The position numbers and the translations under genes are program-made. Under the pieces are notes generated by a model, which saw nothing but the letters and a program-made list of their open reading frames with translations, was not told where the DNA came from and made no database searches. Below, piece by piece: positions 1 through 64,000 of a DNA stretch of 64,000 nt. Position 1 is the stretch's first letter; the number at the start of each line of letters is the position of its first letter. The DNA is from Bacillota bacterium (GTDB taxonomy: Bacteria > Bacillota > Negativicutes > CTSoil-072): positions 12,086 through 76,085 of the forward strand of contig JAGFZV010000014.1 in NCBI GenBank assembly GCA_017889545.1, in the 5' to 3' direction.

Positions 1-1350
1 TAAATGGCCGGCAGGCGCAGCGCCAGGCATGCGAAAAGTTTTTACGTTAACGCGTTTTACCGGCACTTCTGTCGGAGTCGGCAATTGCGGAACCCACTCA
101 TACGGCAGGCGGTAGGCGCGATATACCATGTTCAGGTTCAGTTTTTCACCCCAATATGGGCTGATGTATTCCCAAACCAATTCATGTTTGGCCGTAACTT
201 CGATGACTCGTCCGCCTGAGCCTTCGGTAATTAAGGTATTGCCATTCGGCAGGCGTTGAGCGCCGCTGATAAACGGGCTGTAGAAACGGTTCGAATCGAC
301 CGGATGAAGATATCCGGCTTCATTAGGTGTATACTGCCACACAATCTTCAGTGTAGTCGGATCAAATTCAAGTACCCGCGAATAATCACGCAGGGCGTTT
401 TTCGCACCGGTAGGCGAACCAGGGTTCGGCGCTCCATAACCGGCCCAACCACCATTATCAAAGACCAGAATATTTCCTTCACCGGGCAGTCCGCGCGGGA
501 TCATATGGGCATGATGCTGACCAATAATCCAGCCTAACGCCTTCAATTCCGGGCTGCTGTCATAATATGGTCCGACTTTCCAAGCAATTTTACCGGTTTT
601 TTTATCGATAATCGCAATAATATTCGTTTCCCGGCCATCCCAAATAATATTATCCGGATGGAACCGTTCATCGCCGGCATCATACCATTTATTTGGCCCT
701 AATACCGACATGGAGTTGATGTGCATCCAGTCGCCGCCGGTCGGCCTCATGTTGGGATCGCGGCTCATGATGTTTTTGGCTGCTTCATCAAAGCCGTATT
801 CGTCAAAATGATCGCTGCAGGTCCATTCCCAAACAATGTCGCCATTCCAAGTCGTTTCAATGATGACATCATCAATCAGCACTTTGTCGGAAATTTTGGG
901 GTTTTTAACATTTTTATGGCACAGGATCAATGTGTTTCCTTTGTCAACTTGCGGGTCCATCCCGGGAACATAATAGCCCACGGGGTTTCCTGCCCGCTGG
1001 TAATCATGGTGCTGTCTGGCCATCCACTGCGGTTCCTCGCCCGGATCTTCAATATACTCTAACTGATTGAATTTCCAGACGATATTTCCGTCAAAATCAA
1101 CCTGGATCAAATCAGTTTGATCCTGCATACCAAAAGCATTGTTTCTTTCGCCGGAATGACCGAGCACATAACCGCCCGGCAGCATTTTGTTGGGAAATCC
1201 ATGCAAGCCTTTCCATAGCTGAACTTCCGCTCCGTTCATGTCGATCAACAGGGCGCCTTTTTCCCGTGCCTGATAAATCGTGTAACCGCTCCAGCATTTT
1301 TCAGGGTTGTACACAGTGACTCCAGTTGGATACACGCTTGGATATGTCAT
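1..1350 (-). CDS. Arylsulfotransferase (ASST)-family beta-propeller protein, 3'-truncated by the window edge; absent from the ORF track
   Basis: Manual translation from ATG 1350 (RBS AAGGGAGG): MTYPSVYPTGVTVYNPEKCWSGYT...DWMHINS...GQHHAH...FDNGG...YRAYR. The frame stays open to base 1 and no signal peptide is evident. Confidence 0.8.
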   Translation of the reverse strand, partial: MTYPSVYPTGVTVYNPEKCWSGYTIYQAREKGALLIDMNGAEVQLWKGLHGFPNKMLPGGYVLGHSGERNNAFGMQDQTDLIQVDFDGNIVWKFNQLEYIEDPGEEPQWMARQHHDYQRAGNPVGYYVPGMDPQVDKGNTLILCHKNVKNPKISDKVLIDDVIIETTWNGDIVWEWTCSDHFDEYGFDEAAKNIMSRDPNMRPTGGDWMHINSMSVLGPNKWYDAGDERFHPDNIIWDGRETNIIAIIDKKTGKIAWKVGPYYDSSPELKALGWIIGQHHAHMIPRGLPGEGNILVFDNGGWAGYGAPNPGSPTGAKNALRDYSRVLEFDPTTLKIVWQYTPNEAGYLHPVDSNRFYSPFISGAQRLPNGNTLITEGSGGRVIEVTAKHELVWEYISPYWGEKLNLNMVYRAYRLPYEWVPQLPTPTEVPVKRVNVKTFRMPGAAPAGHL

Positions 1351-1383
1351 GCAATCCCCTCCCTTTACTAGTGGCGTTCTTCC

Positions 1384-2223
1384 TTATGCTTTCTCAATGT
1401 CAACGAGTACCTGATGGTTCCGGGCTGCTGTCCGGTACCGGAATAACATGTCCGCTGTCATTGCCTCTGCCAATTTTAGCCGCTCATCCTGCAGTTCCGC
1501 CGGTTTGGCAAGAGCGATAAAATAAGGTAGTTTTTTGTTTCCGGTGACTTGATCCAGCCATTTTGCCGTTGCGGCAACTTCCTCCGGTTGGAGGTAACTG
1601 ATGGAACCATCCTCACGAAACACCGGAACAATACTGGTCCGGAAACGATAGGCCGGCGCCGTGATGACAAGCGCCATACTTTTTTCAATGTCTGCCGCAT
1701 CTACTGCTTCGCCCACGATTTGACCGTACAAAGCGCCTGGCCCTTTGATATTCATGATCACTACATCAGCCAGTTTCTCAAGTAAGATTTTCTCCAAAAT
1801 CGCCGGGTTTCTGCCGTCCGTGTCCATTTGCAGTTTCATATTGTTTGTCTTTAAATATCTGAGCACATTTAAAAATTCTTCGGCATACTCTGGATTTCCG
1901 CCAGAAATATGAATCCCGTCCACCCATTCTTTATGCAAGGAACCCACCGAAAAAAATCCATTCAATTTTTCCTGATAGTTCAGGTGCGCCAATACCGGGC
2001 CAATTCCCTGCCGGATGACTATTCCATCGCTGAAGATCGGAAACTCCACACCATCGGCGCCGCGATAAATGGCTTTGCGATTTGCTGCGTAAAATTTTTG
2101 AAAAGCTTCTTTGCCTTCCGCTTTCATATCCTGTTCTTCATAGGCAATGCCAAGCTCGGACATGCACCGTTTGGCGATTTTACAGCGGGTACAGCCGGTT
2201 GCTGAATAAATTGTGTTGCTCAT
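1384..2223 (-). CDS. Glutaredoxin-like domain (CTRC) fused to an NrdG/activase-like radical-SAM barrel that lacks CX3CX2C
   Basis: N-terminal IYSATGCTRCKIAK...FP is Grx-like. GIHISGGNP, MDTDGRNP, VIMNIKGP and YRFRTSIVP resemble activase motifs (SGGEP, LDTNG, MDIKAP, YEFRTT). Confidence 0.65.
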   Translation of the reverse strand: MSNTIYSATGCTRCKIAKRCMSELGIAYEEQDMKAEGKEAFQKFYAANRKAIYRGADGVEFPIFSDGIVIRQGIGPVLAHLNYQEKLNGFFSVGSLHKEWVDGIHISGGNPEYAEEFLNVLRYLKTNNMKLQMDTDGRNPAILEKILLEKLADVVIMNIKGPGALYGQIVGEAVDAADIEKSMALVITAPAYRFRTSIVPVFREDGSISYLQPEEVAATAKWLDQVTGNKKLPYFIALAKPAELQDERLKLAEAMTADMLFRYRTAARNHQVLVDIEKA

Positions 2224-2256
2224 TCTTTTCTCTCCTTTAAAACGGGGTTTTCGTTT

Positions 2257-3639
2257 TTACAAATGTACGCCATGGCCGGCAAGAACATGAAGTCCTTCCA
2301 CAACCGCTTCGCTTAAGGTAGGGTGCGGGTAAACCACCTGAGACAATTGAGCGGTAGTCGCTCCCAATGCGATCATGGTTGCCGGACCGGCAATCAATTC
2401 CGTAACATGCGGTCCAATCATGTGCGCCCCCAACAGTTTGTCGGTTTGCGCGTCAGCGATCAGTTTCACAAAGCCGGCATTTTCATTCATGGCCAATGCT
2501 TTTCCATTGGGCACAAAAGGGCTTTGAACCGTTTTAATTTCGTACCCGCGTTCTTTTGCTTGTTTTTCCGTGAGTCCGACAGAAGCAACTTCGACTGTTG
2601 AAAAAATGCAGCGGGGAATATTTTCATATACCAGGGTCTGGGTTTGTTTGTTTGCTATGGCCTCAGCGGCAATCATTCCTTGAGCGGAAGCGACATGCGC
2701 CAAACCCATTTTCCCATTGGTATCGCCAATCGCATAGATATTGGCCACGCTCGTACGCATCTGTTCATCAATTTCGATCCGTCCGCGGTTGGTCGCTACA
2801 CCGATTGCTTCGAGACCGAGCTGCGCAATTTGCGGCGCAAAACCGGTAGCCACCAAGACTTTTTCCACGACGATCTTCTCTTGAACTTCTCCATCCAGAA
2901 CCGTTACTTCTACTCCTGCCGGCGTTTTGACAACACTGGAAACTTTCACGCCGGTTTTTACCTGAATCCCGGCTTTGGCAAATTGCGCCGCCGCTTCCCG
3001 GCATACATCTTCATCCTCGGACGGAAGCACGTACGGCATCATTTCTACCGCCGTGACTTTGGCGCCGTAACGGTTCCAAAGGGTCGCAATTTCCATCCCG
3101 ATCGGGCCAGCGCCGACAATCAGCACGGATGCCGGAACTTTGTCCAACGCTAGGGCTTCCCGCGCGGTAATAATGGTTTCGCCATCGAGGTCTATCCCCG
3201 GAACCGATCGCGGTTTGGCGCCGGTCGCAATAATAATATTTTTCGCCGATACGGTCTCGCCGGAAGGCTGCAATTCGATCGTCGTTTGGTCGATGAAGCG
3301 GGCTTCCCCTTTTAATACCGTTACGTTGCGGTTTTTGAGCAGAATTTCCACGCGTTTTCCTTGCCGTTTGGCAACTTGCCGGCTGCGCTGAAAGGCGGAA
3401 GCATAGTCTACGGAAACGGTTCCGCATTGGAAACCAAAGCTTCGTTCCTGAGAAAGCAAATGAACCACTTCCGAATTGCGAAGCAAGGACTTCGTCGGAA
3501 TACAGCCCCAGTTTACACAGGTTCCACCCAATTGGTCTTTTTCGATCAGAGCTGTTTTGAAGCCCAGCTGACTGGCACGGACCGCTGCCACATAGCCGCC
3601 TGGCCCGCCGCCAATTACAACAACATCATATTGAACCAT
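2257..3639 (-). CDS. lpdA: Dihydrolipoyl dehydrogenase
   Basis: GGGPGGY FAD motif, GGTCVNWGCIPTK redox disulfide, HPTLSE catalytic motif. Confidence 0.95.
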   Translation of the reverse strand: MVQYDVVVIGGGPGGYVAAVRASQLGFKTALIEKDQLGGTCVNWGCIPTKSLLRNSEVVHLLSQERSFGFQCGTVSVDYASAFQRSRQVAKRQGKRVEILLKNRNVTVLKGEARFIDQTTIELQPSGETVSAKNIIIATGAKPRSVPGIDLDGETIITAREALALDKVPASVLIVGAGPIGMEIATLWNRYGAKVTAVEMMPYVLPSEDEDVCREAAAQFAKAGIQVKTGVKVSSVVKTPAGVEVTVLDGEVQEKIVVEKVLVATGFAPQIAQLGLEAIGVATNRGRIEIDEQMRTSVANIYAIGDTNGKMGLAHVASAQGMIAAEAIANKQTQTLVYENIPRCIFSTVEVASVGLTEKQAKERGYEIKTVQSPFVPNGKALAMNENAGFVKLIADAQTDKLLGAHMIGPHVTELIAGPATMIALGATTAQLSQVVYPHPTLSEAVVEGLHVLAGHGVHL

Positions 3640-3702
3640 TCATCTACGTCTCCTTACTCTTACTTGTATCGTTTTACCGTTTACAATATAACACCGCTAT
3701 GA

Positions 3703-4107
3703 TTACAGCTGACCGCTGTATTGTTCGTTCGTTAACAACCCATCCAGTTCTTTCACGTCATCCGGTTGAATAACAATCATCCAGCCGGCGCCATATGGAT
3801 CTTGATTGACTAATTCCGGTGAATCTTCAATCTCCGAGTTCACCGCTACAATTTTGCCGCCTACCGGCATAAAGAGCGCCGATACCGATTTGGCTGATTC
3901 CGCGCTGCCAAATTCCTTGCCCTGCAAAAAAGCATCCCCGACTTGCGGCAGTTCAATGTAGATAATATCGCCCAACTGATCCTGGGCAAAATCGCTGATT
4001 CCTACTTTGATCTGACCATCCTCCAGTTTCGCCCATGTATGTTCCTTGTGATAGCGAAGTTCTGCCGGAAAATTTAAATCCCCTACGTTTTTTTTGTCTT
4101 CTGCCAT
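3703..4107 (-). CDS. gcvH: Glycine cleavage H-protein-like lipoyl carrier
   Basis: YHKEHTW, GISDFAQDQLGDI, ESAKSVS (lipoyl Lys), NQDPYGAGW. Confidence 0.93.
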   Translation of the reverse strand: MAEDKKNVGDLNFPAELRYHKEHTWAKLEDGQIKVGISDFAQDQLGDIIYIELPQVGDAFLQGKEFGSAESAKSVSALFMPVGGKIVAVNSEIEDSPELVNQDPYGAGWMIVIQPDDVKELDGLLTNEQYSGQL

Positions 4108-4206
4108 GCTATCCCTTCCCTTCTGATATTTACGTCTTGGAAATTTGTCAACTGACGCAATATTCTTGTGTTTAAGATAATCATATCACGCCGATGAAAA
4201 AGAGAC

Positions 4207-4320
4207 TTGTAAACCAGACTACAAAACGATAAAAAAATCACGTAATAAATCATAATTTCAATAAATATTTTGCGTTGCGCAAATATTTTTATTTTTTCTT
4301 TACAATGTAATGCAGACTAC
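4207..4320. promoter_or_regulatory. Two GTA-N8-TAC sites (4209-4222 and 4307-4320), candidate Crp-family operators in the divergent gcvH/MFS region
   Basis: TTGTAAACCAGACTACAA and ATGTAATGCAGACTAC. The neighbouring Crp protein has an NtcA-like RVTVT recognition helix. Confidence 0.6.
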
Positions 4321-4459
4321 CGACTGTTACATGTTTCACTTGCTATACTATAGAAAAGGTTGGCCTACAGGCCAAGAGGAGCGGACGTATTGGGAAAGGA
4401 GGCCGGAAGCTTTTAATCATTCGTTTTTTATTCCAGCGAAGCAATAAGGAGGCAAAAAA

Positions 4460-5800
4460 ATGCAGACGGATTCTAAACCTTTGGGCAGAATTAACAATTA
4501 TTTCGATGGGTTGCCGGTTTCTACCGTTCACAAAATTTTGTTCTTTATTATTATGATGTCTTATTTTTTCGAACAAATGGACAACTGGAATTTTGGTTTT
4601 ATCGCGCCTGTCCTAATGAAAAACTGGGGACTTACTATGGCGGACATTGGCAAAGTGAACTTTTACTATTTTTTAGCCATGACTTTGGGCGGTCTGACTG
4701 GCGGCGTCATTTCCGACTTCATTGGCCGCCGGAAAACTTTCTTGGGCGCGATTGTGGTATTTTCGGTCGGATCGATTATCTCCGGATTTGCCACTGATTT
4801 GTTTACCATCATTTGGAGCCGGGCAATGACCGGCTTTGGTGTTTTTTGTCTAATGGTCTGTTCGCAAGCTTATCTGGCCGAAATTTCTCCAGCGGAAACC
4901 CGCGGCAAATGGCAGGGGTTGGTCGCTGCCGTTGGCTTTACAGCCGCCCCGCTGGTTGGCGGACTTTGCCGCTGGATCATTCCGATGTCACCGGAAGCCT
5001 GGCGATATATTTTCTTCTTCGGCGGGCTAGGATTAGTCGGTTTTCTCGTTGGCCTTAGGTATTTAAAAGAATCACCGCGTTGGCTGGTAGCGCAAAAACG
5101 CGTTACAGAAGCGGAGCAAGTGATTGAAGATCTTTCCGGCATCCGCGTGGACTTGAGCGAAGTTGCCGCCAAAGTGGAAGTCCGCCACAGTCCGGTTGAG
5201 GTTTTCACCGGCATGTTCTCTGCGAAATATCTGAAGCGGACACTGGTATTGCTCATCTGGGTGGCCTTTACCGTTCCAGCCACTTTTATTGTCACTGTTT
5301 GGACGCCAACTCTTCTGAACAAACACGGATTAAGCGTAGAAGATAGTTTAATGGCTTCCTTTATTTTGATGATCGGCGTACCGGTTGGCTGTTACATCGC
5401 CTCTCTCATTTCTGACAAGGGCGGCCGCAAAATACCGCTTTGCGCTACTGCCGTCGCCATAACGATCTTTGGTCTCATTTTCAGCCAGTTGACTTCCTTC
5501 TGGCCGCTGACCATCGCCGGTTTTTGTCTCATCTCCTCAGTCATGGCGAATGGGTTTATCACGTTCAGCTATATCGCCGAATCGTACCCTACTAAAATGC
5601 GCAACACGGCAACTGGCATTCAAATGTCGGCCGGCCGCCTGGCAACCTCTTTTATGCAGCCTGTCGTTCCCATCGTTTTTGCCGGGTATGGTTTTTTCGG
5701 TGTGTACGGGTTGGTCGCATCCCTCTGTGTTTTACCGCTTCTTGTCGTTTTAGTCTGGGGTATTCGAACAGGCGGCAAATCTTTGGAAGAGATCAGTTAA
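4460..5800 (+). CDS. MFS transporter (aromatic acid/sugar porter-like)
   Basis: SDFIGRRK and SDKGGRK motif A, ESPRWL, ~12 hydrophobic segments. Confidence 0.9.
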   Translation: MQTDSKPLGRINNYFDGLPVSTVHKILFFIIMMSYFFEQMDNWNFGFIAPVLMKNWGLTMADIGKVNFYYFLAMTLGGLTGGVISDFIGRRKTFLGAIVVFSVGSIISGFATDLFTIIWSRAMTGFGVFCLMVCSQAYLAEISPAETRGKWQGLVAAVGFTAAPLVGGLCRWIIPMSPEAWRYIFFFGGLGLVGFLVGLRYLKESPRWLVAQKRVTEAEQVIEDLSGIRVDLSEVAAKVEVRHSPVEVFTGMFSAKYLKRTLVLLIWVAFTVPATFIVTVWTPTLLNKHGLSVEDSLMASFILMIGVPVGCYIASLISDKGGRKIPLCATAVAITIFGLIFSQLTSFWPLTIAGFCLISSVMANGFITFSYIAESYPTKMRNTATGIQMSAGRLATSFMQPVVPIVFAGYGFFGVYGLVASLCVLPLLVVLVWGIRTGGKSLEEIS

Positions 5801-5820
5801 GCGAAATCGATCACATTATA

Positions 5821-5866
5821 AAACAGCGAGAACTTCTCCCTATACGGACGAAGTTCTCGCTGTTTT
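5821..5866. terminator. Intrinsic terminator-like hairpin after the MFS gene
   Basis: 16-bp inverted repeat AAACAGCGAGAACTTC/GAAGTTCTCGCTGTTT. Confidence 0.7.
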
Positions 5867-5946
5867 GGCATACAATGAATGACCATGATATACTAAGATT
5901 GCAATCGAATATTATGCGAGCATGATGCTTGAAAGAGGGATCAGTT

Positions 5947-6657
5947 ATGGGCGAAAACAACAACAACGAACTATTGTCCACTTCTCCCTGGTTCACTGCC
6001 GGTCAGCAATATGGATCCAATCCGGCAATTACAGCAGAAGATCTTAGCTTTCTCCGTTCTCTTGGAACGACAAAGACGTTTCCAAAGGGATCCTTAATTG
6101 CAACAAACGGTACCTGCATCTGTAATCTGTTCTACATGCTCAGCGGTCTGGTCCAATATGTTACGACCAGCGCCGACGGCACAGAAAAAATCATCATGTA
6201 TGCTACACCGGGCTGTTTTTTTGCTGAAGAAGCGTTTTTTCATCAGCAGCCGATCATTTTTAATCTTGAGGTCCTGATGCCGGCGGAAGTGATCGTGATT
6301 GATCCGCAAAAAGTGGATGAAATGATGTCCCGCCCCGCTATTGCACTTTTTTTACTGCGTTCCGTCAGTATGAAAACCAGAATTCTCGCCTACCAAATAG
6401 AAGATCTGGCCTTTCGCACGACAGAGCAGAAAATCTGCCGCATCTTATATTGCCTTTTCGCCCAGCAAGACAGTAAAGGGAAAATACACTTCACCCACCA
6501 GGATTTAGCAGATTTAACCGGCACCCACAGGGTCACCGTTACGAATGCTCTTGCCTTTTTGAGGAAAGCCGGAATTATTACCATAAAGCCAGGTGGCGTA
6601 ATTGAGATTGCAGACCACGAGCGACTTAAACAAAAAGGTTTTTCCAATCACATGTGA
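5947..6657 (+). CDS. Crp/Fnr family transcriptional regulator
   Basis: cNMP-like beta-roll plus HTH THQDLADLTGTHRVTVT; start placed at the ATG after RBS GAGGGA. Confidence 0.9.
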   Translation: MGENNNNELLSTSPWFTAGQQYGSNPAITAEDLSFLRSLGTTKTFPKGSLIATNGTCICNLFYMLSGLVQYVTTSADGTEKIIMYATPGCFFAEEAFFHQQPIIFNLEVLMPAEVIVIDPQKVDEMMSRPAIALFLLRSVSMKTRILAYQIEDLAFRTTEQKICRILYCLFAQQDSKGKIHFTHQDLADLTGTHRVTVTNALAFLRKAGIITIKPGGVIEIADHERLKQKGFSNHM

Positions 6658-6678
6658 TTTCGCCCTCAGGATAACCGC

Positions 6679-9195
6679 TTACCATCCATAACGTTTGAAA
6701 AACCACCGTTTTGTATATTCGACCAAGATAAGATACACAATTACCAACGCTGTAATTGTGATGAAGTATACCCCCGAAAGCGGTGTGAACCCGAAAAAAC
6801 TGCCTAAAGATGTATATGCGACCATGATACCAGCAACAACACTGAATATCGTAGTCATGATCAGCCATTTACTCGGCCGGCTTTGAAAAATGCTGCGCCG
6901 GGAACGGATAATATAAATAACCAGAACTTGCGTTGCCAGCGATTCAATAAACCAGGCTGTCTGAAACAGAGACTCTGTTGCCTGAAAAACATAAATTAAC
7001 AGTAAAAACAGCAAAATATCAAATACAGAACTGACTGTCCCGAACACAATCATAAAGTGACGGATAAAAGTCATGTCCCACCGTTTCGGTCTCCTAACCG
7101 CTTCTTTATCGACCAAATCGGTCGGAATAGCGATTTGCGACATATCATAGAGGAAATTATTCAACAGAACTTGCACCGGCAGCATCGGCAAAAATGGCAC
7201 TAAAAGCGCAGCCACCGACATGCTGAACATATTTCCGAAATTAGAGCTTGTTCCCATCATAATATATTTCATTGTATTGGCAAAGGTGCGGCGGCCCTCG
7301 ATCACGCCATCTTTCAATGCGTCAAGGTTCTTATCCATTAAGATCAGAGAAGCGGACGCCTTGGCAACGTCTACTGCATTATTAACAGAGATCCCCACAT
7401 CAGCCGCCCGCAACGAAGGCGCGTCATTAATGCCGTCACCGAGGTAGCCGACAACATGTCCGTTCCGCCGCAAAAGATGTATAATCCGGTCTTTTTGGCT
7501 AGGAGTCAAGCGGGCAAATACAGAGATTTCATCAACGTTTCGAGCCAACGCATCATTGCTGATCCGATCCATTTCAGACCCCAATAGGATACGGGCGACA
7601 GGCAAACCCACCTCCTCACACACCTTCTGGGTAATCAGTTCATTGTCCCCCGTTAAAATTTTGATCGTAACACCTAATTGTTTTATTTCCCGTATCGTTT
7701 CTGCAACGGAACTTTTCGGCGGATCAAAAAAGCTCAGCATACCGGCAAAAATCAAATCCTGTTCATCTTGCGTGTCGAAACTGGTTTGCTCTGGCGATAC
7801 CGGTTTATAAGCGATGGCAATCACTTTATAGCCTTGGGCGCTTTGCGCTTCAAAATGGTTCCTCACTTTTTCCATGATTTCATCAACCAGGGGATAAACT
7901 GCCCCGTCTTGATCATATTGCGTGCACTGAACGAAAATGCTTTCCGGCGCGCCTTTAACAATAAGAAGCCGTTCTGACTCTCTGCCAACAATAACAGAGA
8001 GCATGCGACGCACAAAATCAAACGGGATCTCGTCAATTTTTTGATACGAATCAGCTTCGTCCGGTTTACCCCCGGCAACAATCGCCAAATCAAGCGGATT
8101 CTTCATTCCGCCCTGCAAGGCGCTATTCAGGTAAGCAAATAAAATGAGCTGCTCATTAGGCCTTCCTGCCGAATCTTGATGGCCGACCAATTCCAACTCT
8201 CCTTCAGTCAAAGTCCCTGTTTTATCTGAACAGAGAATATCCATGCTACCGAAATTTTGGATCGATGCCAGCCATTTCACAATGACACCCTTACGGGCCA
8301 TGGCAACTGCGCCATTAGCCAAGTTTATCGTCATAATCATCGGCAGAAGCTCAGGGGTCAATCCGACCGAAATTGCCACCGCAAATAGAAACGACTCGAA
8401 AAAGCCTTTGTGCATCAACGCATTAATCAAAAAAATCACTGATACCAATATGAAAATGATCCGCACCAGCAGAATGCTGAAGTCTTTGATCCCATGCTCA
8501 AAATCCGTTAATGGCGGTTTAGCGATTAGAGCATGGGCAATTTTGCCGATTTCAGTATCTTTACCAGTGGAAACTACCAAAGCCTGTCCCATTCCGCTGG
8601 TAACACTGGATCCCATAAAGAGCGCATAATCCATTTCTGTGAGCAGCGCAGCCGTTTGAGGCCCGGATGCAGCCTTCTTATCCACTGGAAAAGACTCCCC
8701 TGTTAGGCTTGACTGATTTACGTAGAGACTGTTTGCCATAATGAGACGGGAATCACCGGGAATAATGTCGCCGGCCGAAAGGAACACTACGTCACCGGGA
8801 ACGATTCGGCCAATTTCCACCTCCTGTTTAACGCCATCCCTAAGCACGGTGGCATGAACCGCTACCTGACGACTCAATTCGGCAGCCGCTTTCATTGAAC
8901 GCCGTTCATGGTAAAATTGCAGGCTCACGCTCAGCAGCACCATAACCGCAATGATTACAGCGCCGCTGCTTTCTCCCAGAAAATAGGACAGGAAGGCAGA
9001 AATCAATAAAACAAGCACCAATGGATTTAAAAATTGGCGTAAAAAAGCCTCTACATCAGACATGGCGCGATTTTGTTCTAATGCATTGATCCCATAACGA
9101 CGCAGGCGCTTCTCCGCTTCTTGTTCACTAAGACCGGCGGAGCTGGTTTCCAGCTCTTGAAACATGTCTTGAACATCTGCATTTAGCGACGGCAA
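6679..9195 (-). CDS. mgtA: Mg2+-translocating P-type ATPase
   Basis: TGES, VGLTPE, DKTGTLT, PFDFVRR, GDGIND and SSNFGNMFS (P3B signature). Confidence 0.9.
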   Translation of the reverse strand: MPSLNADVQDMFQELETSSAGLSEQEAEKRLRRYGINALEQNRAMSDVEAFLRQFLNPLVLVLLISAFLSYFLGESSGAVIIAVMVLLSVSLQFYHERRSMKAAAELSRQVAVHATVLRDGVKQEVEIGRIVPGDVVFLSAGDIIPGDSRLIMANSLYVNQSSLTGESFPVDKKAASGPQTAALLTEMDYALFMGSSVTSGMGQALVVSTGKDTEIGKIAHALIAKPPLTDFEHGIKDFSILLVRIIFILVSVIFLINALMHKGFFESFLFAVAISVGLTPELLPMIMTINLANGAVAMARKGVIVKWLASIQNFGSMDILCSDKTGTLTEGELELVGHQDSAGRPNEQLILFAYLNSALQGGMKNPLDLAIVAGGKPDEADSYQKIDEIPFDFVRRMLSVIVGRESERLLIVKGAPESIFVQCTQYDQDGAVYPLVDEIMEKVRNHFEAQSAQGYKVIAIAYKPVSPEQTSFDTQDEQDLIFAGMLSFFDPPKSSVAETIREIKQLGVTIKILTGDNELITQKVCEEVGLPVARILLGSEMDRISNDALARNVDEISVFARLTPSQKDRIIHLLRRNGHVVGYLGDGINDAPSLRAADVGISVNNAVDVAKASASLILMDKNLDALKDGVIEGRRTFANTMKYIMMGTSSNFGNMFSMSVAALLVPFLPMLPVQVLLNNFLYDMSQIAIPTDLVDKEAVRRPKRWDMTFIRHFMIVFGTVSSVFDILLFLLLIYVFQATESLFQTAWFIESLATQVLVIYIIRSRRSIFQSRPSKWLIMTTIFSVVAGIMVAYTSLGSFFGFTPLSGVYFITITALVIVYLILVEYTKRWFFKRYGW

Positions 9196-9277
9196 GCGAT
9201 CGCCCCCTCATCACTAGATATTCCCTGCAATTTGTCCTTACAACCATTGTTTCTGCGCTATGGAAATCTTCTTTATC

Positions 9278-9880
9278 TTATTTGCCCTGTACAATAGTGA
9301 TCTTGTTAATAATCACCTTTTCTACTGGTTTATCTTGCGCGTCTACCTTGACTTTGCCAATCGCCTTCACTATATCCATCCCCTCAATCACCCTGCCAAA
9401 TATCGCGTGCTTGTTGTCCAGGTGCGGTGTCGGAGCCAACGTGATGAAAAACTGCGATCCCCCAGTATTGGGCCCGGCATTCGCCATGGACAAGATTCCT
9501 TCTCCAGAATGGCGCAGGTCGCGATGAAACTCATCCGCAATCTTGTACCCGGGGCCGCCCGTACCGTTTCCTTTGGGGTCTCCGCCCTGGATCATAAAGC
9601 CATCAATTACCCGGTGAAAAATTAAGCCGTCATAAAACTGTTTGTTTACCAATGCAATAAAATTCTTTGCGGTATTCGGCGCTTTATCTTCGAAAAGCTC
9701 GATGCGAAATATTCCTTTTGAAGTTTCAAAAACCGCCGTGCTGTTGTGCGGATTCACAGCGATTGCTGTTTGCGGCTGGCTGGCAGGCTGACTCGGTGTT
9801 TTGCCGGTATTCGTAGCAGAACAGCCGGCAAACAATAACATGCTGCAGCATAAAAAAATCATACCCCACGTATTCTTCAT
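9278..9880 (-). CDS. Cyclophilin-type peptidyl-prolyl isomerase, lipoprotein
   Basis: [30 protein letters not shown], lipobox LFAGC. Confidence 0.93.
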
Positions 9881-9939
9881 TCACTAACTCCTCTCTAAAT
9901 TTACGCTAAAATTTTACCCTTTTTTTGGAAAATTCGCTT

Positions 9940-10725
9940 TTATAGCGTGTTGATCAGCAAATACCCGGCTGTATATAAAAGGATCCCGTTAACAATAAGT
10001 TGAAACCATTTTTGATTCATTTTAGGAAACATCCAATAACCGCACACCACGCCGAGCGCCGCTGCGGGAAGTAAAGCCAGGGAGGAACGGACGACACTCC
10101 CGCTAATTTCCACAGTGACTGCCTGGGCAATAATACTAATGCTATACACCACGATAAAAAAAGCCAACGTGGTACTGCGGATCACTTCTTTCTTACTGTT
10201 CGAAACATTAAAATATAACGCCAGGGGAACTCCCGGCATCCCAACACTTGTCGTAAGAGCCCCGGCACACATTCCCACCAGCAATTGCTGCCGTTTAGCC
10301 GAATTTACATCTTCTTGCCGTAATGCAAAATTGTCTGCAACGGGAACAGGCACCTCGTTCGGGCTGTTCCGGGAGGCATACCATTTAACAAGCGAAACTA
10401 AAGAAATCACCAAAATCACTGTGCCGATACTAATTTTTAAGATGTCCAGACTGATATACGCAAAAAACGCTACACCGATCGGAACCCCAATTATACTGCC
10501 AACAATAAGTTTATGAAGAAGGTCATATTGGATGCCGCGCCATATTTTGGGTATTAAAACAATCGCAATGAAAAACGACAGCAGTATGCTCATTTGGATG
10601 CAATCCCGGGAATGAAACACCAAAAGGAGAAAAGGAGTCGCCATAATAGCAAAACCAAATCCCGTGGCTGCTTGTAAAACGGAAGCAAAGAAAACAATCC
10701 CATTAGCAAGAATCAATTCGTACAT
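9940..10725 (-). CDS. TauE/SafE family sulfite exporter-like membrane protein
   Basis: QAATGFGFAI and GMPGVP motifs; start moved to MYELIL after RBS GGAGA. Confidence 0.8.
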   Translation of the reverse strand: MYELILANGIVFFASVLQAATGFGFAIMATPFLLLVFHSRDCIQMSILLSFFIAIVLIPKIWRGIQYDLLHKLIVGSIIGVPIGVAFFAYISLDILKISIGTVILVISLVSLVKWYASRNSPNEVPVPVADNFALRQEDVNSAKRQQLLVGMCAGALTTSVGMPGVPLALYFNVSNSKKEVIRSTTLAFFIVVYSISIIAQAVTVEISGSVVRSSLALLPAAALGVVCGYWMFPKMNQKWFQLIVNGILLYTAGYLLINTL

Positions 10726-10778
10726 GATTTCTCCCAGTTTATCATTATTATTGCAAGACGGGACAATCGTGCTGATGC

Positions 10779-11957
10779 CTATCTCCTGCTTTTTACTGCA
10801 TTCGCAATTCGTTCCAGGCCATCGCACAAGGTTTCCCGCGGGCAGCCGAAATTGAGCCGCATAAATCCTTCCCCCTGTTTGCCGAAAGCAAGCCCGTCAT
10901 TCAGTCCAACCCTTGCTTTCTGAACGAAAAAATCCCGAAGTTCCGTTTGGCTTAGTCCCAACGCGCGGCAATCCAGCCAAGCCAGATAAGTTCCTTCCGG
11001 CTTGATCATGCGGATGTCTGGAATATTATTTTTAATGAACTGCGCCAAAAAATTCGAATTTTCTTCCAGATAAGTTTGCAAAGCGTCCAGCCAGTCTCCG
11101 CCGTGGCGGTAAGCGGCTTCCAAAGCGGCGATTCCGAATATGTTGCCATCCGAAATATGCACCGCCTCCAACGCATCACGGAAGAGTTCACGCAGTTTTC
11201 GATTGGAAATGATTGTTGCCGCAGTCTTTAACCCGGCAATATTAAAACTTTTGCTGGGCGCGATGCAAGTGATTGTTGACCGCGCAATTTCCGGACTCAT
11301 AGAACGCATAGGAATATAACGATGGCCCTTGAAAACGAAATCGCCATGGATCTCGTCCGATAAAATTAACACATTATACCGCAAACACAAATTGGCCAAA
11401 GTTTGCAGTTCCTCTTTTGTCCAGATCCTGCCTACCGGGTTATGAGGACTTGCCAGGATGATCATTTTGATACCCAACTGCATCTTCTTTTCCAGATCAC
11501 GAAAATCCATCACATACCGGCCATCCTCAACCACTAGAGGATTTTCGACCACTTGGCGCCGGTTTTTCACAATGGACGAATAAAACGGCGGATAGACGGG
11601 AGGCTGAATGACTATTTTATCGCAGGGACGTGTAAAAGCCTGGATCGCCAGATTGATTGCCGGAACAACTCCAGGAGTATCCAATATCCATTCGCGTTCA
11701 ACCGGACAGCCATAGCGCTGCTCCATCCAATTCATAATGGCGCTATAATAGGCATCCGACTGCAGCGGATAACCGTAAACTCCGTGCGCTGCGCATTTTT
11801 TCAGTGCCTCAATCACAGCCGGCGGTGATTGAAAGTCCATATCTGCAATCCACATCGGCAGCACATCATCTGTACCAAAAACGTTCTTCCGGCCGTCCCA
11901 TTTCCGGCAACCACTCTGTTCCCGGTTCACAATCGTATCGAATGACCAATTCTTCAT
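10779..11957 (-). CDS. patB: MalY/PatB family PLP-dependent C-S lyase (cystathionine beta-lyase)
   Basis: PMWIADMDF, SPHNPVGR, SDEIHGD, APSKSFN, RLNFGCP. Confidence 0.9.
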   Translation of the reverse strand: MKNWSFDTIVNREQSGCRKWDGRKNVFGTDDVLPMWIADMDFQSPPAVIEALKKCAAHGVYGYPLQSDAYYSAIMNWMEQRYGCPVEREWILDTPGVVPAINLAIQAFTRPCDKIVIQPPVYPPFYSSIVKNRRQVVENPLVVEDGRYVMDFRDLEKKMQLGIKMIILASPHNPVGRIWTKEELQTLANLCLRYNVLILSDEIHGDFVFKGHRYIPMRSMSPEIARSTITCIAPSKSFNIAGLKTAATIISNRKLRELFRDALEAVHISDGNIFGIAALEAAYRHGGDWLDALQTYLEENSNFLAQFIKNNIPDIRMIKPEGTYLAWLDCRALGLSQTELRDFFVQKARVGLNDGLAFGKQGEGFMRLNFGCPRETLCDGLERIANAVKSRR

Positions 11958-12051
11958 GACCTATTTTCTCCTTCCCGTCAACCTCATTCCTGTAAATTAT
12001 TCCTCTTCGCAGACCAAATACCCTTTTTCCTATCTCTTCCTGTCCGAATGC

Positions 12052-12087
12052 GGGAAAGCCCCCCGTATTTTTACGGAGGGCTTTCCC
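12052..12087. terminator. Hairpin between abfD and patB
   Basis: GGGAAAGCCC...GGGCTTTCCC inverted repeat. Confidence 0.55.
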
Positions 12088-12129
12088 ACAAGACTGACTA
12101 GAGGCATCGCTCTAATCTTGCCGCTTCCA

Positions 12130-13578
12130 TTACTTACTCGGAATACCGGCAATGGCTTTGGCCAATTCCTTCTTTTGTTCCAAATTGCCCTGACGGGAAA
12201 TCATGATGCGCTGCGCTTGCGGCGATCCTGCACCGTGCATGGATTCAGTGCGGTAACCAACAGCCGCCGTTCCCAGTGTGATATTCTCAATTAAACGCAG
12301 AATGCGCATCCGGTACTCGGTTGGCACCGAAGCGATGCCCTTGAAATATTTTTCCACCACTTTCCCAATCACAGGGTGGCGCAAATCTTTCTCCGACGGC
12401 ATCGTTACCATCAACCCGCCGGCAATGTCTTCCGCCAAGCGAGCAATTTCATACGGGAACCGGGTAACATTTTGTTTACAGACGTTCGCCAGCAGCAAAT
12501 CAATAAGATACGTTCCTGAAGCAGTCTTGTGTCCTTCTGCTGAGCAGGCAATACCACAGGAGTACAAAGTTTCATTCAGATGAATCATTTCGATCAGTTT
12601 ATCTTTAAGATGAGATGCTTTCGCTGCGCCGTTGTAATCGGCCGCCAACGCCACCGCACCAATCAGCACATCACCGACGCCGACCTTGCAGCCGCCATAG
12701 CTTTGACGATGATAACCGGCAAACCGTTCTACCAGGGTACCGCTGAATTCATATTCTCCGCACATAAACACGTTTTCCCACGGAATAAACACATGATCAA
12801 AAACCATCAATGCTTCATGTCCGCCAAATTGTTTATTGCCGACATCAATGTCGCCGCCCTCCAGTTTGCGGGTATCGCAGGATTGACGCCCATAGATGTA
12901 AAAAATACCTTCCGCATCCGCCGGGGCGCAGAAAGAAACCGCATAGTCCGCGTCTTCTTTGCCCATGGAAATCGTCGGCATAACCAAAATCCAGTGGGAA
13001 TTAATCGCGCCTGTTTGGTGAGCCTTCGCGCCACAGATCACAATTCCATCTTCCCGTTTTTCCACAACACGGACAAAGAGGTCTGGATCTTCTTGTTTGC
13101 TGGGAGCAAGACCCCGGTCACCTTTCGGGTCTGTCATCGCTCCGTCGACAGTCCAGTCTTCTTCTTGCATCCGAGTTAAAAACTGGATAAATCGCTTGTG
13201 ATAATCGGTCCCCAGTTTTTGGTCCATTTCAAAGGTGGTGCTGTCAACCGCATTGATCGCATCCATACCCACACAACGTTGGAAGCAGGCGGCCGTTTTT
13301 TGTCCTAATAACCGCTGCATTTTTACTTTTTTCACTAAATCTTCAGCACTTTGATGCAGATGGCAAAAGCGGTTAATTTTTTCTCCGGAAAGATGGGAGG
13401 TTGCGGTCATCAAATCCGCATATTGCGGATCTTCCGCTAATTCATAAGTTGCCTTGACGGAATTCATTGATGGCCGAATAATCGGATGATCCACTGGGTT
13501 TTCCACCAATTCGCCCTGCAAATACACTTTAAAGTTGAGTTTACGCAGGCTTTCTTCATATTGTTGCGCTGTTTTCAT
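12130..13578 (-). CDS. abfD: 4-hydroxybutyryl-CoA dehydratase / vinylacetyl-CoA isomerase
   Basis: CFQRCVGMD, MTDPKGDR, YHRQSYGGCK (Fe-S ligands), ESMHGAGSPQAQ. Confidence 0.92.
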   Translation of the reverse strand: MKTAQQYEESLRKLNFKVYLQGELVENPVDHPIIRPSMNSVKATYELAEDPQYADLMTATSHLSGEKINRFCHLHQSAEDLVKKVKMQRLLGQKTAACFQRCVGMDAINAVDSTTFEMDQKLGTDYHKRFIQFLTRMQEEDWTVDGAMTDPKGDRGLAPSKQEDPDLFVRVVEKREDGIVICGAKAHQTGAINSHWILVMPTISMGKEDADYAVSFCAPADAEGIFYIYGRQSCDTRKLEGGDIDVGNKQFGGHEALMVFDHVFIPWENVFMCGEYEFSGTLVERFAGYHRQSYGGCKVGVGDVLIGAVALAADYNGAAKASHLKDKLIEMIHLNETLYSCGIACSAEGHKTASGTYLIDLLLANVCKQNVTRFPYEIARLAEDIAGGLMVTMPSEKDLRHPVIGKVVEKYFKGIASVPTEYRMRILRLIENITLGTAAVGYRTESMHGAGSPQAQRIMISRQGNLEQKKELAKAIAGIPSK

Positions 13579-13625
13579 TCCATTTGTCCCCCTCATACAA
13601 TTTGGTTCATATAGCAATATTACTA

Positions 13626-13642
13626 TGCAAGCTTTGTGCCAA
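13626..13642 (-). promoter_or_regulatory. sigma54 -24/-12 promoter of abfD
   Basis: Minus strand TTGGCACAAAGCTTGCA matches TGGCAC-N5-TTGCA. Confidence 0.88.
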
Positions 13643-13695
13643 AGATAAACGCCTTGAAACTATTCACTTGGAAGCATCAGGCAAACTAGAATATA

Positions 13696-13786
13696 TCGCG
13701 ATTTTGCGACAAAATGTCTAGAAATAAGCTACCCATCCAGCACCAGCAACCAGTCGCACTTTTGCGATATAGAAGCGATATTGCGA
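13696..13786. promoter_or_regulatory. Candidate upstream activator sequences for the adjacent sigma54 activator
   Basis: TCGCGATTTTGCGA (13696), TCGCACTTTTGCGA (13754) and a degenerate AGCGATATTGCGA (13774). Confidence 0.6.
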
Positions 13787-15193
13787 TCATTTTTTACATA
13801 GTCCATATTTTCGCGCCTTTCGGTAAGCAGTGGCCCGATCGATTCCCAATTCCACTGCTACCCGGTCCCACGAAAGGTATTCCTGATAGGCATCGGCAAG
13901 CAAATTTGCTTCCGCTTGCGCCAACATCTCTTTCATTTTCATATTTTTCGTCGGACTATACGTTTTTTTTCGTATATACTCAGGCAAATGTTCCACTGAA
14001 AGTTCATCATCGCTCGACGTAACGACCATTCGTTCAATAATATTTTCCATTTCCCGCACATTGCCCTTCCACTCATACTCCGTCAATTTATCGATAGCGG
14101 CGGCAGAAAATAATTTATTGTAAGAAAACTTCTTATTGTACTTGTCCAGAAAATGCCAAATCAACATGGGGATATCTTCTCTGCGGCTCCGCAGCGGCGG
14201 CAAATGAATTGGCACAACCATGAGCCGGTAATACAGATCGTCCCGAAAGGCGCCGGCGTCCACCATCTTGGTAAGGTCACGATGCGTAGCGGCAATAATT
14301 CTGACTTTTACGCTGACCGGTTTGGTTCCGCCAACCCGCATAATTTCTCTTTCCTGCAGCGCTCTGAGTATCTTGACCTGCAAAGCCGGCGTCATATCAC
14401 CTATTTCGTCAAGAAATAACGTTCCGTTGTGGGCCAGTTCAAACAGGCCGGGTTTTCCTTCTTTTCCAGCACCGGTAAACGCCCCCTTTTCATAGCCAAA
14501 TAGTTCGGATTCCAATAATTGTTCCGGAAGAGCGGCGCAATTAATTTTGATAAACGGCTGTTTTACGCCCTTGCCGGCTCCGTGTATCAACTTGGCGATC
14601 AACTCTTTTCCGGTCCCCGATTCGCCGGTAATCAGCACAGTGGAATCCACATTGGCTACTTTTCGCGCCGTTGCCAACACCTTTTCCATTGACTGACTGC
14701 GAAAAATGATATCCTTCGTATCCATCTGCATCGAGCGCAAATGCGAAAGCTCTGTCTGATACTGCAACGTCCGCTCTTTGGTTTTTTTGATCTGCTCTTG
14801 AAGCCGGGCCAGTTCAGTAATATCGCGGACATTTGTGACAACCCGGAACAGTTGTCCTTTGCCATCAAAAATGGGGTTCCCGGTCACCAGATATTCGTGG
14901 CTCCCTCTAATATTTTGCGTAATCGTGATCCGTTCTTTTTTTTCCATGACCAGCAATGTCACCGACTGGTCATAATATCCAACATCGATTAAATCCTTCA
15001 TGTTTTTACCGACCACTTCATCCGCCTTGATTCCCGTAAGCCGCTCATAAGCCGCATTCATGCGCAGGACCACTCCATTGCCGTCGGTGATAAACAGGCC
15101 GTCATAGGAAGAGGCAATAATCGCTTCCAATTCCCGCATAACAGTCTTCGCTTCATTGAGTTCCGAAATATGCTCTCCGGTTGCTTTCTTCAT
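13787..15193 (-). CDS. PAS-domain sigma54-dependent transcriptional activator
   Basis: PAS domain, GESGTGKE, ESELFGYEKGAFTGA, LFLDEIGD, C-terminal Fis-type HTH. Confidence 0.95.
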   Translation of the reverse strand: MKKATGEHISELNEAKTVMRELEAIIASSYDGLFITDGNGVVLRMNAAYERLTGIKADEVVGKNMKDLIDVGYYDQSVTLLVMEKKERITITQNIRGSHEYLVTGNPIFDGKGQLFRVVTNVRDITELARLQEQIKKTKERTLQYQTELSHLRSMQMDTKDIIFRSQSMEKVLATARKVANVDSTVLITGESGTGKELIAKLIHGAGKGVKQPFIKINCAALPEQLLESELFGYEKGAFTGAGKEGKPGLFELAHNGTLFLDEIGDMTPALQVKILRALQEREIMRVGGTKPVSVKVRIIAATHRDLTKMVDAGAFRDDLYYRLMVVPIHLPPLRSRREDIPMLIWHFLDKYNKKFSYNKLFSAAAIDKLTEYEWKGNVREMENIIERMVVTSSDDELSVEHLPEYIRKKTYSPTKNMKMKEMLAQAEANLLADAYQEYLSWDRVAVELGIDRATAYRKARKYGLCKK

Positions 15194-15422
15194 CCATTTC
15201 CTCCATGCACGACTTCTTCTATGGATGTATCTCTTTGCTTCAGAAATTCTGCTGTTGTTTCCAATAATATCTTAGCACATTCACTCTCTTCTACTGCAGA
15301 GGGTTTATTTCCTGTTATAATTATTCTTATTTTCTGTTATTTGCATTAAAGGAATTCCAGAAAGTTTTGTGGAAAGGTTTTCAATCAATAGCAGAAATAC
15401 TACTGCAAATGAAGGTGATAAA

Positions 15423-16817
15423 GTGCGAGAAACTCATTTACGCCAATCCCGCCAAACAGTAAAGCTGGGCTTAATTAAAGTTGTAAATGACTTATTTCCG
15501 GGCGAGACATTAAAAACTGCTTATTCTATTCAGGAAGGGGTATTCTGCAATCTTGCCGGTTCGGTTCTTTCCGAAAGAGAAGTAAAACAAATCAACATCA
15601 AACTGCAAGAGTGGGTGGATAAAGTCAGTCCGATCGAATTCCTTTTTAAAAAAGCTGGTTATTACCACTACAAAGTGGAAAATACCATTGTTAAAAGCAT
15701 TTACCCTGCAAACACGCAAACTGCCTTGGTAGAGCCTTTCCGGATGATCCCTTTTTCTTCCGGTTTCATTATCGACTTCTTCGATAGTGAAGAGGGAGAA
15801 GAAAAACCGTTTATTCTTCCTGAAAAGCTGTCCGCGACCTATGAAAAATCGCAGCGGTGGCTCAAAAACGTCAACCTTGAGCTAGTCTCTGATGTAAATG
15901 CCTACATTACTTCGGGCCAAAGCTCCGAATTGCTCAGCATCGCAGAAGCCTTGCAGGAAAAAGAAATCTCCGACATCGCGGATGCAATCCTTCAACAGCG
16001 CCGCGCCGTACGCGTGATCCTTATTTCCGGTCCTTCGTCTTCCGGTAAAACGACTTTTTCCGCAAGACTTTCCACACAGCTGCGAGTCAACGGATTAAAG
16101 CCAATCCCGCTTTCGCTGGACGATTATTTCCTAAATCGGGACCAGACACCGCTCGATAGTGAAGGAAACTATAACTTCGAAGCTTTCGAAGCTCTTGATA
16201 TTCAACTTTTACAACAACATCTCAAACAATTGATCGATGGAGAAACCATTGAAACACCCCGCTTTGATTTTGTATCCGGCTCCCGCATGGACAAAACAAG
16301 AACGATGCATTTGGGGCCTGCCGAAATTCTTGTCATTGAAGGGATGCATGCGTTGAATCCCCTTCTGATATCGAACGTAAATCGGAGTACTTTTTTTAAA
16401 GTTTATATCGGCGCCCTATTCGAACTCAATATCGACTTAATGAACAGAGTCCCCACTACAGAGGTCCGACTCATTCGCAGAATGGTCAGGGATGACCGTT
16501 TCAGGGGAACAACACCTGAAGGAACCTTCAACCGCTGGGCCAGCGTGCGCAAGGGCGAGTATGACTACGTATTTAAATTCCACGAAGAAGCCGATGTCAT
16601 GTTTAATTCCAGCTTGCTGTATGAAATGAACGCACTACGTCATTTTGCCGAAGCTTGTCTGCAAAAAGTCCAGGAGGACAGTCCGCATTACGCTACAAAG
16701 GAGCGTCTATTGAATCTGTTATCATTTTTTGAGCCCCTGGATATTGATAAAGTTCCTTTTAATTCGATCCTAAGAGAATTTATCGGTGAAAGCATTTATG
16801 CCCATTGCAAATTCTAG
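15423..16817 (+). CDS. Nucleoside (uridine) kinase family protein with a ThrRS-like N-terminal extension
   Basis: GPSSSGKTT, LSLDDYF, IEGMHALN, RLIRRMVRD. Confidence 0.85.
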   Translation: MRETHLRQSRQTVKLGLIKVVNDLFPGETLKTAYSIQEGVFCNLAGSVLSEREVKQINIKLQEWVDKVSPIEFLFKKAGYYHYKVENTIVKSIYPANTQTALVEPFRMIPFSSGFIIDFFDSEEGEEKPFILPEKLSATYEKSQRWLKNVNLELVSDVNAYITSGQSSELLSIAEALQEKEISDIADAILQQRRAVRVILISGPSSSGKTTFSARLSTQLRVNGLKPIPLSLDDYFLNRDQTPLDSEGNYNFEAFEALDIQLLQQHLKQLIDGETIETPRFDFVSGSRMDKTRTMHLGPAEILVIEGMHALNPLLISNVNRSTFFKVYIGALFELNIDLMNRVPTTEVRLIRRMVRDDRFRGTTPEGTFNRWASVRKGEYDYVFKFHEEADVMFNSSLLYEMNALRHFAEACLQKVQEDSPHYATKERLLNLLSFFEPLDIDKVPFNSILREFIGESIYAHCKF

Positions 16818-16909
16818 CCAGCGCCTTTAAACAATCGTGATCTACGAAAGACCTCAATCCATACACCGGCCAGCGGTATGGACTGAGGTCTTTCGTAGAT
16901 TTTTGCGGA

Positions 16910-17815
16910 TCATTCATCCAAACAGCACACTCGATTACGACCTGCCCGTTTCGCCGCATATAAAGCATCATCAGCGCGCTGCACTACTTGCTCAAAATTC
17001 TTGTCATTCGCCCGCAGCTGCGCAACGCCGATACTTAATGTAAACCGGACAACGCGTGCGTCTTCCAGCTCAATTTCTGCACTTCTGCACTGCTCCATAA
17101 CCCGTTGTGCAACCATTTGAGCCCGTTTCGCGTCTTCTTCTGGCAAAATTACAGAAAACTCTTCACCTCCGATGCGCCCAACCACATCAGTCGATCGAAA
17201 AGAAGTGCGAAAAATCTCCGCTACAGACCGCAATACCTGATCTCCTCCGTGATGTCCAAAAGTATCGTTGATTTTCTTGAAATGGTCCAGGTCAAGAACA
17301 AAGACAGACATGGGCATTTCATAACGCCTGGATTGCTCGATGCACCGCTGCCCTTTATCAAAAAAAGAACGCCGGTTTTCCAACTTTGTTAAAGGATCGG
17401 TAGTGGCTAATTCTTCCAAATCAGCTTGAGTTTTTGCCAATGCCTCAACCATTGAATTAAAAGAATCCGAAAAATCACCCATAAAATCTACTCTCTGGAT
17501 CAGATCTCCTTGAGCAATACGCTTTGTCTGCCAAGTTAAATGCCGCAAATTACTTTGCAGTGCTTTTAAATGGGCAACAACAAAGCCTTTACCATTCAAT
17601 TTTGTGCTTAAATCGCCACGAGACAATGTTAACGCAAATTCTCTGATCACAGCAAGAGATTGATACAGCTCCCGGAAATCAGTCTTAGCCATCAATTCCG
17701 GAGAAATTTCTTTTATTCCTGCTGGATTATTCAACAAATCCGCCAGCGGCGTCAAGATCTCCCGCATCTGCGCTTCCGACAAAGCACTCCTGCTTTCATT
17801 TTGCTGGTTGTTCAT
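16910..17815 (-). CDS. Diguanylate cyclase with a HAMP-like region
   Basis: TDPLT, DLDHFKKINDTFGH, RIGGEEF. Confidence 0.93.
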   Translation of the reverse strand: MNNQQNESRSALSEAQMREILTPLADLLNNPAGIKEISPELMAKTDFRELYQSLAVIREFALTLSRGDLSTKLNGKGFVVAHLKALQSNLRHLTWQTKRIAQGDLIQRVDFMGDFSDSFNSMVEALAKTQADLEELATTDPLTKLENRRSFFDKGQRCIEQSRRYEMPMSVFVLDLDHFKKINDTFGHHGGDQVLRSVAEIFRTSFRSTDVVGRIGGEEFSVILPEEDAKRAQMVAQRVMEQCRSAEIELEDARVVRFTLSIGVAQLRANDKNFEQVVQRADDALYAAKRAGRNRVCCLDE

Positions 17816-18339
17816 AACGCCTGAGCTTCAAATCGGCAAGTCCGGTCGCCCGTACACCAGCAATCGATTTCCTTCACCCGAAACTCTTTTCCGGTAAAGC
17901 TTTCCATCAATGCGGAAATAAAACCCTCATCATAGGTGCAGATTTCAAATCCGGTTTCTGGCAAACCCGAACAATCCAGGTCTTCCGATATCGTAATGAC
18001 AAACTTCCCTGTTTCCATATCCGCCTCTTCTACCCGCAAAATGCCAATCCCCAATTCTTTTAATATATCCTGCAGGCAAAGAACAAATTCATCCAGATTC
18101 TTTTGTTCACCAATCAGATTGCGGTAAAATTCCTGGCCGGACAACTTTCCGGCTTCATAGAAAATTTCATCCGCGGCTTCGGTCCCAAACCGCTTTTCCA
18201 GCACATCGCGAAATGTATATTGCATTAAACGATATACTTCCAAACGGGTATTTTGGCCTAAATTAGGCCGACCGAGTTCAATATTCCCCAGCAAGTCCCA
18301 TGAAAATTTATATTGTCGTTCCTTTTTGTCCAAACCCAC
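17812..18339 (-). CDS. V4R domain protein, translationally coupled to the GGDEF gene
   Basis: EDLDCSGLP, CTYDEGFI, EIDCWCTGDRTCRF; GTG start after AAAGGAG. Confidence 0.85.
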   Translation of the reverse strand: MGLDKKERQYKFSWDLLGNIELGRPNLGQNTRLEVYRLMQYTFRDVLEKRFGTEAADEIFYEAGKLSGQEFYRNLIGEQKNLDEFVLCLQDILKELGIGILRVEEADMETGKFVITISEDLDCSGLPETGFEICTYDEGFISALMESFTGKEFRVKEIDCWCTGDRTCRFEAQAL

Positions 18340-18456
18340 TCTCTTACTCTCCTTTAATGTATTATCCAACATCGCTGATTCAACAAAGCTATAATTCCCT
18401 TCATTTCCTATAATCCCTGCTGATATATTAAAATCATTAAACAGATATAAAAAAAC

Positions 18457-18507
18457 TTGACATTTACTATAATGTATTCTAGAATTAGTTCTAGAATACA
18501 TTATAGT
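18457..18507 (+). promoter_or_regulatory. sigmaA-type promoter overlapped by a perfect 19-bp inverted repeat
   Basis: TTGACA(18457)-N17-TAGAAT(18480); ACTATAATGTATTCTAGAA-ttag-TTCTAGAATACATTATAGT at 18466-18507. Confidence 0.7.
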
Positions 18508-18575
18508 TTTAACGATTTCTTTACCGCGAAATTTGGTACATCAATTACAATCCATTTAGAAAGGAGGCCTCTTCC

Positions 18576-18722
18576 ATGGTAAAACTTACAGGTGACGTAG
18601 GCGTTCTCAAGTGCCAATATGGCAGTTCTCAAAACCACGTAGATGCGTTAACGCTTGTAGCTGCTGCAGATATTCTTGGGATGATAAGTATTTTTTACAT
18701 AGTAAGTCGGTTTTGCGCCTAA
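18576..18722 (+). CDS. Unannotated 48-aa small protein with a hydrophobic C-terminal half
   Basis: AAGGAGG RBS, ATG, upstream promoter and downstream terminator; MVKLTGDVGVLKCQYGSSQNHVDALTLVAAADILGMISIFYIVSRFCA. Confidence 0.55.
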   Translation: MVKLTGDVGVLKCQYGSSQNHVDALTLVAAADILGMISIFYIVSRFCA

Positions 18723-18747
18723 TAATATAAACACTGTTGTATGTATT

Positions 18748-18797
18748 AAAAAAGTGCATGCTTTCTCCTTTTTAAGGCGAAAAGCGTGCACTTTTTT
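18748..18797. terminator. Bidirectional terminator-like hairpin
   Basis: AAAAAAGTGCATGCTTT...AAAGCGTGCACTTTTTT. Confidence 0.7.
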
Positions 18798-18938
18798 AAC
18801 TGCGAAAGTACAATCGATCTGCAATAAAAGTCTCAGCCCGAAAATTAAAGGAATTATTAGATAATTGCAGAAATTTCATTATAGAAAGTTATGTTATTAT
18901 GAAGAATTTACAATATATTTTGGAAGGAGTGAGTTAAA

Positions 18939-19283
18939 ATGCCTGCACTCAGAATCTCTCCGGAAGATTTAATGGAACGCCTGAAATCCGAAACTATACT
19001 GATTGTCGATGTCAGGCAAGACGAACCCTACGAAAACAGCAAACTGAAAATTTCCGGCAGTGTAAGATTGCTCCCCAATGACGATGAAGTGATCAATGGT
19101 TTCATGCAATCTACTGAGAAAACGCAACCGATCGTAACCTATTGTACTTGACACAAGGAATACACAAGCGCCCGTGTGGCGAACATACTTACAAAAAACG
19201 GGTTTTCTGATGTGCGTGCTTTGCTCGGCGGCTTTGATGCCTGGAAACAAGCCGGCTATCCAACAGAACCAAAAGTGGATTGA
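18939..19283 (+). CDS. Rhodanese-domain selenoprotein (in-frame TGA at 19149-19151, YCTU motif), 114 aa
   Basis: The rhodanese fold continues past TGA in frame (HKEYTSARVANILTKNGFSDVRALLGGFDAWKQAGYPTE). SECIS-like hairpin CGCC-CGTGT-GGCG at 19169-19181. Confidence 0.8.
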
Positions 19284-19331
19284 TCATGCGCGTGATATAA
19301 TGCTGAACGTTAAAAATTATGAAAATGGGGT

Positions 19332-20528
19332 GTGTTCATGAACAGTTTTTTGAAAAAATTTTTAATGGCTGCATTCGGCATCGCTTTCTTTGCCCTTTCA
19401 TTCCTGCCCTGCGTATTTGCCCAACAAGCTGTAAATGTAAGTCTGCCTGCCTTTAAGATCACTATGAACGATGTTGTTATCAATAATAACGAAAGGCTCT
19501 ATCCGATTATTGTTTACCGGGATATCACCTATGTGCCCATGACTTACAATGACAGCCGCTTCTTGGGACTGGAAACGAAGTGGAGTTCTGACAGCGGCTT
19601 ACAAGTAAATAAAACGAGCGTACAACTTTCCTATAACCCTGAAAAAGGGTATGGTTATCCCTCCCTGGAAAGTGCTTTTCTTCCTGAATTCAGAATTCGT
19701 GTGAACGGGAAGGATATTGATAACAAAAATGAGCCTTACCCCTTATTGGTATTCCGCGATGTCACCTATTTTCCGTTAACTTGGCGGTATATGGTTAACG
19801 AATTCGGTTGGACTTCTAGTTTTGACCCCTATAACGGGTTAATCATTAATTCCAAAGCCAGCAGCACAACCACAACAACCAGCACCGTCGGCAGCAAAGT
19901 ATTTTCCCAGGACTTCGGCAGCATCACAGTTATTTTTGACCGCTCTACAAACTCACAACCGGGCAATCTGTACATAAAAGAAAATAATGCGATCAAAAAA
20001 ATCGGTAATCCGAATTATATCTACGGCGTAGGTTATCTCCAAGCAGGAACGTATGGGGAATATACTGCAGTAGACAAAGTAGAATATGCCAATCGCTGGG
20101 TCTATACTTTGGCGGTGGATCCTTCTGTTTCTCCGATAACGAGCAAAAACGTCAGAATCAATATTGATACGAATGAAGTGCAGGCAACCGATGGCAGCAC
20201 GATAAGTGATACGAACAAAATTAGCACTCAAGTTTATTCTAAAGATTTTGGCAGTGTCACAGTTCTTCTTGACCGCGCTTCCGATAAACAACCCGGCAAC
20301 TTGTATATAAAGGAAAATAATATAACGAGAAAAATCGGCAACCCCAATTACATTTACGGCGTATCGTATTTCAAGCTCGGGCCATTTGAGACCTACAATC
20401 CGGATAATAATATAAGTTTTGTAGATCGCTGGGTCTATACTTTAGCTATCAATCCTTCTGCCTCGCCATTAACCAGCAAGAAGGTACGAGTGAACATCGA
20501 CACGAATGAAGTACAACTTGTTCGGTAG
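19332..20528 (+). CDS. Secreted/cell-surface protein with two copper-amine-oxidase-N-like repeats and two ~100-aa C-terminal repeats
   Basis: Signal peptide; YPIIVYRDITYVP/YPLLVFRDVTYFP pair; duplicated QPGNLYIKENN..KIGNPNYIYGV. Confidence 0.75.
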   Translation: MFMNSFLKKFLMAAFGIAFFALSFLPCVFAQQAVNVSLPAFKITMNDVVINNNERLYPIIVYRDITYVPMTYNDSRFLGLETKWSSDSGLQVNKTSVQLSYNPEKGYGYPSLESAFLPEFRIRVNGKDIDNKNEPYPLLVFRDVTYFPLTWRYMVNEFGWTSSFDPYNGLIINSKASSTTTTTSTVGSKVFSQDFGSITVIFDRSTNSQPGNLYIKENNAIKKIGNPNYIYGVGYLQAGTYGEYTAVDKVEYANRWVYTLAVDPSVSPITSKNVRINIDTNEVQATDGSTISDTNKISTQVYSKDFGSVTVLLDRASDKQPGNLYIKENNITRKIGNPNYIYGVSYFKLGPFETYNPDNNISFVDRWVYTLAINPSASPLTSKKVRVNIDTNEVQLVR

Positions 20529-20549
20529 AAAACTCTTCTGTGACAGAGA

Positions 20550-20588
20550 CATCGTAAGACCCCGCTGGTTCAGAGGGGTCTTACGATG
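20550..20588. terminator. Hairpin between convergent genes
   Basis: CATCGTAAGACCCC...GGGGTCTTACGATG. Confidence 0.7.
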
Positions 20589-20686
20589 CTTAACTTTAAT
20601 TAAGTGCGACCCAATCCATCGGGGCACGGACAACTTCACCAGAAGCAAGTCGTACTTTAGCTTTTACTATGGATAGTTGCCGCCGC

Positions 20687-23467
20687 CTAAAATCGCCGGA
20701 ATAAAAATCTGCGAGCCTCCTCTAGTGTTATTAGGATCACTGGGCAGCAGAATAAGTAAATCAAATCAGACAGCCCCAATGGCTGTGTCATGAAAATTGC
20801 GGCAAAAAACGGCAAATAGATTAATGCCACTGTTATTAGCAATTCTGAGATAATGCCAACCTGGATCAAAAAATTACTTTTTAAAGAAAACTGCCAAAAT
20901 GGCAACAGTTCCGATCGGCAGACGAAAACATTACCCATCTGGCAAGCAATGATAGCGACCATTGCCATGGTCGTCGCTTGCCGATAGACTTCTCGCACGG
21001 AAACATCTGCTGTATCGGCATAAATTTGTGGCGCGAACTGTTGGATATCTGTCAATGAATATCCATAATTGCTCCAAACGATAAAGAAGCCCCCCATTGA
21101 CATCGCAGCCTCAATTATGCCGAGAAACCCGTAGGAACGAAGCAAAAGAGACCTGTCGAGCAAATTACGAGAATATCTTGCTGGGCTGTGATGCAAAATA
21201 CCCTTCTCTGGGTGTTCTGCGCCTAAGGCCAAGGCCGGTACCATATCCGTGCCAATATCAATAGCTAATATTTGCAATATGTTTAAGGCCGGAGGAATTT
21301 TTAAAAAAATCATCGCAATAAATGGAATAATTTCAGGAATATTCGATGCAAAAATATAAGTCATGAACTTGCGGATATTATCGTAAATGGCCCTTCCCTG
21401 CTCAATAGCTTTTACGATGGTGGCGAAGTTATCATCAAGCAACACTATATCAGCGACCTCACGGGCCACGTCGGTACCGCCCCGCCCCATGGCAATCCCG
21501 ATGTCTGCGGCTTTTAGCGCCGGAGCATCATTAACCCCGTCACCAGTGACTGCTACAATATGGCCGCATGCTTTATACGCCTCAACTATTTTCAGCTTAT
21601 GCGCAGGAGTTGCCCGAGCAAAAATAATTGGCTGATCTTGACGCAATAAGTTTTTTAATGACTCTCCATCCATACTCTCAAGTTCAGTCCCTGTAACAAT
21701 GGTACCCTTATCTTTAACCAGCCCAATATGCCTTCCGACAGCCTCCGCGGTTAACCCATAGTCACCAGTAATCATCGTTACACGGATGCCTGCCTGTTGA
21801 CATTGTTTAACCGCTTCGGCCACCTCTGGACGAGGAGGGTCAATCATGGCCGCCAAGCCTACGAATACCAAATCATATTCACTCGACTCCGAAGCCATAA
21901 GCCCTTCGCTGTAAGCTAAAGCCAAGACACGATGCCCTTCTCTGGCTAACCGGTCATTGACCCCAATGATTTTTTGCCTTTCTGCCTCCGAAATTTCAAC
22001 AATTTCATTTTTATTCTTAATGTACCGGCAACTCCGCAACGTTTCGATTGGCGCCCCTTTAACAAATTTCACATTCACACCTTGTTTGAATAACCTATTG
22101 CGATTGTTGACCCCAAAAGTACTCATCATTTTATGTACAGAATTAAATTGCTTGGTTATTTGCCCAGAAAAATCAGCCCTAACGGCAGCAATGTCCTGGC
22201 CACCCTTTGCCGCCGCAACTAATAGAGCGCCTTCGGTCGGATCACCAATAATCTGCCAGAGTTTATCGTTTTTATAGTCGGTCTCAATGATTGCTTCGGA
22301 ACAGACGACCCCTATCGTCAGTAATAATTCTATTTGATTTTCTATTGCACTGCTGGGAATAGCCAGCGCTCCCTCTTTTTCGTATCCGTCCCCGGAAACC
22401 TCCACCTCAAACTCTGGTACCCAGATTCGCTTGACGGTCACCTCGTTCATCGTGATCGTTCCCGTTTTATCAGTACAAATAACGCTCGTAGCGCATAGCG
22501 CTTCTACCGAGGATAACTTGCGAACCAAGGCGTTTTGCGAAGCCATTCGCCTAACTCCCACCGCCAAAGACAAGCTGACCGCCGGCAACAATCCCTCCGG
22601 AACATTGGCAACAATAATCCCTATACAAAAAATGAAACAGGCACGCAGGTCAATGCCCAGCCACCAATATGCAAGGGCAAAAACAATTGCCCCCATAGAT
22701 AAGGCTAGTGTGGTTATCAGTCGTACGATCCGCTGCACTTGTAATTCTAATGAGCTCTTTTCACGAACCACTTCCGTTGTCATTTTGGTAACTTTGCCCA
22801 ATTCAGTCTGCTTGCCTGCAGCGTATACTACCGCAATGCCCCGTCCAGATGTTGCCGTTGTCCCAGCGAACAAAAGATTAGGGGTTCGACTTGCAGGTTT
22901 TCCTGTATCAGCCATCGAAACAGCATTACACGCCACGGGCAGCGATTCGCCCGTCAATAACGACAAGTCTACCATTAAATTCTCAGCCTCAACCAGTCTG
23001 GCATCAGCCGAAATATGGTCGCCAGCCTCAATTACAAGGACGTCACCAATGACAATTTCTTCCGATAACACTTGTTCGATCCTGCCATTGCGATAAACTT
23101 TTACTTTGCGCGGAAGCATGGCGGATAATGCGAGCAATGCCTTATCCGCACGATATTCTTGCCAAAAACTAAAAAGCGCATTGATAAAGACAACTGACCA
23201 GGTCGCCCAACCCAGTTCCGGCATGTTTACCAAAAAGGCCAAAATACCGGCTGCCCACAACAGCAATGCCATAAAATGCGTAAATTGTTGATATAGCAGA
23301 CGCCATAGAGACAGCGTTACCGCCTTTGGCAACTGGTTCATTCCATATAATAGCAGCCGTTTTTCCGCCTCTTGATTTGTAAGGCCTTCACGGCGTGTTC
23401 CAAGTAAAGAGAAAATGGCTTCGATCTCAGCAGTAGCCATTTTGGTAATTTCATTATTATCGCTCAT
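20687..23467 (-). CDS. Cation-transporting P-type ATPase (P2 type)
   Basis: TGES, VANVPEGL, DKTGT, GDGVNDAPAL, SNIPE. Confidence 0.93.
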   Translation of the reverse strand: MSDNNEITKMATAEIEAIFSLLGTRREGLTNQEAEKRLLLYGMNQLPKAVTLSLWRLLYQQFTHFMALLLWAAGILAFLVNMPELGWATWSVVFINALFSFWQEYRADKALLALSAMLPRKVKVYRNGRIEQVLSEEIVIGDVLVIEAGDHISADARLVEAENLMVDLSLLTGESLPVACNAVSMADTGKPASRTPNLLFAGTTATSGRGIAVVYAAGKQTELGKVTKMTTEVVREKSSLELQVQRIVRLITTLALSMGAIVFALAYWWLGIDLRACFIFCIGIIVANVPEGLLPAVSLSLAVGVRRMASQNALVRKLSSVEALCATSVICTDKTGTITMNEVTVKRIWVPEFEVEVSGDGYEKEGALAIPSSAIENQIELLLTIGVVCSEAIIETDYKNDKLWQIIGDPTEGALLVAAAKGGQDIAAVRADFSGQITKQFNSVHKMMSTFGVNNRNRLFKQGVNVKFVKGAPIETLRSCRYIKNKNEIVEISEAERQKIIGVNDRLAREGHRVLALAYSEGLMASESSEYDLVFVGLAAMIDPPRPEVAEAVKQCQQAGIRVTMITGDYGLTAEAVGRHIGLVKDKGTIVTGTELESMDGESLKNLLRQDQPIIFARATPAHKLKIVEAYKACGHIVAVTGDGVNDAPALKAADIGIAMGRGGTDVAREVADIVLLDDNFATIVKAIEQGRAIYDNIRKFMTYIFASNIPEIIPFIAMIFLKIPPALNILQILAIDIGTDMVPALALGAEHPEKGILHHSPARYSRNLLDRSLLLRSYGFLGIIEAAMSMGGFFIVWSNYGYSLTDIQQFAPQIYADTADVSVREVYRQATTMAMVAIIACQMGNVFVCRSELLPFWQFSLKSNFLIQVGIISELLITVALIYLPFFAAIFMTQPLGLSDLIYLFCCPVILITLEEARRFLFRRF

Positions 23468-23535
23468 AAGCCCAGCCTCCTCGATGCAGGCGAAACTTAT
23501 TATGAATGATCCTCGCTTCTTACTACCAACCCGAA

Positions 23536-24498
23536 TTAAAATCGGCCGTCAATTTTCTTAACGTTCACTTTTTTTTCCGTGTTCACGATCAATTGAAACA
23601 CATCCGGACGGGCATAGTGACCGGTAACATCAAAATCAAATCTGCTTTGCGGAATTAAGTCCAGATCCAAATCCGCAATGAGGATTTCTTCTTTGCCATA
23701 AACAGGACCGGCGACATACTCGCCCATCGGGCTGATAATGGCACTCCCGCCCCGACACATAATTTCCGGTGCGCTCTCTAATTCGGCATAGCAAGCCAGA
23801 TCTTTCGGATACATCTCTTTGGTAACGAATTGGTTGCAAGCTAAAACAAAGCATCTTCCTTCCAACGCGATATGCTTCATCGATGCTTGCCATACATCCC
23901 GGGAATCTGCCGTAGGAGCCAAATACAAGCTTACACCATTGTCATACATAGCAGCACGAGCTAATGGCATATAGTTTTCCCAGCAAATTAAACCACCCAT
24001 TTTGCCATAAGGAGTATCAACAACGGTCAAGGTACTTCCATCGCCTTCGCCCCAAATCAATCGCTCCGACGCAGTGGGTTTCAGTTTGCGGTGCTTGCCT
24101 AATAATGCGCCGTCGGGACCAAAATAGATCACTGTGCAGTATAGCGTACTTTGGCTTCCTTCCGACTCTCTTTCAATGATCCCCACTGCTAAGTAAACCG
24201 CAGCTTGGCGAGCGGTTTCACTTAAAGCATCGGTCGTGGAGCTGGGAACCAATACAGAATTTTTCCAATATCTAGCCCAGTCTTGTCTTCCCTCTTGCGA
24301 CCTGGAACCAACATTTGTTCCAAAAGTCATTCCGCGAGGATACGCTGGTATAAAAGCCTCCGGAAATACAACGATCTTGGCCCCTTTCTCGGCGGCTTCC
24401 AATGCCAATGATCGCGTTTTTTCCACAGTTAACTCGCGATCCATGATGACCGGAGCTGCTTGAATAACAGCAACACGAACCATTTTATTTTGCGGCAT
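23536..24498 (-). CDS. Nitrilase (carbon-nitrogen hydrolase)
   Basis: Catalytic E-K-C triad in VFPEA, HRKLKPT and LICWEN; GHYARPD. Confidence 0.9.
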   Translation of the reverse strand: MPQNKMVRVAVIQAAPVIMDRELTVEKTRSLALEAAEKGAKIVVFPEAFIPAYPRGMTFGTNVGSRSQEGRQDWARYWKNSVLVPSSTTDALSETARQAAVYLAVGIIERESEGSQSTLYCTVIYFGPDGALLGKHRKLKPTASERLIWGEGDGSTLTVVDTPYGKMGGLICWENYMPLARAAMYDNGVSLYLAPTADSRDVWQASMKHIALEGRCFVLACNQFVTKEMYPKDLACYAELESAPEIMCRGGSAIISPMGEYVAGPVYGKEEILIADLDLDLIPQSRFDFDVTGHYARPDVFQLIVNTEKKVNVKKIDGRF

Positions 24499-24530
24499 GC
24501 CATTTCACCCCTTAAATTAAATATGATATG

Positions 24531-24989
24531 CTATTTTTCCCAATTTTGTATTTCAATGATATTGCCTTCCGGATCGCGTGCATATACAGCCGTTAGTATG
24601 CCGATATCACCATAATCATTCATCACTACTTCGCCTAATTTTTCACCACCGTTCGCAAGTAAAGAATTCAATGTCGCTTCGACCGAATCGACGTGAAATG
24701 CTAAATGGCCTAAGCCTTGATGGTTAATTATTGGTTTGGTTTCATTTAAATTGCTGGGTTCATACTCAAAAATCTCCAACGTAGGCCCATTCTCATATCC
24801 CGGCAGGCTGAGATGAATTCCTCTAATTTTAACATGATCAATTGCAGTCATTTTTTCAAGCCATTCGCCGGAAAGATCGCGTTCGGGATAAATTGGCTTG
24901 CACGCAAAAACGTCGATATAAAACCGGGCCAGCATTTTCCAATCTTTGGCTATGATATTCGTGTGAACATAGCGTATCGTATTGCTCAT
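24531..24989 (-). CDS. VOC/glyoxalase family protein
   Basis: HTNI, LEIFEY, GHLAFHV, DPEGNIIEI. Confidence 0.88.
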   Translation of the reverse strand: MSNTIRYVHTNIIAKDWKMLARFYIDVFACKPIYPERDLSGEWLEKMTAIDHVKIRGIHLSLPGYENGPTLEIFEYEPSNLNETKPIINHQGLGHLAFHVDSVEATLNSLLANGGEKLGEVVMNDYGDIGILTAVYARDPEGNIIEIQNWEK

Positions 24990-25020
24990 TCAACCCTCTC
25001 CCTTTTATGCCCTAACTTCT

Positions 25021-25356
25021 CTAATTGTCCTTCTTTTCGATCATTTCAGCAATTGCGTCTTCAACAATGCCTTGAACGGCTTCCTCTGGTTCTTTTCCCG
25101 CTCCTTTTTGCACGTCTGTATAGTGATGAAGTTCCTCTATCAATCTGCGCCTGATTGGAAAACCTGAAGAATTCACAGCAGGTCTTTCTTTCCGTTTGAG
25201 AAAGTCTTGCAAGTCGCTATCTCTTATGCGGTATTCCCGGCCCAGCTTTAATGCAGTAAGTTCCCGCCTGCGTATCCACGCTTGGACGCTGCGTTTCGGT
25301 ACTCCAAGAATTTCGGCTATATCTTCAGTTGAATAAAATTTTCTCTCCATATACAT
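25021..25356 (-). CDS. Excisionase-like (HTH_17) DNA-binding protein with an extra C-terminal domain
   Basis: YSTEDIAEILGV..SVQAWIR..LTALKLGREYRI. Confidence 0.75.
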   Translation of the reverse strand: MYMERKFYSTEDIAEILGVPKRSVQAWIRRRELTALKLGREYRIRDSDLQDFLKRKERPAVNSSGFPIRRRLIEELHHYTDVQKGAGKEPEEAVQGIVEDAIAEMIEKKDN

Positions 25357-25569
25357 CCCCCCTATTTATAGTATGACTATTTTTTACCAATACGTCAAAT
25401 AAAATACTAATAATTACATAAACTGTTCAAAATATACTAATAAATGTCATTTTTTCAAAGATATAAAACCTTTATTTTTGAAAAAAAAGGCGTGAACGCT
25501 CATTTGCTTCACACCTGATGTCTCTGGCGCAAACAAAGCTTTGACCGTCTCTCCAAAAAACATTGCTTT

Positions 25570-26922
25570 CTATCGATCCGCCAATGGGTCGTCTACCGGT
25601 TCGTGAATAGTAAACAGGATCGCCAAGCACAATAAGGAGCAGACGGCTAGGAAGATCCATACCGCATCCCAGCTGTAATTATCCAGCAGCATCCCCGTGA
25701 TTAACGGTGCAGCGGCACCGCCGAACTGACCAGACATATTCACCAAAGAGCACCCTATTGGAAAAGTCTTTTTGGTGGTCAATCCCATGGGATACACCAA
25801 ATAGGCTGAATATCCTATGTTTAGCATGACCCCGACCATGAACATCAGCGCAGCCAAGATATATGGATCATTCGGTGCATAAATCAAGGAATACATCATA
25901 AAGACCGTGGCGAAGGCCGTAAACATCATGTTCGGCTTGCGACGCTTGTTAAGAATATTATCCGAAAACCAGCCGCCAACCAAGTTCCCTACTACCGCAC
26001 CCATCCATGGCGCTGCAGCCACGAACCCCATTTTGATGACAGCAAAATGTTTTACTGTCACGAGGTAAGTGGGGATCCATGTCACCAAGACTTGTACGAT
26101 CGCTCCCATGAAAAAGTAACCTAGGGCTACACCCCAAAGGTCCCAAGAGCGAAAAATTTCCCCTTTGGTCGCCAACGGTGTCATTCTCTTGGCTCTGACG
26201 AATTTATCCAGCCACACCAGCTTGTATTCTCTTGTCTTTACACCTTTAGCAGCGGTGGTTTGGTCCACGCCAGATTCAATATACTGACGTTCCGCAACTG
26301 AACAATACTTGCTTTCAGCAGGCTGGTTTTTCACTAAGATATACCAGGCCAAGGACAATAGAACACCAGGAACGGAGAATATCAAAAAAATTTCTCGCCA
26401 GCCATAGGCAAGGACGATCCATGCGCACAAAGGCGGAACGATGACTGGCCCGAATTTTGCTGCAGCATAAAATATTCCTGTAACGGTGCCCTTCTCCTTT
26501 GAGGGAAACCAATGGTTGATGGTGGAAGTTACACCAATTGGCAAAGGCCCCTCAGCCAAGCCCAGGAGAAATCGGTACACCTTCAACATCAATACGGATC
26601 CTGCTGTCCCAATCAGTCCTGTCACCACTGATGTGGCTACCATAGCATAGGGAAATACGCTGCGCACGCCAAACTTGCTGTAAACAAAGCCTGCTGGAAC
26701 TTGGGCAAGCCCATACGCGAGCAGGAACAGGCTCGCCAGGGCTCCAGCCTCCGTATTACTCATGACAAATTCTTTACGCATAAAAGGCAGTGCCATACCC
26801 AAGTTCGCCCGATCAGCTGCCGCCACCGTATAAACCAAGAAGATCATCAATGCGATTATCCAGCGGAACCTAGTCATTTTAACAGCCACGCCCGTTTCCG
26901 GCCCCACTTTATTATTCATCAT
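25570..26922 (-). CDS. MFS transporter, anion:cation symporter-like
   Basis: DRANL, RFLLGLAEG, WFPSKEKG, GWREIF. Confidence 0.9.
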   Translation of the reverse strand: MMNNKVGPETGVAVKMTRFRWIIALMIFLVYTVAAADRANLGMALPFMRKEFVMSNTEAGALASLFLLAYGLAQVPAGFVYSKFGVRSVFPYAMVATSVVTGLIGTAGSVLMLKVYRFLLGLAEGPLPIGVTSTINHWFPSKEKGTVTGIFYAAAKFGPVIVPPLCAWIVLAYGWREIFLIFSVPGVLLSLAWYILVKNQPAESKYCSVAERQYIESGVDQTTAAKGVKTREYKLVWLDKFVRAKRMTPLATKGEIFRSWDLWGVALGYFFMGAIVQVLVTWIPTYLVTVKHFAVIKMGFVAAAPWMGAVVGNLVGGWFSDNILNKRRKPNMMFTAFATVFMMYSLIYAPNDPYILAALMFMVGVMLNIGYSAYLVYPMGLTTKKTFPIGCSLVNMSGQFGGAAAPLITGMLLDNYSWDAVWIFLAVCSLLCLAILFTIHEPVDDPLADR

Positions 26923-26994
26923 GGTTCCTTCTTTTCTGCCCACGATAGAGCTTTTATTATCTCCACGCTGCATTGTCGTCTCCTGCAATACTCT

Positions 26995-27648
26995 TTATAA
27001 GTATTTTTCATCTTCCTGGCGGCTTCTTTTCACAGTTGCCGGCGTCCCAAAAGCTACAACATTCGATGGAATATCTGAAACAACAGTCGCTCCGGCTCCT
27101 ATAATGGAATGCTGACCAATACTGACCTTATTAATTACATTTGCCCCCAAACTGATACATGAATATTCCCCGATCCGAACGTTGCCGGCAACAGTAGCTC
27201 CACCTAAAATAGAGGCATAGTCCCTCAATTCACTATGATGTCCTAAAATAGCCCCCATCGCGAGAAGTGAATGTTTCCCAATTATAGCATTGCTAGCAAC
27301 AATGGCTCCTGCTAACAATATTGAACCATCTCCTATTTTTACATCACTTCCTATACATACGGTAGGATGAATGACACTGACAAAATTAAGATTTTTGGAC
27401 AACCCGGTAATTTTCTGTACCATTTCACTACGTTGCCAATTATCGCCGACTGCAATTACTGCATGATGGATATCGTTTGATATATGACTTAAATCTGAAA
27501 CAGTGCCTAATACCTCGTATCTGGATATCTTACTGCCCACGGGCAGCGTATCAACAATAAAGCCCGCTATTTCATATTTTCCATTTTTCTCAATAGCATC
27601 CATCACTCCCAGTCCCACTCCACCAGCGCCAATTATCAGGATCTCCAT
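26995..27648 (-). CDS. NeuD/PglD-family hexapeptide-repeat acetyltransferase
   Basis: IIGAGG, AVGDN..R, IHP and hexapeptide repeats; RBS AGGAGG before MEILII. Confidence 0.88.
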   Translation of the reverse strand: MEILIIGAGGVGLGVMDAIEKNGKYEIAGFIVDTLPVGSKISRYEVLGTVSDLSHISNDIHHAVIAVGDNWQRSEMVQKITGLSKNLNFVSVIHPTVCIGSDVKIGDGSILLAGAIVASNAIIGKHSLLAMGAILGHHSELRDYASILGGATVAGNVRIGEYSCISLGANVINKVSIGQHSIIGAGATVVSDIPSNVVAFGTPATVKRSRQEDEKYL

Positions 27649-27793
27649 AATTGTCCTCCTCTCTATGGGTTGATGACATCTGCTCCTGATTCTGCGAACA
27701 TCACTGCCGTAGGGCCCGCAGCAACTGTTTTCTCCATCATTTCTTTTCTTCCCCCAAAAATTAAAACCACCAGAACACAACCGGATCAATCCG

Positions 27794-27880
27794 GTGCGGC
27801 CTGGCAGTCATGAGCCTGGTAACCGAGGCTTTTAGACCCACGGCTTTGCGTCCCCGCCTTTCGGTTGGTTTGCCAATACT
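27794..27880 (-). ncRNA. Cyclic di-GMP-I (GEMM) riboswitch
   Basis: Minus strand GGCAAACCAACCGAAAGGCGGGGACGCAAAGCCGTGGGTCTAA...ATGACTGCCAGGCCGC matches the GEMM pattern (GAAA tetraloop, GACGCAAAGC, CTAA receptor). Confidence 0.88.
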
Positions 27881-28145
27881 GCAATTTTTAAATTCAAATG
27901 GTGTTGTTAATTACTTATTCTTTCGCCATTTTTTAATCATGTCCTGCAGAAGTTTCACGCAATTGCGTGATTATTCGGACTACATCATCCAGAATTAACA
28001 AAAAAGCCCTCCGGCATAAATGCTGGAAGGCTTGAATTACCCGACCGGTCTAAGGATCTGAAACGATCAAACCAGACCTGGAGAATTAGGCCGACTGATG
28101 TCATATAGTAGCTTAGAAATTCATTTTTTCCGTCCCAATTGTCGA

Positions 28146-28457
28146 CTAGGCAGTTTCTCGCCTGTACTCCAACGATTTTTTATGCTTCAACGCTTTTTCC
28201 TCAAAAGTTGCAAATGCCGCTATCACTTCATCTAGTTCTTCTTTACTATTAATACCAATATCACGCACCGCATATTCCATCGCAGCTTCTTTGGCGAAGC
28301 CCTCTGCCATCAAGGCAAAGATCGTAGCGCATGCTTTCATTATGCGTGCCCTTTTGGGAAGCTTTTCGTTCAACATTCTTATTCTGGCAAAAATCACCAT
28401 TGCCAAACAGCATACTATTATGAGACATGCGACAATAAGGATTATCATGGTATTCAT
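28146..28457 (-). CDS. Hypothetical protein with an N-terminal TM helix
   Basis: RBS GGAGGTG, hydrophobic N-terminus. Confidence 0.65.
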   Translation of the reverse strand: MNTMIILIVACLIIVCCLAMVIFARIRMLNEKLPKRARIMKACATIFALMAEGFAKEAAMEYAVRDIGINSKEELDEVIAAFATFEEKALKHKKSLEYRRETA

Positions 28458-28984
28458 CCGTTCACCTCCTTTATTTTCTAATTTTCCACACGGCCCAATC
28501 TTTTCAAAACCCTAAACCTTCCTTCATGTACTGTGAGATTCTTGCCTTGTCCCTTTATTAAGCAAAAGAACGTTTGGAATAGAGTGGCATAAAAAAATAG
28601 CATAAATAAAATAGGCTTGGACAACCCTCATCAGCGAGTGTGTTCGCTGCAAGTAAACAGGGACTAAATGTCATGCATAAATTCCCATTATTGCAAAAAG
28701 CCTACATATGTTACGCTATATACTGCACATTTCTTTTATTATAACACAATATGTTGTGCTATTTAATGAATTAATCATTTTTTTGCAAAAATTCTTTTTT
28801 TAACATAAACTAGGTCTTTGACAGTTCCATACAGATCGATGCCTCCAAAGCCTTGATAGGGCTGAAAGAGCTTCACTATGAACTGGATGATTATGTGTTG
28901 GACAAGCACCTTCCCAACGGTCATTTTTGCCTCAATTTTGCTTCGAGAATCAAAAAAGGCGTGACCGCGAATCCGCGTCACACC

Positions 28985-29038
28985 TGAATTTACTGGAGCG
29001 GGCAAAGGGATTCGAACCCTCGACCCACGGCTTGGGAA
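28985..29038 (-). repeat. att site: duplicated 3' part of tRNA-Gly (54 bp)
   Basis: TGAATTTACTGGAGCGGGCAAAGGGATTCGAACCCTCGACCCACGGCTTGGGAA, identical to 62679-62732. Confidence 0.95.
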
Positions 29039-29154
29039 TTCAATTTCGCCAATATTTCACAGTCCATATAGTGTTTAAGAATGTTGATAAATCTAGCTTT
29101 ATGGCCATTCTTGTTCTTTATGGCATCATTAAGTCCATACAGTTTCATTACGTA

Positions 29155-29176
29155 TTGGTCACCTAATTGGTCACCT
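29155..29176 (+). repeat. Tandem TTGGTCACC repeat, candidate integrase arm-type sites (left end)
   Basis: TTGGTCACCTAATTGGTCACCT, 12-bp period; mirrored at 62620-62641. Confidence 0.75.
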
Positions 29177-29430
29177 GAAAATTGCATGTAAAATAGTAAA
29201 TTCCCGGTCGCAAACGAAAGGAGAACTGCGCTCTTTTTTAAAAAAATGCAATTGGCCTCTAGCTCTTTTCATACACAAAAAACACAATTACTGTAATTTT
29301 GCAAAATAATACGCGTTTTGTTATTGCCCAGCATAATGTCTTTAATGCCAAAATAAATCCTGTTTTTGTGTATTTTGTGCCGATTTTTTCAAGATAAAAC
29401 AACTAACGCAATTTCTTATTTCGAGCAATC

Positions 29431-29853
29431 CTATAAAACAGCCTGTAGTAATAAATTTATATTGACCATAATACCAATGTCTTTGCTTACCTTCGCCTGC
29501 AAAGATTTATATTCTTCATTATTCAGTTTAGGGATTTTAACTTTGTGCCGTATTGCTGGCACTGCTTTTTCTTGGCTTGTACGGTTCTTCAACGGATTGA
29601 ATAATTCGCTAATCTTTTGGGCCGCCTCAAGTTCGTGTTGCCAAACATCCAGTTCTCCATTTTCATTATAGTAAGCATATGTTAAATAAACTTTTGCAAT
29701 ATCGGCTACACTCGCAACTTTATCGTGATGTACAATAGAAAACCAGGGAACATGTTTGCCTGCAAGGGCGGGAAATTTTCTGGTCATATCCGCCCCTACT
29801 CTAACAGCTCGGCCATCAATCAGCAGATAATTTTTCAGCTTCATACTGCACAT
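29431..29853 (-). CDS. Hypothetical protein
   Basis: 140-aa ORF downstream of the integrase; no family recognised. Confidence 0.5.
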   Translation of the reverse strand: MCSMKLKNYLLIDGRAVRVGADMTRKFPALAGKHVPWFSIVHHDKVASVADIAKVYLTYAYYNENGELDVWQHELEAAQKISELFNPLKNRTSQEKAVPAIRHKVKIPKLNNEEYKSLQAKVSKDIGIMVNINLLLQAVL

Positions 29854-30099
29854 CCCAACCTGTCATATCATTTCATAACATACATGACAATCAATGCCAA
29901 TGGTTTTATTTTAGCATAAACCATATAACCTTTGGTGTATATTTTAAATTTTAGCGCGGATGCGAAATGTCCATTATTTCCGCTATTAACAGCGGACCAT
30001 TCACTTCGAACAATTAATTAACTGTAATTTATTCGGAAATGAGCAGTTATAACCACTGATCCAACATTGGCATCTGCTCATTTCCATATTTTGATCCAA

Positions 30100-31332
30100 T
30101 TATTTTTCTGGCTCTTTGTGTGTCACAAATAACCCTTCCAAAGCTTTGCTTGCTGTTTCTTGCATATCCGGCAGCAAATGTGAATATGTATCCAGAGTCA
30201 TAACCACGGTGCTATGACCAAGCCGTTCCTGAACAATCTTCGGATTTACTCCCTGCAAAAGCAGCATGGTGGCGTGGGTATGCCGTAGGTCATGAAATTT
30301 AAAACTGGTATCGATTTCAGCTTGCCGGAGCATCTTCTTAAATGTCCGAGTAGTGAAATTACTCGTATCACAAACCCCACCAAACGTATTTGGGAATACC
30401 AAATTATCATCATGATATTTATCCCCAAGTGTTTGTTTGTATTCCTCCTGCCACTCTTTATGCAACCGAAGTTCCGCTGCAACGTCATTAGGCAAGGGTA
30501 TCTGCCGACGGCTTTTGGCAGTCTTTGGCTCTTGAAACGACTCTCCATTATATCCTTTGCGTCCGGTAATCAACGCCCGCCGTACATATACAATCCCTCT
30601 GTCAATATCAACGCTATCCCATTTCAACCCAAATACTTCACCTAACCGCATCCCTGTTGCCAGCGTCAACAATACGACCATATACGGAATTTTTCCAGTT
30701 TCTTTTGCTACTGCCGTCAGTTTTGTCGCTTGATCTTGTGTGAGCGGATGGATTTCCTCTTTGATAAGCTTCGGCGCTTCAGTTTGCTGAATTATGTTTT
30801 TGGTGAGCAAGCCGACTTTAACCGCCTGCCCCATCGCCATACTCAAATATCGCCGCACCGCCTTGACAGTGGATGTAGATATCCCTCGCTTTTCTTCTAT
30901 TTCGGTACCATCTTCCAATTTCTTTTTAAGAGGCCGTCCACCCTCCATCAGCAATTTATTGAACAATCTTTGCACATCTGGTGACTTTATTTCACCAATC
31001 GGCACTTTCCCAAGATAAGGTATTACATAGCAGCGCAGCGTTCCGGCATACTTGTCAAACGATTTTGGCCTAACTTTTGCTTTTACATAATCAGCCAACC
31101 ATCGCTCAATCCATTCCCCCAGGATCAATTTATCCGCATCAGGCAGCAAGCCATTTTTCAAATCTTTCAACCATATGCGACCCTTGCTCATTGCTTCCCT
31201 CTGGCTTTTCCCAGTAAACATACGGCGCTTTTTATCTCCAGACGCTTCATCCGCATAACTGAATCGTGCTTCCCAATATTTTTTTATTTTGTTATAACGC
31301 ACGGAGCCTTCGCCGTGACCTCTTTTTGCCAT
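30100..31332 (-). CDS. int: Tyrosine recombinase / integrase
   Basis: MAKRGHGEGS N-terminus, TGMRLGE, PKT, FHDLRHT, RLGHS, LDTYSH. Confidence 0.96.
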   Translation of the reverse strand: MAKRGHGEGSVRYNKIKKYWEARFSYADEASGDKKRRMFTGKSQREAMSKGRIWLKDLKNGLLPDADKLILGEWIERWLADYVKAKVRPKSFDKYAGTLRCYVIPYLGKVPIGEIKSPDVQRLFNKLLMEGGRPLKKKLEDGTEIEEKRGISTSTVKAVRRYLSMAMGQAVKVGLLTKNIIQQTEAPKLIKEEIHPLTQDQATKLTAVAKETGKIPYMVVLLTLATGMRLGEVFGLKWDSVDIDRGIVYVRRALITGRKGYNGESFQEPKTAKSRRQIPLPNDVAAELRLHKEWQEEYKQTLGDKYHDDNLVFPNTFGGVCDTSNFTTRTFKKMLRQAEIDTSFKFHDLRHTHATMLLLQGVNPKIVQERLGHSTVVMTLDTYSHLLPDMQETASKALEGLFVTHKEPEK

Positions 31333-31407
31333 GATAGCGTTCTCCTTTCTTAATAATTAGGAGAACGGCTGCACAATCCGCAACCCTTCTCCATTTCACC
31401 CGCTGGT

Positions 31408-31614
31408 TTACATGGTTTGCACCGATTGTGGACTAAGTAGGTTATCTATATACCATGATGGAATAAAAACCCTGCGCCCGACGTGGATCGACGGTATCTG
31501 CCCCTGCTTTAGCGCATGGTAAATACCCGATCGACTTAATGGCAGCGGCCCACCATTTTGTTTCAACAGTTCTAAGGGTTCGTAAAGTTTTTTATTTGCG
31601 AAATTCATGCACAC
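31408..31614 (-). CDS. Excisionase-like HTH protein
   Basis: LSRSGIYHALKQGQIPSIHVGRRVFIP; immediately upstream of int. Confidence 0.8.
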   Translation of the reverse strand: MCMNFANKKLYEPLELLKQNGGPLPLSRSGIYHALKQGQIPSIHVGRRVFIPSWYIDNLLSPQSVQTM

Positions 31615-31720
31615 ATCATCCTTTCAATTTTTTAAGCATACTCTTGGCACTCTGCATCACTGATAACAAATAACATTGGAAATTTTCCTTTTATCCGGTT
31701 TATTTACACAGCAAGCAATT

Positions 31721-33454
31721 TTAAGCTTGCACAAGTAATTGTTCCGGATCTGGTAATGTTGAAAAAGCATTATGGTACATATCTTCAAAATTATCCGGCA
31801 AAGATGCTTCTCCAATAGAAATTGGAGATATCACTTGTTGGATAGTGGGGGGCCGGTATTCCAAATCCTGCTCATTTATCGGTTCCGAAGATAATCTGTT
31901 GGGATTTAATAGCTCCTGATTAACTTCATACTGTTCTGAAGGTCTTCCAGGGCCTTCAGTTTCTTCCGTCTCAATAACGCGAATACAGCCTCTTTCGACA
32001 AGTAGTTCCAGCGGTTGCACCAGTACCCTTGCCTCCTTAAATATCACTCGCCCACGTAGCGCAGCGTGAATATCGCGGCGAGAAAATCTTTCAAGCCTTT
32101 TTGTTTGGATATAATCCCAAATTTCTGTGGCCATATCAATCACTGGATTTGCCCCCATTAACTCATAGGCTGCCACAGCGTGCTGCGACAAATAATCGCC
32201 AATCGCAATAGCGTTGCCCATCGTATCCAAACTAATTTCAGGCATTTCCGCTATGCTTACGTTGCTGTGCCTCACCAGATGTAAATTGGCAGCAATGCGC
32301 AGGACGGCACCGCACAGTTTCCCAGCCCAATCGGAAATACAGCTGAAATCACCAAATGGGCGCATCTTCGTTTCTACATCCAAGCGATATCTATTGAACC
32401 GTCTTCCCGCATCATGAGATAATCTGACTTCTTTGCCATTTTCAGTTGTTCCGCCAGTAGTCATACTTGATGTCAACAAAGACCGAATGACAGTATCATA
32501 GTTTGCGCGTACATCGACAGGTACAGAAGGCGGGTTAATAGCTCTATAGCCAATGGATGATGCGGGCAAAGAATACAGGAACCGCGCCAATAAACCTCTG
32601 CCCCGCAATCCAGGCTTGGTAATCAATCCTTTCAGTACGTCCGGCTGAATCGCAAGACCAATTGTCAATGCAGGCTTATTGATATATTCACTGGGGCGTC
32701 CCTTACGGTCCACTCTGATCGCATCACCGCTGTGAGCTTTCAATAGCACGTCTATGTTCGGTGTCCCCTTACCATTGCTATACATTCCGCCAACAATGAC
32801 ATTAAACAATGTTCCCTCTGCCGATAACACGGCCATCTTACCCGCTTGTTCATGCAATAGGCTTGTAAGCATTTCGGGAGTCACATCATCTGCAATACAT
32901 TTGGGTAAAACGGGCAAGTTAAATGCTGCCAACTCCTGCGTTACTGTATCCAATTCCATTTGAGTCGCAGCAGCGTCCGTTCCATTTTCACTGCGGCTAA
33001 GTTTTTTTATCAATTTCTCGATTTTTGCTTCCAATATTTTTTTTCGTATTTGCGCGGCCAAAACTATCTCTCTCATACTTGCCAATTGTTCTTGCTCGTG
33101 CCTCTGTAAAGGCTTTAAACACTCTTCAAACACACTGCTTTTTCGGTTCGCTGGCTCCATGGCAGCAGCAATATACAAATTAAGTGGTTCGGTCCAATCG
33201 TCAGAAAATCGAACAATCCAATTCTTTGCATTCACCGCCGCGGCAGTAGCAATAATAAGCAGCGCTGGAAGGTCTACCGGCGTCTGATAAGACAATGCAA
33301 GAGCATTTGCAAAAATCCGTAACGTTTCTGGCAATGATTCTATTGGAAAATCAGGCAATGTCTGCGACTGAAATGGCCTTGCACTGATGTTTTCTGATCC
33401 TTGAATTCCTTGTTGTTCCTGATTTTCTTCGATTTCTGATACATTATTATTCAT
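31721..33454 (-). CDS. YfjI / DUF3987 family replication helicase-like protein
   Basis: FPIESLP, EPLNLY, PANRKS, DDVTPE, DRKGR, RGLLARFL, C-terminal wHTH with GRPS; start at MNNNVS. Confidence 0.85.
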   Translation of the reverse strand: MNNNVSEIEENQEQQGIQGSENISARPFQSQTLPDFPIESLPETLRIFANALALSYQTPVDLPALLIIATAAAVNAKNWIVRFSDDWTEPLNLYIAAAMEPANRKSSVFEECLKPLQRHEQEQLASMREIVLAAQIRKKILEAKIEKLIKKLSRSENGTDAAATQMELDTVTQELAAFNLPVLPKCIADDVTPEMLTSLLHEQAGKMAVLSAEGTLFNVIVGGMYSNGKGTPNIDVLLKAHSGDAIRVDRKGRPSEYINKPALTIGLAIQPDVLKGLITKPGLRGRGLLARFLYSLPASSIGYRAINPPSVPVDVRANYDTVIRSLLTSSMTTGGTTENGKEVRLSHDAGRRFNRYRLDVETKMRPFGDFSCISDWAGKLCGAVLRIAANLHLVRHSNVSIAEMPEISLDTMGNAIAIGDYLSQHAVAAYELMGANPVIDMATEIWDYIQTKRLERFSRRDIHAALRGRVIFKEARVLVQPLELLVERGCIRVIETEETEGPGRPSEQYEVNQELLNPNRLSSEPINEQDLEYRPPTIQQVISPISIGEASLPDNFEDMYHNAFSTLPDPEQLLVQA

Positions 33455-33455
33455 C

Positions 33456-34373
33456 CTATTTATCCTCCTGCATATAACAATTATCTGTATTTTCAATAGC
33501 CCATGAAATAAGGGCTGCACCATAAGTTCGGCCATCCGCATACCGTATACTATCCCACTTTTCGCGATAAAGGCCGGAAGCACGAAATATTCTATCCGTC
33601 TGCTCTGCATTCCAGCCGGTCCAGAACGCCAGCATGCAACAGAATGCGGCATCGGCTTCACTCTGCGACGGGTAATTATCCCAATCCCCGGAATAAAGGT
33701 CTTCGAAGGATTCACCATTTGCTGCGTAAGATGCGATCTCAACTAATTCGGCGTCGTCCAATTCCATACTACGACGTCGTTTACTTTGCTGAACAAACTC
33801 GGCCTGGCCTATAGAATATTTCTTTGGCTTTATATATTCCCGATGAATTGCTGCAACTTGTTCGTGCCGGTCACATATTTGCAGCGGACTGCCTTCGAGA
33901 TGGTTTCCAGTAATGGTCAAAAAGCGGCCGGAATCATACATCTCAACGCCATTTGCTGTATTCTTTCTTCCTGCTGGCGGAAGTTCCCCGAACAGCATGA
34001 TCCGGATACCGTGCCCGGATGGAGAAATTTCAGTGTAACTTGAAGCAACGTGAATAATCCTCTGTGCCAATGTTGAAATCTGCCCGTCACTAATGCAATC
34101 GTCAATGTCGATGCCAACCAGATCGTCATCAGCAGATAACGCAATCATTATGCCCGCTATCTTTTTGTGCGAACGCATACATACAAGGGCTTGGTTGTAT
34201 GTTGCCCAAGTTCTGGAATCGTTGGATTTTGCCCCGCACCCTGTAATAGGGCTGATGGGAATTTTGTTAAACTTTCTTCGACTTTCATCCCAAACTTTTT
34301 TGTAACAAACCCAGCGGGTCTCATCAATGAATTGGTTGAAAACCGACGATATTTTATTGAGATTTGAATTCAT
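33456..34373 (-). CDS. Primase-polymerase (AEP / NrS-1-like) with a helical bundle domain
   Basis: RWVCY, KIP, GIDIDDC, YTEISPSGHGIR, EMYDSGRFLTITG, SQSEADAA, SGLYREKW. Confidence 0.88.
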   Translation of the reverse strand: MNSNLNKISSVFNQFIDETRWVCYKKVWDESRRKFNKIPISPITGCGAKSNDSRTWATYNQALVCMRSHKKIAGIMIALSADDDLVGIDIDDCISDGQISTLAQRIIHVASSYTEISPSGHGIRIMLFGELPPAGRKNTANGVEMYDSGRFLTITGNHLEGSPLQICDRHEQVAAIHREYIKPKKYSIGQAEFVQQSKRRRSMELDDAELVEIASYAANGESFEDLYSGDWDNYPSQSEADAAFCCMLAFWTGWNAEQTDRIFRASGLYREKWDSIRYADGRTYGAALISWAIENTDNCYMQEDK

Positions 34374-34671
34374 ATTTACCTCCACTTAAATGTTTATTTA
34401 GTTTTCATAGGAGCCGCACAAAAAACACAAAATAGCATTACAACATTTTCCAAACACCCTTATGGTATTTGTTGCGCAAGGATCCCTTTGCAACAATTAT
34501 CCGCCCACAACTCTCAGATTATTTCATTATTCACCCCTTTCTTGCCAAAAGACCTACTTCTCGGTTTATTCATGTTGATACAACCTTTGCGTTTCCAGTA
34601 CAAATATATTGTAATATTTCCCTTGAAATCGCAGTGATGTCAGTTTATGATTACAAGAAGGAGGGATTGAA

Positions 34672-35754
34672 ATGAACTTGAAAACTAATTATCAAATTGG
34701 CGGTTCCACCGTTACTTTTGCTGCTCTGGAGTGGTCTGTTTATGGAAATTATGAAATCATAAATGTTGTTAAATATATAGAAAGACAAAATAAACAAGCG
34801 CAACAGCGCTTATTAAATATTGAGCCGGATTTTTCTGAATTAGTGCACGAATATCTATCGGATGTGTTCGTAATTGTTCCAAATTATCAAGCTCCATCGT
34901 CCACATACAACCCGCTCAAATATAAAGCTACAATCATGTTGGCATTAATGAAATCATGTCAGACAGGCAGTTATTTATCAGCTGATGATTTTTCTGATGA
35001 ACAAATCATTGCATGGGCCAGGGAATTTGGATTACCTTTTAATATTCCGTATTATCCCCACTACAATTTTGGCGGGATGGAAAACGAATTAAATGACACG
35101 GATACTTTGATTGGTGTAGCTTATCGCTTTGAAATGATTTTGTATCAAGCTTTCGAACATTATGTCATGTTTCGACAATCATTCCAGGCCTTGATGAGGG
35201 AGGCAATCAATTTAGTCAAAGGTTACACCGCTTTTTCCAGTAATAAATATGATGAAATGATTGAGGCTTTTTCTTTTTTAGCAAGTTCCAAAGATGCTGC
35301 TCCCATGTGGGATATATTGAATGGCGTTGCTGCCGATTTTCCTGCCGCAGAACTGAATAATTATATACGAGAAACTTTGGCCTCACTTTTATCACAGCAT
35401 ATTTCCGGTTATTTAAATTTTGTTTCCCCTGTTATGTTGCAAACTTCTTCCCGGACAAACTTATCAAATATAATATTTGCACCCACTTGGATGGTTCCAA
35501 ATCTATGGACAGCCCTGATCGTTCAGCTTTACGAATCAATGATCAGAAACCAGCCCTTTAAAAAATGTGAATATTGCGGCACAGAATTCGAGGCTACTGA
35601 TCCAAGAATGCGGTTTTGTCCTAGAACGCAAAGTGTAAACGGCAATGTAATTGTTGTAAAAAACGAACGAAGTTATTGCCAGAATATGGCCAAAGTAAAG
35701 TCATTTAGGGAAAAAAAGAGAATGGCTTCAGCTGCATCGACAACTAGCAACTGA
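34672..35754 (+). CDS. Hypothetical protein with a C-terminal CGNR-like zinc ribbon; candidate regulator
   Basis: KKCEYCGTEF...RFCP...YCQNMAKVKSFR; divergent from the replication operon. Confidence 0.6.
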   Translation: MNLKTNYQIGGSTVTFAALEWSVYGNYEIINVVKYIERQNKQAQQRLLNIEPDFSELVHEYLSDVFVIVPNYQAPSSTYNPLKYKATIMLALMKSCQTGSYLSADDFSDEQIIAWAREFGLPFNIPYYPHYNFGGMENELNDTDTLIGVAYRFEMILYQAFEHYVMFRQSFQALMREAINLVKGYTAFSSNKYDEMIEAFSFLASSKDAAPMWDILNGVAADFPAAELNNYIRETLASLLSQHISGYLNFVSPVMLQTSSRTNLSNIIFAPTWMVPNLWTALIVQLYESMIRNQPFKKCEYCGTEFEATDPRMRFCPRTQSVNGNVIVVKNERSYCQNMAKVKSFREKKRMASAASTTSN

Positions 35755-35780
35755 TCACCTTTCTCTTTTAATCATAAAAC

Positions 35781-35981
35781 TTATTTGGTACCAACTTCCA
35801 ACCACTTGCGCAAAGAATCCCGATATATTTTGTTGCTTTTCCCTATTTGGACTTTAGGAAAGCCCTCCTGATTAACCAACGCATAAGCGGTTGCCGTGCC
35901 TATCTCAAGAATTTCACATAAATCTTTAATCGACAATATTAAAGGGATGTCTTCCCACACCACCCTGCTTTTATGCCTCAT
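35781..35981 (-). CDS. HTH_17 excisionase-like protein
   Basis: PLILSIKDLCEILEIGTATAYALV...FPKVQIG. Confidence 0.8.
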   Translation of the reverse strand: MRHKSRVVWEDIPLILSIKDLCEILEIGTATAYALVNQEGFPKVQIGKSNKIYRDSLRKWLEVGTK

Positions 35982-36285
35982 CAACCTCGTCCTCCAAATC
36001 AGCATACCGAAATAATACTAATAAAGCCTTAATTGACGGAAGTTTTTCAGCATAATCAAAAGAATCTCTTCCCATAAAATCTTGTTTATTTGCATCGGCT
36101 TTATAATGGAGTAATAGCCTGATCATTGGAATATCATTATTTTTGACGGCGGCCATTAGGGGGGTAATTTTTTCAGTTGCATTGTTCACACTGTCAGGAT
36201 TCAATTTCTCAAGCAACAGTTTTTTGACTTTTTGGGCATCACCGGATTCCACGGCGAGGAATAATTGTTTTTCTAACTTGCGCAT
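35971..36285 (-). CDS. Ankyrin-repeat protein
   Basis: LFLAVESGD, TPLMAAVKNND..MIRLLL..ADAN. Confidence 0.85.
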   Translation of the reverse strand: MRKLEKQLFLAVESGDAQKVKKLLLEKLNPDSVNNATEKITPLMAAVKNNDIPMIRLLLHYKADANKQDFMGRDSFDYAEKLPSIKALLVLFRYADLEDEVDEA

Positions 36286-36887
36286 TCAGCCAATACCTCT
36301 CTTATAATTTTATTGAAAATCATGCTTTTTTTTCGGTTATAACCATATGTCAGCCATGGATATCGTATGTCAAAATCAGCAAGCCGCTGATAATATCTTT
36401 CCGGCACTTTAATTTTCATTAGCTTTCCCCATTGATCCAAATCATATCGCTTTGCGATTGCTTTCAATACCACCTTTTTTATCGGGGCTCTCGGCAATTC
36501 ATATCGATCATACGCGGCTAATAAATCATACTCTTTATTTATTACTATCAAATCACTAGCTGCAAACTTAGCCGCATTGGCTGCTGTACAATCAGGATTA
36601 TAATGCGCCAAAAGTTCAATGGCTTCCGGGGTCACAGCACAGATCAAAGCTCGACCAACAATTTCAGGGTCATTGCCCATCCCCGATTGAAGTAATACTT
36701 CTGCGACTCCCAAATAGTTTCTCTCCACAGCAGCATACAAAGCGTTGTAATGATCGAATTCTATATATGGGTCTGCACCCAAATCAAGAAACTTTTTCAC
36801 TTCAGCTACGTTTCCACCATCGCTTGCGCAATACAAATTATCATTAAGCTGTCTCTGTTTCGTTTTTAGCTTGTCACGATTGCTCAT
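36273..36887 (-). CDS. Ankyrin-repeat protein
   Basis: ASDGGNVAEVKKFLDLGADP, ALYAAVERNYLGVAEVLL. Confidence 0.75.
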   Translation of the reverse strand: MSNRDKLKTKQRQLNDNLYCASDGGNVAEVKKFLDLGADPYIEFDHYNALYAAVERNYLGVAEVLLQSGMGNDPEIVGRALICAVTPEAIELLAHYNPDCTAANAAKFAASDLIVINKEYDLLAAYDRYELPRAPIKKVVLKAIAKRYDLDQWGKLMKIKVPERYYQRLADFDIRYPWLTYGYNRKKSMIFNKIIREVLAECAS

Positions 36888-36931
36888 TTAACATCTACTC
36901 CCATTACTTATTGCCGATTTTTCTCGTGCGG

Positions 36932-37519
36932 TTACTCTGTCGCCTCATACGCCTCCTCTTCCGGAAAGGCCAGTTTATTATTCAATTTCTTGACTTGTTT
37001 ATAGATCAAAGATGGTCTTACCCGAAGCCTGACATCCAACTCTTCCATCGGATCATCAAAAGGAATTTTTGCCAGCGAAGCATCCACCATTTTCGTCGCC
37101 TCCACCGTCAAAACTTCGTCAATGCTCTGGGGCAAGCCAGGATTGCCTATTTTGCCATTTAAACCGACAATTTTCAGCAATTCGATGGCTGCCTTGAGAT
37201 CACCAGATTCGATAGCCTGTTCCAAGACATCCACAGATTTATCTACAAGACCGCGCAACCGTTGTTTACTATTGCCCCATAACTCGGCCCGATACTTACT
37301 GATAGCCGAAACAAAATACGGGTTTTTTTGCCAGACCCACAACTGATGTCTTGAAATTCCAGCGGTATCTGCCACTTCTTGCACTTTTTTTCCGAAAGCC
37401 AACAGCTCTGCAGCGTTCATTTGCTTTACCGTCAAGCCATTTTCCAATCGTGCATTTTGTGATTTTTGGGGATCTTTCGTTATCGTTGTATTTTCACAGT
37501 TTGTTGCCTTTTCTGCCAT
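36932..37519 (-). CDS. HTH protein resembling small-terminase-like (phBC6A51-type) DNA-binding proteins
   Basis: LTVKQMNAAELL, EVADTAGISRHQLWVWQKNPYF, GDLKAAIELL. Confidence 0.6.
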   Translation of the reverse strand: MAEKATNCENTTITKDPQKSQNARLENGLTVKQMNAAELLAFGKKVQEVADTAGISRHQLWVWQKNPYFVSAISKYRAELWGNSKQRLRGLVDKSVDVLEQAIESGDLKAAIELLKIVGLNGKIGNPGLPQSIDEVLTVEATKMVDASLAKIPFDDPMEELDVRLRVRPSLIYKQVKKLNNKLAFPEEEAYEATE

Positions 37520-37746
37520 ATCCTCTCATTTCCTTGCATAATTATTCTTTTCTAATTATTATTATACCTGAATTTATCTTCTTGTTTAAAAATACTGAAA
37601 ATAATTTTATTTTCTAATTTAGTAATATTAAGGCTGCGCGAATCTACTCTTCCCAGTTAAATCAGCTTTTTCTCTTTGAGCAAAAACAGAGTCGGTCAGG
37701 AAGTATTGTTCTTCTAAACCGGCTCTGCTTTCGTCATACAGCAAGA

Positions 37747-38340
37747 TTACGCTACATTTTTTCTTTGACACTGCATGCATAAAGGTCGCTTGTATTTACT
37801 GACCGATACTTTGAGCACTCCAGCACTAATCGGAGCGCCGCAATCGTTACAAATCTCATTTGCCTTCTCCGGTTGGGCTTGTTTTACTTTTTCTTCATGA
37901 GTTCCACTATTGCGCTCATCCACTCCTGCATCAGCTTCTGGATCATCGCCTGTGCTAATGTTTAGCGTCATCATCCAAGCATACTTTAATGAAGCAGTAG
38001 CCGCTTTCATCACTGCCTTATCACCAACATCCTGACCGCTGCCTATGCCGACAACAGAAACGCTTTCGCCAGATTCGCAGTCAATCAAGGTCAACGTCGT
38101 CCTGATCGTCGCTAGGTGTTCCGTATTTCCTTTAAGGTTCGTCACGTCCCGCAATTCTAGCAATTCCGGTACGGATATCACGGCTACACGGTTTTTTACA
38201 AGCGATGTGTTTACTTTTTCCAATACATCCGCCGCTGTCGCATACTTATAGCGGTGAAAATCATTATTCCCTGACTTCTGCACATAGGCGCATTCGGCCA
38301 TAATGCATACCAACTTGGCAGCAATGTTCTTCATGTTCAT
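37747..38340 (-). CDS. ERF-family single-strand annealing protein with a C-terminal Zn ribbon
   Basis: KSGNNDFHRYKYA, GSGQDVGDKAVMKAATASLKY, GDDPE, CNDC...CMQC. Confidence 0.88.
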   Translation of the reverse strand: MNMKNIAAKLVCIMAECAYVQKSGNNDFHRYKYATAADVLEKVNTSLVKNRVAVISVPELLELRDVTNLKGNTEHLATIRTTLTLIDCESGESVSVVGIGSGQDVGDKAVMKAATASLKYAWMMTLNISTGDDPEADAGVDERNSGTHEEKVKQAQPEKANEICNDCGAPISAGVLKVSVSKYKRPLCMQCQRKNVA

Positions 38341-38349
38341 TCCCTCCTT

Positions 38350-39243
38350 CTACGCCACTTCGGTGTTGTTCTTCGAACCCAAGGTCAATGCGTGGCTGCA
38401 GGCTCCCGCAACATCGCAATATCTCTGGCATTTCCGATCCTGCCAACGCTCTTTCGCAGAACAGATGGGCGGCAGTTTCTGCTCTGACAGTGCATCTCTT
38501 AATCGCTGGGCCTTCGTATTGAAGTATCTCTTTACCCACTGATCACTGATCCGGTTGATCGGCAACAGATAGACCGATTGGTCCACATTTCGGCGTGCAG
38601 CCACTTCCAATCCCGCGTCGCGGATCATCATCTGAATGATCATCCGTTCAACCGGATAACCTGCTTGTTCCAGCAATACGCGATAGCCGTTTAACTGCAG
38701 ACGCCAATCCTGAATGCCTTTGCGCACGCCGTCTTCTTGCCATTCTTTGCGGGTTTTAGGCTGTCCCTTACGTATACCACTTTTAAAGATTTCTTTCGTT
38801 TCGACCTCGACAGCATATTTCCCCAAGGCCAGCATGCCTTTATAAGATGACGTAACTTTGTAATCACCCAATGTAAGCATGCCATCGCCCAGAACATCGC
38901 CATACAAATCAAACATACCGGAAATATCTTCTTCCCGCAGGCGAACTTCGGACAGCAGATCCTCCGCATTTTGTTCGAATTTCGCGTGAACTTCTGAACC
39001 GTTCAGAGCCAGCATTCGATCCTGCGGAGCAGCGGCATATTCCACAGTCTTCTTCAAATAGGTTTCTCTGGTTCCGGCAATCAGTTCAGTAATCGTAAAT
39101 CCCTCTATTTGACGGTTTTCTGAATTTGCGATTGCTCGGAGAGTCGGCAGAAACAAGCACCGCGATCCCATACGGCAGTTCTCGATGCAAGCAGAGATTT
39201 CATGGATGCTACCATCCGGGCAAATAAACCACCTTGCTGGCAT
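38350..39243 (-). CDS. PD-(D/E)XK (Cas4/AddB-like) exonuclease
   Basis: GSEVH, EVRL, SGMFDLY, GDYK, QLNGY, C-terminal CQRYCDVAGAC. Confidence 0.8.
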   Translation of the reverse strand: MPARWFICPDGSIHEISACIENCRMGSRCLFLPTLRAIANSENRQIEGFTITELIAGTRETYLKKTVEYAAAPQDRMLALNGSEVHAKFEQNAEDLLSEVRLREEDISGMFDLYGDVLGDGMLTLGDYKVTSSYKGMLALGKYAVEVETKEIFKSGIRKGQPKTRKEWQEDGVRKGIQDWRLQLNGYRVLLEQAGYPVERMIIQMMIRDAGLEVAARRNVDQSVYLLPINRISDQWVKRYFNTKAQRLRDALSEQKLPPICSAKERWQDRKCQRYCDVAGACSHALTLGSKNNTEVA

Positions 39244-39245
39244 GG

Positions 39246-39515
39246 TTACGCCGCCTCCTTCGATTGCTGCGCTGGCTTCGGCTGTGATACGGTAATTGAA
39301 ACTTCCGCATCTTTTTGCATATCGTCCTGCGGTTCACCAAGAATTTTCAACAGATCGAGCAAGCCGACCGTCAGCCTCGCTGCCTGTTTTACGCTGAGCG
39401 TACAATTGATGCACGTTCCATTTTGTTTGTTATTTAAGGAAATATTCACCGTATCTTGCAAATTAGACAGTCTAATTTCCAGTGGTTGATACGCCATGCA
39501 ATCAGTTACAAGCAC
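39246..39515 (-). CDS. Hypothetical protein
   Basis: Tightly packed in the operon, with an RBS. Confidence 0.55.
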   Translation of the reverse strand: MLVTDCMAYQPLEIRLSNLQDTVNISLNNKQNGTCINCTLSVKQAARLTVGLLDLLKILGEPQDDMQKDAEVSITVSQPKPAQQSKEAA

Positions 39516-39527
39516 ATTGATCCCTCC

Positions 39528-40589
39528 TTATGCTGCTGTGGCAATTTCCTGCCATTCTTTCTTCGGCAATGCCAATATTTGACCGCCGAACCGTTCAAAA
39601 TCCGTAGCCCGATTATAATCCAAGATTTCTTGGCTGGTATGGGTTACAGCATTCAAAAGCCCGTAGGCTGACAGATCGCCACCTTGGATTAAATGTTTAA
39701 TAACGCTGTCCCTTTCCAATTGATTGAACTGAAGCCGCTGACCAAGGACTTCCACTGCTCTTACCGGACTCCCTTGGATCATCTGCCCGGTTGCTTGTTT
39801 CATGCGATCGACAATTAAAGCAAATTTCGCCTGATCAACCGCTGCACGCACAATGTCCTGCACCTTTAGGAAGAAGGCTTTATCGTCCGCTTCCAAAGTT
39901 TCATCGCGGTATAGTTCATAAACAGGGTTTTCGTTTTCAACGGTTCGCCCCACATGATATTTGCGCTGGCCGAAATCTTGCGCAATCATGCCGTTCAAAC
40001 ACGCCAATCGGTAAATCAATGGTTCAACTTTTACGGAACCCAAGCCGACTTCACTGTTGCTGATGACAATGCCCGCCTGCACAATATCGCCCTTTTGCAC
40101 TTCCAACTGCAACGTTTTGTTGATCACTTTGATGAACATATTGGTTTCTGTTAACTCACAGCTGATGACTTCCGCACCTTTCATTTTGGCCAAAACGGGA
40201 AAAACGGCTTCTGCTAAATCATAATTGTCCAATCTCCGGTACCGATCTGAAAGGAACGCTCTTGCCTTCCCGTCTAACGTTCGGATCAAACGACGTTCCG
40301 GTTTGGCCTGCAGCCAGGAATTCACGTTTTCATCTAATAATGCCGGATTCTCCGCTTTCATTTTGTCATAGTAGCGAAATGGAATTCCCAACCGGTCTGA
40401 AATTTGTCGATGCGTCAACTCGTTGACCACAAACCCGTTGTTCCCGTTTTCGATTGGCAAGGCCAGCCTGCTTAATCCGTCTGCAGTTTGAAAGCCAAGA
40501 GAGCGGGTATCCACCAGATAATCCCGTTTTGTCAAAGCCTGCACATTCAATTCTCTGGCTAATTCGCCTAATGTCCTACCTTGTTTCAT
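39528..40589 (-). CDS. DUF932-family protein
   Basis: ARAFLSDRYRRLDN, ISNSEVGLGS, YRLACLNGMI. Confidence 0.8.
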   Translation of the reverse strand: MKQGRTLGELARELNVQALTKRDYLVDTRSLGFQTADGLSRLALPIENGNNGFVVNELTHRQISDRLGIPFRYYDKMKAENPALLDENVNSWLQAKPERRLIRTLDGKARAFLSDRYRRLDNYDLAEAVFPVLAKMKGAEVISCELTETNMFIKVINKTLQLEVQKGDIVQAGIVISNSEVGLGSVKVEPLIYRLACLNGMIAQDFGQRKYHVGRTVENENPVYELYRDETLEADDKAFFLKVQDIVRAAVDQAKFALIVDRMKQATGQMIQGSPVRAVEVLGQRLQFNQLERDSVIKHLIQGGDLSAYGLLNAVTHTSQEILDYNRATDFERFGGQILALPKKEWQEIATAA

Positions 40590-40836
40590 CTGTTTTATTC
40601 CTCCTTTTATTTTTTGGATAACAAGAAATTGATGAATTCACTGAGCAGTCGCAATAACGATGCTGTCATGCATGCCGCCTCCTTTTTTTGTATGAAAGAA
40701 ATGAAAAAGACACGCCATTGCTGACGTGCCCATATTGCTTATATCAATATTTTTGTGTATTTTGTGCATAAATTTGATCGGTCCAATATCTCACTTTATA
40801 TTATGATTTTGTCCCTTTTTATTATGCACTAAACAC

Positions 40837-40988
40837 GTCAAATAGAACCGTTGTAACCTGCGCTTCACCGTCTGCCTGCCGTTGGGTATCAAGAAAAGCA
40901 TTGTATCCGCCTATCGTGTCTTTTCCCAACCCACCCATCAATCCGCTTCGATCCAGGATAAAGATGATTTCTGTTAGTTTTTTTTCAT
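40837..40988 (-). pseudogene. 5' fragment of a vWA gene (frameshift in an A8 run, ends at ...TTVLFD)
   Basis: MKK-LTEIIFILDRSGLMGGLGKDTIGGYNAFLDTQRQADGEAQVTTVLFD aligns with the N-terminus of 51503-52156; GGAGG RBS retained. Confidence 0.85.
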
Positions 40989-41111
40989 GCCTATTCCTCC
41001 CGCAAAAATGAAATCAAGCCCTCCTCGTTGATGTAGGGGGCTCGTTTTGCTTATACCAATGATATTGTTTTTTGACGCTTATCATTGTCTAAAGGATCGT
41101 TATCGATGCAT

Positions 41112-43628
41112 TTACCATTTTTGTATATTAAATTTCCCAAACAAAGATTTTAAAAAGCCGCTCTCGCGTTTATGCACAAAAGTTTCTTCATAATTATTAC
41201 CTGAAAATATTTTTAGGTGGCTACAAAAAACCGGATTAATAACAAACGCCATATTATTAGTTAACGCTTGGTCACGAACTCTTGCCGTAATCAAGAGTGA
41301 TTTCTGAATTGAAACAGCATATTCGACATATTGGTCAGGAAATTTCACACCAAAAAAACCAACCGAAACCATATCTGCTATCATATTTCGAATATCTTTT
41401 TCATCTGTTTTGTTAGTATTTTCACCTATATGTTTTATAAGCTCCTGCAATGTCCAGTGATCCGCTTTGCCCGCAAAAGAATTAATAACGTTTTCCAACC
41501 ATGGTTGTTCCGCCTTATATTCAGCTATTATTTGCTTCAATGCAAAACCTGAATAATATTCATGTGCTATTAGCATATCTGCCTCTTCAATTTCCGAGTG
41601 CCCACGATTTATAGCCCATTCGATAGCCTTTTGAACAAAATGAATTAAATCTCTTGGACGAGGAAGTACGTTATTATAAAGCCATTCTCGTGTCTGCACT
41701 CCTTTTACCTTATGGGCAAAAAATTCAGTCCAGATATCTTCTGGTGGAGTTGTCCCATTTTTAATAGTCACTTTGCGAAACCGTTCTTCAATCACCCGCA
41801 TTAACATTTCTTGATCATTCCAAATAAGTTCAATTTGATCTGTTATTATTTTATCAGGCTCTCGCACAATCTCAAGATTAAGAATATATTCCAATATATT
41901 TCGTCGCAGAAAAATTATCACACTAATATCTAAATCCTCTCCAAAGTCGGTTCTTAAACGCCGGTGGATACCTAATAACGAAAATACTAATTGAGCCTGT
42001 AAAGTTAAATCACTTTCTGCATGCCATGATTTATCCAAATTATCAATGAGAATGACTATTTTATTAGTAGTTTGTATGATAGGGGTTATGTATTTTTTCC
42101 CATCTTTTAACATTTTGTCATGGATTTTTTTTGAAAAACTATCCGGATTCAAGGCCACGTCTTCTAACCAATTAGAAACAATTTCAAGTTTTTGCTCAAA
42201 GGGAGCTTCAACTAAGACTGCATGTAATGTAAAAAAGCTTAAAAAATCTTCTTCCGCTCTTGTTCTTCCCGTTTCAACTGGTCTTTTTTCTATATATTTT
42301 TTTAATACTACCATTATTTCACAATAAAGTATGAATTTCCATACATTTTCTAATACATGTTCTACAAAGCCTTCACGTTCAGCCAGTTTACTTAGCGACG
42401 TCAAAAAACGAGCCATCTTATAGTCTGCAGGCTTAATTTCACAGACTATATTCTTTACGTGCTTGCACGTGAAGGCATCTCGCAATTGATAAAATGTTGC
42501 CGTCTTTCCTGTCCCTTTGCACCCAATTATTAAAGCCTGTCTACATTTTAACGCTTGGTTAAACTGACCGGTTTTAATAAAATAATTTGAAAGCTCCTTT
42601 TCTTCATTTTCAGCAATAGAGTCACCTAGATTTACTTCTAGTAATATATATTCTTTCTCTTGAGATAAAAGTTTTCTTTTATCAGCATTACCTCCGAATA
42701 TTGCAGGCCTCAATGTTTGTTCAGTTGTAATAGAACTTTCACTTAATTCAAAGGCTTCTCTGAGCATACATCCAATTTGATCCTCATTATTTGGTAATAA
42801 AATAATTTCCTTATAATCAAAAGGAATTTCATACTCAGGCAACCCAATAATCTTTACTTTTTTCCCCAATCCAATTGCCATTCCACAAATAAAAGAATAG
42901 CGTGCGTTCATTGCCCGACTATTATCCCAACTCGTAGGCAAAAAGAATGCAACTATTCCTGAGGCCTGATTAATTTCCCGGACATACCAAAGCAACGTTT
43001 GTGCACTATTTTCATTCCAATCATCAATATGAACTTCAGAATAAGTTTCCTTGAAGATTTTAAGCGAAATCAATGCAATATTATGAAGACATACACCTTG
43101 CAGAAAAAGTCCACGGTTTGGTATGAAATTTACATCCATTAATGAATATTTATCATATTCTGGAGATGCTTTATGGATAAAAGGATTTTTAGTTTCTATC
43201 AAAGTAGAAAGTTGTTTTGAGTTTTTATAACTCCCAATATCCCATCCTGCGATTATCTCAAAATTTTTCAGATCGTCGTTTCGATCTGTCGTTGAAAACC
43301 CCTGAGTAAATAATAACGAATGTTTTCGTTTGCCAAAAGCAATTCCTGCCTCAAATAGAACATTAGGATTTAACCCGGAAATATCAGCAATAAATAAGTC
43401 ATTTCGCTCAATTGACTCCAAGATATTAGAAATTATTCTAGAACTTTTCCGTTGCATCCATTCCCAACTAGTAATCTCTAGATCATGCGATTGCAAATTT
43501 AATTCTTTAATTGCATTTACAATTATTTCTGCCAAATGACATGGGTTACTAGGATAGGCAAAAAAGCCTTGTTTCTTTGTAACCAGTTGCTTTTTTTTGT
43601 TCTTTTGATTAGTCTTTTTCTTTGGCAT
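41112..43628 (-). CDS. P-loop ATPase (Sll1717-like) with N-terminal TIR/nucleoside-deoxyribosyltransferase-like domain(s)
   Basis: FFAYPS..DLFIADISGLNPNVLFEAGIAFG; Walker A GCKGTGKT; Walker B ILIDNLD; RPRDLI. Confidence 0.75.
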   Translation of the reverse strand: MPKKKTNQKNKKKQLVTKKQGFFAYPSNPCHLAEIIVNAIKELNLQSHDLEITSWEWMQRKSSRIISNILESIERNDLFIADISGLNPNVLFEAGIAFGKRKHSLLFTQGFSTTDRNDDLKNFEIIAGWDIGSYKNSKQLSTLIETKNPFIHKASPEYDKYSLMDVNFIPNRGLFLQGVCLHNIALISLKIFKETYSEVHIDDWNENSAQTLLWYVREINQASGIVAFFLPTSWDNSRAMNARYSFICGMAIGLGKKVKIIGLPEYEIPFDYKEIILLPNNEDQIGCMLREAFELSESSITTEQTLRPAIFGGNADKRKLLSQEKEYILLEVNLGDSIAENEEKELSNYFIKTGQFNQALKCRQALIIGCKGTGKTATFYQLRDAFTCKHVKNIVCEIKPADYKMARFLTSLSKLAEREGFVEHVLENVWKFILYCEIMVVLKKYIEKRPVETGRTRAEEDFLSFFTLHAVLVEAPFEQKLEIVSNWLEDVALNPDSFSKKIHDKMLKDGKKYITPIIQTTNKIVILIDNLDKSWHAESDLTLQAQLVFSLLGIHRRLRTDFGEDLDISVIIFLRRNILEYILNLEIVREPDKIITDQIELIWNDQEMLMRVIEERFRKVTIKNGTTPPEDIWTEFFAHKVKGVQTREWLYNNVLPRPRDLIHFVQKAIEWAINRGHSEIEEADMLIAHEYYSGFALKQIIAEYKAEQPWLENVINSFAGKADHWTLQELIKHIGENTNKTDEKDIRNMIADMVSVGFFGVKFPDQYVEYAVSIQKSLLITARVRDQALTNNMAFVINPVFCSHLKIFSGNNYEETFVHKRESGFLKSLFGKFNIQKW

Positions 43629-43761
43629 AATTGCTCCTCCAGTATCTATGCACATAAATCTGACTTGTGTCCGTATTGTACGATGAAACATTGGACAATA
43701 CCAATTGATCAAGTTTTTATATCAACTATTTCACTGCCATTACAATAATTAACGTTTGGAT

Positions 43762-44151
43762 TTATCTTGCCCCATTTATGAGCTTTTTTAAATTATCCCA
43801 TGTCCACTTATACACCTTATCTTTTGCCAAAGCGGCTTTTGGTTTAGCGCATGTTTTCCCGGGCCGTCCATGCAATAAAAAATAAGAGACTTCTTCCTCT
43901 TGTGCAATTTTCAATTCGGCTGAGACCCCTGAAGCAGCATCAGTTTTTTCTCCGCACATAACAATCACAACGTCACAACTCTTAATTCTTGTGCGCGCTT
44001 TCGCTTTCCAGTTTGAATCAATTGTTTCTTTTATTGACATATCTGTTATCGCAAAAGGAGAATCCGGATTTTTTGCCTGCCCAACTAATAATATCTTAAG
44101 GTCAGAATCATTATCATAATCAAAGCTAATAAAAGTTCTTTTTTTAACCAT
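43762..44151 (-). CDS. TIR domain protein (ThsB / DUF1863-like)
   Basis: RTFISFDYDND, WK..ARTRIKSCDVVIVMCG, GVSAEL (catalytic Glu position), WTWDNL. Confidence 0.85.
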   Translation of the reverse strand: MVKKRTFISFDYDNDSDLKILLVGQAKNPDSPFAITDMSIKETIDSNWKAKARTRIKSCDVVIVMCGEKTDAASGVSAELKIAQEEEVSYFLLHGRPGKTCAKPKAALAKDKVYKWTWDNLKKLINGAR

Positions 44152-44182
44152 AATTTTGTACCCTCCATTCATGTAATATTTT

Positions 44183-44659
44183 TCAACACAAAATAAACAA
44201 TACAATACCCCCTGTTATGTAAAACAAACCGAATATAACTGGTATTAATTTTTCCACATGCGATATCGGCCAATAATTATTCCTATCTGTTCCATTTTCT
44301 AATAAACTCCACTCATATGCGTACAGAGAAGCTGGCAAAGATTTTTCCAACTCATGAATTACCGCAAATTTTCCTGAATTTAATTGCCTATAGCTATTTA
44401 AAATGTAAAACCATGCTAGCGAAGTTATTAAACCCACAGCAGCAATCAAAATAAACCATTTATTAATATTATTCTTAAATAAACCCAATATTGTTAATAT
44501 TATTGAATTTAGAGTTATAAAAAACGTATTTACAGTCATTCTTCGTTGACTAATTCTATCAGCCATTTCAACATAAATTTTATATTGTTCTAAGAGATGT
44601 TGCTGATAAGAATCCCCGTATTCGATTTTTGACCCGCTAAGTAAGCTAATGTCGCTCAT
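44183..44659 (-). CDS. Small multi-TM protein (RipA/8xMP-like oligomeric membrane protein)
   Basis: LLEQYKIYVEMADRISQRR..NTFFITLN, SYRQLNSGKFAVIHELEK.LP, three hydrophobic segments. Confidence 0.7.
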   Translation of the reverse strand: MSDISLLSGSKIEYGDSYQQHLLEQYKIYVEMADRISQRRMTVNTFFITLNSIILTILGLFKNNINKWFILIAAVGLITSLAWFYILNSYRQLNSGKFAVIHELEKSLPASLYAYEWSLLENGTDRNNYWPISHVEKLIPVIFGLFYITGGIVLFILC

Positions 44660-44903
44660 ATTATCCTAACCACCTCTTATTTGATTAATATAACAACTTC
44701 TATGCGCGCTTATTCTGGCACATCAATCAGCCTGTGCTATGACAACTGTTACCGTATAATGATTATTTTTATTGTTAGTCGTGTTCTTGATCGCTACGGA
44801 TCAAATCACGAGCAATCTTTTATTATTTGTCCTTCCTAATGAGATGTTTATCTGTGTAAAAAAGCCAATTTAATTTTTTATTAATTATCTGTTAATATCA
44901 TTT

Positions 44904-45413
44904 TTAAATAATCTCCAAAAACAACATATGTTGCCACAGTAAATTTTGAAAATCTTCCTTTGCAGTTAATTCTTGAGCTAATATAGAACTTCCACGACCA
45001 TCATTAACGATATACTGTCGGAAATCATATGTAAACCGGTTAAAGCGATTGATATATCCCTGTTGCAATATATCAATGCATTTATCCTCTGAGATCTTAC
45101 TTTTTTCATTAATCAGATGAATTACTGTCGCTTTTCGCCGTTGATTATTACGGACCCATTCCAGAGCTTGTTGCAGATTGTCCATGGCCTGCGTTTGATG
45201 GCTCTTATGCTCAATTTCAATTGAAAGAATACGATCGTACTTATTTAATCTATTCTTCCGTCCAATCCAAATATCAGGGCGTCCACGCCATTCACTACCG
45301 GGATTTATATCAACATTAACGGTCAAATCATTTGCTTTAGGCCATTTCTGGAATAACTTTTCAATTTCATTAGCCAAAGAATGTTGAAATCTGTTAGTAA
45401 ATTTTCCAGTCAT
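44904..45413 (-). CDS. Hypothetical protein, possible PD-(D/E)XK nuclease
   Basis: RPDIWIG...SIEIE motif spacing. Confidence 0.5.
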   Translation of the reverse strand: MTGKFTNRFQHSLANEIEKLFQKWPKANDLTVNVDINPGSEWRGRPDIWIGRKNRLNKYDRILSIEIEHKSHQTQAMDNLQQALEWVRNNQRRKATVIHLINEKSKISEDKCIDILQQGYINRFNRFTYDFRQYIVNDGRGSSILAQELTAKEDFQNLLWQHMLFLEII

Positions 45414-45750
45414 AGTTATCCCCCAAAATAATTGTCCTCTGCAAAAAAATAAAACCACTCCAACACAATTGTGACGTGGTTTTTGTTTACTGTATATAGT
45501 CTGCATTTGCAAAAGCCATAGATCGTTAGATAATTTCCACTTAGTTAAAAATATACATTCTCCTATTATTTTGAAAATCCTGCACAATATTTATTAGCAT
45601 ATATAAAAGAAATCAAATGGTATGTCTATTCGCTCTAAAGGCACAGAATAGCAAGTATAATTGTTTGATATTCTCAAATTTATATTGAGATTTGCTTGTG
45701 CCATGTTATACTTTTATTTATAGGGTCTCATTAGAATTGGAGGTCTGATT

Positions 45751-46026
45751 ATGGCGGTCAGTTACAATAGACTCTGGAAACTGTTGATTGACAGAGGCAT
45801 GAACAAAACACAGCTGCTAAAAGAAGCAAAAATCAGTACAAACGCCTTAGCAAAACTCGGCAGAAATGAAAATGTCCGTGTTGATGTGCTTGTTAAAATC
45901 TGCTGCGTATTGGGTTGCACGATGGATGATATTATGGACGTTATTCACGATGCGGAGAAAAAGCAAGGATTGGCTCGAAATCAAGGCGAAGGAAAGCCGC
46001 CTACGGGTTCGAATAAGAACCAATAA
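45751..46026 (+). CDS. Cro/C1-type HTH regulator upstream of the RM genes
   Basis: MAVSYNRLWKLLIDRGMNKTQL...LVKIC..LGCTMDDIM. Confidence 0.88.
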   Translation: MAVSYNRLWKLLIDRGMNKTQLLKEAKISTNALAKLGRNENVRVDVLVKICCVLGCTMDDIMDVIHDAEKKQGLARNQGEGKPPTGSNKNQ

Positions 46027-46039
46027 AAGGGGGGAAATT

Positions 46040-48136
46040 ATGGCTGCAATACATGACCTGATCAATCAAATAGAAAATCCAGAGTTGCGTGCCCGCATTC
46101 AGCAGAAGATAGACCAGATGAATAAGCAGAAGAAATTCGGGCTTGTGTTTGAAGAGCATCTGCCAGAATGTACGCCGCTTTATGATATTCCTGTTCGGAA
46201 AGACAGCACGGTTGCTCTCAAAGCCGGCAAGGTGAACGAAACATATGTCGTATTGAAGTTGAAAGATGACACTGCGGTATGTCTGCCAAAAGGAGGCGGG
46301 GAACTATCGGAGATCCCGGTGGCGGACTTGGTGTCCGTTGCAGAGTTCGGCGAGACAATTTATCCTTATCTGAAACCCATTGACAGCGTGTGCAACGCGC
46401 CCGATAGCGATTTGTGGCATACGCTGATCGAAGCAGACAACTACCATGCTCTGCAGCTATTGGAATATCTCTATGCCGGCAAAGTAGACTGCATCTATAT
46501 TGATCCGCCCTATAACACCGGCGCACGGGACTGGAAGTATAATAATGATTATGTGGATGGTGCTGATACATATAGGCACAGCAAGTGGCTTTCCATGATA
46601 CAGAAGCGGTTGAAAATTGCCAAGAAGCTGCTAAATTCGAATGATTCAGTAATGATCGTCACCATTGATGAAAAGGAGTATCTACATCTTGGATGCTTGC
46701 TGGAGGAGATGTTTCCGGAAGCCCGCATTCAAATGGTAAGCGTGGCTATCCATTCCGCAGGCGTTTCACGATCAGAGTTTTCGAGAACAGACGAATATTA
46801 CTATTTTGTTTTTCTTGGCAAAGCGGCTCCAAAGGCAATTAGCCTTGACGAAGAGTGGAGTGCAGACGGAACTAAAAGGCAAAGTGATGTCCGCTGGGAA
46901 AGTATGCTTAGGTCAGGCAACAATGGAAGGCGCAAAGATAGACCAAACCTGTTTTTTCCGGTGCATTTTGATAAATATTCTGAGGATTTTGTTGGGTTTG
47001 GTACTCCAATTCCATTTGGTGTAGCCGGAAAAAACTATATCCCGCCTGAAGGATGCGTTGCTGTTTTGCCCTACGCTTCTGATGGTTCAGAAGCCTGCTG
47101 GAGGATTTCTGCGCAAAAAGCAATGGAACTTAAAGAACGAGGTGCATTTGACTGGGGTGCATATAAAGGTGATAAGACAACTCTCAAATATCTGAAACCT
47201 GGTGAACTCAACAAAATTGAGAATGGGGAGTACACAGTCACTGGATATAAAGAAAATGGTGCAATGATCATTTCCTCTAAAGACTATAAACCTAAATGGA
47301 TTCCCGGTACTCAATGGCATGTTTCTACTCATCAAGCAGGTGGCGTTGGTGGAAGTGTCTTAATTAAAACTATTTTAGGCGAAAAAAGATTTGACTTCCC
47401 CAAATCTGTTTATGCAGTAAGAGATTCATTGCGTTTTATTATGGCCGATACACCTAATGCCCTCATTGTCGACTTTTTCGCGGGCTCTGGTACCACGCTC
47501 CATGCTGTTAACCTACTTAATGCCGAGGATGGCGGACACCGTCGTTGCATCATGGTTACCAATAACGAGGTCTCCGTTGATGAAGCAAAATCTCTTTCAA
47601 AGCAAGGCTATCAGCCCGGTGATCAAGAATGGGAAAAGCTCGGTATTGCCCGCTATGTTACCTGGCCCCGCACAGTATGCAGTATTGAGGGGCACGATGT
47701 CAACGTTAATCCGCTGAAGGGCAATTATCTTGGTTCTGATATTCCAATGGCTGACGGATTCAAGGCAAACGCAGTCTATTTCAAGCTTAGTTTTCTCAAT
47801 AAGACCGATGTTGCTTTGGGCAGGCAGTTCAAAGAAATGCTGCCCACGCTGTGGATGAAAGCCGGAGCATACGGTCCTTGCCCCAAACTGGCAGGAGAAG
47901 AAACGCCCACCATGCTAGTGCTGCCGGAGAATCGGCTTGCCATACTAACAGAAGAAGCTACTTTCCCTGATTTTGAAGCAGCAGTAAATGCCCATCCGGA
48001 AATCGAAACGATATATATCGTCACCGACTACGAGGCTGGGTACTGTGCCATGGCAAAGAATCTGAGTGCACCCAATACATATCAGCTCTATCGAGATTAT
48101 CTCGATAACTTCAGAATCAATACCGGGAGGAACTGA
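46040..48136 (+). CDS. mod: Type III RM methyltransferase (Mod)
   Basis: KKFGLVFEEH, IYIDPPYNTG, FDFPKS, DFFAGSGTT. Confidence 0.92.
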   Translation: MAAIHDLINQIENPELRARIQQKIDQMNKQKKFGLVFEEHLPECTPLYDIPVRKDSTVALKAGKVNETYVVLKLKDDTAVCLPKGGGELSEIPVADLVSVAEFGETIYPYLKPIDSVCNAPDSDLWHTLIEADNYHALQLLEYLYAGKVDCIYIDPPYNTGARDWKYNNDYVDGADTYRHSKWLSMIQKRLKIAKKLLNSNDSVMIVTIDEKEYLHLGCLLEEMFPEARIQMVSVAIHSAGVSRSEFSRTDEYYYFVFLGKAAPKAISLDEEWSADGTKRQSDVRWESMLRSGNNGRRKDRPNLFFPVHFDKYSEDFVGFGTPIPFGVAGKNYIPPEGCVAVLPYASDGSEACWRISAQKAMELKERGAFDWGAYKGDKTTLKYLKPGELNKIENGEYTVTGYKENGAMIISSKDYKPKWIPGTQWHVSTHQAGGVGGSVLIKTILGEKRFDFPKSVYAVRDSLRFIMADTPNALIVDFFAGSGTTLHAVNLLNAEDGGHRRCIMVTNNEVSVDEAKSLSKQGYQPGDQEWEKLGIARYVTWPRTVCSIEGHDVNVNPLKGNYLGSDIPMADGFKANAVYFKLSFLNKTDVALGRQFKEMLPTLWMKAGAYGPCPKLAGEETPTMLVLPENRLAILTEEATFPDFEAAVNAHPEIETIYIVTDYEAGYCAMAKNLSAPNTYQLYRDYLDNFRINTGRN

Positions 48137-48138
48137 CC

Positions 48139-50943
48139 ATGAAAGTTGAATTATTCCCGTTTCAGAAAAAGGCAGTAACCAACCTGCGTATGAAGGCAGC
48201 TGAGGCACTGGGCAGTTACCGGCGCACCCATACCCCGCAGGTAGTTTCCCTGCAGGCGCCTACTGGTGCCGGAAAAACGCTCATCATGGCCGCCCTTGTT
48301 GAAGATATCTACTTTGGTACAGACCAATATGCCGAACAGCCGGAAGCTATCTTCATCTGGCTGTCAGACTCTCCTGCGCTCAACGAGCAATCCAAGCAAA
48401 AATTCGATTTGAAGGCGGACAAGATTCGCTTTGGTCAATGTGTCACCATTGATGATAAATCCTTTGATATGGAAATACTGGAGGACGGGTACATCTATTT
48501 CCTCAATACGCAAAAGTTAGGGAAAGCTGGTAACCTTGGCAGACGTTCTGATACCCGCCAGCACACCATATGGGAAACACTGGAGAACACAGCAAGGGAG
48601 AAAGCCGACCATCTGTACTTTATTATTGATGAAGCTCATCGCGGTATGCAAGGGAAAGAGGCCGGAAAAGCGACATCCATTATGCAGCGCTTTTTGAAAG
48701 GAAGTATGGAACATCATCTGTCCCCGATGCCGGTTGTCATCGGCATCAGCGCCACAGCTGCCCGGTTCCATAACTTGGTGGGCGATACTAATTCCACTCT
48801 GCAAAAGTGTATTGTAACAGCCAACGAAGTGCGTGCTTCCGGTCTGCTGAAAGATCGGATTGTCATCACCTATCCAGACGATCCGGAAAAGAACAACGAA
48901 ATGGCTGTTCTACAGGCCGCCACGGATGAATGGAAGTTAAAATGCGACCATTGGTATCAATACTCATACGAACAACATTATGCACAGGTTAACCCGGTCT
49001 TTGTGATTCAAGTTCTCGCCGGAAGCGGTAAAAACGTTTCCGATACCAATCTGGACGATGTGATCGCCAAAATCGAGGAACGGATCGGCACCCAATTTAA
49101 AGAGAATGAGGTAGTACATACCTTTGGCTCTACTTCCACACTGTCGATTAACGGTCTGAAGGTGCATCATGTGGGGCCGTCTGAGATTACGGATGACAAA
49201 CGCATCCGTGTGGTGCTGTTCAAAGAAAATCTCTCTACAGGCTGGGATTGTCCTCGCGCAGAAACCATGATGTCCTTCCGCCATGCAGAAGACGCCACAT
49301 ATATTGCACAGCTTCTTGGCAGAATGGTGCGCACACCGCTGCAGTGTCATATCCTCGTGGACGATTCCCTAAATGATGTGCGTTTGTTCCTTCCCCATTT
49401 CAACATGAACACTGTCAAGAATGTGATTGATGAGCTGCAAAACACCGAAGGCGGAGAGATTCCCACTGTGATCGACGGAGAATCCATGGATCAGCCGCTC
49501 TATGTTCCATGGACAGTTCATCCTTCTCGGCACAGAAACAACCAGCCGATAGAGGGACAGATAAATTTGTTTTCGCAATCGGGAAACGCTGCTACAGAAG
49601 CTCAGCCTTCTGATTCTCAGGAGCTTAATGCTGCAAATGGTTATGCCACAACTGAAACGACAGATATCCCCCACAAACAGATCCATCCGCAAAGTGATCC
49701 GACCCCTATGTTCCTGGTCAAAAATGACAAAGAGAAGACAGACGAGTTCGTTTCGGACACCGGCGTTCAGATGAAACTTCCGAACTGCTATCTTGATAGA
49801 GAAGAAATTACGAAATTTATCAATGATCAAGGATTGCTGACTTATTTGGTTCGTTCGGTGAGGATCAACAGCTATCTGAAGTCCCTTCTGAATCTTGCCA
49901 GCCTGCTTACACAGACTAATATTTATCGGGACGCAACCGATGAAGTTAAAGATGATGTTACAAGCATGATTCGGTCCTATATCGATGCACTGCACACCAC
50001 AGGAAAATATGATGAGCTTGCTTCGCGTGTGCTTTCCTTCAAGCTGTCTGTCCGCATCTTTGATGTGTTCGGAGAGCCCCTTGACCGCGGCATTATTCAC
50101 GATTTCTTTACTGCTTCCGAAAGCGACCTCGACCGGCAGTTGCGTGCGGCCGATGCAAAGATTGGCGGTTACGGATTCCCAAATGTATACGGAAATAGGT
50201 ACTGCGACAACGATGACCCCAGCGTTTTCAAGGTCGATTGTATCTTGTTCGCGGCTGATGATGACTGTATAGCGAAGCTAAACAGGTACGCGAAAAAGAA
50301 ATTCCATGGTTTGAACGACCAATATCGGAAATATGTTGTCAATAAATCCGAAAAGTACAAAAAACAGTATAGCGATATCATTGCGGACAGCGATGTCGTC
50401 AGTAAACATAATTTCACCCTGCCGGAAACGATCAATGTCCGAATTGAGAAAGTTGGCAAGGAGTATGATAACCACTTGTTTGCTGACGAAAAAGGCATTG
50501 CCGTCATCAAGCTCAACGGTTGGGAAGAAGGTGTTTTGGAAGAAGAAGCAAAACGACCGGATTTTGTTTGCTGGCTTCGAAACCCGCCGCGTGAGAAATG
50601 GTCTTTGTGCATTCCATATGAAATCAACGGAGAAATCAAATCGACCTATCCTGATTTTCTGATTGTAAGAAGCGACCCGATTCTTACCTATGTCATTGAC
50701 ATTCTGGAACCGCACAATCCGGATTTCAAAGACAATCTTGGCAAGGCTAAAGGCTTTGCAAAATATGCGGAATCAGAGCCTAAGATCGGGAGGATTCAAC
50801 TGATTCGTACAGGTAAAGACCCGGCAGGAAAAATACGTTTCAAACGTCTTGACCTGTCACAGGGAGCAGTGCGTGACAAAGTGCTGAAGGCACAGAATAC
50901 CGACGAGCTCGACCATATTTTCGAAACGGATGGTATTTTTTAA
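48139..50943 (+). CDS. res: Type III RM restriction subunit (Res)
   Basis: APTGAGKT, IDEAH, SAT, GWDCPRA, QLLGRMVR, C-terminal YPDF..ILEPH. Confidence 0.9.
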   Translation: MKVELFPFQKKAVTNLRMKAAEALGSYRRTHTPQVVSLQAPTGAGKTLIMAALVEDIYFGTDQYAEQPEAIFIWLSDSPALNEQSKQKFDLKADKIRFGQCVTIDDKSFDMEILEDGYIYFLNTQKLGKAGNLGRRSDTRQHTIWETLENTAREKADHLYFIIDEAHRGMQGKEAGKATSIMQRFLKGSMEHHLSPMPVVIGISATAARFHNLVGDTNSTLQKCIVTANEVRASGLLKDRIVITYPDDPEKNNEMAVLQAATDEWKLKCDHWYQYSYEQHYAQVNPVFVIQVLAGSGKNVSDTNLDDVIAKIEERIGTQFKENEVVHTFGSTSTLSINGLKVHHVGPSEITDDKRIRVVLFKENLSTGWDCPRAETMMSFRHAEDATYIAQLLGRMVRTPLQCHILVDDSLNDVRLFLPHFNMNTVKNVIDELQNTEGGEIPTVIDGESMDQPLYVPWTVHPSRHRNNQPIEGQINLFSQSGNAATEAQPSDSQELNAANGYATTETTDIPHKQIHPQSDPTPMFLVKNDKEKTDEFVSDTGVQMKLPNCYLDREEITKFINDQGLLTYLVRSVRINSYLKSLLNLASLLTQTNIYRDATDEVKDDVTSMIRSYIDALHTTGKYDELASRVLSFKLSVRIFDVFGEPLDRGIIHDFFTASESDLDRQLRAADAKIGGYGFPNVYGNRYCDNDDPSVFKVDCILFAADDDCIAKLNRYAKKKFHGLNDQYRKYVVNKSEKYKKQYSDIIADSDVVSKHNFTLPETINVRIEKVGKEYDNHLFADEKGIAVIKLNGWEEGVLEEEAKRPDFVCWLRNPPREKWSLCIPYEINGEIKSTYPDFLIVRSDPILTYVIDILEPHNPDFKDNLGKAKGFAKYAESEPKIGRIQLIRTGKDPAGKIRFKRLDLSQGAVRDKVLKAQNTDELDHIFETDGIF

Positions 50944-51082
50944 TATCGCTATCATTTCTGTCGATAATTTGTCATAACAGCGTTCGTGCAGCATTGTGTG
51001 GCATCGTGAGAAATTGTTGCCTCATATTATCGGGCATTCTGCTGTATCGAAGTCTTTTTTCGAAGAAGACATTGACACTCAG

Positions 51083-51469
51083 TCAAACTTTTTTACTCAT
51101 CTGAAAATCATACACAAAATACACAAAATGCCAACGAAGCAATCTTCCTAATGTTGCGTTGGCATTCTGTTTGTCCACAGGGATGACCGCAATGCATTTC
51201 CGATACATGGATTGTTTTCGTCCCATTTTTTTTGCAATCACATTGCATCCTTTAGAAATAAACTTCCAAATCCCCGTTGGTGGATCACAGAGTTGCGTGT
51301 AAGAATGAGCGCAATACCTGCATTGCCACACATATTCCACAGAATTTTCATCTACTTTATTAATTACTCGGTATGCGTCCCTTCGCTTGCAACATTTGCA
51401 CTTCAACGAATCATTGAAATAATAGAGCACGAACAGGAAGGGAATCACACAGAACAGATAAAACAGCAT
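51083..51469 (-). CDS. Hypothetical protein with an N-terminal TM and CxxC pairs; 3' end uncertain
   Basis: CKCC...CRYC; the 3' end overlaps a copy of the island motif. Confidence 0.4.
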   Translation of the reverse strand: MLFYLFCVIPFLFVLYYFNDSLKCKCCKRRDAYRVINKVDENSVEYVWQCRYCAHSYTQLCDPPTGIWKFISKGCNVIAKKMGRKQSMYRKCIAVIPVDKQNANATLGRLLRWHFVYFVYDFQMSKKV

Positions 51470-51502
51470 ATCATTACCACCCGCTTTTGATATCCCCCCC
51501 TG

Positions 51503-52156
51503 CTAATTAATTAATTTGTTCTTGCTTCCTGATTTGTCAATCTCCGATTGCAAATTATCCGTAATTTTACCACAATCACGGAACTGAACTATGCTTTGCG
51601 CCACGGTATTGTACAAGTCCTGTGTTCCCATTCCCGTCGCCGCATAATTTGCTGCTCGATTTGCATTGATCCCAAGGTTTTGCGCTTCCCTCACTGCATC
51701 AATATTGGCACCAAGAAATAGAAACTCCCAGCTATATTTCTCCTGCTGATGGGTAATCATCCGCTGAATCTTTTTGTAGGAAAACTCCTTGCTCGCGTTC
51801 TCCTTACCGTCGGTGATAATAACAACGATGACTTTTTCCGGTCTTTCGCTCTCGTCTAATCGGTTCAATCTCGCACCAACATCATTAATCGTCATTCCCA
51901 CTGCATCTAATAATGCGGTTGAGCCACGGGCAAAATATTCCTTGCTGGTAATAGGCAATATTTGTTTGATATTCAGACCATCATGCAGAATCTCGTATCT
52001 GTCATCAAACAAAATGGTCGTCACCTTCGCTTCACCCGATGTCTTCTTCTGTGTTTCCAAAAATTCATTATACCCGCCAATGGTATCTGCTGTTAAGGCA
52101 TCCATGGAACCGCTTCGATCCAAAATAAATACGATTTCCGTTAAATCTTTTTTCAT
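51503..52156 (-). CDS. vWA domain protein
   Basis: MIDAS DRSGS, GSTALLDA, ITDGKEN. Confidence 0.9.
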   Translation of the reverse strand: MKKDLTEIVFILDRSGSMDALTADTIGGYNEFLETQKKTSGEAKVTTILFDDRYEILHDGLNIKQILPITSKEYFARGSTALLDAVGMTINDVGARLNRLDESERPEKVIVVIITDGKENASKEFSYKKIQRMITHQQEKYSWEFLFLGANIDAVREAQNLGINANRAANYAATGMGTQDLYNTVAQSIVQFRDCGKITDNLQSEIDKSGSKNKLIN

Positions 52157-52380
52157 GCTTTTCTCCTCCTAAATACTACCTCAAAATACGTACTAGCTGG
52201 CAACTTCTTCCCGTAACGATCGCATCGGTTCGGCTTTTTCGCCTTTTTTTAATCTGTATGACGAAACTATTAACAACAATATACGACATAGCTAAACCCT
52301 CCTCACTTTTGGTATTCAAGTTACTGTTACCAAAAATAAGAAGGGTTTTGTGCGTTTCCAATTAAACGGTATGATGCTGT

Positions 52381-52824
52381 TTAATTATTCTTCGTTACAA
52401 CACACCCTATTAAGTCAACATAATTAGCGTCCACACGCGTAACCAAACCCTTTATTTCTACTGATTTTCCTGCATTTAGTTTAGTAATAGAATCTTTTTG
52501 TTTATCAGTAAAGAAAAACCGAACATATACATTAGATTTTATTCCCTTTAATTCCCATACCTCATAAGGAAATTCATCGTTAAGTGATTTTCCAATATAT
52601 TCTGGTTTGGTTATTACTGTAATTACTTTATTATTATATTTCTCTTTTGCCATCAACGGATTTTTTTCCACCTCAGAGCTAACTACATAAGAAGTATGAG
52701 TTGCAACACTGGGTGTACTTTCAATTTTCGCATTATTCGCGGAATTTCCGCATCCGGTTAATAGAAAAACAAACATGAATACAAACAACAATTTTATGGC
52801 ACGCAAACAAAACACCTCTCTCAA
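52381..52824 (-). CDS. Lipoprotein with an OB-fold (tRNA_anti-like) domain
   Basis: Lipobox LLTGC, N..AKEKYNNKVITV, GKSVEIKG. Confidence 0.65.
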   Translation of the reverse strand: MREVFCLRAIKLLFVFMFVFLLTGCGNSANNAKIESTPSVATHTSYVVSSEVEKNPLMAKEKYNNKVITVITKPEYIGKSLNDEFPYEVWELKGIKSNVYVRFFFTDKQKDSITKLNAGKSVEIKGLVTRVDANYVDLIGCVVTKNN

Positions 52825-53138
52825 TTTATTGAATATCTGACTTTTGCCCGATAAATTAATGATAAAACATTCTATATTTTTATTTTCTCTGATACCCCAT
52901 TATTTAATAGGTACTCTCTCGGAAACCCGATAAATTATGATAAAGGCTATTTCCCTTGTTCTTTTTGAGTTTCTCGCAAACAATAGGAAGCAAATGATCC
53001 TAAATATGAAACTTTAAGAAAACACTGGACAAATTCATATTGTTTCAATAGTTCCGATAAATGCTCTTTTTAGCCAATCCTTCGCAAAAGTGGTGATTTT
53101 TCATCCGTTGCTCCCCATTTTATGTATCACAATGAAGT

Positions 53139-53861
53139 CTATGCCATGGACGCTTCAAAGTCACCTTCATCGCTTTCCGTTACAATATCATTTTCATAAC
53201 ACGATCCGATCGGATTATAAAAAGCTATCGCTTTTGAACCTACATATTTAGTTAGCAACTTATTTGCACCGGATGAAATAATCACACTAATCCCAAAGGG
53301 TGCGGCTTTCAGTGCTGCTTTTTGAGTAAATGTTATACCAACTTGTTTGAATATTTGTTTAACTCCTTGTAAGGTAGTACCCGATAAGTACTGCTTGATC
53401 ATGTTACAAAATGCTTTATTTCCAATGTTTTTAAATCCGTTTTTCCCAAATTCATTAATAGCTCCCAATCCGGCAACCATGAAACATATCATTTTCTCTT
53501 CTTCATTTGTAATATCACGACCATAAATACTGGCAATTGCCATCACCATTTCAATTTGCCATTTCATACATAATGCTGCATCTGCAGTACCTCCACCCAA
53601 AGTAGAGACAAGAGTTCCTAATCCGGGAACAATTCCAGCTAAAGCCGTAACTCCGCCTGAAAACGCAGTAAAATACGAGTAATTTTTTATAATATGTTCG
53701 CACATTAATGCTTGGATTTGATCTTTACTTTTTTTCCCTCCATATTTTTCATAATACTGATTTTCCATTGCTATAACTTGTTTCTTGATATCGGCAGGAT
53801 TTGATACAATCATTTCAACTGCCTTAAGTAATAAAGGCTTATCCTGAATAACCTCTTCCAC
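53139..53861 (-). CDS. EcsC-family protein
   Basis: GGVTALAGIVPGLG, QIEMVMAIASIYG, PFG. Confidence 0.75.
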   Translation of the reverse strand: MEEVIQDKPLLLKAVEMIVSNPADIKKQVIAMENQYYEKYGGKKSKDQIQALMCEHIIKNYSYFTAFSGGVTALAGIVPGLGTLVSTLGGGTADAALCMKWQIEMVMAIASIYGRDITNEEEKMICFMVAGLGAINEFGKNGFKNIGNKAFCNMIKQYLSGTTLQGVKQIFKQVGITFTQKAALKAAPFGISVIISSGANKLLTKYVGSKAIAFYNPIGSCYENDIVTESDEGDFEASMA

Positions 53862-54021
53862 TTTTACACCCCCCTTGATATTTTCAGTGTCAATATGACA
53901 CTTTTAACTTTAATTTTCTATACATTAATCCACTTTCCTGCAAAAAAATGTCTAATCGCCACATATATTGAAGTTTTCTTTTCACGTATGTATCGTTACA
54001 GTCAGGGGAGTGTGGCGAAAT

Positions 54022-54345
54022 ATGAATGGCTTGGGCAGTCGAATTAAGCAGGCTAGAGGATGTCGTAGCCAAGAAGAATTGGCATCAATGGTCAATGTGG
54101 ATCGGACAACTTTGGGGTCTTGGGAAATAGGGCGCAGAGAGCCTGACCTTGATCACTTAGTTCAAATTGCTGATATTACTGAGGTTAGCTTGGATTGGCT
54201 TGCAGGCCGCGACAAGACTTCACCGGCGCAAACAAAAATATATAACAGCCCCGAATGGCGATCTATCATAGATTATTCTATTGTTAATCAAGTTGCACCA
54301 GAAAAACTAATGACATTATTAAAAGCCGCTCTTTCCTTGAAATAA
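54022..54345 (+). CDS. XRE-family HTH regulator
   Basis: SQEELA..VDRTTLGSWEIGRREPD..VSLDWLAG. Confidence 0.88.
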   Translation: MNGLGSRIKQARGCRSQEELASMVNVDRTTLGSWEIGRREPDLDHLVQIADITEVSLDWLAGRDKTSPAQTKIYNSPEWRSIIDYSIVNQVAPEKLMTLLKAALSLK

Positions 54346-54375
54346 AAACTTGGAAAGAAAGCGGCTTTTTATTAT

Positions 54376-54569
54376 TCAAATAACAACGATGACTTTTTCC
54401 GGCCTTTCACTCTCGTCTAATCGGTTCAATCTCACACCAACATCATTAATCCTTATTCCCACTGCATCCAATAACGCTGTTGATCCATGAGCAAAATATT
54501 CCTTTTTGGTAATTGGCCGTACCTGTCTGATATCCAGACCATTATGCAAAATCTCGTATTTGTCATCAA
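54376..54569 (-). pseudogene. Internal fragment of a vWA gene (DDKYEILH...PEKVIVVI)
   Basis: Clear nucleotide and protein similarity to the middle of 51503-52156. Confidence 0.88.
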
Positions 54570-55123
54570 GGGTGAAATAGGTAAAAAGAAAGCAGATCAT
54601 GGTTGACGCCATGTCTGCTACAAATGATTTTTTGTTTATAAAAACATGCACAAAATACACAATATTAATTACTCACCATGGGCTAAAATAAAAAGGCGCA
54701 TCAGATGTTTCCTGTAACACAGATTCACCAGTATGAAATATTTTTGTGTATTTTGTGTATGGATTAGTCCATTAAAAATTTTCAATATGTGCTTTTACGA
54801 AAAGATCGTCGAATCGCCCATCCAAACAGAGAGCCTGCATCTTTATCACCCTTCCTTTGTTATGAATTCTAGCTTGAACACCCTGAATTATAACGGAAAG
54901 GTGATTTTTTTGTATAACTTTCGTTTCCGCACCCGCATAGCGGGCGGTTTATTGCGGAGCGCAAAGCAACACGCTCCACGGGCTAAAGCCAATAATGAAA
55001 AGAGTCGCCATTGCTAACGTATCAGTATTTACATAATGCTGACACGTCATTTTTTTGTATTTTGTGTTTCTTTTTATGGACGAATAACCAAAACTAAGCA
55101 GGGAAATGACATGATGGTAAGAA

Positions 55124-55852
55124 TTGTATAAGGAAAGTTGCAATATTCTACTAATGTTAGGAAGTGATGCCAACGTGACAACAGCAATTGCCAACCAAAA
55201 TGATCTTGTCAATAATTGCGATAAATTGATGAACGATATATCATTTCGGCTCGAAGTGGTTCGATCTTATCAGAAGTCAATTAACATGAAATTGGCCGGA
55301 GAATTTAACGTATTTAAACTGATGAACCCAAATGAAAATACATTATCGGATGTCCTTGCTGATATGCTGAGGCCCGATGGTACACATGGACAAGGCGATG
55401 TTTTCCTAAAGCTTTTCTTATCCCGCTTGGGCTTTGCAAACCATCCCTCTACAGTTAAAATTAATGTTCGGCGAGAAGTGCCAACTAATAATATACTTAA
55501 CTCAGAAAGACGGATTGATATACTAACTGATTTCGGCGGCCAATACGGGATCGGCATAGAAAATAAACCATGGGCAGCCGACTTGTCCAATCAGGTTGGC
55601 GATTACTGTTCCCACCTGGACAAGCTTTATGGCGATAAGTACATGTTCGTATATTTGCCACCGTATGATCGCGATCCAGACAATGGGTCACTCCATAAAC
55701 TAGACTTGCTGAAGCAACGTAATGGGTATTGTTGTTTATCATATAATTCTGGATTAAAAAATTGGATGGAAGACTGCCTGAAAGAATGTAAGGCAGATAA
55801 ATACCGTTGGTTCTTGCAGAACTTTATCGAATATGTGGAAAATGAATTTTGA
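55124..55852 (+). CDS. PD-(D/E)XK nuclease (PDDEXK_4-like); start uncertain
   Basis: ENTLSDVLA..P.GTHGQGDVFL, RRE, RIDIL, IENK, QVGDY. Confidence 0.85.
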   Translation: MYKESCNILLMLGSDANVTTAIANQNDLVNNCDKLMNDISFRLEVVRSYQKSINMKLAGEFNVFKLMNPNENTLSDVLADMLRPDGTHGQGDVFLKLFLSRLGFANHPSTVKINVRREVPTNNILNSERRIDILTDFGGQYGIGIENKPWAADLSNQVGDYCSHLDKLYGDKYMFVYLPPYDRDPDNGSLHKLDLLKQRNGYCCLSYNSGLKNWMEDCLKECKADKYRWFLQNFIEYVENEF

Positions 55853-55866
55853 AGGAGTGACCTAAG

Positions 55867-56463
55867 ATGAATTCAGATAAAGACGTGATCATAAATTATT
55901 TTTTTGAAAAAAATTCAGATGACAACATGTACATTGCATTGACGCTCGGCTATAACATTACAGACTTAAAGATTAAAATTATTAAGGATTTTTGGAATTC
56001 ATTAGAACAACATCTACGTTTATCTCCAATGCTTAAAAATATTAGTGATTGGCAAATACAAAATGATTTTCAGTCAGATTTTTGGGGCAAACGCTACAAT
56101 GGGTTTCGCATTTTAAAAACCGGTTGGGCTGATGGTTATGCAATCGAAATAAATGCAGATTTAGGTAATGTCAACGACCTTTGCGTCGGTGTAAAGAAAC
56201 CAACAACTGCCCACCCGCTTGATAATCAAGTCCTTAGAAACAAATTAGACGAAAAAATGGGAATTGGCGGCCCTATTGCAGAAGACGGAGTATGGGAATG
56301 GTGGAAGGCACTCGATAATAAATGGCGCTACTGTGATAATGCGGATACCATGATGAGGTTATATCAAAAAATAGAAGGCGTTGAGTATATGGCAGAAAAA
56401 ATGCTAGCCATTCTGAACGTCTCTGAAGACTATCTTGATAAAACCGGTATAACAAAACCATGA
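55867..56463 (+). CDS. Hypothetical partner of the nuclease
   Basis: RBS AAGGAG, starts 14 bp after the nuclease stop. Confidence 0.6.
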   Translation: MNSDKDVIINYFFEKNSDDNMYIALTLGYNITDLKIKIIKDFWNSLEQHLRLSPMLKNISDWQIQNDFQSDFWGKRYNGFRILKTGWADGYAIEINADLGNVNDLCVGVKKPTTAHPLDNQVLRNKLDEKMGIGGPIAEDGVWEWWKALDNKWRYCDNADTMMRLYQKIEGVEYMAEKMLAILNVSEDYLDKTGITKP

Positions 56464-56516
56464 TTGGCTGTCTATAATATCGTCATCTTGCTCAAAAATG
56501 ACTTGTCATCAAACGA

Positions 56517-56737
56517 TACTCCCCGGACTGGGCAATTTCGTTTAAGAAAGGCGCAGTGAAGCATATCTTCTTCATCGCCGAAACTAAAGGGACGATGGGC
56601 AGTCTTGAACTCCACCCGATTGAACAGGCGAAGATCTCCTGTGCCAAGAAGCTGTTCAACGAGATTTCCACCACCGAGTGAAGTACCACGACGTGGACAG
56701 CTACCAGAGCCTGCTCGCGGTGATAGAAATGCTGTAA
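56517..56737 (+). pseudogene. 3' remnant of a second type III Res gene
   Basis: YSPDWAISFKKGAVKHIFFIAETKGTMGSLELHPIEQAKISCAKKLF, then a frameshift, then KYHDVDSYQSLL. Confidence 0.8.
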
Positions 56738-56770
56738 GTAAAGTGATTCTGCTCTCAGGAGGGCCGAAAA

Positions 56771-59767
56771 ATGGATTTTGACAAACAAAAAATTGGCAAT
56801 AAGAACTTCATCGCATATGCCCCGAAGGGTTCGGTTTGGAGTAGCGTTAACGATGTTCTCTCCTCCTGGACAGCCAACCGTTTCTGTTTTCCTGAAAGTA
56901 AATCTGAAGGCGAAGTTGGATTCCGTTCTGCGCAATTGGGAGCCGTGTTCGCTATCAAGTCACATTGGACGGTAACCGATTCTGCAGCAACGATTGTTAT
57001 GCCAACAGGGACAGGAAAAACCGAGGTTATAATAGCGACCGTAGTATCGGAATGTCGAGGAAAGACTTTCGTTGTCGTGCCAAGCGACCTACTGCGCAAA
57101 CAAACAATACATCGCTTTTGCACTCTCGGGAAATTGCGTGAAATAGGAGCGATTTGTGGTTCTTTTTGCAACCCCATCGTTGGCTGTCTTGTGTCTTCTC
57201 CGAAAGATGTAGCCGAACTGGAAGATTTACTTAGCAAAAGTAATGTTGTTGTCACAACGATGTCGTTGCTGAATTCAGGTCACTTTAGTGATGAGTTCCT
57301 CAAGATATTATCAGCCAAGTGCGATACGCTGATTATTGATGAGGCCCATCACGTTCCTGCAATTTCATGGAAACGCGTGAAAAAGTCATTTGATAAGAAT
57401 AGATGCCTTCAATTTACCGCCACACCTTTTCGTAACGACGGCAAAAAAATAGATGGAGACATTATTTATAACTTCCCGCTTCCCCTCGCCCAGGAGCGCG
57501 GTTACTTCAAGCCTATAAACTTTTATCCGATTTACGAATTTGACAGCGACAAGAAGGATTTCACTGTCGCTGCGAAAGCGGTCGAACTCCTTGAGGCGGA
57601 TATTGCAAGGGGATTTTCTCATTTGTTATTAGTGCGAGCATCAACACAAAATCGCGCAAAAGAGTTGTATGAAAGCGTATATAAAGCAAATTATTCAAAG
57701 CACTGCCCTGTCCTAATTATCAGCGGCAATTCTGCCCAAGAGAACAGAATGGCTCTCCAAAAGATCAACGACGGCGTTGCTACGATTATTATTTGCGTCG
57801 ATATGTTTAGCGAGGGTATAGACATTCCGCAATTGAAAATCTGCGCGATTCACGATAAGTACAAATCACTACCGATAACTATGCAGTTTATTGGGCGCTT
57901 TGCCCGGACGCAAACTAACCTCGGCGAGGCTTCCGTCGTTGCAAACATTGTTGATGATGATATACAGGATTCATTGGAGGATTTATACTCTCAGGATGCG
58001 GATTGGAATAAGCTTCTGAAAGATGCGTCCGAAGAAAAAATCGGACGTGAAATTGAATTGCAAAGACTGGCTCGTGGGTTTACGGGGACTGAAGTAATAC
58101 CCCTTAATCAGATTAGACCCAAAGTCAGTATGTTTATGTACACAACGACCGAAACAAGCTGGCATTGGCAAAGGTGGAGCAAAGTTTTTAATGAAGAACA
58201 TAGCCACCATTTTGTGAACGAGCAAGAAAAAATCTTGATAGTAACGGAACTTCGCACAAGTAATGTAGATTGGACGACTTGTCGAGAAATAACCGATGAG
58301 AACTGGAATTTGCATATCCTGTACTGGGATGAAAGAAAAAAGGTCTTTTTCATCAATACAACAGACAAAGGAATAGCTGACCGTTTAGCCGAAGCTGTTT
58401 TTTATAGTTACAAACGTATAGCAGGAGAAGATGTTTTTCGCTGCCTTTCAGGAATCAACCGTCTTATGCTCTCAACCGTAGGGCTTAAAACTGCCGTATC
58501 CAATCATCATATTAGGTATAGAATGTTTGCCGGCGTTGACGTAGCGGAGGGCATTACGCGAGCAACGACAAGCACCGCTACAAAGTCAAACTTGTTTGGC
58601 GTAGGCTTTGAAAACGGGAGCAGTATAAGTATTGGCTGCTCATATAAAGGAACGATTTGGGCAAAATGGGTTGAAACCATAAACTACTGGAAAAGTTGGT
58701 GCGATAAGCAAGCTGTAAAAATCTTGGATTCTACGATTGATACAAAGACAGTGCTTAGTGGAGCCCTCGTGCCAGAAGTAATACAAACTCGTCCGACTGT
58801 TGTCCCTTATCGTATTGACTTTCCACTTGAAATCGAAGCCGAATTGCGAGGTTCAATCCTTTTGAAAACAAGCCTCTATGAGGCGAGACCTTTCCTTGTT
58901 GATATTGGACTGACCGCCTTTGATGATACTTCGCCCCTGTCATTCTATGTTGGGAATGAAGATTTCAGAGCGGAATTCATCCTTGAAATCAACGCAACTG
59001 ACTATACGATTTCACATAAGAGCGGTTCCATTATTAGGATAGTCGTAAGCCGCAGCAGAGAAATGTCCCTAACAGAGTTTTTTCGTGAAAACCCGCCAAC
59101 GATATGGTTTGTCGACGGGTCTTCACTTGAAGGCAATTTGCTCGTTAAACTCAAGAATAGTCCACCTGCAACTTTTCCCAGCTCAAATATTACGCCTTGG
59201 GATTGGAACGGGATCGATATTCGTAAAGAATCTCAAGGACTAAGTAAAGAGAATGACAGCATTCAGTCTCGGCTGATATCTGCACTCAAAAGTAGTAATC
59301 GATATAACCTCATCTTTGACGATGATGGTTCAGGTGAAGTGGCTGATGTTATTGCAATACAGGAAGATGATACGAAAGCAAGATTGTTGTTTGAATTCTA
59401 CCATTGCAAGTTCTCAGGTGCCGCCCAAGCTGGTTCTAGGGTAGACGATTTATATGCCGTTTGTGGGCAAGCCGAAAAGTGTATTAAATGGACAAGCGAC
59501 GCAAAATCGTTAACCGACCGTTTAATGAAGCGCGAAAGCGATAGAACTGGTAAAAGCAAGCCATCTCGATTTGAGGTGGGAGATAATAAAGTTCTGTTTA
59601 CCCTCAAAAACAAACTCAAGTTGTACTCGGTAGAGTACAGAGTATTCATAGTTCAACCAGGTGTCGATAGTAACGCCATTACATCGCCGATGCACCAAGT
59701 ATTGTGTAGTGCATCGGCCTACCTAATGGACACATACGGTATTCCACTAAATCTGATATGTTCATAA
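56771..59767 (+). CDS. SF2 DEAH helicase with a putative C-terminal nuclease-like domain
   Basis: MPTGTGKT, IDEAHH, FTATPFR, QFIGRFAR; C-terminal DDGSGEVAD..HCK..CGQA. Confidence 0.85.
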   Translation: MDFDKQKIGNKNFIAYAPKGSVWSSVNDVLSSWTANRFCFPESKSEGEVGFRSAQLGAVFAIKSHWTVTDSAATIVMPTGTGKTEVIIATVVSECRGKTFVVVPSDLLRKQTIHRFCTLGKLREIGAICGSFCNPIVGCLVSSPKDVAELEDLLSKSNVVVTTMSLLNSGHFSDEFLKILSAKCDTLIIDEAHHVPAISWKRVKKSFDKNRCLQFTATPFRNDGKKIDGDIIYNFPLPLAQERGYFKPINFYPIYEFDSDKKDFTVAAKAVELLEADIARGFSHLLLVRASTQNRAKELYESVYKANYSKHCPVLIISGNSAQENRMALQKINDGVATIIICVDMFSEGIDIPQLKICAIHDKYKSLPITMQFIGRFARTQTNLGEASVVANIVDDDIQDSLEDLYSQDADWNKLLKDASEEKIGREIELQRLARGFTGTEVIPLNQIRPKVSMFMYTTTETSWHWQRWSKVFNEEHSHHFVNEQEKILIVTELRTSNVDWTTCREITDENWNLHILYWDERKKVFFINTTDKGIADRLAEAVFYSYKRIAGEDVFRCLSGINRLMLSTVGLKTAVSNHHIRYRMFAGVDVAEGITRATTSTATKSNLFGVGFENGSSISIGCSYKGTIWAKWVETINYWKSWCDKQAVKILDSTIDTKTVLSGALVPEVIQTRPTVVPYRIDFPLEIEAELRGSILLKTSLYEARPFLVDIGLTAFDDTSPLSFYVGNEDFRAEFILEINATDYTISHKSGSIIRIVVSRSREMSLTEFFRENPPTIWFVDGSSLEGNLLVKLKNSPPATFPSSNITPWDWNGIDIRKESQGLSKENDSIQSRLISALKSSNRYNLIFDDDGSGEVADVIAIQEDDTKARLLFEFYHCKFSGAAQAGSRVDDLYAVCGQAEKCIKWTSDAKSLTDRLMKRESDRTGKSKPSRFEVGDNKVLFTLKNKLKLYSVEYRVFIVQPGVDSNAITSPMHQVLCSASAYLMDTYGIPLNLICS

Positions 59768-59799
59768 AACAAAAAATTCATCGGAATGACGAAGTTCCT

Positions 59800-60042
59800 G
59801 ACCTGCCGACCGTAATTGCCCTCGCATCCTGCGCCCTCGGCAAGCCGACCCTTTCAAGCCTCGCGGTGCTTGGTGAAATCAGTATCAGCGGCACAATCCT
59901 TAAGGTCGAGGAACCGGCGAGTGTCCTTCAAGTCGTCCGCCACCGACTCGGCAAAGTTCCGGCAGATCTTATCGGCGCGTTTAGCCTGATATTTTACTCA
60001 ACCCCACAGGAAGCTGTGTTTAAGGCTTTGTGCGTGGAATAG
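59800..60042 (+). pseudogene. brxL: 3' remnant of BREX Lon-like protease brxL with an internal deletion
   Basis: LAVLGEISISGTILKVEE...VPADLIGAFSLIFY..EAVFKAL.VE matches the BrxL C-terminus as recalled; no other brx genes in the window. Confidence 0.75.
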
Positions 60043-60073
60043 ACACATAATACCAAGAGGAGGTACAGTTTCT

Positions 60074-62239
60074 ATGCTGAAATTCAATTCAATCGAAAAT
60101 GCTGAAATTTTCACGAGAGATTTCAGGCCACTCACAAAAAATAACGAGATTAACTTCCCATCATGCGGGGAGGAAATCGTCGCTATCTACGGACCCAACG
60201 GGACTGGAAAAACCAGTCTTATTAAAGTGCTGTCCGGCACCAAAGGTGCAAAGGTAAAATTCGAATTTGAAGGAACCAAGTATACTTCTGGAGCCACGGT
60301 ATTCCACGTCATTAACGACCAGAACAACAGAAATATCATCGTTGGTGAAACCAAGGACTTCTTTCTCGGTGATAATATCAAGCGAGAATTTGAGTTGCAG
60401 AAACTACTTTCCGATGCCCACGTGACAATTGTCAACGAAGTTATCTCCAAGTTGAAATCCAATCACAGCATATCGTCGGCCAGTAGTCCATTACTTGCGC
60501 TTATTACAGAAACCGAAATAGCCGAAATCGTAAAGGACATAGTGAACAACAAGTCCAAAGGCGCGAAATACGAAACTGCGGTCATATTCAAAAAATTTGC
60601 TGCGATACCCCTTGTCAATCAAGATGTAAGCGAAGAACAGCAGGCAAAACTGGTATTCTTGAAATCTGACTACACCAGCAAGGATCCCATAATACAACAG
60701 ATTGAAAATATGGCGAAGAAAGCAGTTGTGGCTAACCCGCAAGTTCATGAAGTTGAGGAGAACTCTGAGGCTATTCGGATACTCGACCGTTTCCATAAAG
60801 ACCAGTGCATTGTTTGTGACTCGGAAGACATCGACTGGAAGACACTACTGTCGGCAAAGACGGACAATCGGACAAAAGTTATCGAGGCACTGGATAAAGA
60901 CGTTCAGGCACTCATACAGAAAATCATAGCGTTAATTCCAGACAATAACCCGTTCAACATTAAAATACTGTTGCTTGAAGCCATCAGCAACGGCGACAAG
61001 AGTAAAATTGATACTTTGGTAACTGATTTCACCACTATTAAGAAGATTTTCGAGCGGCAAGTCATGAATGAACTTGCGACCGTTTTTGTTGGTAGTGATT
61101 TGCCAGCCAAAATGGAGGAGTATCAAAAACTGCTTGATGAAAAGCCCGAAATCACAGATGAGGACATGCTCTACATCGACGAAATTATTAACAACAGTAT
61201 GAACAAGAAACTTTCGTTAAAACGTGATGACAAGAAGAATCTCCGAATCACCCTGGCCAACAACGAATTTTTGGGCAAGGCAAGAGATGAGTTGCCATTA
61301 AGCACAGGCGAGCAAAATTTTTTGTCCTTAACTTTCGAGTTCTTAAAAGCAAAGAACTCACCCTGCCCAATCGTCATAATTGACGACCCGATTTCAAGTT
61401 TTGACTCGATCTACAAGAACAAAGTTGTCTACGCCATCGTCAAAATGCTTCATCACAAAAAGCGGATTGTTTTAACCCACAATACGGATTTACTTCGATT
61501 ACTTGATGGGCAATATAAGCGTTGCTACAAACTGTATTTGTTGAATAACACCGAGGGCGAGGAAAACGGCTTCATCCCGCTGAATAACAAGGAACAAGAA
61601 ATGCTGATCAGCCTTGAAAAGCTACTCACCGCCTTTCGTGGAGCAATCTTCGACCACATCAAAAATGTGAACATATTCTTGATTTCGATGATTCCTTTTA
61701 TGCGCGGTTACGCCAATATCATAAACAACGAGACGCTCACTAACCTCCTAACACAGGTGATGCATGGATATAAGAACGACAAGATCGACATCGCAAAAGC
61801 CTATATAGAGTTGTTCGGAAACAAGAACGGCAAAATACCCGATTCCTATGAGGTTTCTGTCCCTGACATTCTGGCGAAGACAGTAGACGGCGTAAACATC
61901 CTTGACACTACTCAGTACCTGCTACTTGATAAGACACTGCGCCATTCATTCACATATCTGTTTCTGAGGTTGCTGGTGGAAAAGAAACTGGTCGAGAAGT
62001 TCGACATCGACACCAATCAACACAAGCAGTTAGGGCAGATTATTAGTGCTGCGTACCCAGATGAAAATGACATCACCCAGATTCGCAATCGAATCAGGCT
62101 TACCTCCAAGAAAACGCTGATAAATGAGTTTAATCACTTTGAGGGAAATCTGAGCATTTTCCAGCCCGCAATTGACATTACCGACCATGCTCTTGGCAAG
62201 GAGCGAACCGAGGTAGTGGCATTCGTGAGCAGCCTATAA
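60074..62239 (+). CDS. ABC/SMC-like ATPase, RloC-like (AAA_13)
   Basis: YGPNGTGKT, CIVC zinc hook in a coiled coil, LSTGEQ, IDDPISSFD, LTHN, C-terminal INEFNH. Confidence 0.75.
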   Translation: MLKFNSIENAEIFTRDFRPLTKNNEINFPSCGEEIVAIYGPNGTGKTSLIKVLSGTKGAKVKFEFEGTKYTSGATVFHVINDQNNRNIIVGETKDFFLGDNIKREFELQKLLSDAHVTIVNEVISKLKSNHSISSASSPLLALITETEIAEIVKDIVNNKSKGAKYETAVIFKKFAAIPLVNQDVSEEQQAKLVFLKSDYTSKDPIIQQIENMAKKAVVANPQVHEVEENSEAIRILDRFHKDQCIVCDSEDIDWKTLLSAKTDNRTKVIEALDKDVQALIQKIIALIPDNNPFNIKILLLEAISNGDKSKIDTLVTDFTTIKKIFERQVMNELATVFVGSDLPAKMEEYQKLLDEKPEITDEDMLYIDEIINNSMNKKLSLKRDDKKNLRITLANNEFLGKARDELPLSTGEQNFLSLTFEFLKAKNSPCPIVIIDDPISSFDSIYKNKVVYAIVKMLHHKKRIVLTHNTDLLRLLDGQYKRCYKLYLLNNTEGEENGFIPLNNKEQEMLISLEKLLTAFRGAIFDHIKNVNIFLISMIPFMRGYANIINNETLTNLLTQVMHGYKNDKIDIAKAYIELFGNKNGKIPDSYEVSVPDILAKTVDGVNILDTTQYLLLDKTLRHSFTYLFLRLLVEKKLVEKFDIDTNQHKQLGQIISAAYPDENDITQIRNRIRLTSKKTLINEFNHFEGNLSIFQPAIDITDHALGKERTEVVAFVSSL

Positions 62240-62619
62240 TGAAAAAAACCATAGCTGCTCTTGCTGTCAGTTATTGGGGCTTTGAAAAAGTATTACCATA
62301 AGACTAACACTCGTGGTTATCCCCCACATAATACTGTTCAAGCATTTCTCGCACAATTGGATATACTGGTCAGCGGTCACCAAATCATTGCCACAAATAC
62401 CAATATTCCGCAAAGCCTATCCTATCAATACAATTATTTTATCCTTTTTTTAAAAAACCTCCGCAAAATACACAAAATCCATTGCATAGTATTTTGTTTG
62501 ATATTTGTATTCCGCTGATTATTGTGGATTTTGTGAACGTTTTAAGCAGGTCAAATTAATTGCATATGGGACTTGTTGTTGCTTCAGATATCACACAATC
62601 CATCTGGTGTTAATACGTT

Positions 62620-62641
62620 TTGGTCACCAGATTGGTCACCT
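62620..62641 (+). repeat. Tandem TTGGTCACC repeat, candidate arm-type sites (right end)
   Basis: TTGGTCACCAGATTGGTCACCT, 12-bp period. Confidence 0.75.
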
Positions 62642-62678
62642 AAACAAAAAAGTCTTCCGACAAAAACGCCGGAAGGCT

Positions 62679-62732
62679 TGAATTTACTGGAGCGGGCAAA
62701 GGGATTCGAACCCTCGACCCACGGCTTGGGAA
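62679..62732 (-). repeat. att site overlapping the intact tRNA
   Basis: Identical to 28985-29038. Confidence 0.95.
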
Positions 62733-62762
62733 GCCGGTACTCTACCACTGAGCTACGCCCGC
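62688..62762 (-). tRNA. tRNA-Gly(CCC)
   Basis: GCGGGCGTAGCTCAGTGGTAGAGTACCGGCTTCCCAAGCCGTGGGTCGAGGGTTCGAATCCCTTTGCCCGCTCCA folds as a cloverleaf with encoded CCA. Confidence 0.96.
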
Positions 62763-63555
62763 ACCTATTGAGCTTAGGACAACTACATGGCTATACTTCT
62801 GTTTATTTTAGCTAAAAATCAGGTATTCACCTGTGTCCCAACGGTAGTTATTGTACCATGAACATATAGAAAAATCAAGAAACGACGGCAATTTCTTACC
62901 CGTATCACAAAGCAATATTTTTATCCCATTTTCATAAGCAAGTGAGAATGATAGAACACGTTCACCTGGCATTTTTCTGAATTTGATACGCTAATTTATA
63001 GACATCTTCACCAAATGAAATTTTATGCCCATCTATATAAATTAAATTATCCGGAAAAATAACTCTTCGTATTCTCTTTTATTTTTCATAATGATCATAA
63101 TTTTTACCTGCTGTTCCAGTTTGTCAGCAAAATAAACAGATGATAGAAACAGAAAGTAAGTGCAGATATGATGAGCAATCTTTTCATTACTAGCCTCCCG
63201 TTTTTTATAATAACCTATTCTTTTGAATTTCGAAAAATCCTGCACAATTCGTTTTTTTCAACATCGTACGGCAAGAATTCCACCACCTCTCAGCCTTCCT
63301 TGCTCGAAAAAGAGAGCGTAGACGGTGGGTGATTTGCCGTTCTCCCTGTGATATAATAATTCCAAGAGATAAAATCTTGGAGATGATTGTGCGGCAAATA
63401 ATCTAACTGCAACGACATACGCCGAAACGCGGTTAATGAGCATTAAGCGTATTAGCAGATCATCATTGGGTGAGACGATCTCACCTCTTAGGTGATAAGT
63501 AATTCACGAAGATTACAATCCATCAGAGCATAAAGTTGCGAAGGAGATAATTAAT

Positions 63556-63837
63556 GTGTTAAGTTTCAAAGAGCAATTTGCAAAAGCCTCAGACAAGCAA
63601 AAAAGGTATTATTTGAGTATGATAAATCATTTTGATATAAGCAAGTTAACCGAACATGACAAATTATTTTTCCTTTGGTTAGCTTCGCAAAATCAAATGA
63701 GTCCTGAAAAAATTATATCCTTGTTTAAGAAAGTGAATGAAGAAGAAAAGAGCTTTATCTTGTGGGCAATGAGCCAAGATAAAGAAAAGCGAGAACAAGT
63801 ATTATCAATGTTAAGTATGACAATCGTTGAACCATAA
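63556..63837 (+). CDS. Hypothetical protein
   Basis: RBS AAGGAG, GTG start, downstream hairpin + T run at 63845-63876. Confidence 0.65.
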   Translation: MLSFKEQFAKASDKQKRYYLSMINHFDISKLTEHDKLFFLWLASQNQMSPEKIISLFKKVNEEEKSFILWAMSQDKEKREQVLSMLSMTIVEP

Positions 63838-64000
63838 ATTCTCTAAACCACTGACAATTATTGTTGGTGGTTTTTTACAATTATATTAACAATGATCTTC
63901 TGTGGATATGCTACCCCCGGATTCCTTCGAATGTAAAATTTTTCCGTATTGCTATCGGTAAATAAGATGTCTGAAATTTTAAATGCCTATTTCACAAATC

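Follow-up and report, generated by a model that had tools for sequence, protein, structure and literature searches.

Small excisionase-type regulators, among them P4 Vis, P2 Cox, 186 Apl and CTnDOT Xis2d, act both at att sites and at promoters, and mycobacteriophage L5 carries dispersed asymmetric 'stoperators'. A mobile island of ∼34 kb (33.7 kb) at tRNA-Gly, lying within the 64,000-base stretch of DNA analysed here (the window), contains a dispersed motif that is confined to the island at a density of about one copy per 3 kb, with almost none elsewhere in the genome. The motif lies in non-coding DNA, is paired at the island ends, is conserved over ∼24 bp and coincides with one break of homology to a related island. 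We tentatively read it as the target of a single DNA-binding protein that the island encodes, located at the ends of the island and at the borders of its units, where related islands may also recombine.

Searching the window with the 14-bp pattern (≤1 mismatch) returned 11 matches, whereas 100 shuffled sequences averaged 0.02 matches and never gave more than one. All ten copies listed in a preliminary description of this DNA were recovered on the same strands and at the same positions; the eleventh, 44187(+), CACAAAATAAACAA, was absent from that list. No match lies in the window outside 29274-62535, as had been claimed from inspection. With ≤2 mismatches there are 13 matches against 1.04 expected, and the two extra ones (34784 and 37448) are both inside the island. 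Across all 50 contigs of the genome (3.27 Mb) 12 sequences match with ≤1 mismatch, of which 11 fall in the island (P = 1.6e-21 for at least 11 of 12 within 1% of the genome), as do all five exact copies. The signal is this clustering; the genome-wide total by itself is not extreme, 500 letter-permuted 14-mers giving a mean of 3.6 matches and at least 12 in five cases. Equal frequency in AT-rich intergenic DNA throughout the genome, named beforehand as the finding that would count against the motif, was thus not observed. A host-wide signal is ruled out by the same island share of the matches and exact copies.

Judged against a conservative gene list, ten of the 11 copies are non-coding, in an island with 14.2% non-coding DNA (P = 3e-8), so that 'nearly all intergenic' was an accurate reading. 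The exception, 44187, may be a chance match or a decayed copy; a hairpin was looked for near it and none was found. The site spans 16 bases and consists of two direct TTTTGTG heptads with the 9-bp period already recognized, reading tTTTTGTG-TA-TTTTGTG-yAtG in reverse-complement orientation. The real unit is ∼24 bp, with a weak flank of yATG and a T run. Outside the two heptads conservation fades within ∼8 bp on either side, and the copies share no long flank, a pattern that a binding site predicts and a copied element does not. The inverted pairs noted earlier at both ends and at 54649/54744 are all present and convergent in the CAC-to-CAA direction, with inner gaps of 78 (left end), 81 (internal) and 46 bp (right end); the end pairs lie 144-341 bp inside attL and attR. 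Five of the 11 copies are unpaired, and single copies precede the primase and DUF932 operons and stand at the borders of blocks, as described earlier (Table 1).

Table 1. Island features in window coordinates; motif copies are referred to in the text by their first position.
Feature	Coordinates	Strand	Remarks
attL	28985..29038		54-nt direct repeat, copy of tRNA-Gly 3' half; 100% identical to 62679-62732
Two direct TTGGTCACC units	29155..29175	+	12 bp apart; 117-137 bp inside attL
Motif copy	29274..29287	+	1 mismatch; left member of left-end pair
Motif copy	29366..29379	-	Exact; right member of left-end pair; 52 nt past stop of 140-aa gene
Tyrosine integrase	30100..31332	-	Pfam Phage_integrase 1.2e-28; PHROG 1
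Xis/AlpA-like ORF	31408..31614	-	68 aa; between helicase and int; candidate binder
DUF3987 helicase ORF	31721-33742	-	DUF3987 3.6e-92
NrS-1-like primase-polymerase ORF	33456-34385	-	Likely ATG 34373; NrS1-1_pol-like_HBD 1.5e-25
Motif copy	34417..34430	+	1 mismatch; divergent region; 44 nt upstream of primase ATG, 240 nt upstream of 360-aa gene
Protein with C-terminal zinc ribbon	34672..35754	+	360 aa; divergent from primase operon; candidate binder
HTH_17 protein	35781..36005	-	74 aa; last gene of DUF932-ERF operon; HTH_17 5.1e-10; candidate binder
ERF single-strand annealing protein	37747-38340	-	ERF 2.9e-13
Exonuclease-like protein	38350-39243	-	PHROG exonuclease 7.1e-22
Hairpin and T run	40700..40731	-	21 nt inside copy 40753; terminator-like match; fold z = -2.4
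Motif copy	40753..40766	-	Exact; 164 nt upstream of DUF932 ATG; core/cargo joint, as judged by homology
VWA gene fragment	40838..41000	-	Start region, ~50 codons; 72 nt outside copy 40753; 71% identical to 52005-52169
Motif-like copy	44187..44200	+	1 mismatch; over last five codons of 8xMP gene
Motif copy	51113..51126	+	Exact; between convergent Type III res gene and VWA operon; abuts hairpin 51129-51168
Second VWA gene fragment	54379..54569	-	Codons ~50-113; 79 nt outside copy 54649; 88% identical to 51818-52008
Motif copy	54649..54662	+	Exact; left member of internal pair
Motif copy	54744..54757	-	Exact; right member of internal pair
Second copy of 28-nt hairpin/T-run block	54994..55020	-	32 nt inside copy 55053
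Motif copy	55053..55066	-	1 mismatch; 57 nt upstream of PDDEXK_4 ORF
Motif copy	62462..62475	+	1 mismatch; left member of right-end pair
Motif copy	62522..62535	-	1 mismatch; right member of right-end pair; 144 bp from attR
Two direct TTGGTCACC units	62620..62640	+	39-59 bp inside attR
attR	62679..62732		54-nt direct repeat inside tRNA-Gly(CCC), which lies at 62688-62762, minus strand

Close to the att sites the tandem TTGGTCACC doublet occurs at two places only in the entire genome, while the single 9-mer occurs 22 times; the doublet near attL is a candidate for integrase arm sites or origin iterons. Directly to the left of attL lie a degenerate att copy and a 930-bp relic (27997-28055 is 80% like 62643-62702), and tandem integration has therefore happened at tRNA-Gly. 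The backbone comprises two leftward operons, primase-helicase-xis-int and DUF932-exonuclease-ERF-TerS-like-HTH_17, and encodes several small DNA-binding candidates. The helicase/primase region (31721..34385) matches a PHROG DNA primase (2e-85), and the ERF and exonuclease pair is a candidate engine for recombination at short homologies.

A soil-metagenome contig is collinear with the island and ∼93% identical to it from attL to 40766, and is unrelated from precisely the outer border of the 40753 copy onwards; contigs X1 record 5 (31,910 bp) and X2 record 15 (23,372 bp) both follow the window to this point and are unlike it beyond. The comparison indicates that at least this copy is a core/cargo joint, and the earlier idea that the sites mark cassette boundaries is directly supported at one of them. 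Among the 40 differences listed out of 868 between the relative and the island, 29189-29488 accounts for 19 substitutions and two one-base insertions, and none falls within either left-end copy (28 bases together), where about two were expected; this lends weak support to their conservation. Fragments of a VWA gene lie beside copies 40753 and 54649, their breakpoints overlapping by 4 nt, and the corresponding breakpoint in the intact gene lies in a motif-like stretch, ATTTTGTTTGATGA. A 28-nt block of the DUF932-operon leader is common to 40700..40731 and 54994-55020, with a score reached by none of 1000 shuffles. Such fragments and duplicated leader blocks beside the copies are expected if recombination between islands had duplicated the joints.

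The same joints could be taken to mean that a dedicated site-specific recombination system, resembling a shufflon or integron, acts at the copies to invert, delete or capture cargo cassettes. The exact position of the homology break, the two orientations of the copies, the fragments and duplicated blocks beside internal copies and the breakpoint in ATTTTGTTTGATGA would all suit it. As a site-specific recombinase, however, the island yielded only the tRNA-targeting integrase, the motif lacks the dyad and central spacer of tyrosine or serine recombinase cores, and the 46-81 bp separating paired copies is very little for an inversion. Metagenome contigs, which drop rare variants, showed no joints, and the VWA fragments stop 72-79 bp short of the copies, a distance that also speaks against a single binder; we give dedicated recombination little credence. 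We are equally sceptical of the motif being the protein-independent T-rich tail (on the other strand, an A-rich lead) of intrinsic terminators or insulators closing transcription units, its uniformity reflecting common descent of modules. Most copies do lie downstream of at least one gene, hairpins 0-32 nt inside copies 40753, 51113 and 55053 have fold z values near -2.4 or -2.5 (-2.5 for 51129-51168), and the motif pairs fold on each other (z = -1.7, -3.8 for the internal pair, and -2.1). But a hairpin stands immediately before the T-rich form (within 0-2 nt) at only two of 11 copies, 55053 and, on the minus strand, 51113; copy 34417 lies between divergent genes, and the fold downstream of it is not significant (z = -1.5). 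Terminator tails are, moreover, not normally conserved at every base over 16 nt, and host terminators do without the motif, which has a single match outside the island.

Replication offers a rather unlikely alternative, in which the island's own replication proteins use the copies for priming or as origin iterons. The recognition triplet in TTTTGTG would then be GTG, preceded 5' by a T run; from convergent pairs, synthesis would begin on both strands and cross the AT-rich gap, and excision would bring the two end pairs and four TTGGTCACC units together around attP as a circle-only origin. The island does encode an NrS-1-type primase-polymerase with the helix-bundle domain and a DUF3987 helicase; the recognition sites reported for the NrS-1 enzyme are TTTGGTTA and GTG(A/G), with synthesis from the first base upstream (PMC8718748), and TTTGGTCA in the att-proximal repeats is one base off the former. 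Confinement to the island suits an island-encoded enzyme. One copy also lies just ahead of the primase gene, a position from which initiators commonly control their own expression. A conserved 16-24-mer is nevertheless unneeded for GTG alone, the copies are spread over 33 kb instead of clustering beside replication genes, their strands display no polarity switch, and the homology break and adjacent gene fragments are left unexplained. A serious rival to a single binder, although on balance an unlikely one, comes from heptad arrays found genome-wide in three unrelated MAGs: the copies may be arms or half-arms of widespread, small, REP-like and possibly selfish palindromic elements with phased CAC heptads. 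Such elements have two inverted arms, each a row of the CAC-initial heptad, enclosing in full form a small PDDEXK_3 (GxxExxY) nuclease gene or an S23p gene; the three convergent pairs would be gene-less units and the single copies half-units, and borders would be marked because the elements insert, and promote rearrangement, between genes. A search for the pair pattern in 596 Gb of genomes yielded three loci, in all of which the same heptad is arrayed at intervals of 9-10 bp with the island's CAC-left/GTG-right polarity. TTTTGTGNNTTTTGTG occurs 133, 16 and 16 times in these MAGs and five times in this genome (reversed control, 0 in all four), and among the matches listed the exact island 16-mer recurs in two of the three. 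CACAAAA arms enclose a decayed PDDEXK_3 gene in an acidobacterial MAG, and phased heptad arms bracket five of the seven PDDEXK_3 genes examined in two MAGs; the relative's homology also ends at the outer, CAC end of an arm. For Geobacter metallireducens, paired triple-repeat sites of this type are listed as putative global-regulator sites (PMC2700814). No homologues of two candidate binders were found in the three MAGs, and the sequence may therefore be independent of any protein of the island. Yet the island arms have two units instead of three to five and no abutting stop codons, 5/11 copies stand alone, and neither a PF13366 or PF05635 gene nor another heptad-palindrome family was found in this genome. 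Density is also far higher than the one per 49 kb of the richest MAG, two copies are conserved before backbone operons, and an A/T-rich CAC heptad could have originated twice independently.

According to the single-binder reading, one sequence-specific protein from the conserved backbone would recognize the 16-24-bp site, two protomers sitting head to tail on the direct heptads. It would do so in four kinds of position: before the two leftward backbone operons, at the backbone/cargo junction, between cargo blocks and at the convergent pairs inside att. The preliminary description had one protein coordinate excision, replication and recombination genes, which is plausible from these positions; its anatomy stands, and its cassette boundaries are supported at one site. 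The same protein might insulate backbone genes from read-through of constitutive defence cargo and host genes. Since the site is the sole sequence common to otherwise unrelated modules, related islands, once integrated in tandem at the tRNA, may recombine there via RecA or the island's ERF/exonuclease pair, with cargo swaps ending at the site. We infer the binding, the identity of the binder, its transcriptional effect and the recombinational origin of the break.

As candidate binders we rank the HTH_17 proteins (35781-36005 and 31408-31614) above the CGNR-like zinc-ribbon protein and the latter above the unassigned C-terminal 145 residues of the helicase. The larger HTH_17 protein matches a PHROG named 'excisionase and transcriptional regulator' (2.4e-4); the smaller ORF reaches E = 0.001 against HTH_17 (19.7 bits, under the cut-off of 27). 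The zinc-ribbon protein has no Pfam match above cut-off, and its closest neighbours in the ESM Atlas are clusters of CGNR zinc-finger and DUF6076 proteins from Bacillota and phages (feature score 0.97, TM 0.52-0.56). A single homologue (27% identity) turned up in 400 genomes of the class, and its surroundings lack such a motif. None of eight distant relatives of the island, whose helicases are 33-40% identical, showed a dispersed motif of this kind; 11-mers are repeated at least five times in none of them and four times in four.

Some observations sit uneasily with a single binder. The two backbone operons differ in how the motif is oriented and in how far it lies from the downstream gene, and relative to the core the end pairs lie beyond the TTGGTCACC repeats, an unusual position for directionality-factor sites. 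Promoter scans revealed no common geometry; promoter- and terminator-like matches are near shuffle expectation, the former being somewhat above it in 45000-62800 (63 versus 41.2, sd 6.2). The orientation of the motif relative to transcription is mixed across the island, and in this respect it differs from the stoperators of the L5 type.

The 14-nt motif CACAAAATACACAA was searched for, with at most one mismatch, in the 64-kb window and then in the whole source genome (3.27 Mb in 50 contigs, the window being C5:12086-76085). Eleven matches were found in the window, whereas 100 shuffles averaged 0.02 and never exceeded 1; at up to two mismatches there were 13 matches against 1.04 expected. The ten copies listed in the preliminary description were all recovered, with the same coordinates and strands, and the eleventh lies at 44187 (+). 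Genome-wide there are 12 matches with at most one mismatch, of which 11 are in the island and one is in contig C31, and all five exact copies in the genome are in the island. Letter-permuted 14-mers gave a mean genome-wide total of 3.6, reaching at least 12 in 5 of 500 permutations. The total count of this A-rich word is by itself not extreme; the signal is the clustering, the probability that at least 11 of 12 matches fall inside 1% of the genome being 1.6e-21. The motif is thus not a host-wide feature that would be equally frequent in AT-rich DNA throughout the genome. As had been described, its placement is almost entirely intergenic: 10 of the 11 copies are non-coding (P = 3e-8 with a conservative gene list, 14.2% of the island being non-coding), and all matches in the window lie within the island. 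The exception, copy 44187, overlies the final five codons of the 8xMP gene. Seven of the 11 copies are internal, so the motif is not restricted to the attachment region. These counts confirm and strengthen the original observation.

A perfect 54-nt direct repeat, the 3' half of a tRNA-Gly(CCC) gene, flanks the island; this tRNA was the sole match in an Rfam scan. The main features are collected in the table below.

Features of the island and positions of the motif copies, in window coordinates
Feature	Position	Remarks
Left copy of 54-nt direct repeat (attL)	28985-29038
TTGGTCACC doublet, left	29155-29175	within 29100-29179
140-aa gene		leftmost, beside left pair
End pair, left	29274/29366	gap 78 bp
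Tyrosine integrase	30100-31332	sole integrase found, tRNA-site type, far left
Xis/AlpA-like ORF, weak	31408-31614	HTH_17 E = 0.001, under cut-off
DUF3987 helicase and NrS-1-type primase-polymerase		backbone, next to Xis/AlpA-like ORF
Single copy	34417	44 nt before primase ATG
360-aa zinc-ribbon protein		backbone, transcribed divergently
Leftward backbone operon		DUF932, 89-aa ORF, exonuclease-like gene, ERF, TerS-like HTH, two ankyrin proteins, HTH_17
Single copy	40753	164 nt before DUF932 ATG
Cargo trio	41112-44659	866-aa protein, ThsB-like TIR protein, 8xMP protein
Cargo		Type III restriction-modification pair
Single copy	51113	between convergent res gene and VWA operon
Cargo		VWA operon, EcsC-like gene, CI-like HTH gene
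Internal pair	54649/54744	gap 81 bp
Single copy	55053	57 nt before PDDEXK_4 ORF
Cargo		PDDEXK_4 protein (PADLOC candidate PDC-S26), large helicase, BrxL-C-terminal-like ORF, AAA_13 ATPase
End pair, right	62462/62522	gap 46 bp
TTGGTCACC doublet, right	62620-62640	within 62565-62644
Right copy of 54-nt direct repeat (attR)	62679-62732
tRNA-Gly(CCC)	62688-62762

No usable relatives or model were found for the 140-aa protein. The 360-aa protein adjoins, in the ESM Atlas, DUF6076 and CGNR zinc-finger proteins of Bacillota and phages. Cargo occupies the right two thirds of the island. The cargo trio, whose 866-aa protein has weak nucleoside deoxyribosyltransferase-like and AAA matches, has no PADLOC match and could be an undescribed defence set. 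Farther to the right, the BrxL-C-terminal-like ORF (59758-60042, 94 aa), located between the 998-aa helicase and the AAA_13 ATPase, matches the C-terminal end of BrxL only (3.5e-15).

A second repeat, TTGGTCACC, occurs twice at each end with 12-bp spacing and in the same orientation at both ends, between the end pairs of the motif and the core. The doublets are contained in 80-nt stretches that are 70% similar to each other, and the tandem doublet is found nowhere else in the genome. It is a better candidate than the motif for the integrase arm sites, and a likely one. One unit of the doublet reads TTTGGTCA, which is one base off the reported NrS-1 primase site TTTGGTTA.

An anchored alignment of the 11 copies carries information from about -8 to +16 only. 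Alignment of the copies with MAFFT revealed no further common sequence, and no more extended element was found around them other than a 28-nt block common to copies 40753 and 55053. On the opposite strand the site has the form tTTTTGTG-TA-TTTTGTG-yAtG with a weak T run after it: two direct heptads 9 bp apart, the 9-bp internal period reported from the sequence. Conservation is stronger in the heptad at the CAC end, where GTG is kept in 10 of 11 copies. Solitary heptads number 8 in 33.6 kb of the island versus 5 in 29 kb of the left flank, with no enrichment beyond the 11 sites.

The inverted pairs noted inside each end and at 54649/54744 are all present and convergent (in the CAC-to-CAA sense), which leaves five of the 11 copies unpaired. 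The end pairs sit in both arms near the core, 236-341 bp inside attL and 144-217 bp inside attR. Single copies do precede the primase and DUF932 genes, as had been proposed (see the table for distances). Orientation with respect to transcription is mixed, the two backbone operons facing opposite orientations of the site, and the stop codon closest to any copy is 52 nt away. Promoter and terminator scans of the island revealed no common geometry, the matches being near shuffle level and the terminator-like ones at it; promoter-like matches in 45000-62800 were somewhat above expectation (63 vs 41.2, sd 6.2). A promoter-like TTGGCA-16-TATGAT is present on the minus strand at 51107-51134, antisense into the 3' end of res, and its spacer is exactly the 16-bp site.

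A search with the helicase protein for close relatives of the island found none in the genome collection and one weak 54-residue match in metagenome contigs; among 400 other genomes of the class, 11 had helicase matches, at no more than 40% identity. The motif is at background level in 60 relatives and in the 400 class genomes, and nothing comparable to its dispersed copies was found in eight distant helicase relatives. Six motif matches in one genome (G247) were a false lead, all being inside the reading frame of an IS transposase.

A related island was found among contigs from the DNA runs of one soil-metagenome study, in which three runs contained a small share of island words; these contigs were compared over window positions 28501-48500. 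A contig of 31,910 bp (X1 record 5) matches the island over 29009-40766, starting inside attL, at ~93% identity (843 differences), and its remaining ~20 kb are unlike the compared stretch (28501-48500). In a 23,372-bp contig from a second run (X2 record 15) the match ends at the identical base, 40766, where copy 40753-40766 has its outer (CAC) edge. Beyond this point the unmatched sequence opens with the -ATGATTTT- pattern that is also found outside copy 51113, so the weak outer flank of the site is kept while the sequence farther out differs. A further contig, of 613 bp, carries the att repeat next to a sequence with 1 difference in 30 bases from the island right end. Taken together with the match from attL to 40766, this indicates that the relative has both ends and the backbone, with other cargo beside the backbone. 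A break this close to a motif edge (a few bases) would arise by chance in this 522-bp intergenic region with a probability of roughly 1-3%, for one study and one break. The two left-end copies show 0 differences in 28 bases versus ~2 expected (40 of 868 differences listed), weakly suggesting that the copies themselves are conserved in the relative. The preliminary description had asked whether cargo swaps in related islands end at the motif, and the one break compared falls at the outer edge of copy 40753.

Traces of rearrangement were also detected by self-comparison beside internal copies, the intact VWA gene (51503-52156) serving as reference. Its first 50 codons recur at 40838-41000 (71% identity), 72 nt outside copy 40753, and its codons about 50-113 recur at 54379-54569 (88% identity), 79 nt outside copy 54649. 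The breakpoints of the two fragments, which are 13.5 kb apart, coincide, overlapping by 4 nt where the intact gene resembles the motif. A simple transposon-like insertion into VWA is ruled out, since it would not leave the fragments in this order. The 28-nt block, a hairpin with a T run, is common to 40700-40727 in the DUF932 leader and to 54994-55020, with a score reached by 0 of 1000 shuffles; it lies 25 nt inside copy 40753 and 32 nt inside copy 55053. After the block, the DUF932 leader contains a mini-ORF of 11 codons that has a ribosome-binding site of its own, and the two could form an attenuator. Directly left of attL there is a degenerate copy of the right-end terminator and the start of att (27997-28055, 80% identity), and then a 930-bp relic with a 103-aa ORF, extending to 28984; the stretch 27997-28984 is probably what is left of an island that once occupied this tRNA. 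The VWA pieces, the 28-nt block and the relic suggest repeated tandem occupation of tRNA-Gly, followed by recombination and deletion. If so, the non-coding 780 bp at 54346-55123, which hold three copies, would be a pile-up of old joints.

Pairs of the kind found in the island (the 14-mer, 60-90 nt, and the reverse 14-mer) were searched for in genome and viral collections. The viral contigs contained none. Searches of these contigs with a 17-mer gave, among the matches listed, single matches or 9-bp tandem arrays only, in unrelated contigs. Unrelated IMG/VR contigs, some of them in giant-virus bins, contain the 9-bp motif unit in long tandem or clustered arrays, which may be iteron-like or simple satellites. 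The genome collection contained the pair pattern at three loci, one each in an Acidobacteriota, a Planctomycetota and a Victivallales MAG, where they sit between housekeeping genes (gyrA/lon, enolase, argD). TTTTGTGNNTTTTGTG occurs 133 times in the Acidobacteriota MAG, 16 times in the Planctomycetota MAG, 16 times in the Victivallales MAG and five times in the source genome, with a count of 0 for the reversed control in each. The Acidobacteriota elements are palindromes with arms of three or four CACAAAA units, a 9-bp period and variable centres, and they begin exactly at the stop codons of flanking genes (15 loci listed of 16). Units in the Planctomycetota MAG are similar to these. The Victivallales MAG has single triple arrays adjoining a multi-copy sequence of ~150 nt, and an Rfam search with seven of these loci found no match; the triple arrays end in GTGGAC, and the conserved ~150-nt neighbour recurs near contig ends. 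Genes with PF13366 (PDDEXK_3, GxxExxY) number three in the Acidobacteriota MAG and four in the Planctomycetota MAG, and those with PF05635 (S23p) three and one, respectively; both are absent from the Victivallales MAG and from the source genome (96% complete). Five of the seven PDDEXK_3 genes are bracketed by inverted phased heptad arms, the heptad differing from one gene copy to the next, and a decayed PDDEXK_3 gene lies between CACAAAA arms in the Acidobacteriota MAG (G401:C4:805856-806053). For Geobacter metallireducens, triple tandem repeats of this type that form paired sites are listed as 'class 2 predicted global regulator binding sites' (PMC2700814). No other heptad-palindrome family was found in the source genome, no homologues of the island 360-aa and HTH_17 proteins were found in the three MAGs, and PDDEXK_4 is not common to the island and these MAGs. 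A literature search on the raw heptad returned no relevant match.

Two explanations had been offered for the motif from the sequence alone, a single coordinating protein or cassette boundaries for cargo shuffling. The boundary idea has gained one piece of direct support, the homology break at copy 40753, whereas the single regulator is something that we infer. The two can be combined: the motif may be the site of an island-encoded DNA-binding protein that doubles as a recombination joint, a possibility we take seriously while holding it somewhat short of probable. One island protein would bind the ~24-bp site before both backbone operons and inside both ends, and ERF and the exonuclease, together with past tandem integration, would let related islands recombine at it. 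Homology would then break at the site because the site is the only homology between otherwise unrelated modules. A protein site of this kind explains the confinement to the island, the 24-bp limit of conservation, the positions at operons and ends, and the break at the site; it leaves the arrays in other phyla unexplained, and the geometry relative to promoters is not uniform. Membership of the motif in the class of CAC-heptad palindromes would account for the pairs, their polarity and the break at the outer arm end. The three pairs are indeed inverted arms of tandem CAC-initial heptads with variable centres of 46-81 bp, built of the heptad seen in the MAG families, but the arms have only two units and five copies are unpaired. 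Nevertheless, three of the four defining features of the class fail in the island. There is no spread through the genome, with no exact copy outside the island, and the copies are not directly after stop codons; a gene-bearing master copy, with PF13366 or PF05635, is absent from the 96% complete source genome. We therefore regard class membership as unlikely. It could be true together with the protein site, if the arrays are portable protein-binding modules. Going further, CAC-heptad arrays might be portable boundary modules, used on the island as backbone/cargo exchange joints and possibly as insulators, which would give such arrays their first readable role; we rate this as decidedly speculative.

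Priming sites or origin iterons of the island primase-polymerase have a biochemical hook in the NrS-1 enzyme, which is described as recognising GTG(A/G) and TTTGGTTA, with synthesis starting at the next base upstream (PMC8718748). Each site moreover has two direct units, and the convergent pairs would cluster around attP after excision; however, the conserved 16-mer, the scatter of the copies and the joint would all go unexplained, and such a role appears distinctly unlikely. A dedicated recombination system seems very improbable for sites that come with neither a recombinase of their own nor a core-like site. An integron-type version is opposed by the only integrase being the tRNA-site one at the far left, and by the occurrence of both orientations and of empty pairs. 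There is an equally slim chance that the motif is a protein-free terminator tail: a G+C-rich hairpin directly before the T-rich tract is found only at 51113 and 55053, so that this account fits 2 of 11 copies.

Cargo turnover is fast in defence islands and phage satellites, but the sequences at the swap points have rarely been pinned down. Here a short island-confined site coincides to the base with a backbone/cargo junction, and further copies precede the operons for replication and recombination and lie within each end. Should a single protein read the site, the two would constitute a compact global control and insulation system of a mobile island, and the site would be a natural 'linker' through which cargo is exchanged, an idea that a 16-bp oligonucleotide could test directly. 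For the palindromic heptad arrays of other phyla, the connection offers a small, tractable model.

Excisionase-type regulators, such as P4 Vis, P2 Cox, 186 Apl and the CTnDOT proteins Xis2c and Xis2d, have sites both at att and at promoters. The island sites are likewise short direct repeats in the att arms and before operons, and the island encodes small candidate binders, HTH_17 proteins of that general kind. Unlike in those systems, copies also lie between cargo blocks, and the end copies form convergent pairs outside the putative arm repeats; binding in the island is putative. The stoperators of cluster A mycobacteriophages, bound by L5 gp71, are asymmetric sites of 13-14 bp in 20-30 copies with one orientation relative to transcription. 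The island motif is similarly asymmetric, multi-copy, element-confined and located in short intergenic gaps, but its orientation is mixed, its copies number 11 and its cognate repressor is hypothetical. Tandem SXT/R391 elements form hybrids via their own Bet/Exo recombination and possess hotspots of variable DNA. The island shares with them a conserved backbone, sharply bounded variable cargo, a single-strand annealing protein with an exonuclease, and indications of tandem occupancy of the attachment site; it differs in having one short repeated site at the junction, where recombination is deduced from a single homology break.

With the phased CAC-heptad palindromes of the three MAGs the island has in common the heptad, the 9-bp period, the polarity of paired arms and the varying centres. 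In contrast to these, to the G. metallireducens class and to the PDDEXK_3-bracketing arms, its sites have two units per arm, are confined, do not lie at stop codons and occur in a genome without a PDDEXK_3 or S23p gene. P4 and the staphylococcal pathogenicity islands have origin iterons, and here too a primase-helicase replicon is carried on an integrative satellite-like island with short repeated sites, some of them in inverted sets that span AT-rich DNA. Like the NrS-1 primase sites described in PMC8718748, the motif contains a GTG triplet, here with a T run upstream. Unlike at the P4 and staphylococcal origins, the copies are scattered over the whole island rather than placed beside the replication genes, and an NrS-1-type specificity of the enzyme is putative. 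Dispersed element-confined sites and mosaic joints at conserved sites are already known kinds; what is new is the presence of both roles on one short double-heptad site of a defence-carrying tRNA island, a joint mapped to the base, and a word common to the island and an unexplained repeat class of other phyla.

Follow-up and report, generated by a model that had tools for sequence, protein, structure and literature searches.

The closest described systems are the defence hotspots of P4-like and P2-like satellites and prophages (PMC9122126, PMC13586616), where, in the accessible parts of these sources, a conserved mobile backbone borders a slot in which close relatives carry unlike sets of defence systems, these systems are exchanged module by module, and recombination leaves small pseudogene remnants. 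The locus described here is alike in these respects. Set against the same accessible parts, it differs in its backbone (an NrS-1-type primase-polymerase, DUF3987, ERF and DUF932) and in its Negativicutes host. Furthermore, its remnants are complementary halves, permuted, at the ends of the slot, an arrangement that the accessible part of PMC13586616 does not describe for such hotspots. The gain and reshuffling of whole systems by defence islands has mostly been deduced from comparisons of gene content, and it is seldom that a joint preserves the trace of one single event.

A Campbell-type single crossover of circular DNA leaves a split sequence whose two parts point the same way, one at each end of the insert, and both joints retain a short common core. 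Integron gene cassettes are circular, promoter-poor units captured at one platform site, and secondary-site insertions occur. Islands can also accrete in tandem at one tRNA gene and then lose parts by deletion.

An island at tRNA-Gly and its cargo slot

The window (the whole 64,000-nt stretch of DNA analysed) holds a 33.6-kb island at tRNA-Gly with an integrase, primase-helicase, ERF and DUF932. A 54-nt direct repeat of the tRNA 3' end is present at both island ends and a tyrosine integrase adjoins one of them, as in a tRNA-inserted island; the element is probably integrative and self-replicating. A decayed third island end (27997-28984) lies to the left of attL. The main parts of the island outside the block under study are as follows.

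28985..29038: attL, a 54-nt copy of the tRNA-Gly 3' end, an exact direct repeat (100%) of 62679-62732
30100..31332, minus strand: tyrosine integrase (Phage_integrase, 1.2e-28)
31721..40589, minus strand: backbone, with DUF3987 helicase, NrS-1-type primase-polymerase, ankyrin proteins, HTH protein, ERF recombinase and DUF932 protein (39528-40589, minus strand)
40708..40775, minus strand: backbone end, a terminator-like hairpin (40708-40731) plus island repeat copy c4 (40746-40775)
55124..62239, plus strand: second cargo, Z, with a PDC-S26-like PD-(D/E)XK protein in two ORFs, a 998-aa helicase and an ABC-type ATPase
62679..62762, minus strand: attR repeat (62679-62732) within tRNA-Gly(CCC) (62688-62762)

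Scans of metagenomes, genomes and viral DNA with the DUF932 protein yielded one close relative, on a contig of genome G001 (89% aa), the others being distant; the PD-(D/E)XK protein had no match in the viral contigs searched.

Between the backbone and Z lies a 13,733-bp block with the following parts and flanks.

40767..40836: left flank, 70 nt long, from c4 to the break of vWA fragment A, not conserved in two relatives
40837..40988, minus strand: vWA fragment A, codons 1-51, with an A8-run frameshift and DRSGLM; nearest relatives in the P0004/P0005 clade
41112..45587, minus strand: module Y1, an 866-aa ATPase with TIR-like N-terminus, a ThsB-like TIR (43762-44205, minus strand), an 8xMP membrane protein (44183-44659, minus strand) and a 227-aa ORF
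45618..50969, plus strand: type III restriction-modification module, mod (45866-48136) and res (48139-50943)
51057..52364, minus strand: module M3, repeat copy c5 (51104-51129), a Cys-rich small protein (51083-51469, minus strand), an intact YegL-type vWA (51503-52156, minus strand; the resident paralogue, P0001) and an upstream terminator
52383..54381: module M1, a lipoprotein (52381-52824, minus strand), an EcsC-like protein (53139-53861, minus strand), an XRE regulator (53968-54345, plus strand) and a bidirectional terminator
54376..54569, minus strand: vWA fragment B, codons 51-113 and a stop; mosaic
54570..55075: right flank, with the repeats c6 (54640-54665) and c7 (54737-54766), a pair that resembles the one next to attR; a stretch of 160 nt (54845-55004) resembling DNA that follows 5S rRNA elsewhere; and repeat c8 (55050-55075), which matches c4 including its downstream part

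The sequence-only reading had called for a search for islands lacking the block. Two relatives keep the backbone up to 40763-40766 and then carry different cargo. The G001 island tracks the window up to 40763. An island contig of about 89% identity tracks it to 40766 and then jumps to 52383 in 3/3 public runs of one study (query share 0.06; these are the relative's contigs, which show presence, not absence). The search of public runs yielded none from the source organism itself. On the other side, this same relative, from soil, has the right flank in common from 54583. In our own reading the common stretch begins at 54570, at B's break base, because the relative's loose end finishes in GGGTGA (window 54570-54575). 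The cargo edges agree within a few bases among relatives with different cargo. The left edge is not defined, since neither relative conserves the 70-nt stretch from c4 to A. As judged from these alignments, the block makes up the island's entire variable cargo slot. Two loose ends of 30 nt, from contigs of the relative, were absent from the window at up to 3 mismatches; one of them corresponds to the window from 52336 onward with small indels.

Sharp module ends recur elsewhere, for M3 at 51057/51060 and 52363/52364 (three contexts) and for M1 at 54378/54381. G001 and the soil relative both carry M3 as one unit, and in the latter M1 adjoins the backbone. The ends are terminators with no sequence in common, the modules face both ways, and only M3 carries a repeat copy inside it. 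The type III restriction-modification module has a 90-92% identical copy with different flanks in a genome of another family. A search of 401 genomes of the phylum gave one homologue of the 866-aa ATPase (42% identity) with no vWA neighbour, which lends no support to a link between A and its present neighbours. No recombinase gene was found in the 13.7-kb block.

Two vWA fragments break within the same six nucleotides

Fragment A reads on the minus strand from ATG at 40988 to ACG GTT CTA TTT GAC G at 40837, and the sequence past its break is unrelated (VFSA, then a stop). An 8-A run after the ATG shifts its frame and its metal-site motif reads DRSGLM instead of DRSGSM, so that the metal site is broken. 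Fragment B starts at 54569 (caccc|TTGATGACAAATAC), encoding DDKYEILH, and is 3'-truncated as well, at codon 113, where GTT GTT ATT TGA (54376-54379) is followed by a hairpin terminator. The intact copy in M3 gives weak VWA_2/VWA profile matches and reads DRSGSM, with the fold signature and DxSxS metal site of YegL/TerY-type vWA proteins; YegL-named relatives number in the thousands in the database searched.

In the alignment to this intact paralogue (51503-52156), the homology of A ends and that of B begins within the same 6 nt, TTGA(C/T)G (columns 203-209). A genome search recovered the fragments independently, with query residues 2-51 and 46-115. The sequence-only reading was accurate on these points: A is the vWA N-terminus up to TTVLFD, B begins where A stops, and the two ends overlap in TTGA(C/T)G. 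Both fragments lie on the minus strand, B at the higher coordinates, so that along the coding strand B comes first and A second. The order is therefore permuted around 13,733 bp, with both breaks facing outward, and joining 54569 to 40837 is the sole way to restore the frame, in agreement with the earlier proposal that circularising the block would rejoin the halves. Complementary parts in one orientation and permuted order, with a short common core, are what the insertion of circular DNA by one crossover would leave. Two independent cuts in a 650-nt gene would agree within about 6 nt with a chance of about 2%, a rough estimate for a pattern that was spotted post hoc.

The soil relative has the order backbone, M1, 9267 nt, M3 (51060-52051+), in which M1 and M3 have traded places with respect to the window. 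This is the order of the window's ring if closed at A/B and opened between M3 and M1, and it lends slight support, since only two cyclic orders are possible. Neither the circle joint (54569/40837) nor the empty-slot joint (40836/54570) occurred in the relative's contigs from the 3 runs, which cannot show absence; fragments A and B were not among the parts covered there. Among the matches listed for 401 genomes of the class, beyond which lay 39 weaker ones, there was no circle joint or empty target.

One gene or two

Fragment A was nearest to P0004 (89%, against 70% to the resident P0001), and B was nearest to P0001 (83%, against 78% to P0004). Informative residues split accordingly, with 0 like P0001 and 9 like P0004 in A and 8 and 5, respectively, in B (Fisher p 0.0055). 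Silent-site divergence (pS) from the resident vWA was 0.74 for A (24.2/32.8 sites, saturated) and 0.25 for B (10.5/42.0), with 0.27 in the first third of B, and the switch falls exactly at the break: silent positions in A codons 45-49 all differ from the resident gene, and B codons 52-61 carry its own silent variants. Given this contrast, a single gene would have to be a hybrid seamed at the break, or B would have to be overwritten right to its end; a simple single-gene origin is disfavoured.

B is a mosaic, in which codons 62-71 are divergent and the remainder is close to the resident intact vWA. Overall, 23/189 nt of B and 44/141 nt of A differ from the resident gene; outside the patch B differs at 13/159 nt, and the relative's M3 differs from the window's at 76/992. 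Residues near the break belong to one clade on both sides, V48 on the A side and K53 with N59 on the B side. For the patch at codons 59-71, the best of 293 proteins were P0002/P0006 (9/13) and P0004/P0005 (8/13), ahead of the resident P0001 (7/13), and these best matches are proteins that also best match A. The lineage test that the sequence-only reading had named came out divided: the patch and near-break residues of B lean to the clade of A, whereas nearest relatives and silent sites differ.

The same reading had proposed a search for vWA homologues broken at the same FD/D position. None of the 150 matches listed, out of 180 across 401 genomes, breaks at codons 50-52, and the same holds for all 22 matches of five genomes. 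The best identity of P0004 to plasmids and phages was under 60%.

Repeats and flanks of the block

A repeat core, TGTGTATTTTGTG, occupies 40754-40766, at a distance of 70 nt outside the break of A, and its reverse complement 54649-54661, 79 nt outside the break of B, matching the earlier observation of a motif copy 70-80 bp outside each break. In the 3.27-Mb genome, 11/18 matches (at most 1 mismatch) and 5/5 exact matches to this core fall inside the island. The repeat consists of two tandem 9-10-nt units and flanks both att sites as well as both breaks. Its 19-nt pattern matched 47 loci in viral DNA, none related to the window.

The stretches between each break and its motif copy form no inverted repeat (1056/2000 shuffles score as high). 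The last 14 nt of the left flank resemble the right end of M1 (13/14). We read the right flank as what is probably left of a junction at which two islands fused; 54845-55004 belongs to no Rfam family. As in tandem accretion, there is a decayed third end, to the left of attL, and the relic pair c6/c7 and the c4-like c8 lie inside the island. Such accretion accounts for the repeat copies around the block but not for the complementary breaks.

The joints showed no likeness to the tRNA att core (best 16-mer 9/16, reached by 199-200/200 shuffles), and a secondary site of the integrase was rejected on this ground. Transposon insertion was likewise rejected, as the joints have no terminal inverted repeat and Pfam scans gave no transposase. 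An inversion between repeat copies cannot restore the vWA gene, as reasoned from the repeat orientations.

Possible histories of the block

The topology of A and B fits one non-homologous crossover that opened a circular (or rotated) cargo inside a vWA pseudogene, a history that we favour tentatively. A and B would be its two recombinant joints and TTGA(C/T)G a 6-nt microhomology. The crossover, falling inside a vWA pseudogene already 3'-truncated, may have opened a circular cargo copy or else a copy of the cargo of the island itself that had been excised and was put back. The open ends would then have joined the slot edges, namely the backbone end (c4) and the relic arm (c6/c7). After or around this time, an exchange of sequence between B and the vWA gene at 2.2 kb distance, or an allele of that gene, may have yielded the mosaic. 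The joints, their orientation and the slot edges are read directly from the DNA; we infer the circle, the succession of events and the exchange. We lean to this history because the breaks coincide, overlap by 6 nt, share a strand and face outward, because the block equals the variable slot, because near-break residues and the B patch lean to A's clade, and because sharp module ends are reused in other contexts. In contrast to a Campbell-type insertion, the crossover point has neither homology nor a known att site, its partner site bears no relation to vWA, and the circle is a deduction.

The sequence-only reading had the block entering as a circle opened within a vWA gene. Topology and slot agree with this; the silent sites do not, and the contigs, which show presence and not absence, contained no circle joint. 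Its further suggestion, nested cassette capture at a specific site, found no support (no recombinase in the block, no att likeness, no recurrent break among the matches listed), and given also the mixed lineages we treat it as a hypothesis. If the halves do stem from one event, they record to the base how four or five systems, some 13.7 kb of cargo, entered or were rotated as a circle; the route would be a non-homologous join at the border of a satellite-like island, and the slot so named would be testable at the bench.

Somewhat less probable to us is that A and B are instead independent scars of two vWA cassettes, A from a P0004-like gene and B from an allele of the resident M3 vWA, left by separate replacements in a fast-turning defence hotspot. 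The common break would then be coincidence or local fragility, and the locus an ordinary hotspot of this kind. The different nearest relatives, the split of informative residues and the silent-site switch at the break all speak for two scars, as does the divergence of B from the resident gene, which is about that between the relative's M3 and the window's. In addition, modules of a vWA and a Cys-rich protein do move as units, and small pseudogene remnants are said, in the accessible part of PMC13586616, to be common in satellite hotspots. Yet two scars demand the roughly 2% agreement within 6 nt, with cuts that face outward and sit at both slot ends; they leave the lean of B's patch and near-break residues to A's clade unaccounted for; and no fragile spot is indicated, as the matches listed contain no other break at that codon.

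A dedicated capture, in which the integrase binds the ~20-nt repeat on both sides and recombines circular cargo into a fixed slot site, here by way of a secondary site inside vWA, seems improbable to us; it would amount to an integron-like platform. Very doubtful is the general form, that defence modules travel as circles captured by the island's integrase at a fixed slot beside the 20-nt repeat, the vWA halves being a secondary-site capture; if true, the satellite-like element would be a platform for whole defence operons. The island-specific tandem-unit repeat beside both att sites and both breaks, the cargo edges shared by relatives with different cargo and the sharp, re-used ends of several modules are what such capture would have in its favour. 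Nevertheless, the joints are unlike the att core, the break-to-repeat flanks are unrelated, c6/c7 and c8 are more simply relics of a second, fused island, and the break at codons 50-52 is not recurrent among the matches listed. In contrast to an integron, no IntI-type integrase lies beside the site (the island integrase is 9.5 kb from the slot), the module ends share no attC-like element or other site, and the modules face both ways and carry their own terminators; neither a recombinase beside the site nor a shared cassette-end element was found. Overall, we saw no evidence of a dedicated recombinase or of a specific site inside vWA. Least credible is an assembly artefact, a contig misthreaded across repeats of vWA or island sequence. 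The assembly is indeed a draft (50 contigs, 96% complete, 1.8% contamination) and related island variants exist in nature, but both joints are unique sequence rather than repeat-internal and their flanks are single-copy in the genome. A, B and the resident gene would not collapse in assembly, given the number of nucleotides at which each fragment differs from that gene.

Two complementary vWA fragments at the ends of the cargo slot

The sequence-only reading had described two vWA fragments that share one break and lie in permuted order around a block of defence genes, and alignment to the intact gene bore this out. Homology of fragment A (read from 40988 to 40837) to the intact gene begins in the ribosome-binding region and extends to TTTGACG at codon 51, after which the DNA is unrelated. 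Fragment B, read from 54569 to 54376, runs from TTGATG to codon 113 and ends in a stop and a hairpin terminator. In a six-frame search the two pieces matched residues 2-51 and 46-115 of the query. As both breaks point outward, a frame would be rebuilt only by joining 54569 to 40837. A has further lesions, namely an A8 run that throws off the reading frame and a disrupted metal site that reads DRSGLM. The main features, all in the window, are as follows.

28985-29038 and 62679-62732, exact 54-nt direct repeat, the 3' end of tRNA-Gly(CCC)
62688-62762, tRNA-Gly(CCC)
30100-31332, tyrosine integrase (backbone)
DUF3987 helicase, NrS-1-type primase-polymerase, ERF recombinase (backbone)
39528-40589, DUF932 protein (backbone)
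40837-40988, minus strand, fragment A
866-aa ATPase with TIR-like N-terminus (cargo)
ThsB-like TIR protein and 8xMP membrane protein (cargo)
Type III restriction-modification pair (cargo)
Cys-rich small protein and intact YegL-type vWA gene, the latter at 51503-52156 (cargo, module M3)
Lipoprotein, EcsC-like protein, XRE regulator (cargo, module M1)
54376-54569, minus strand, fragment B
PDC-S26-like nuclease, 998-aa helicase, ABC-type ATPase (cargo)

The 54-nt repeats delimit an island of 33.6 kb, in which the backbone is followed by some 21 kb of defence-type cargo. The PDC-S26-like PD-(D/E)XK protein (55124-56463) is spread over an ORF of 242 aa and one of 198 aa, which cover profile positions 16-192 and 222-404 of a single model of about 413 positions; its gene is either split or broken.

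The block is the cargo slot of the island

The source organism was absent from the public runs; three runs of one study gave contigs of a related island with about 89% identity to this one. One 31.9-kb contig follows window 38000-40766 (295 letters different and 13 gaps), then has 65 unmatched letters, 52383-52938 with the lipoprotein, 86 letters replacing EcsC, 53878-54381 (XRE and terminator), 9267 further unmatched letters and finally 51060-52051 with the Cys-rich protein and vWA. All three runs show the joint 40766/52383, and two show the backward joint 54381/51060. A separate 6.06-kb contig corresponds to 54583-56515, and because its loose end finishes in GGGTGA, as at 54570-54575, we read the common right flank as reaching to the base of B's break, save for a gap of 7 nt. 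In G001, a genome of the same genus, the backbone is retained as far as 40763, and quite different genes come next, including a trypsin-like protease. The block is thus the cargo slot of the island.

Module comparisons across relatives show the cargo to be a mosaic, its modules having sharp ends that are used again elsewhere and lie mostly at terminators. The neighbours of M3 (51057-52364) in G001 are a type I restriction system on one side and a large helicase on the other; the module's upstream piece, ending at 52363, is also found alone. A genome from another family carries the type III module (45618-50969) at 90-92% identity, with different flanks. Within mod, 46739-47382, probably the target-recognition part, diverges between the two copies, unlike the rest of the module. 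Immediately outside the break of A, 14 nt (TGCATAATAAAAAG, minus strand; within 40815-40835) match the right end of M1 that adjoins B's 3' end (TGAATAATAAAAAG, within 54365-54385) at 13 of 14 positions, a score equalled by only 2 of 2000 shuffles; both fragments may border module ends of one kind.

In its behaviour the locus resembles defence hotspots of phage satellites and prophages, where systems are swapped as modules with small remnants left behind (PMC9122126; PMC13586616). The passages of PMC13586616 contain no description of complementary, permuted halves at both slot ends.

Repeat copies around the block

The 13-nt core of the island repeat, TGTGTATTTTGTG, lies 70 nt outside A's break and its reverse complement 79 nt outside B's. 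At up to one mismatch, 11 of the 18 matches in the genome are in the island, as are all five exact ones. Convergent pairs stand beside attL (29274, 29367) and attR (62462, 62523); a third pair (54649, 54745) resembles that at attR, and the copy at 55054 resembles the one at 40754, including some 50 nt downstream. Between the third pair and 55054 lies a stretch (54845-55004) of which 110-160 nt recur at 81-96% identity in many genomes of the class, in one directly after 5S rRNA; it matched no Rfam family. It contains a terminator-like hairpin, often occurs twice per genome and several times stands at contig ends; the relative's island has 163 extra nt at 54842. Our reading of 54.6-55.07 kb is that two islands fused here and left a relic of their junction; this explains the repeat copies around the block without a capture site. 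On this reading, the block would be the whole cargo of the first island.

One vWA gene or two

The protein of A is nearest to P0004, a vWA relative (89%; 70% to the resident intact gene, protein P0001), and that of B to the resident gene (83%), then P0004 (78%). At sites where P0001 and P0004 differ, A sides with P0004 at all nine; the resident:P0004 count is 3:5 in the first half of B and 5:0 in the second. Silent sites separate A and B more sharply than protein does. Measured against the resident gene, A has a pS of 0.74 and B one of 0.25, the value between the resident gene and its G001 orthologue being 0.55-0.64; codons 45-49 of A are all silently different from the resident gene, and codons 52-61 of B share silent variants proper to it. 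B is itself mosaic: codons 62-71 differ from the resident gene at 10 of 30 nt, the remainder at 13 of 159, and this patch best matches the clade closest to A, in a weak test confounded by overall closeness. Two accounts remain. In one, a P0004-like pseudogene later had its B part replaced with sequence of the neighbouring vWA, or of an allelic one, as far as homology extends; in the other, A and B are two unrelated remnants.

Compared with the window, the vWA of the relative has about 92% identity over 51060-52051 and falls below 80% in the first ~35 codons and 117 nt upstream (52051-52273), so intact vWA genes of these islands are also mosaics.

Origin of the joints

The simplest single event would be a non-homologous crossover at the 6-nt microhomology. 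It would connect the slot edges with a circular copy of cargo, which may have been the island's own, cut out between M3 and M1. Such a rotation of the window's order gives that of the relative (M1, cargo, M3); as three items allow only two cyclic orders, the support from this is weak. We tentatively put one crossover for both joints foremost, at somewhat below an even chance. That A and B are independent scars is a doubtful but serious alternative. Of 401 class genomes, 120 have a vWA match; among 180 matches, the 150 that were listed are near full length, and all 22 in the five richest genomes break near codons 30 and 120. A break at codons 50-52 was found neither in those 22 nor among the 150.

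A dedicated capture system is improbable, although the repeat copies flank both breaks. Searches found no att core likeness or terminal inverted repeat at the joints and no recombinase gene within the block. The DNA separating A's break from its repeat copy is unlike that on B's side (1056 of 2000 shuffles score as high). The window comes from a draft genome of 50 contigs, and an assembly artefact seems very improbable; the little that is left falls to other explanations.

Probable older insertion at tRNA-Gly

Left of attL, 27997-28984 is the relic of one end of a still older island, which points to repeated insertion at tRNA-Gly. In this older end, 27997-28038 copies the terminator following tRNA-Gly (86% to 62643-62684), and a small ORF has a stretch resembling 62385-62426. 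Just outside the island, a c-di-GMP-I riboswitch (27792-27884, minus strand, 59.6 bits) lies upstream of acetyltransferase/MFS genes.
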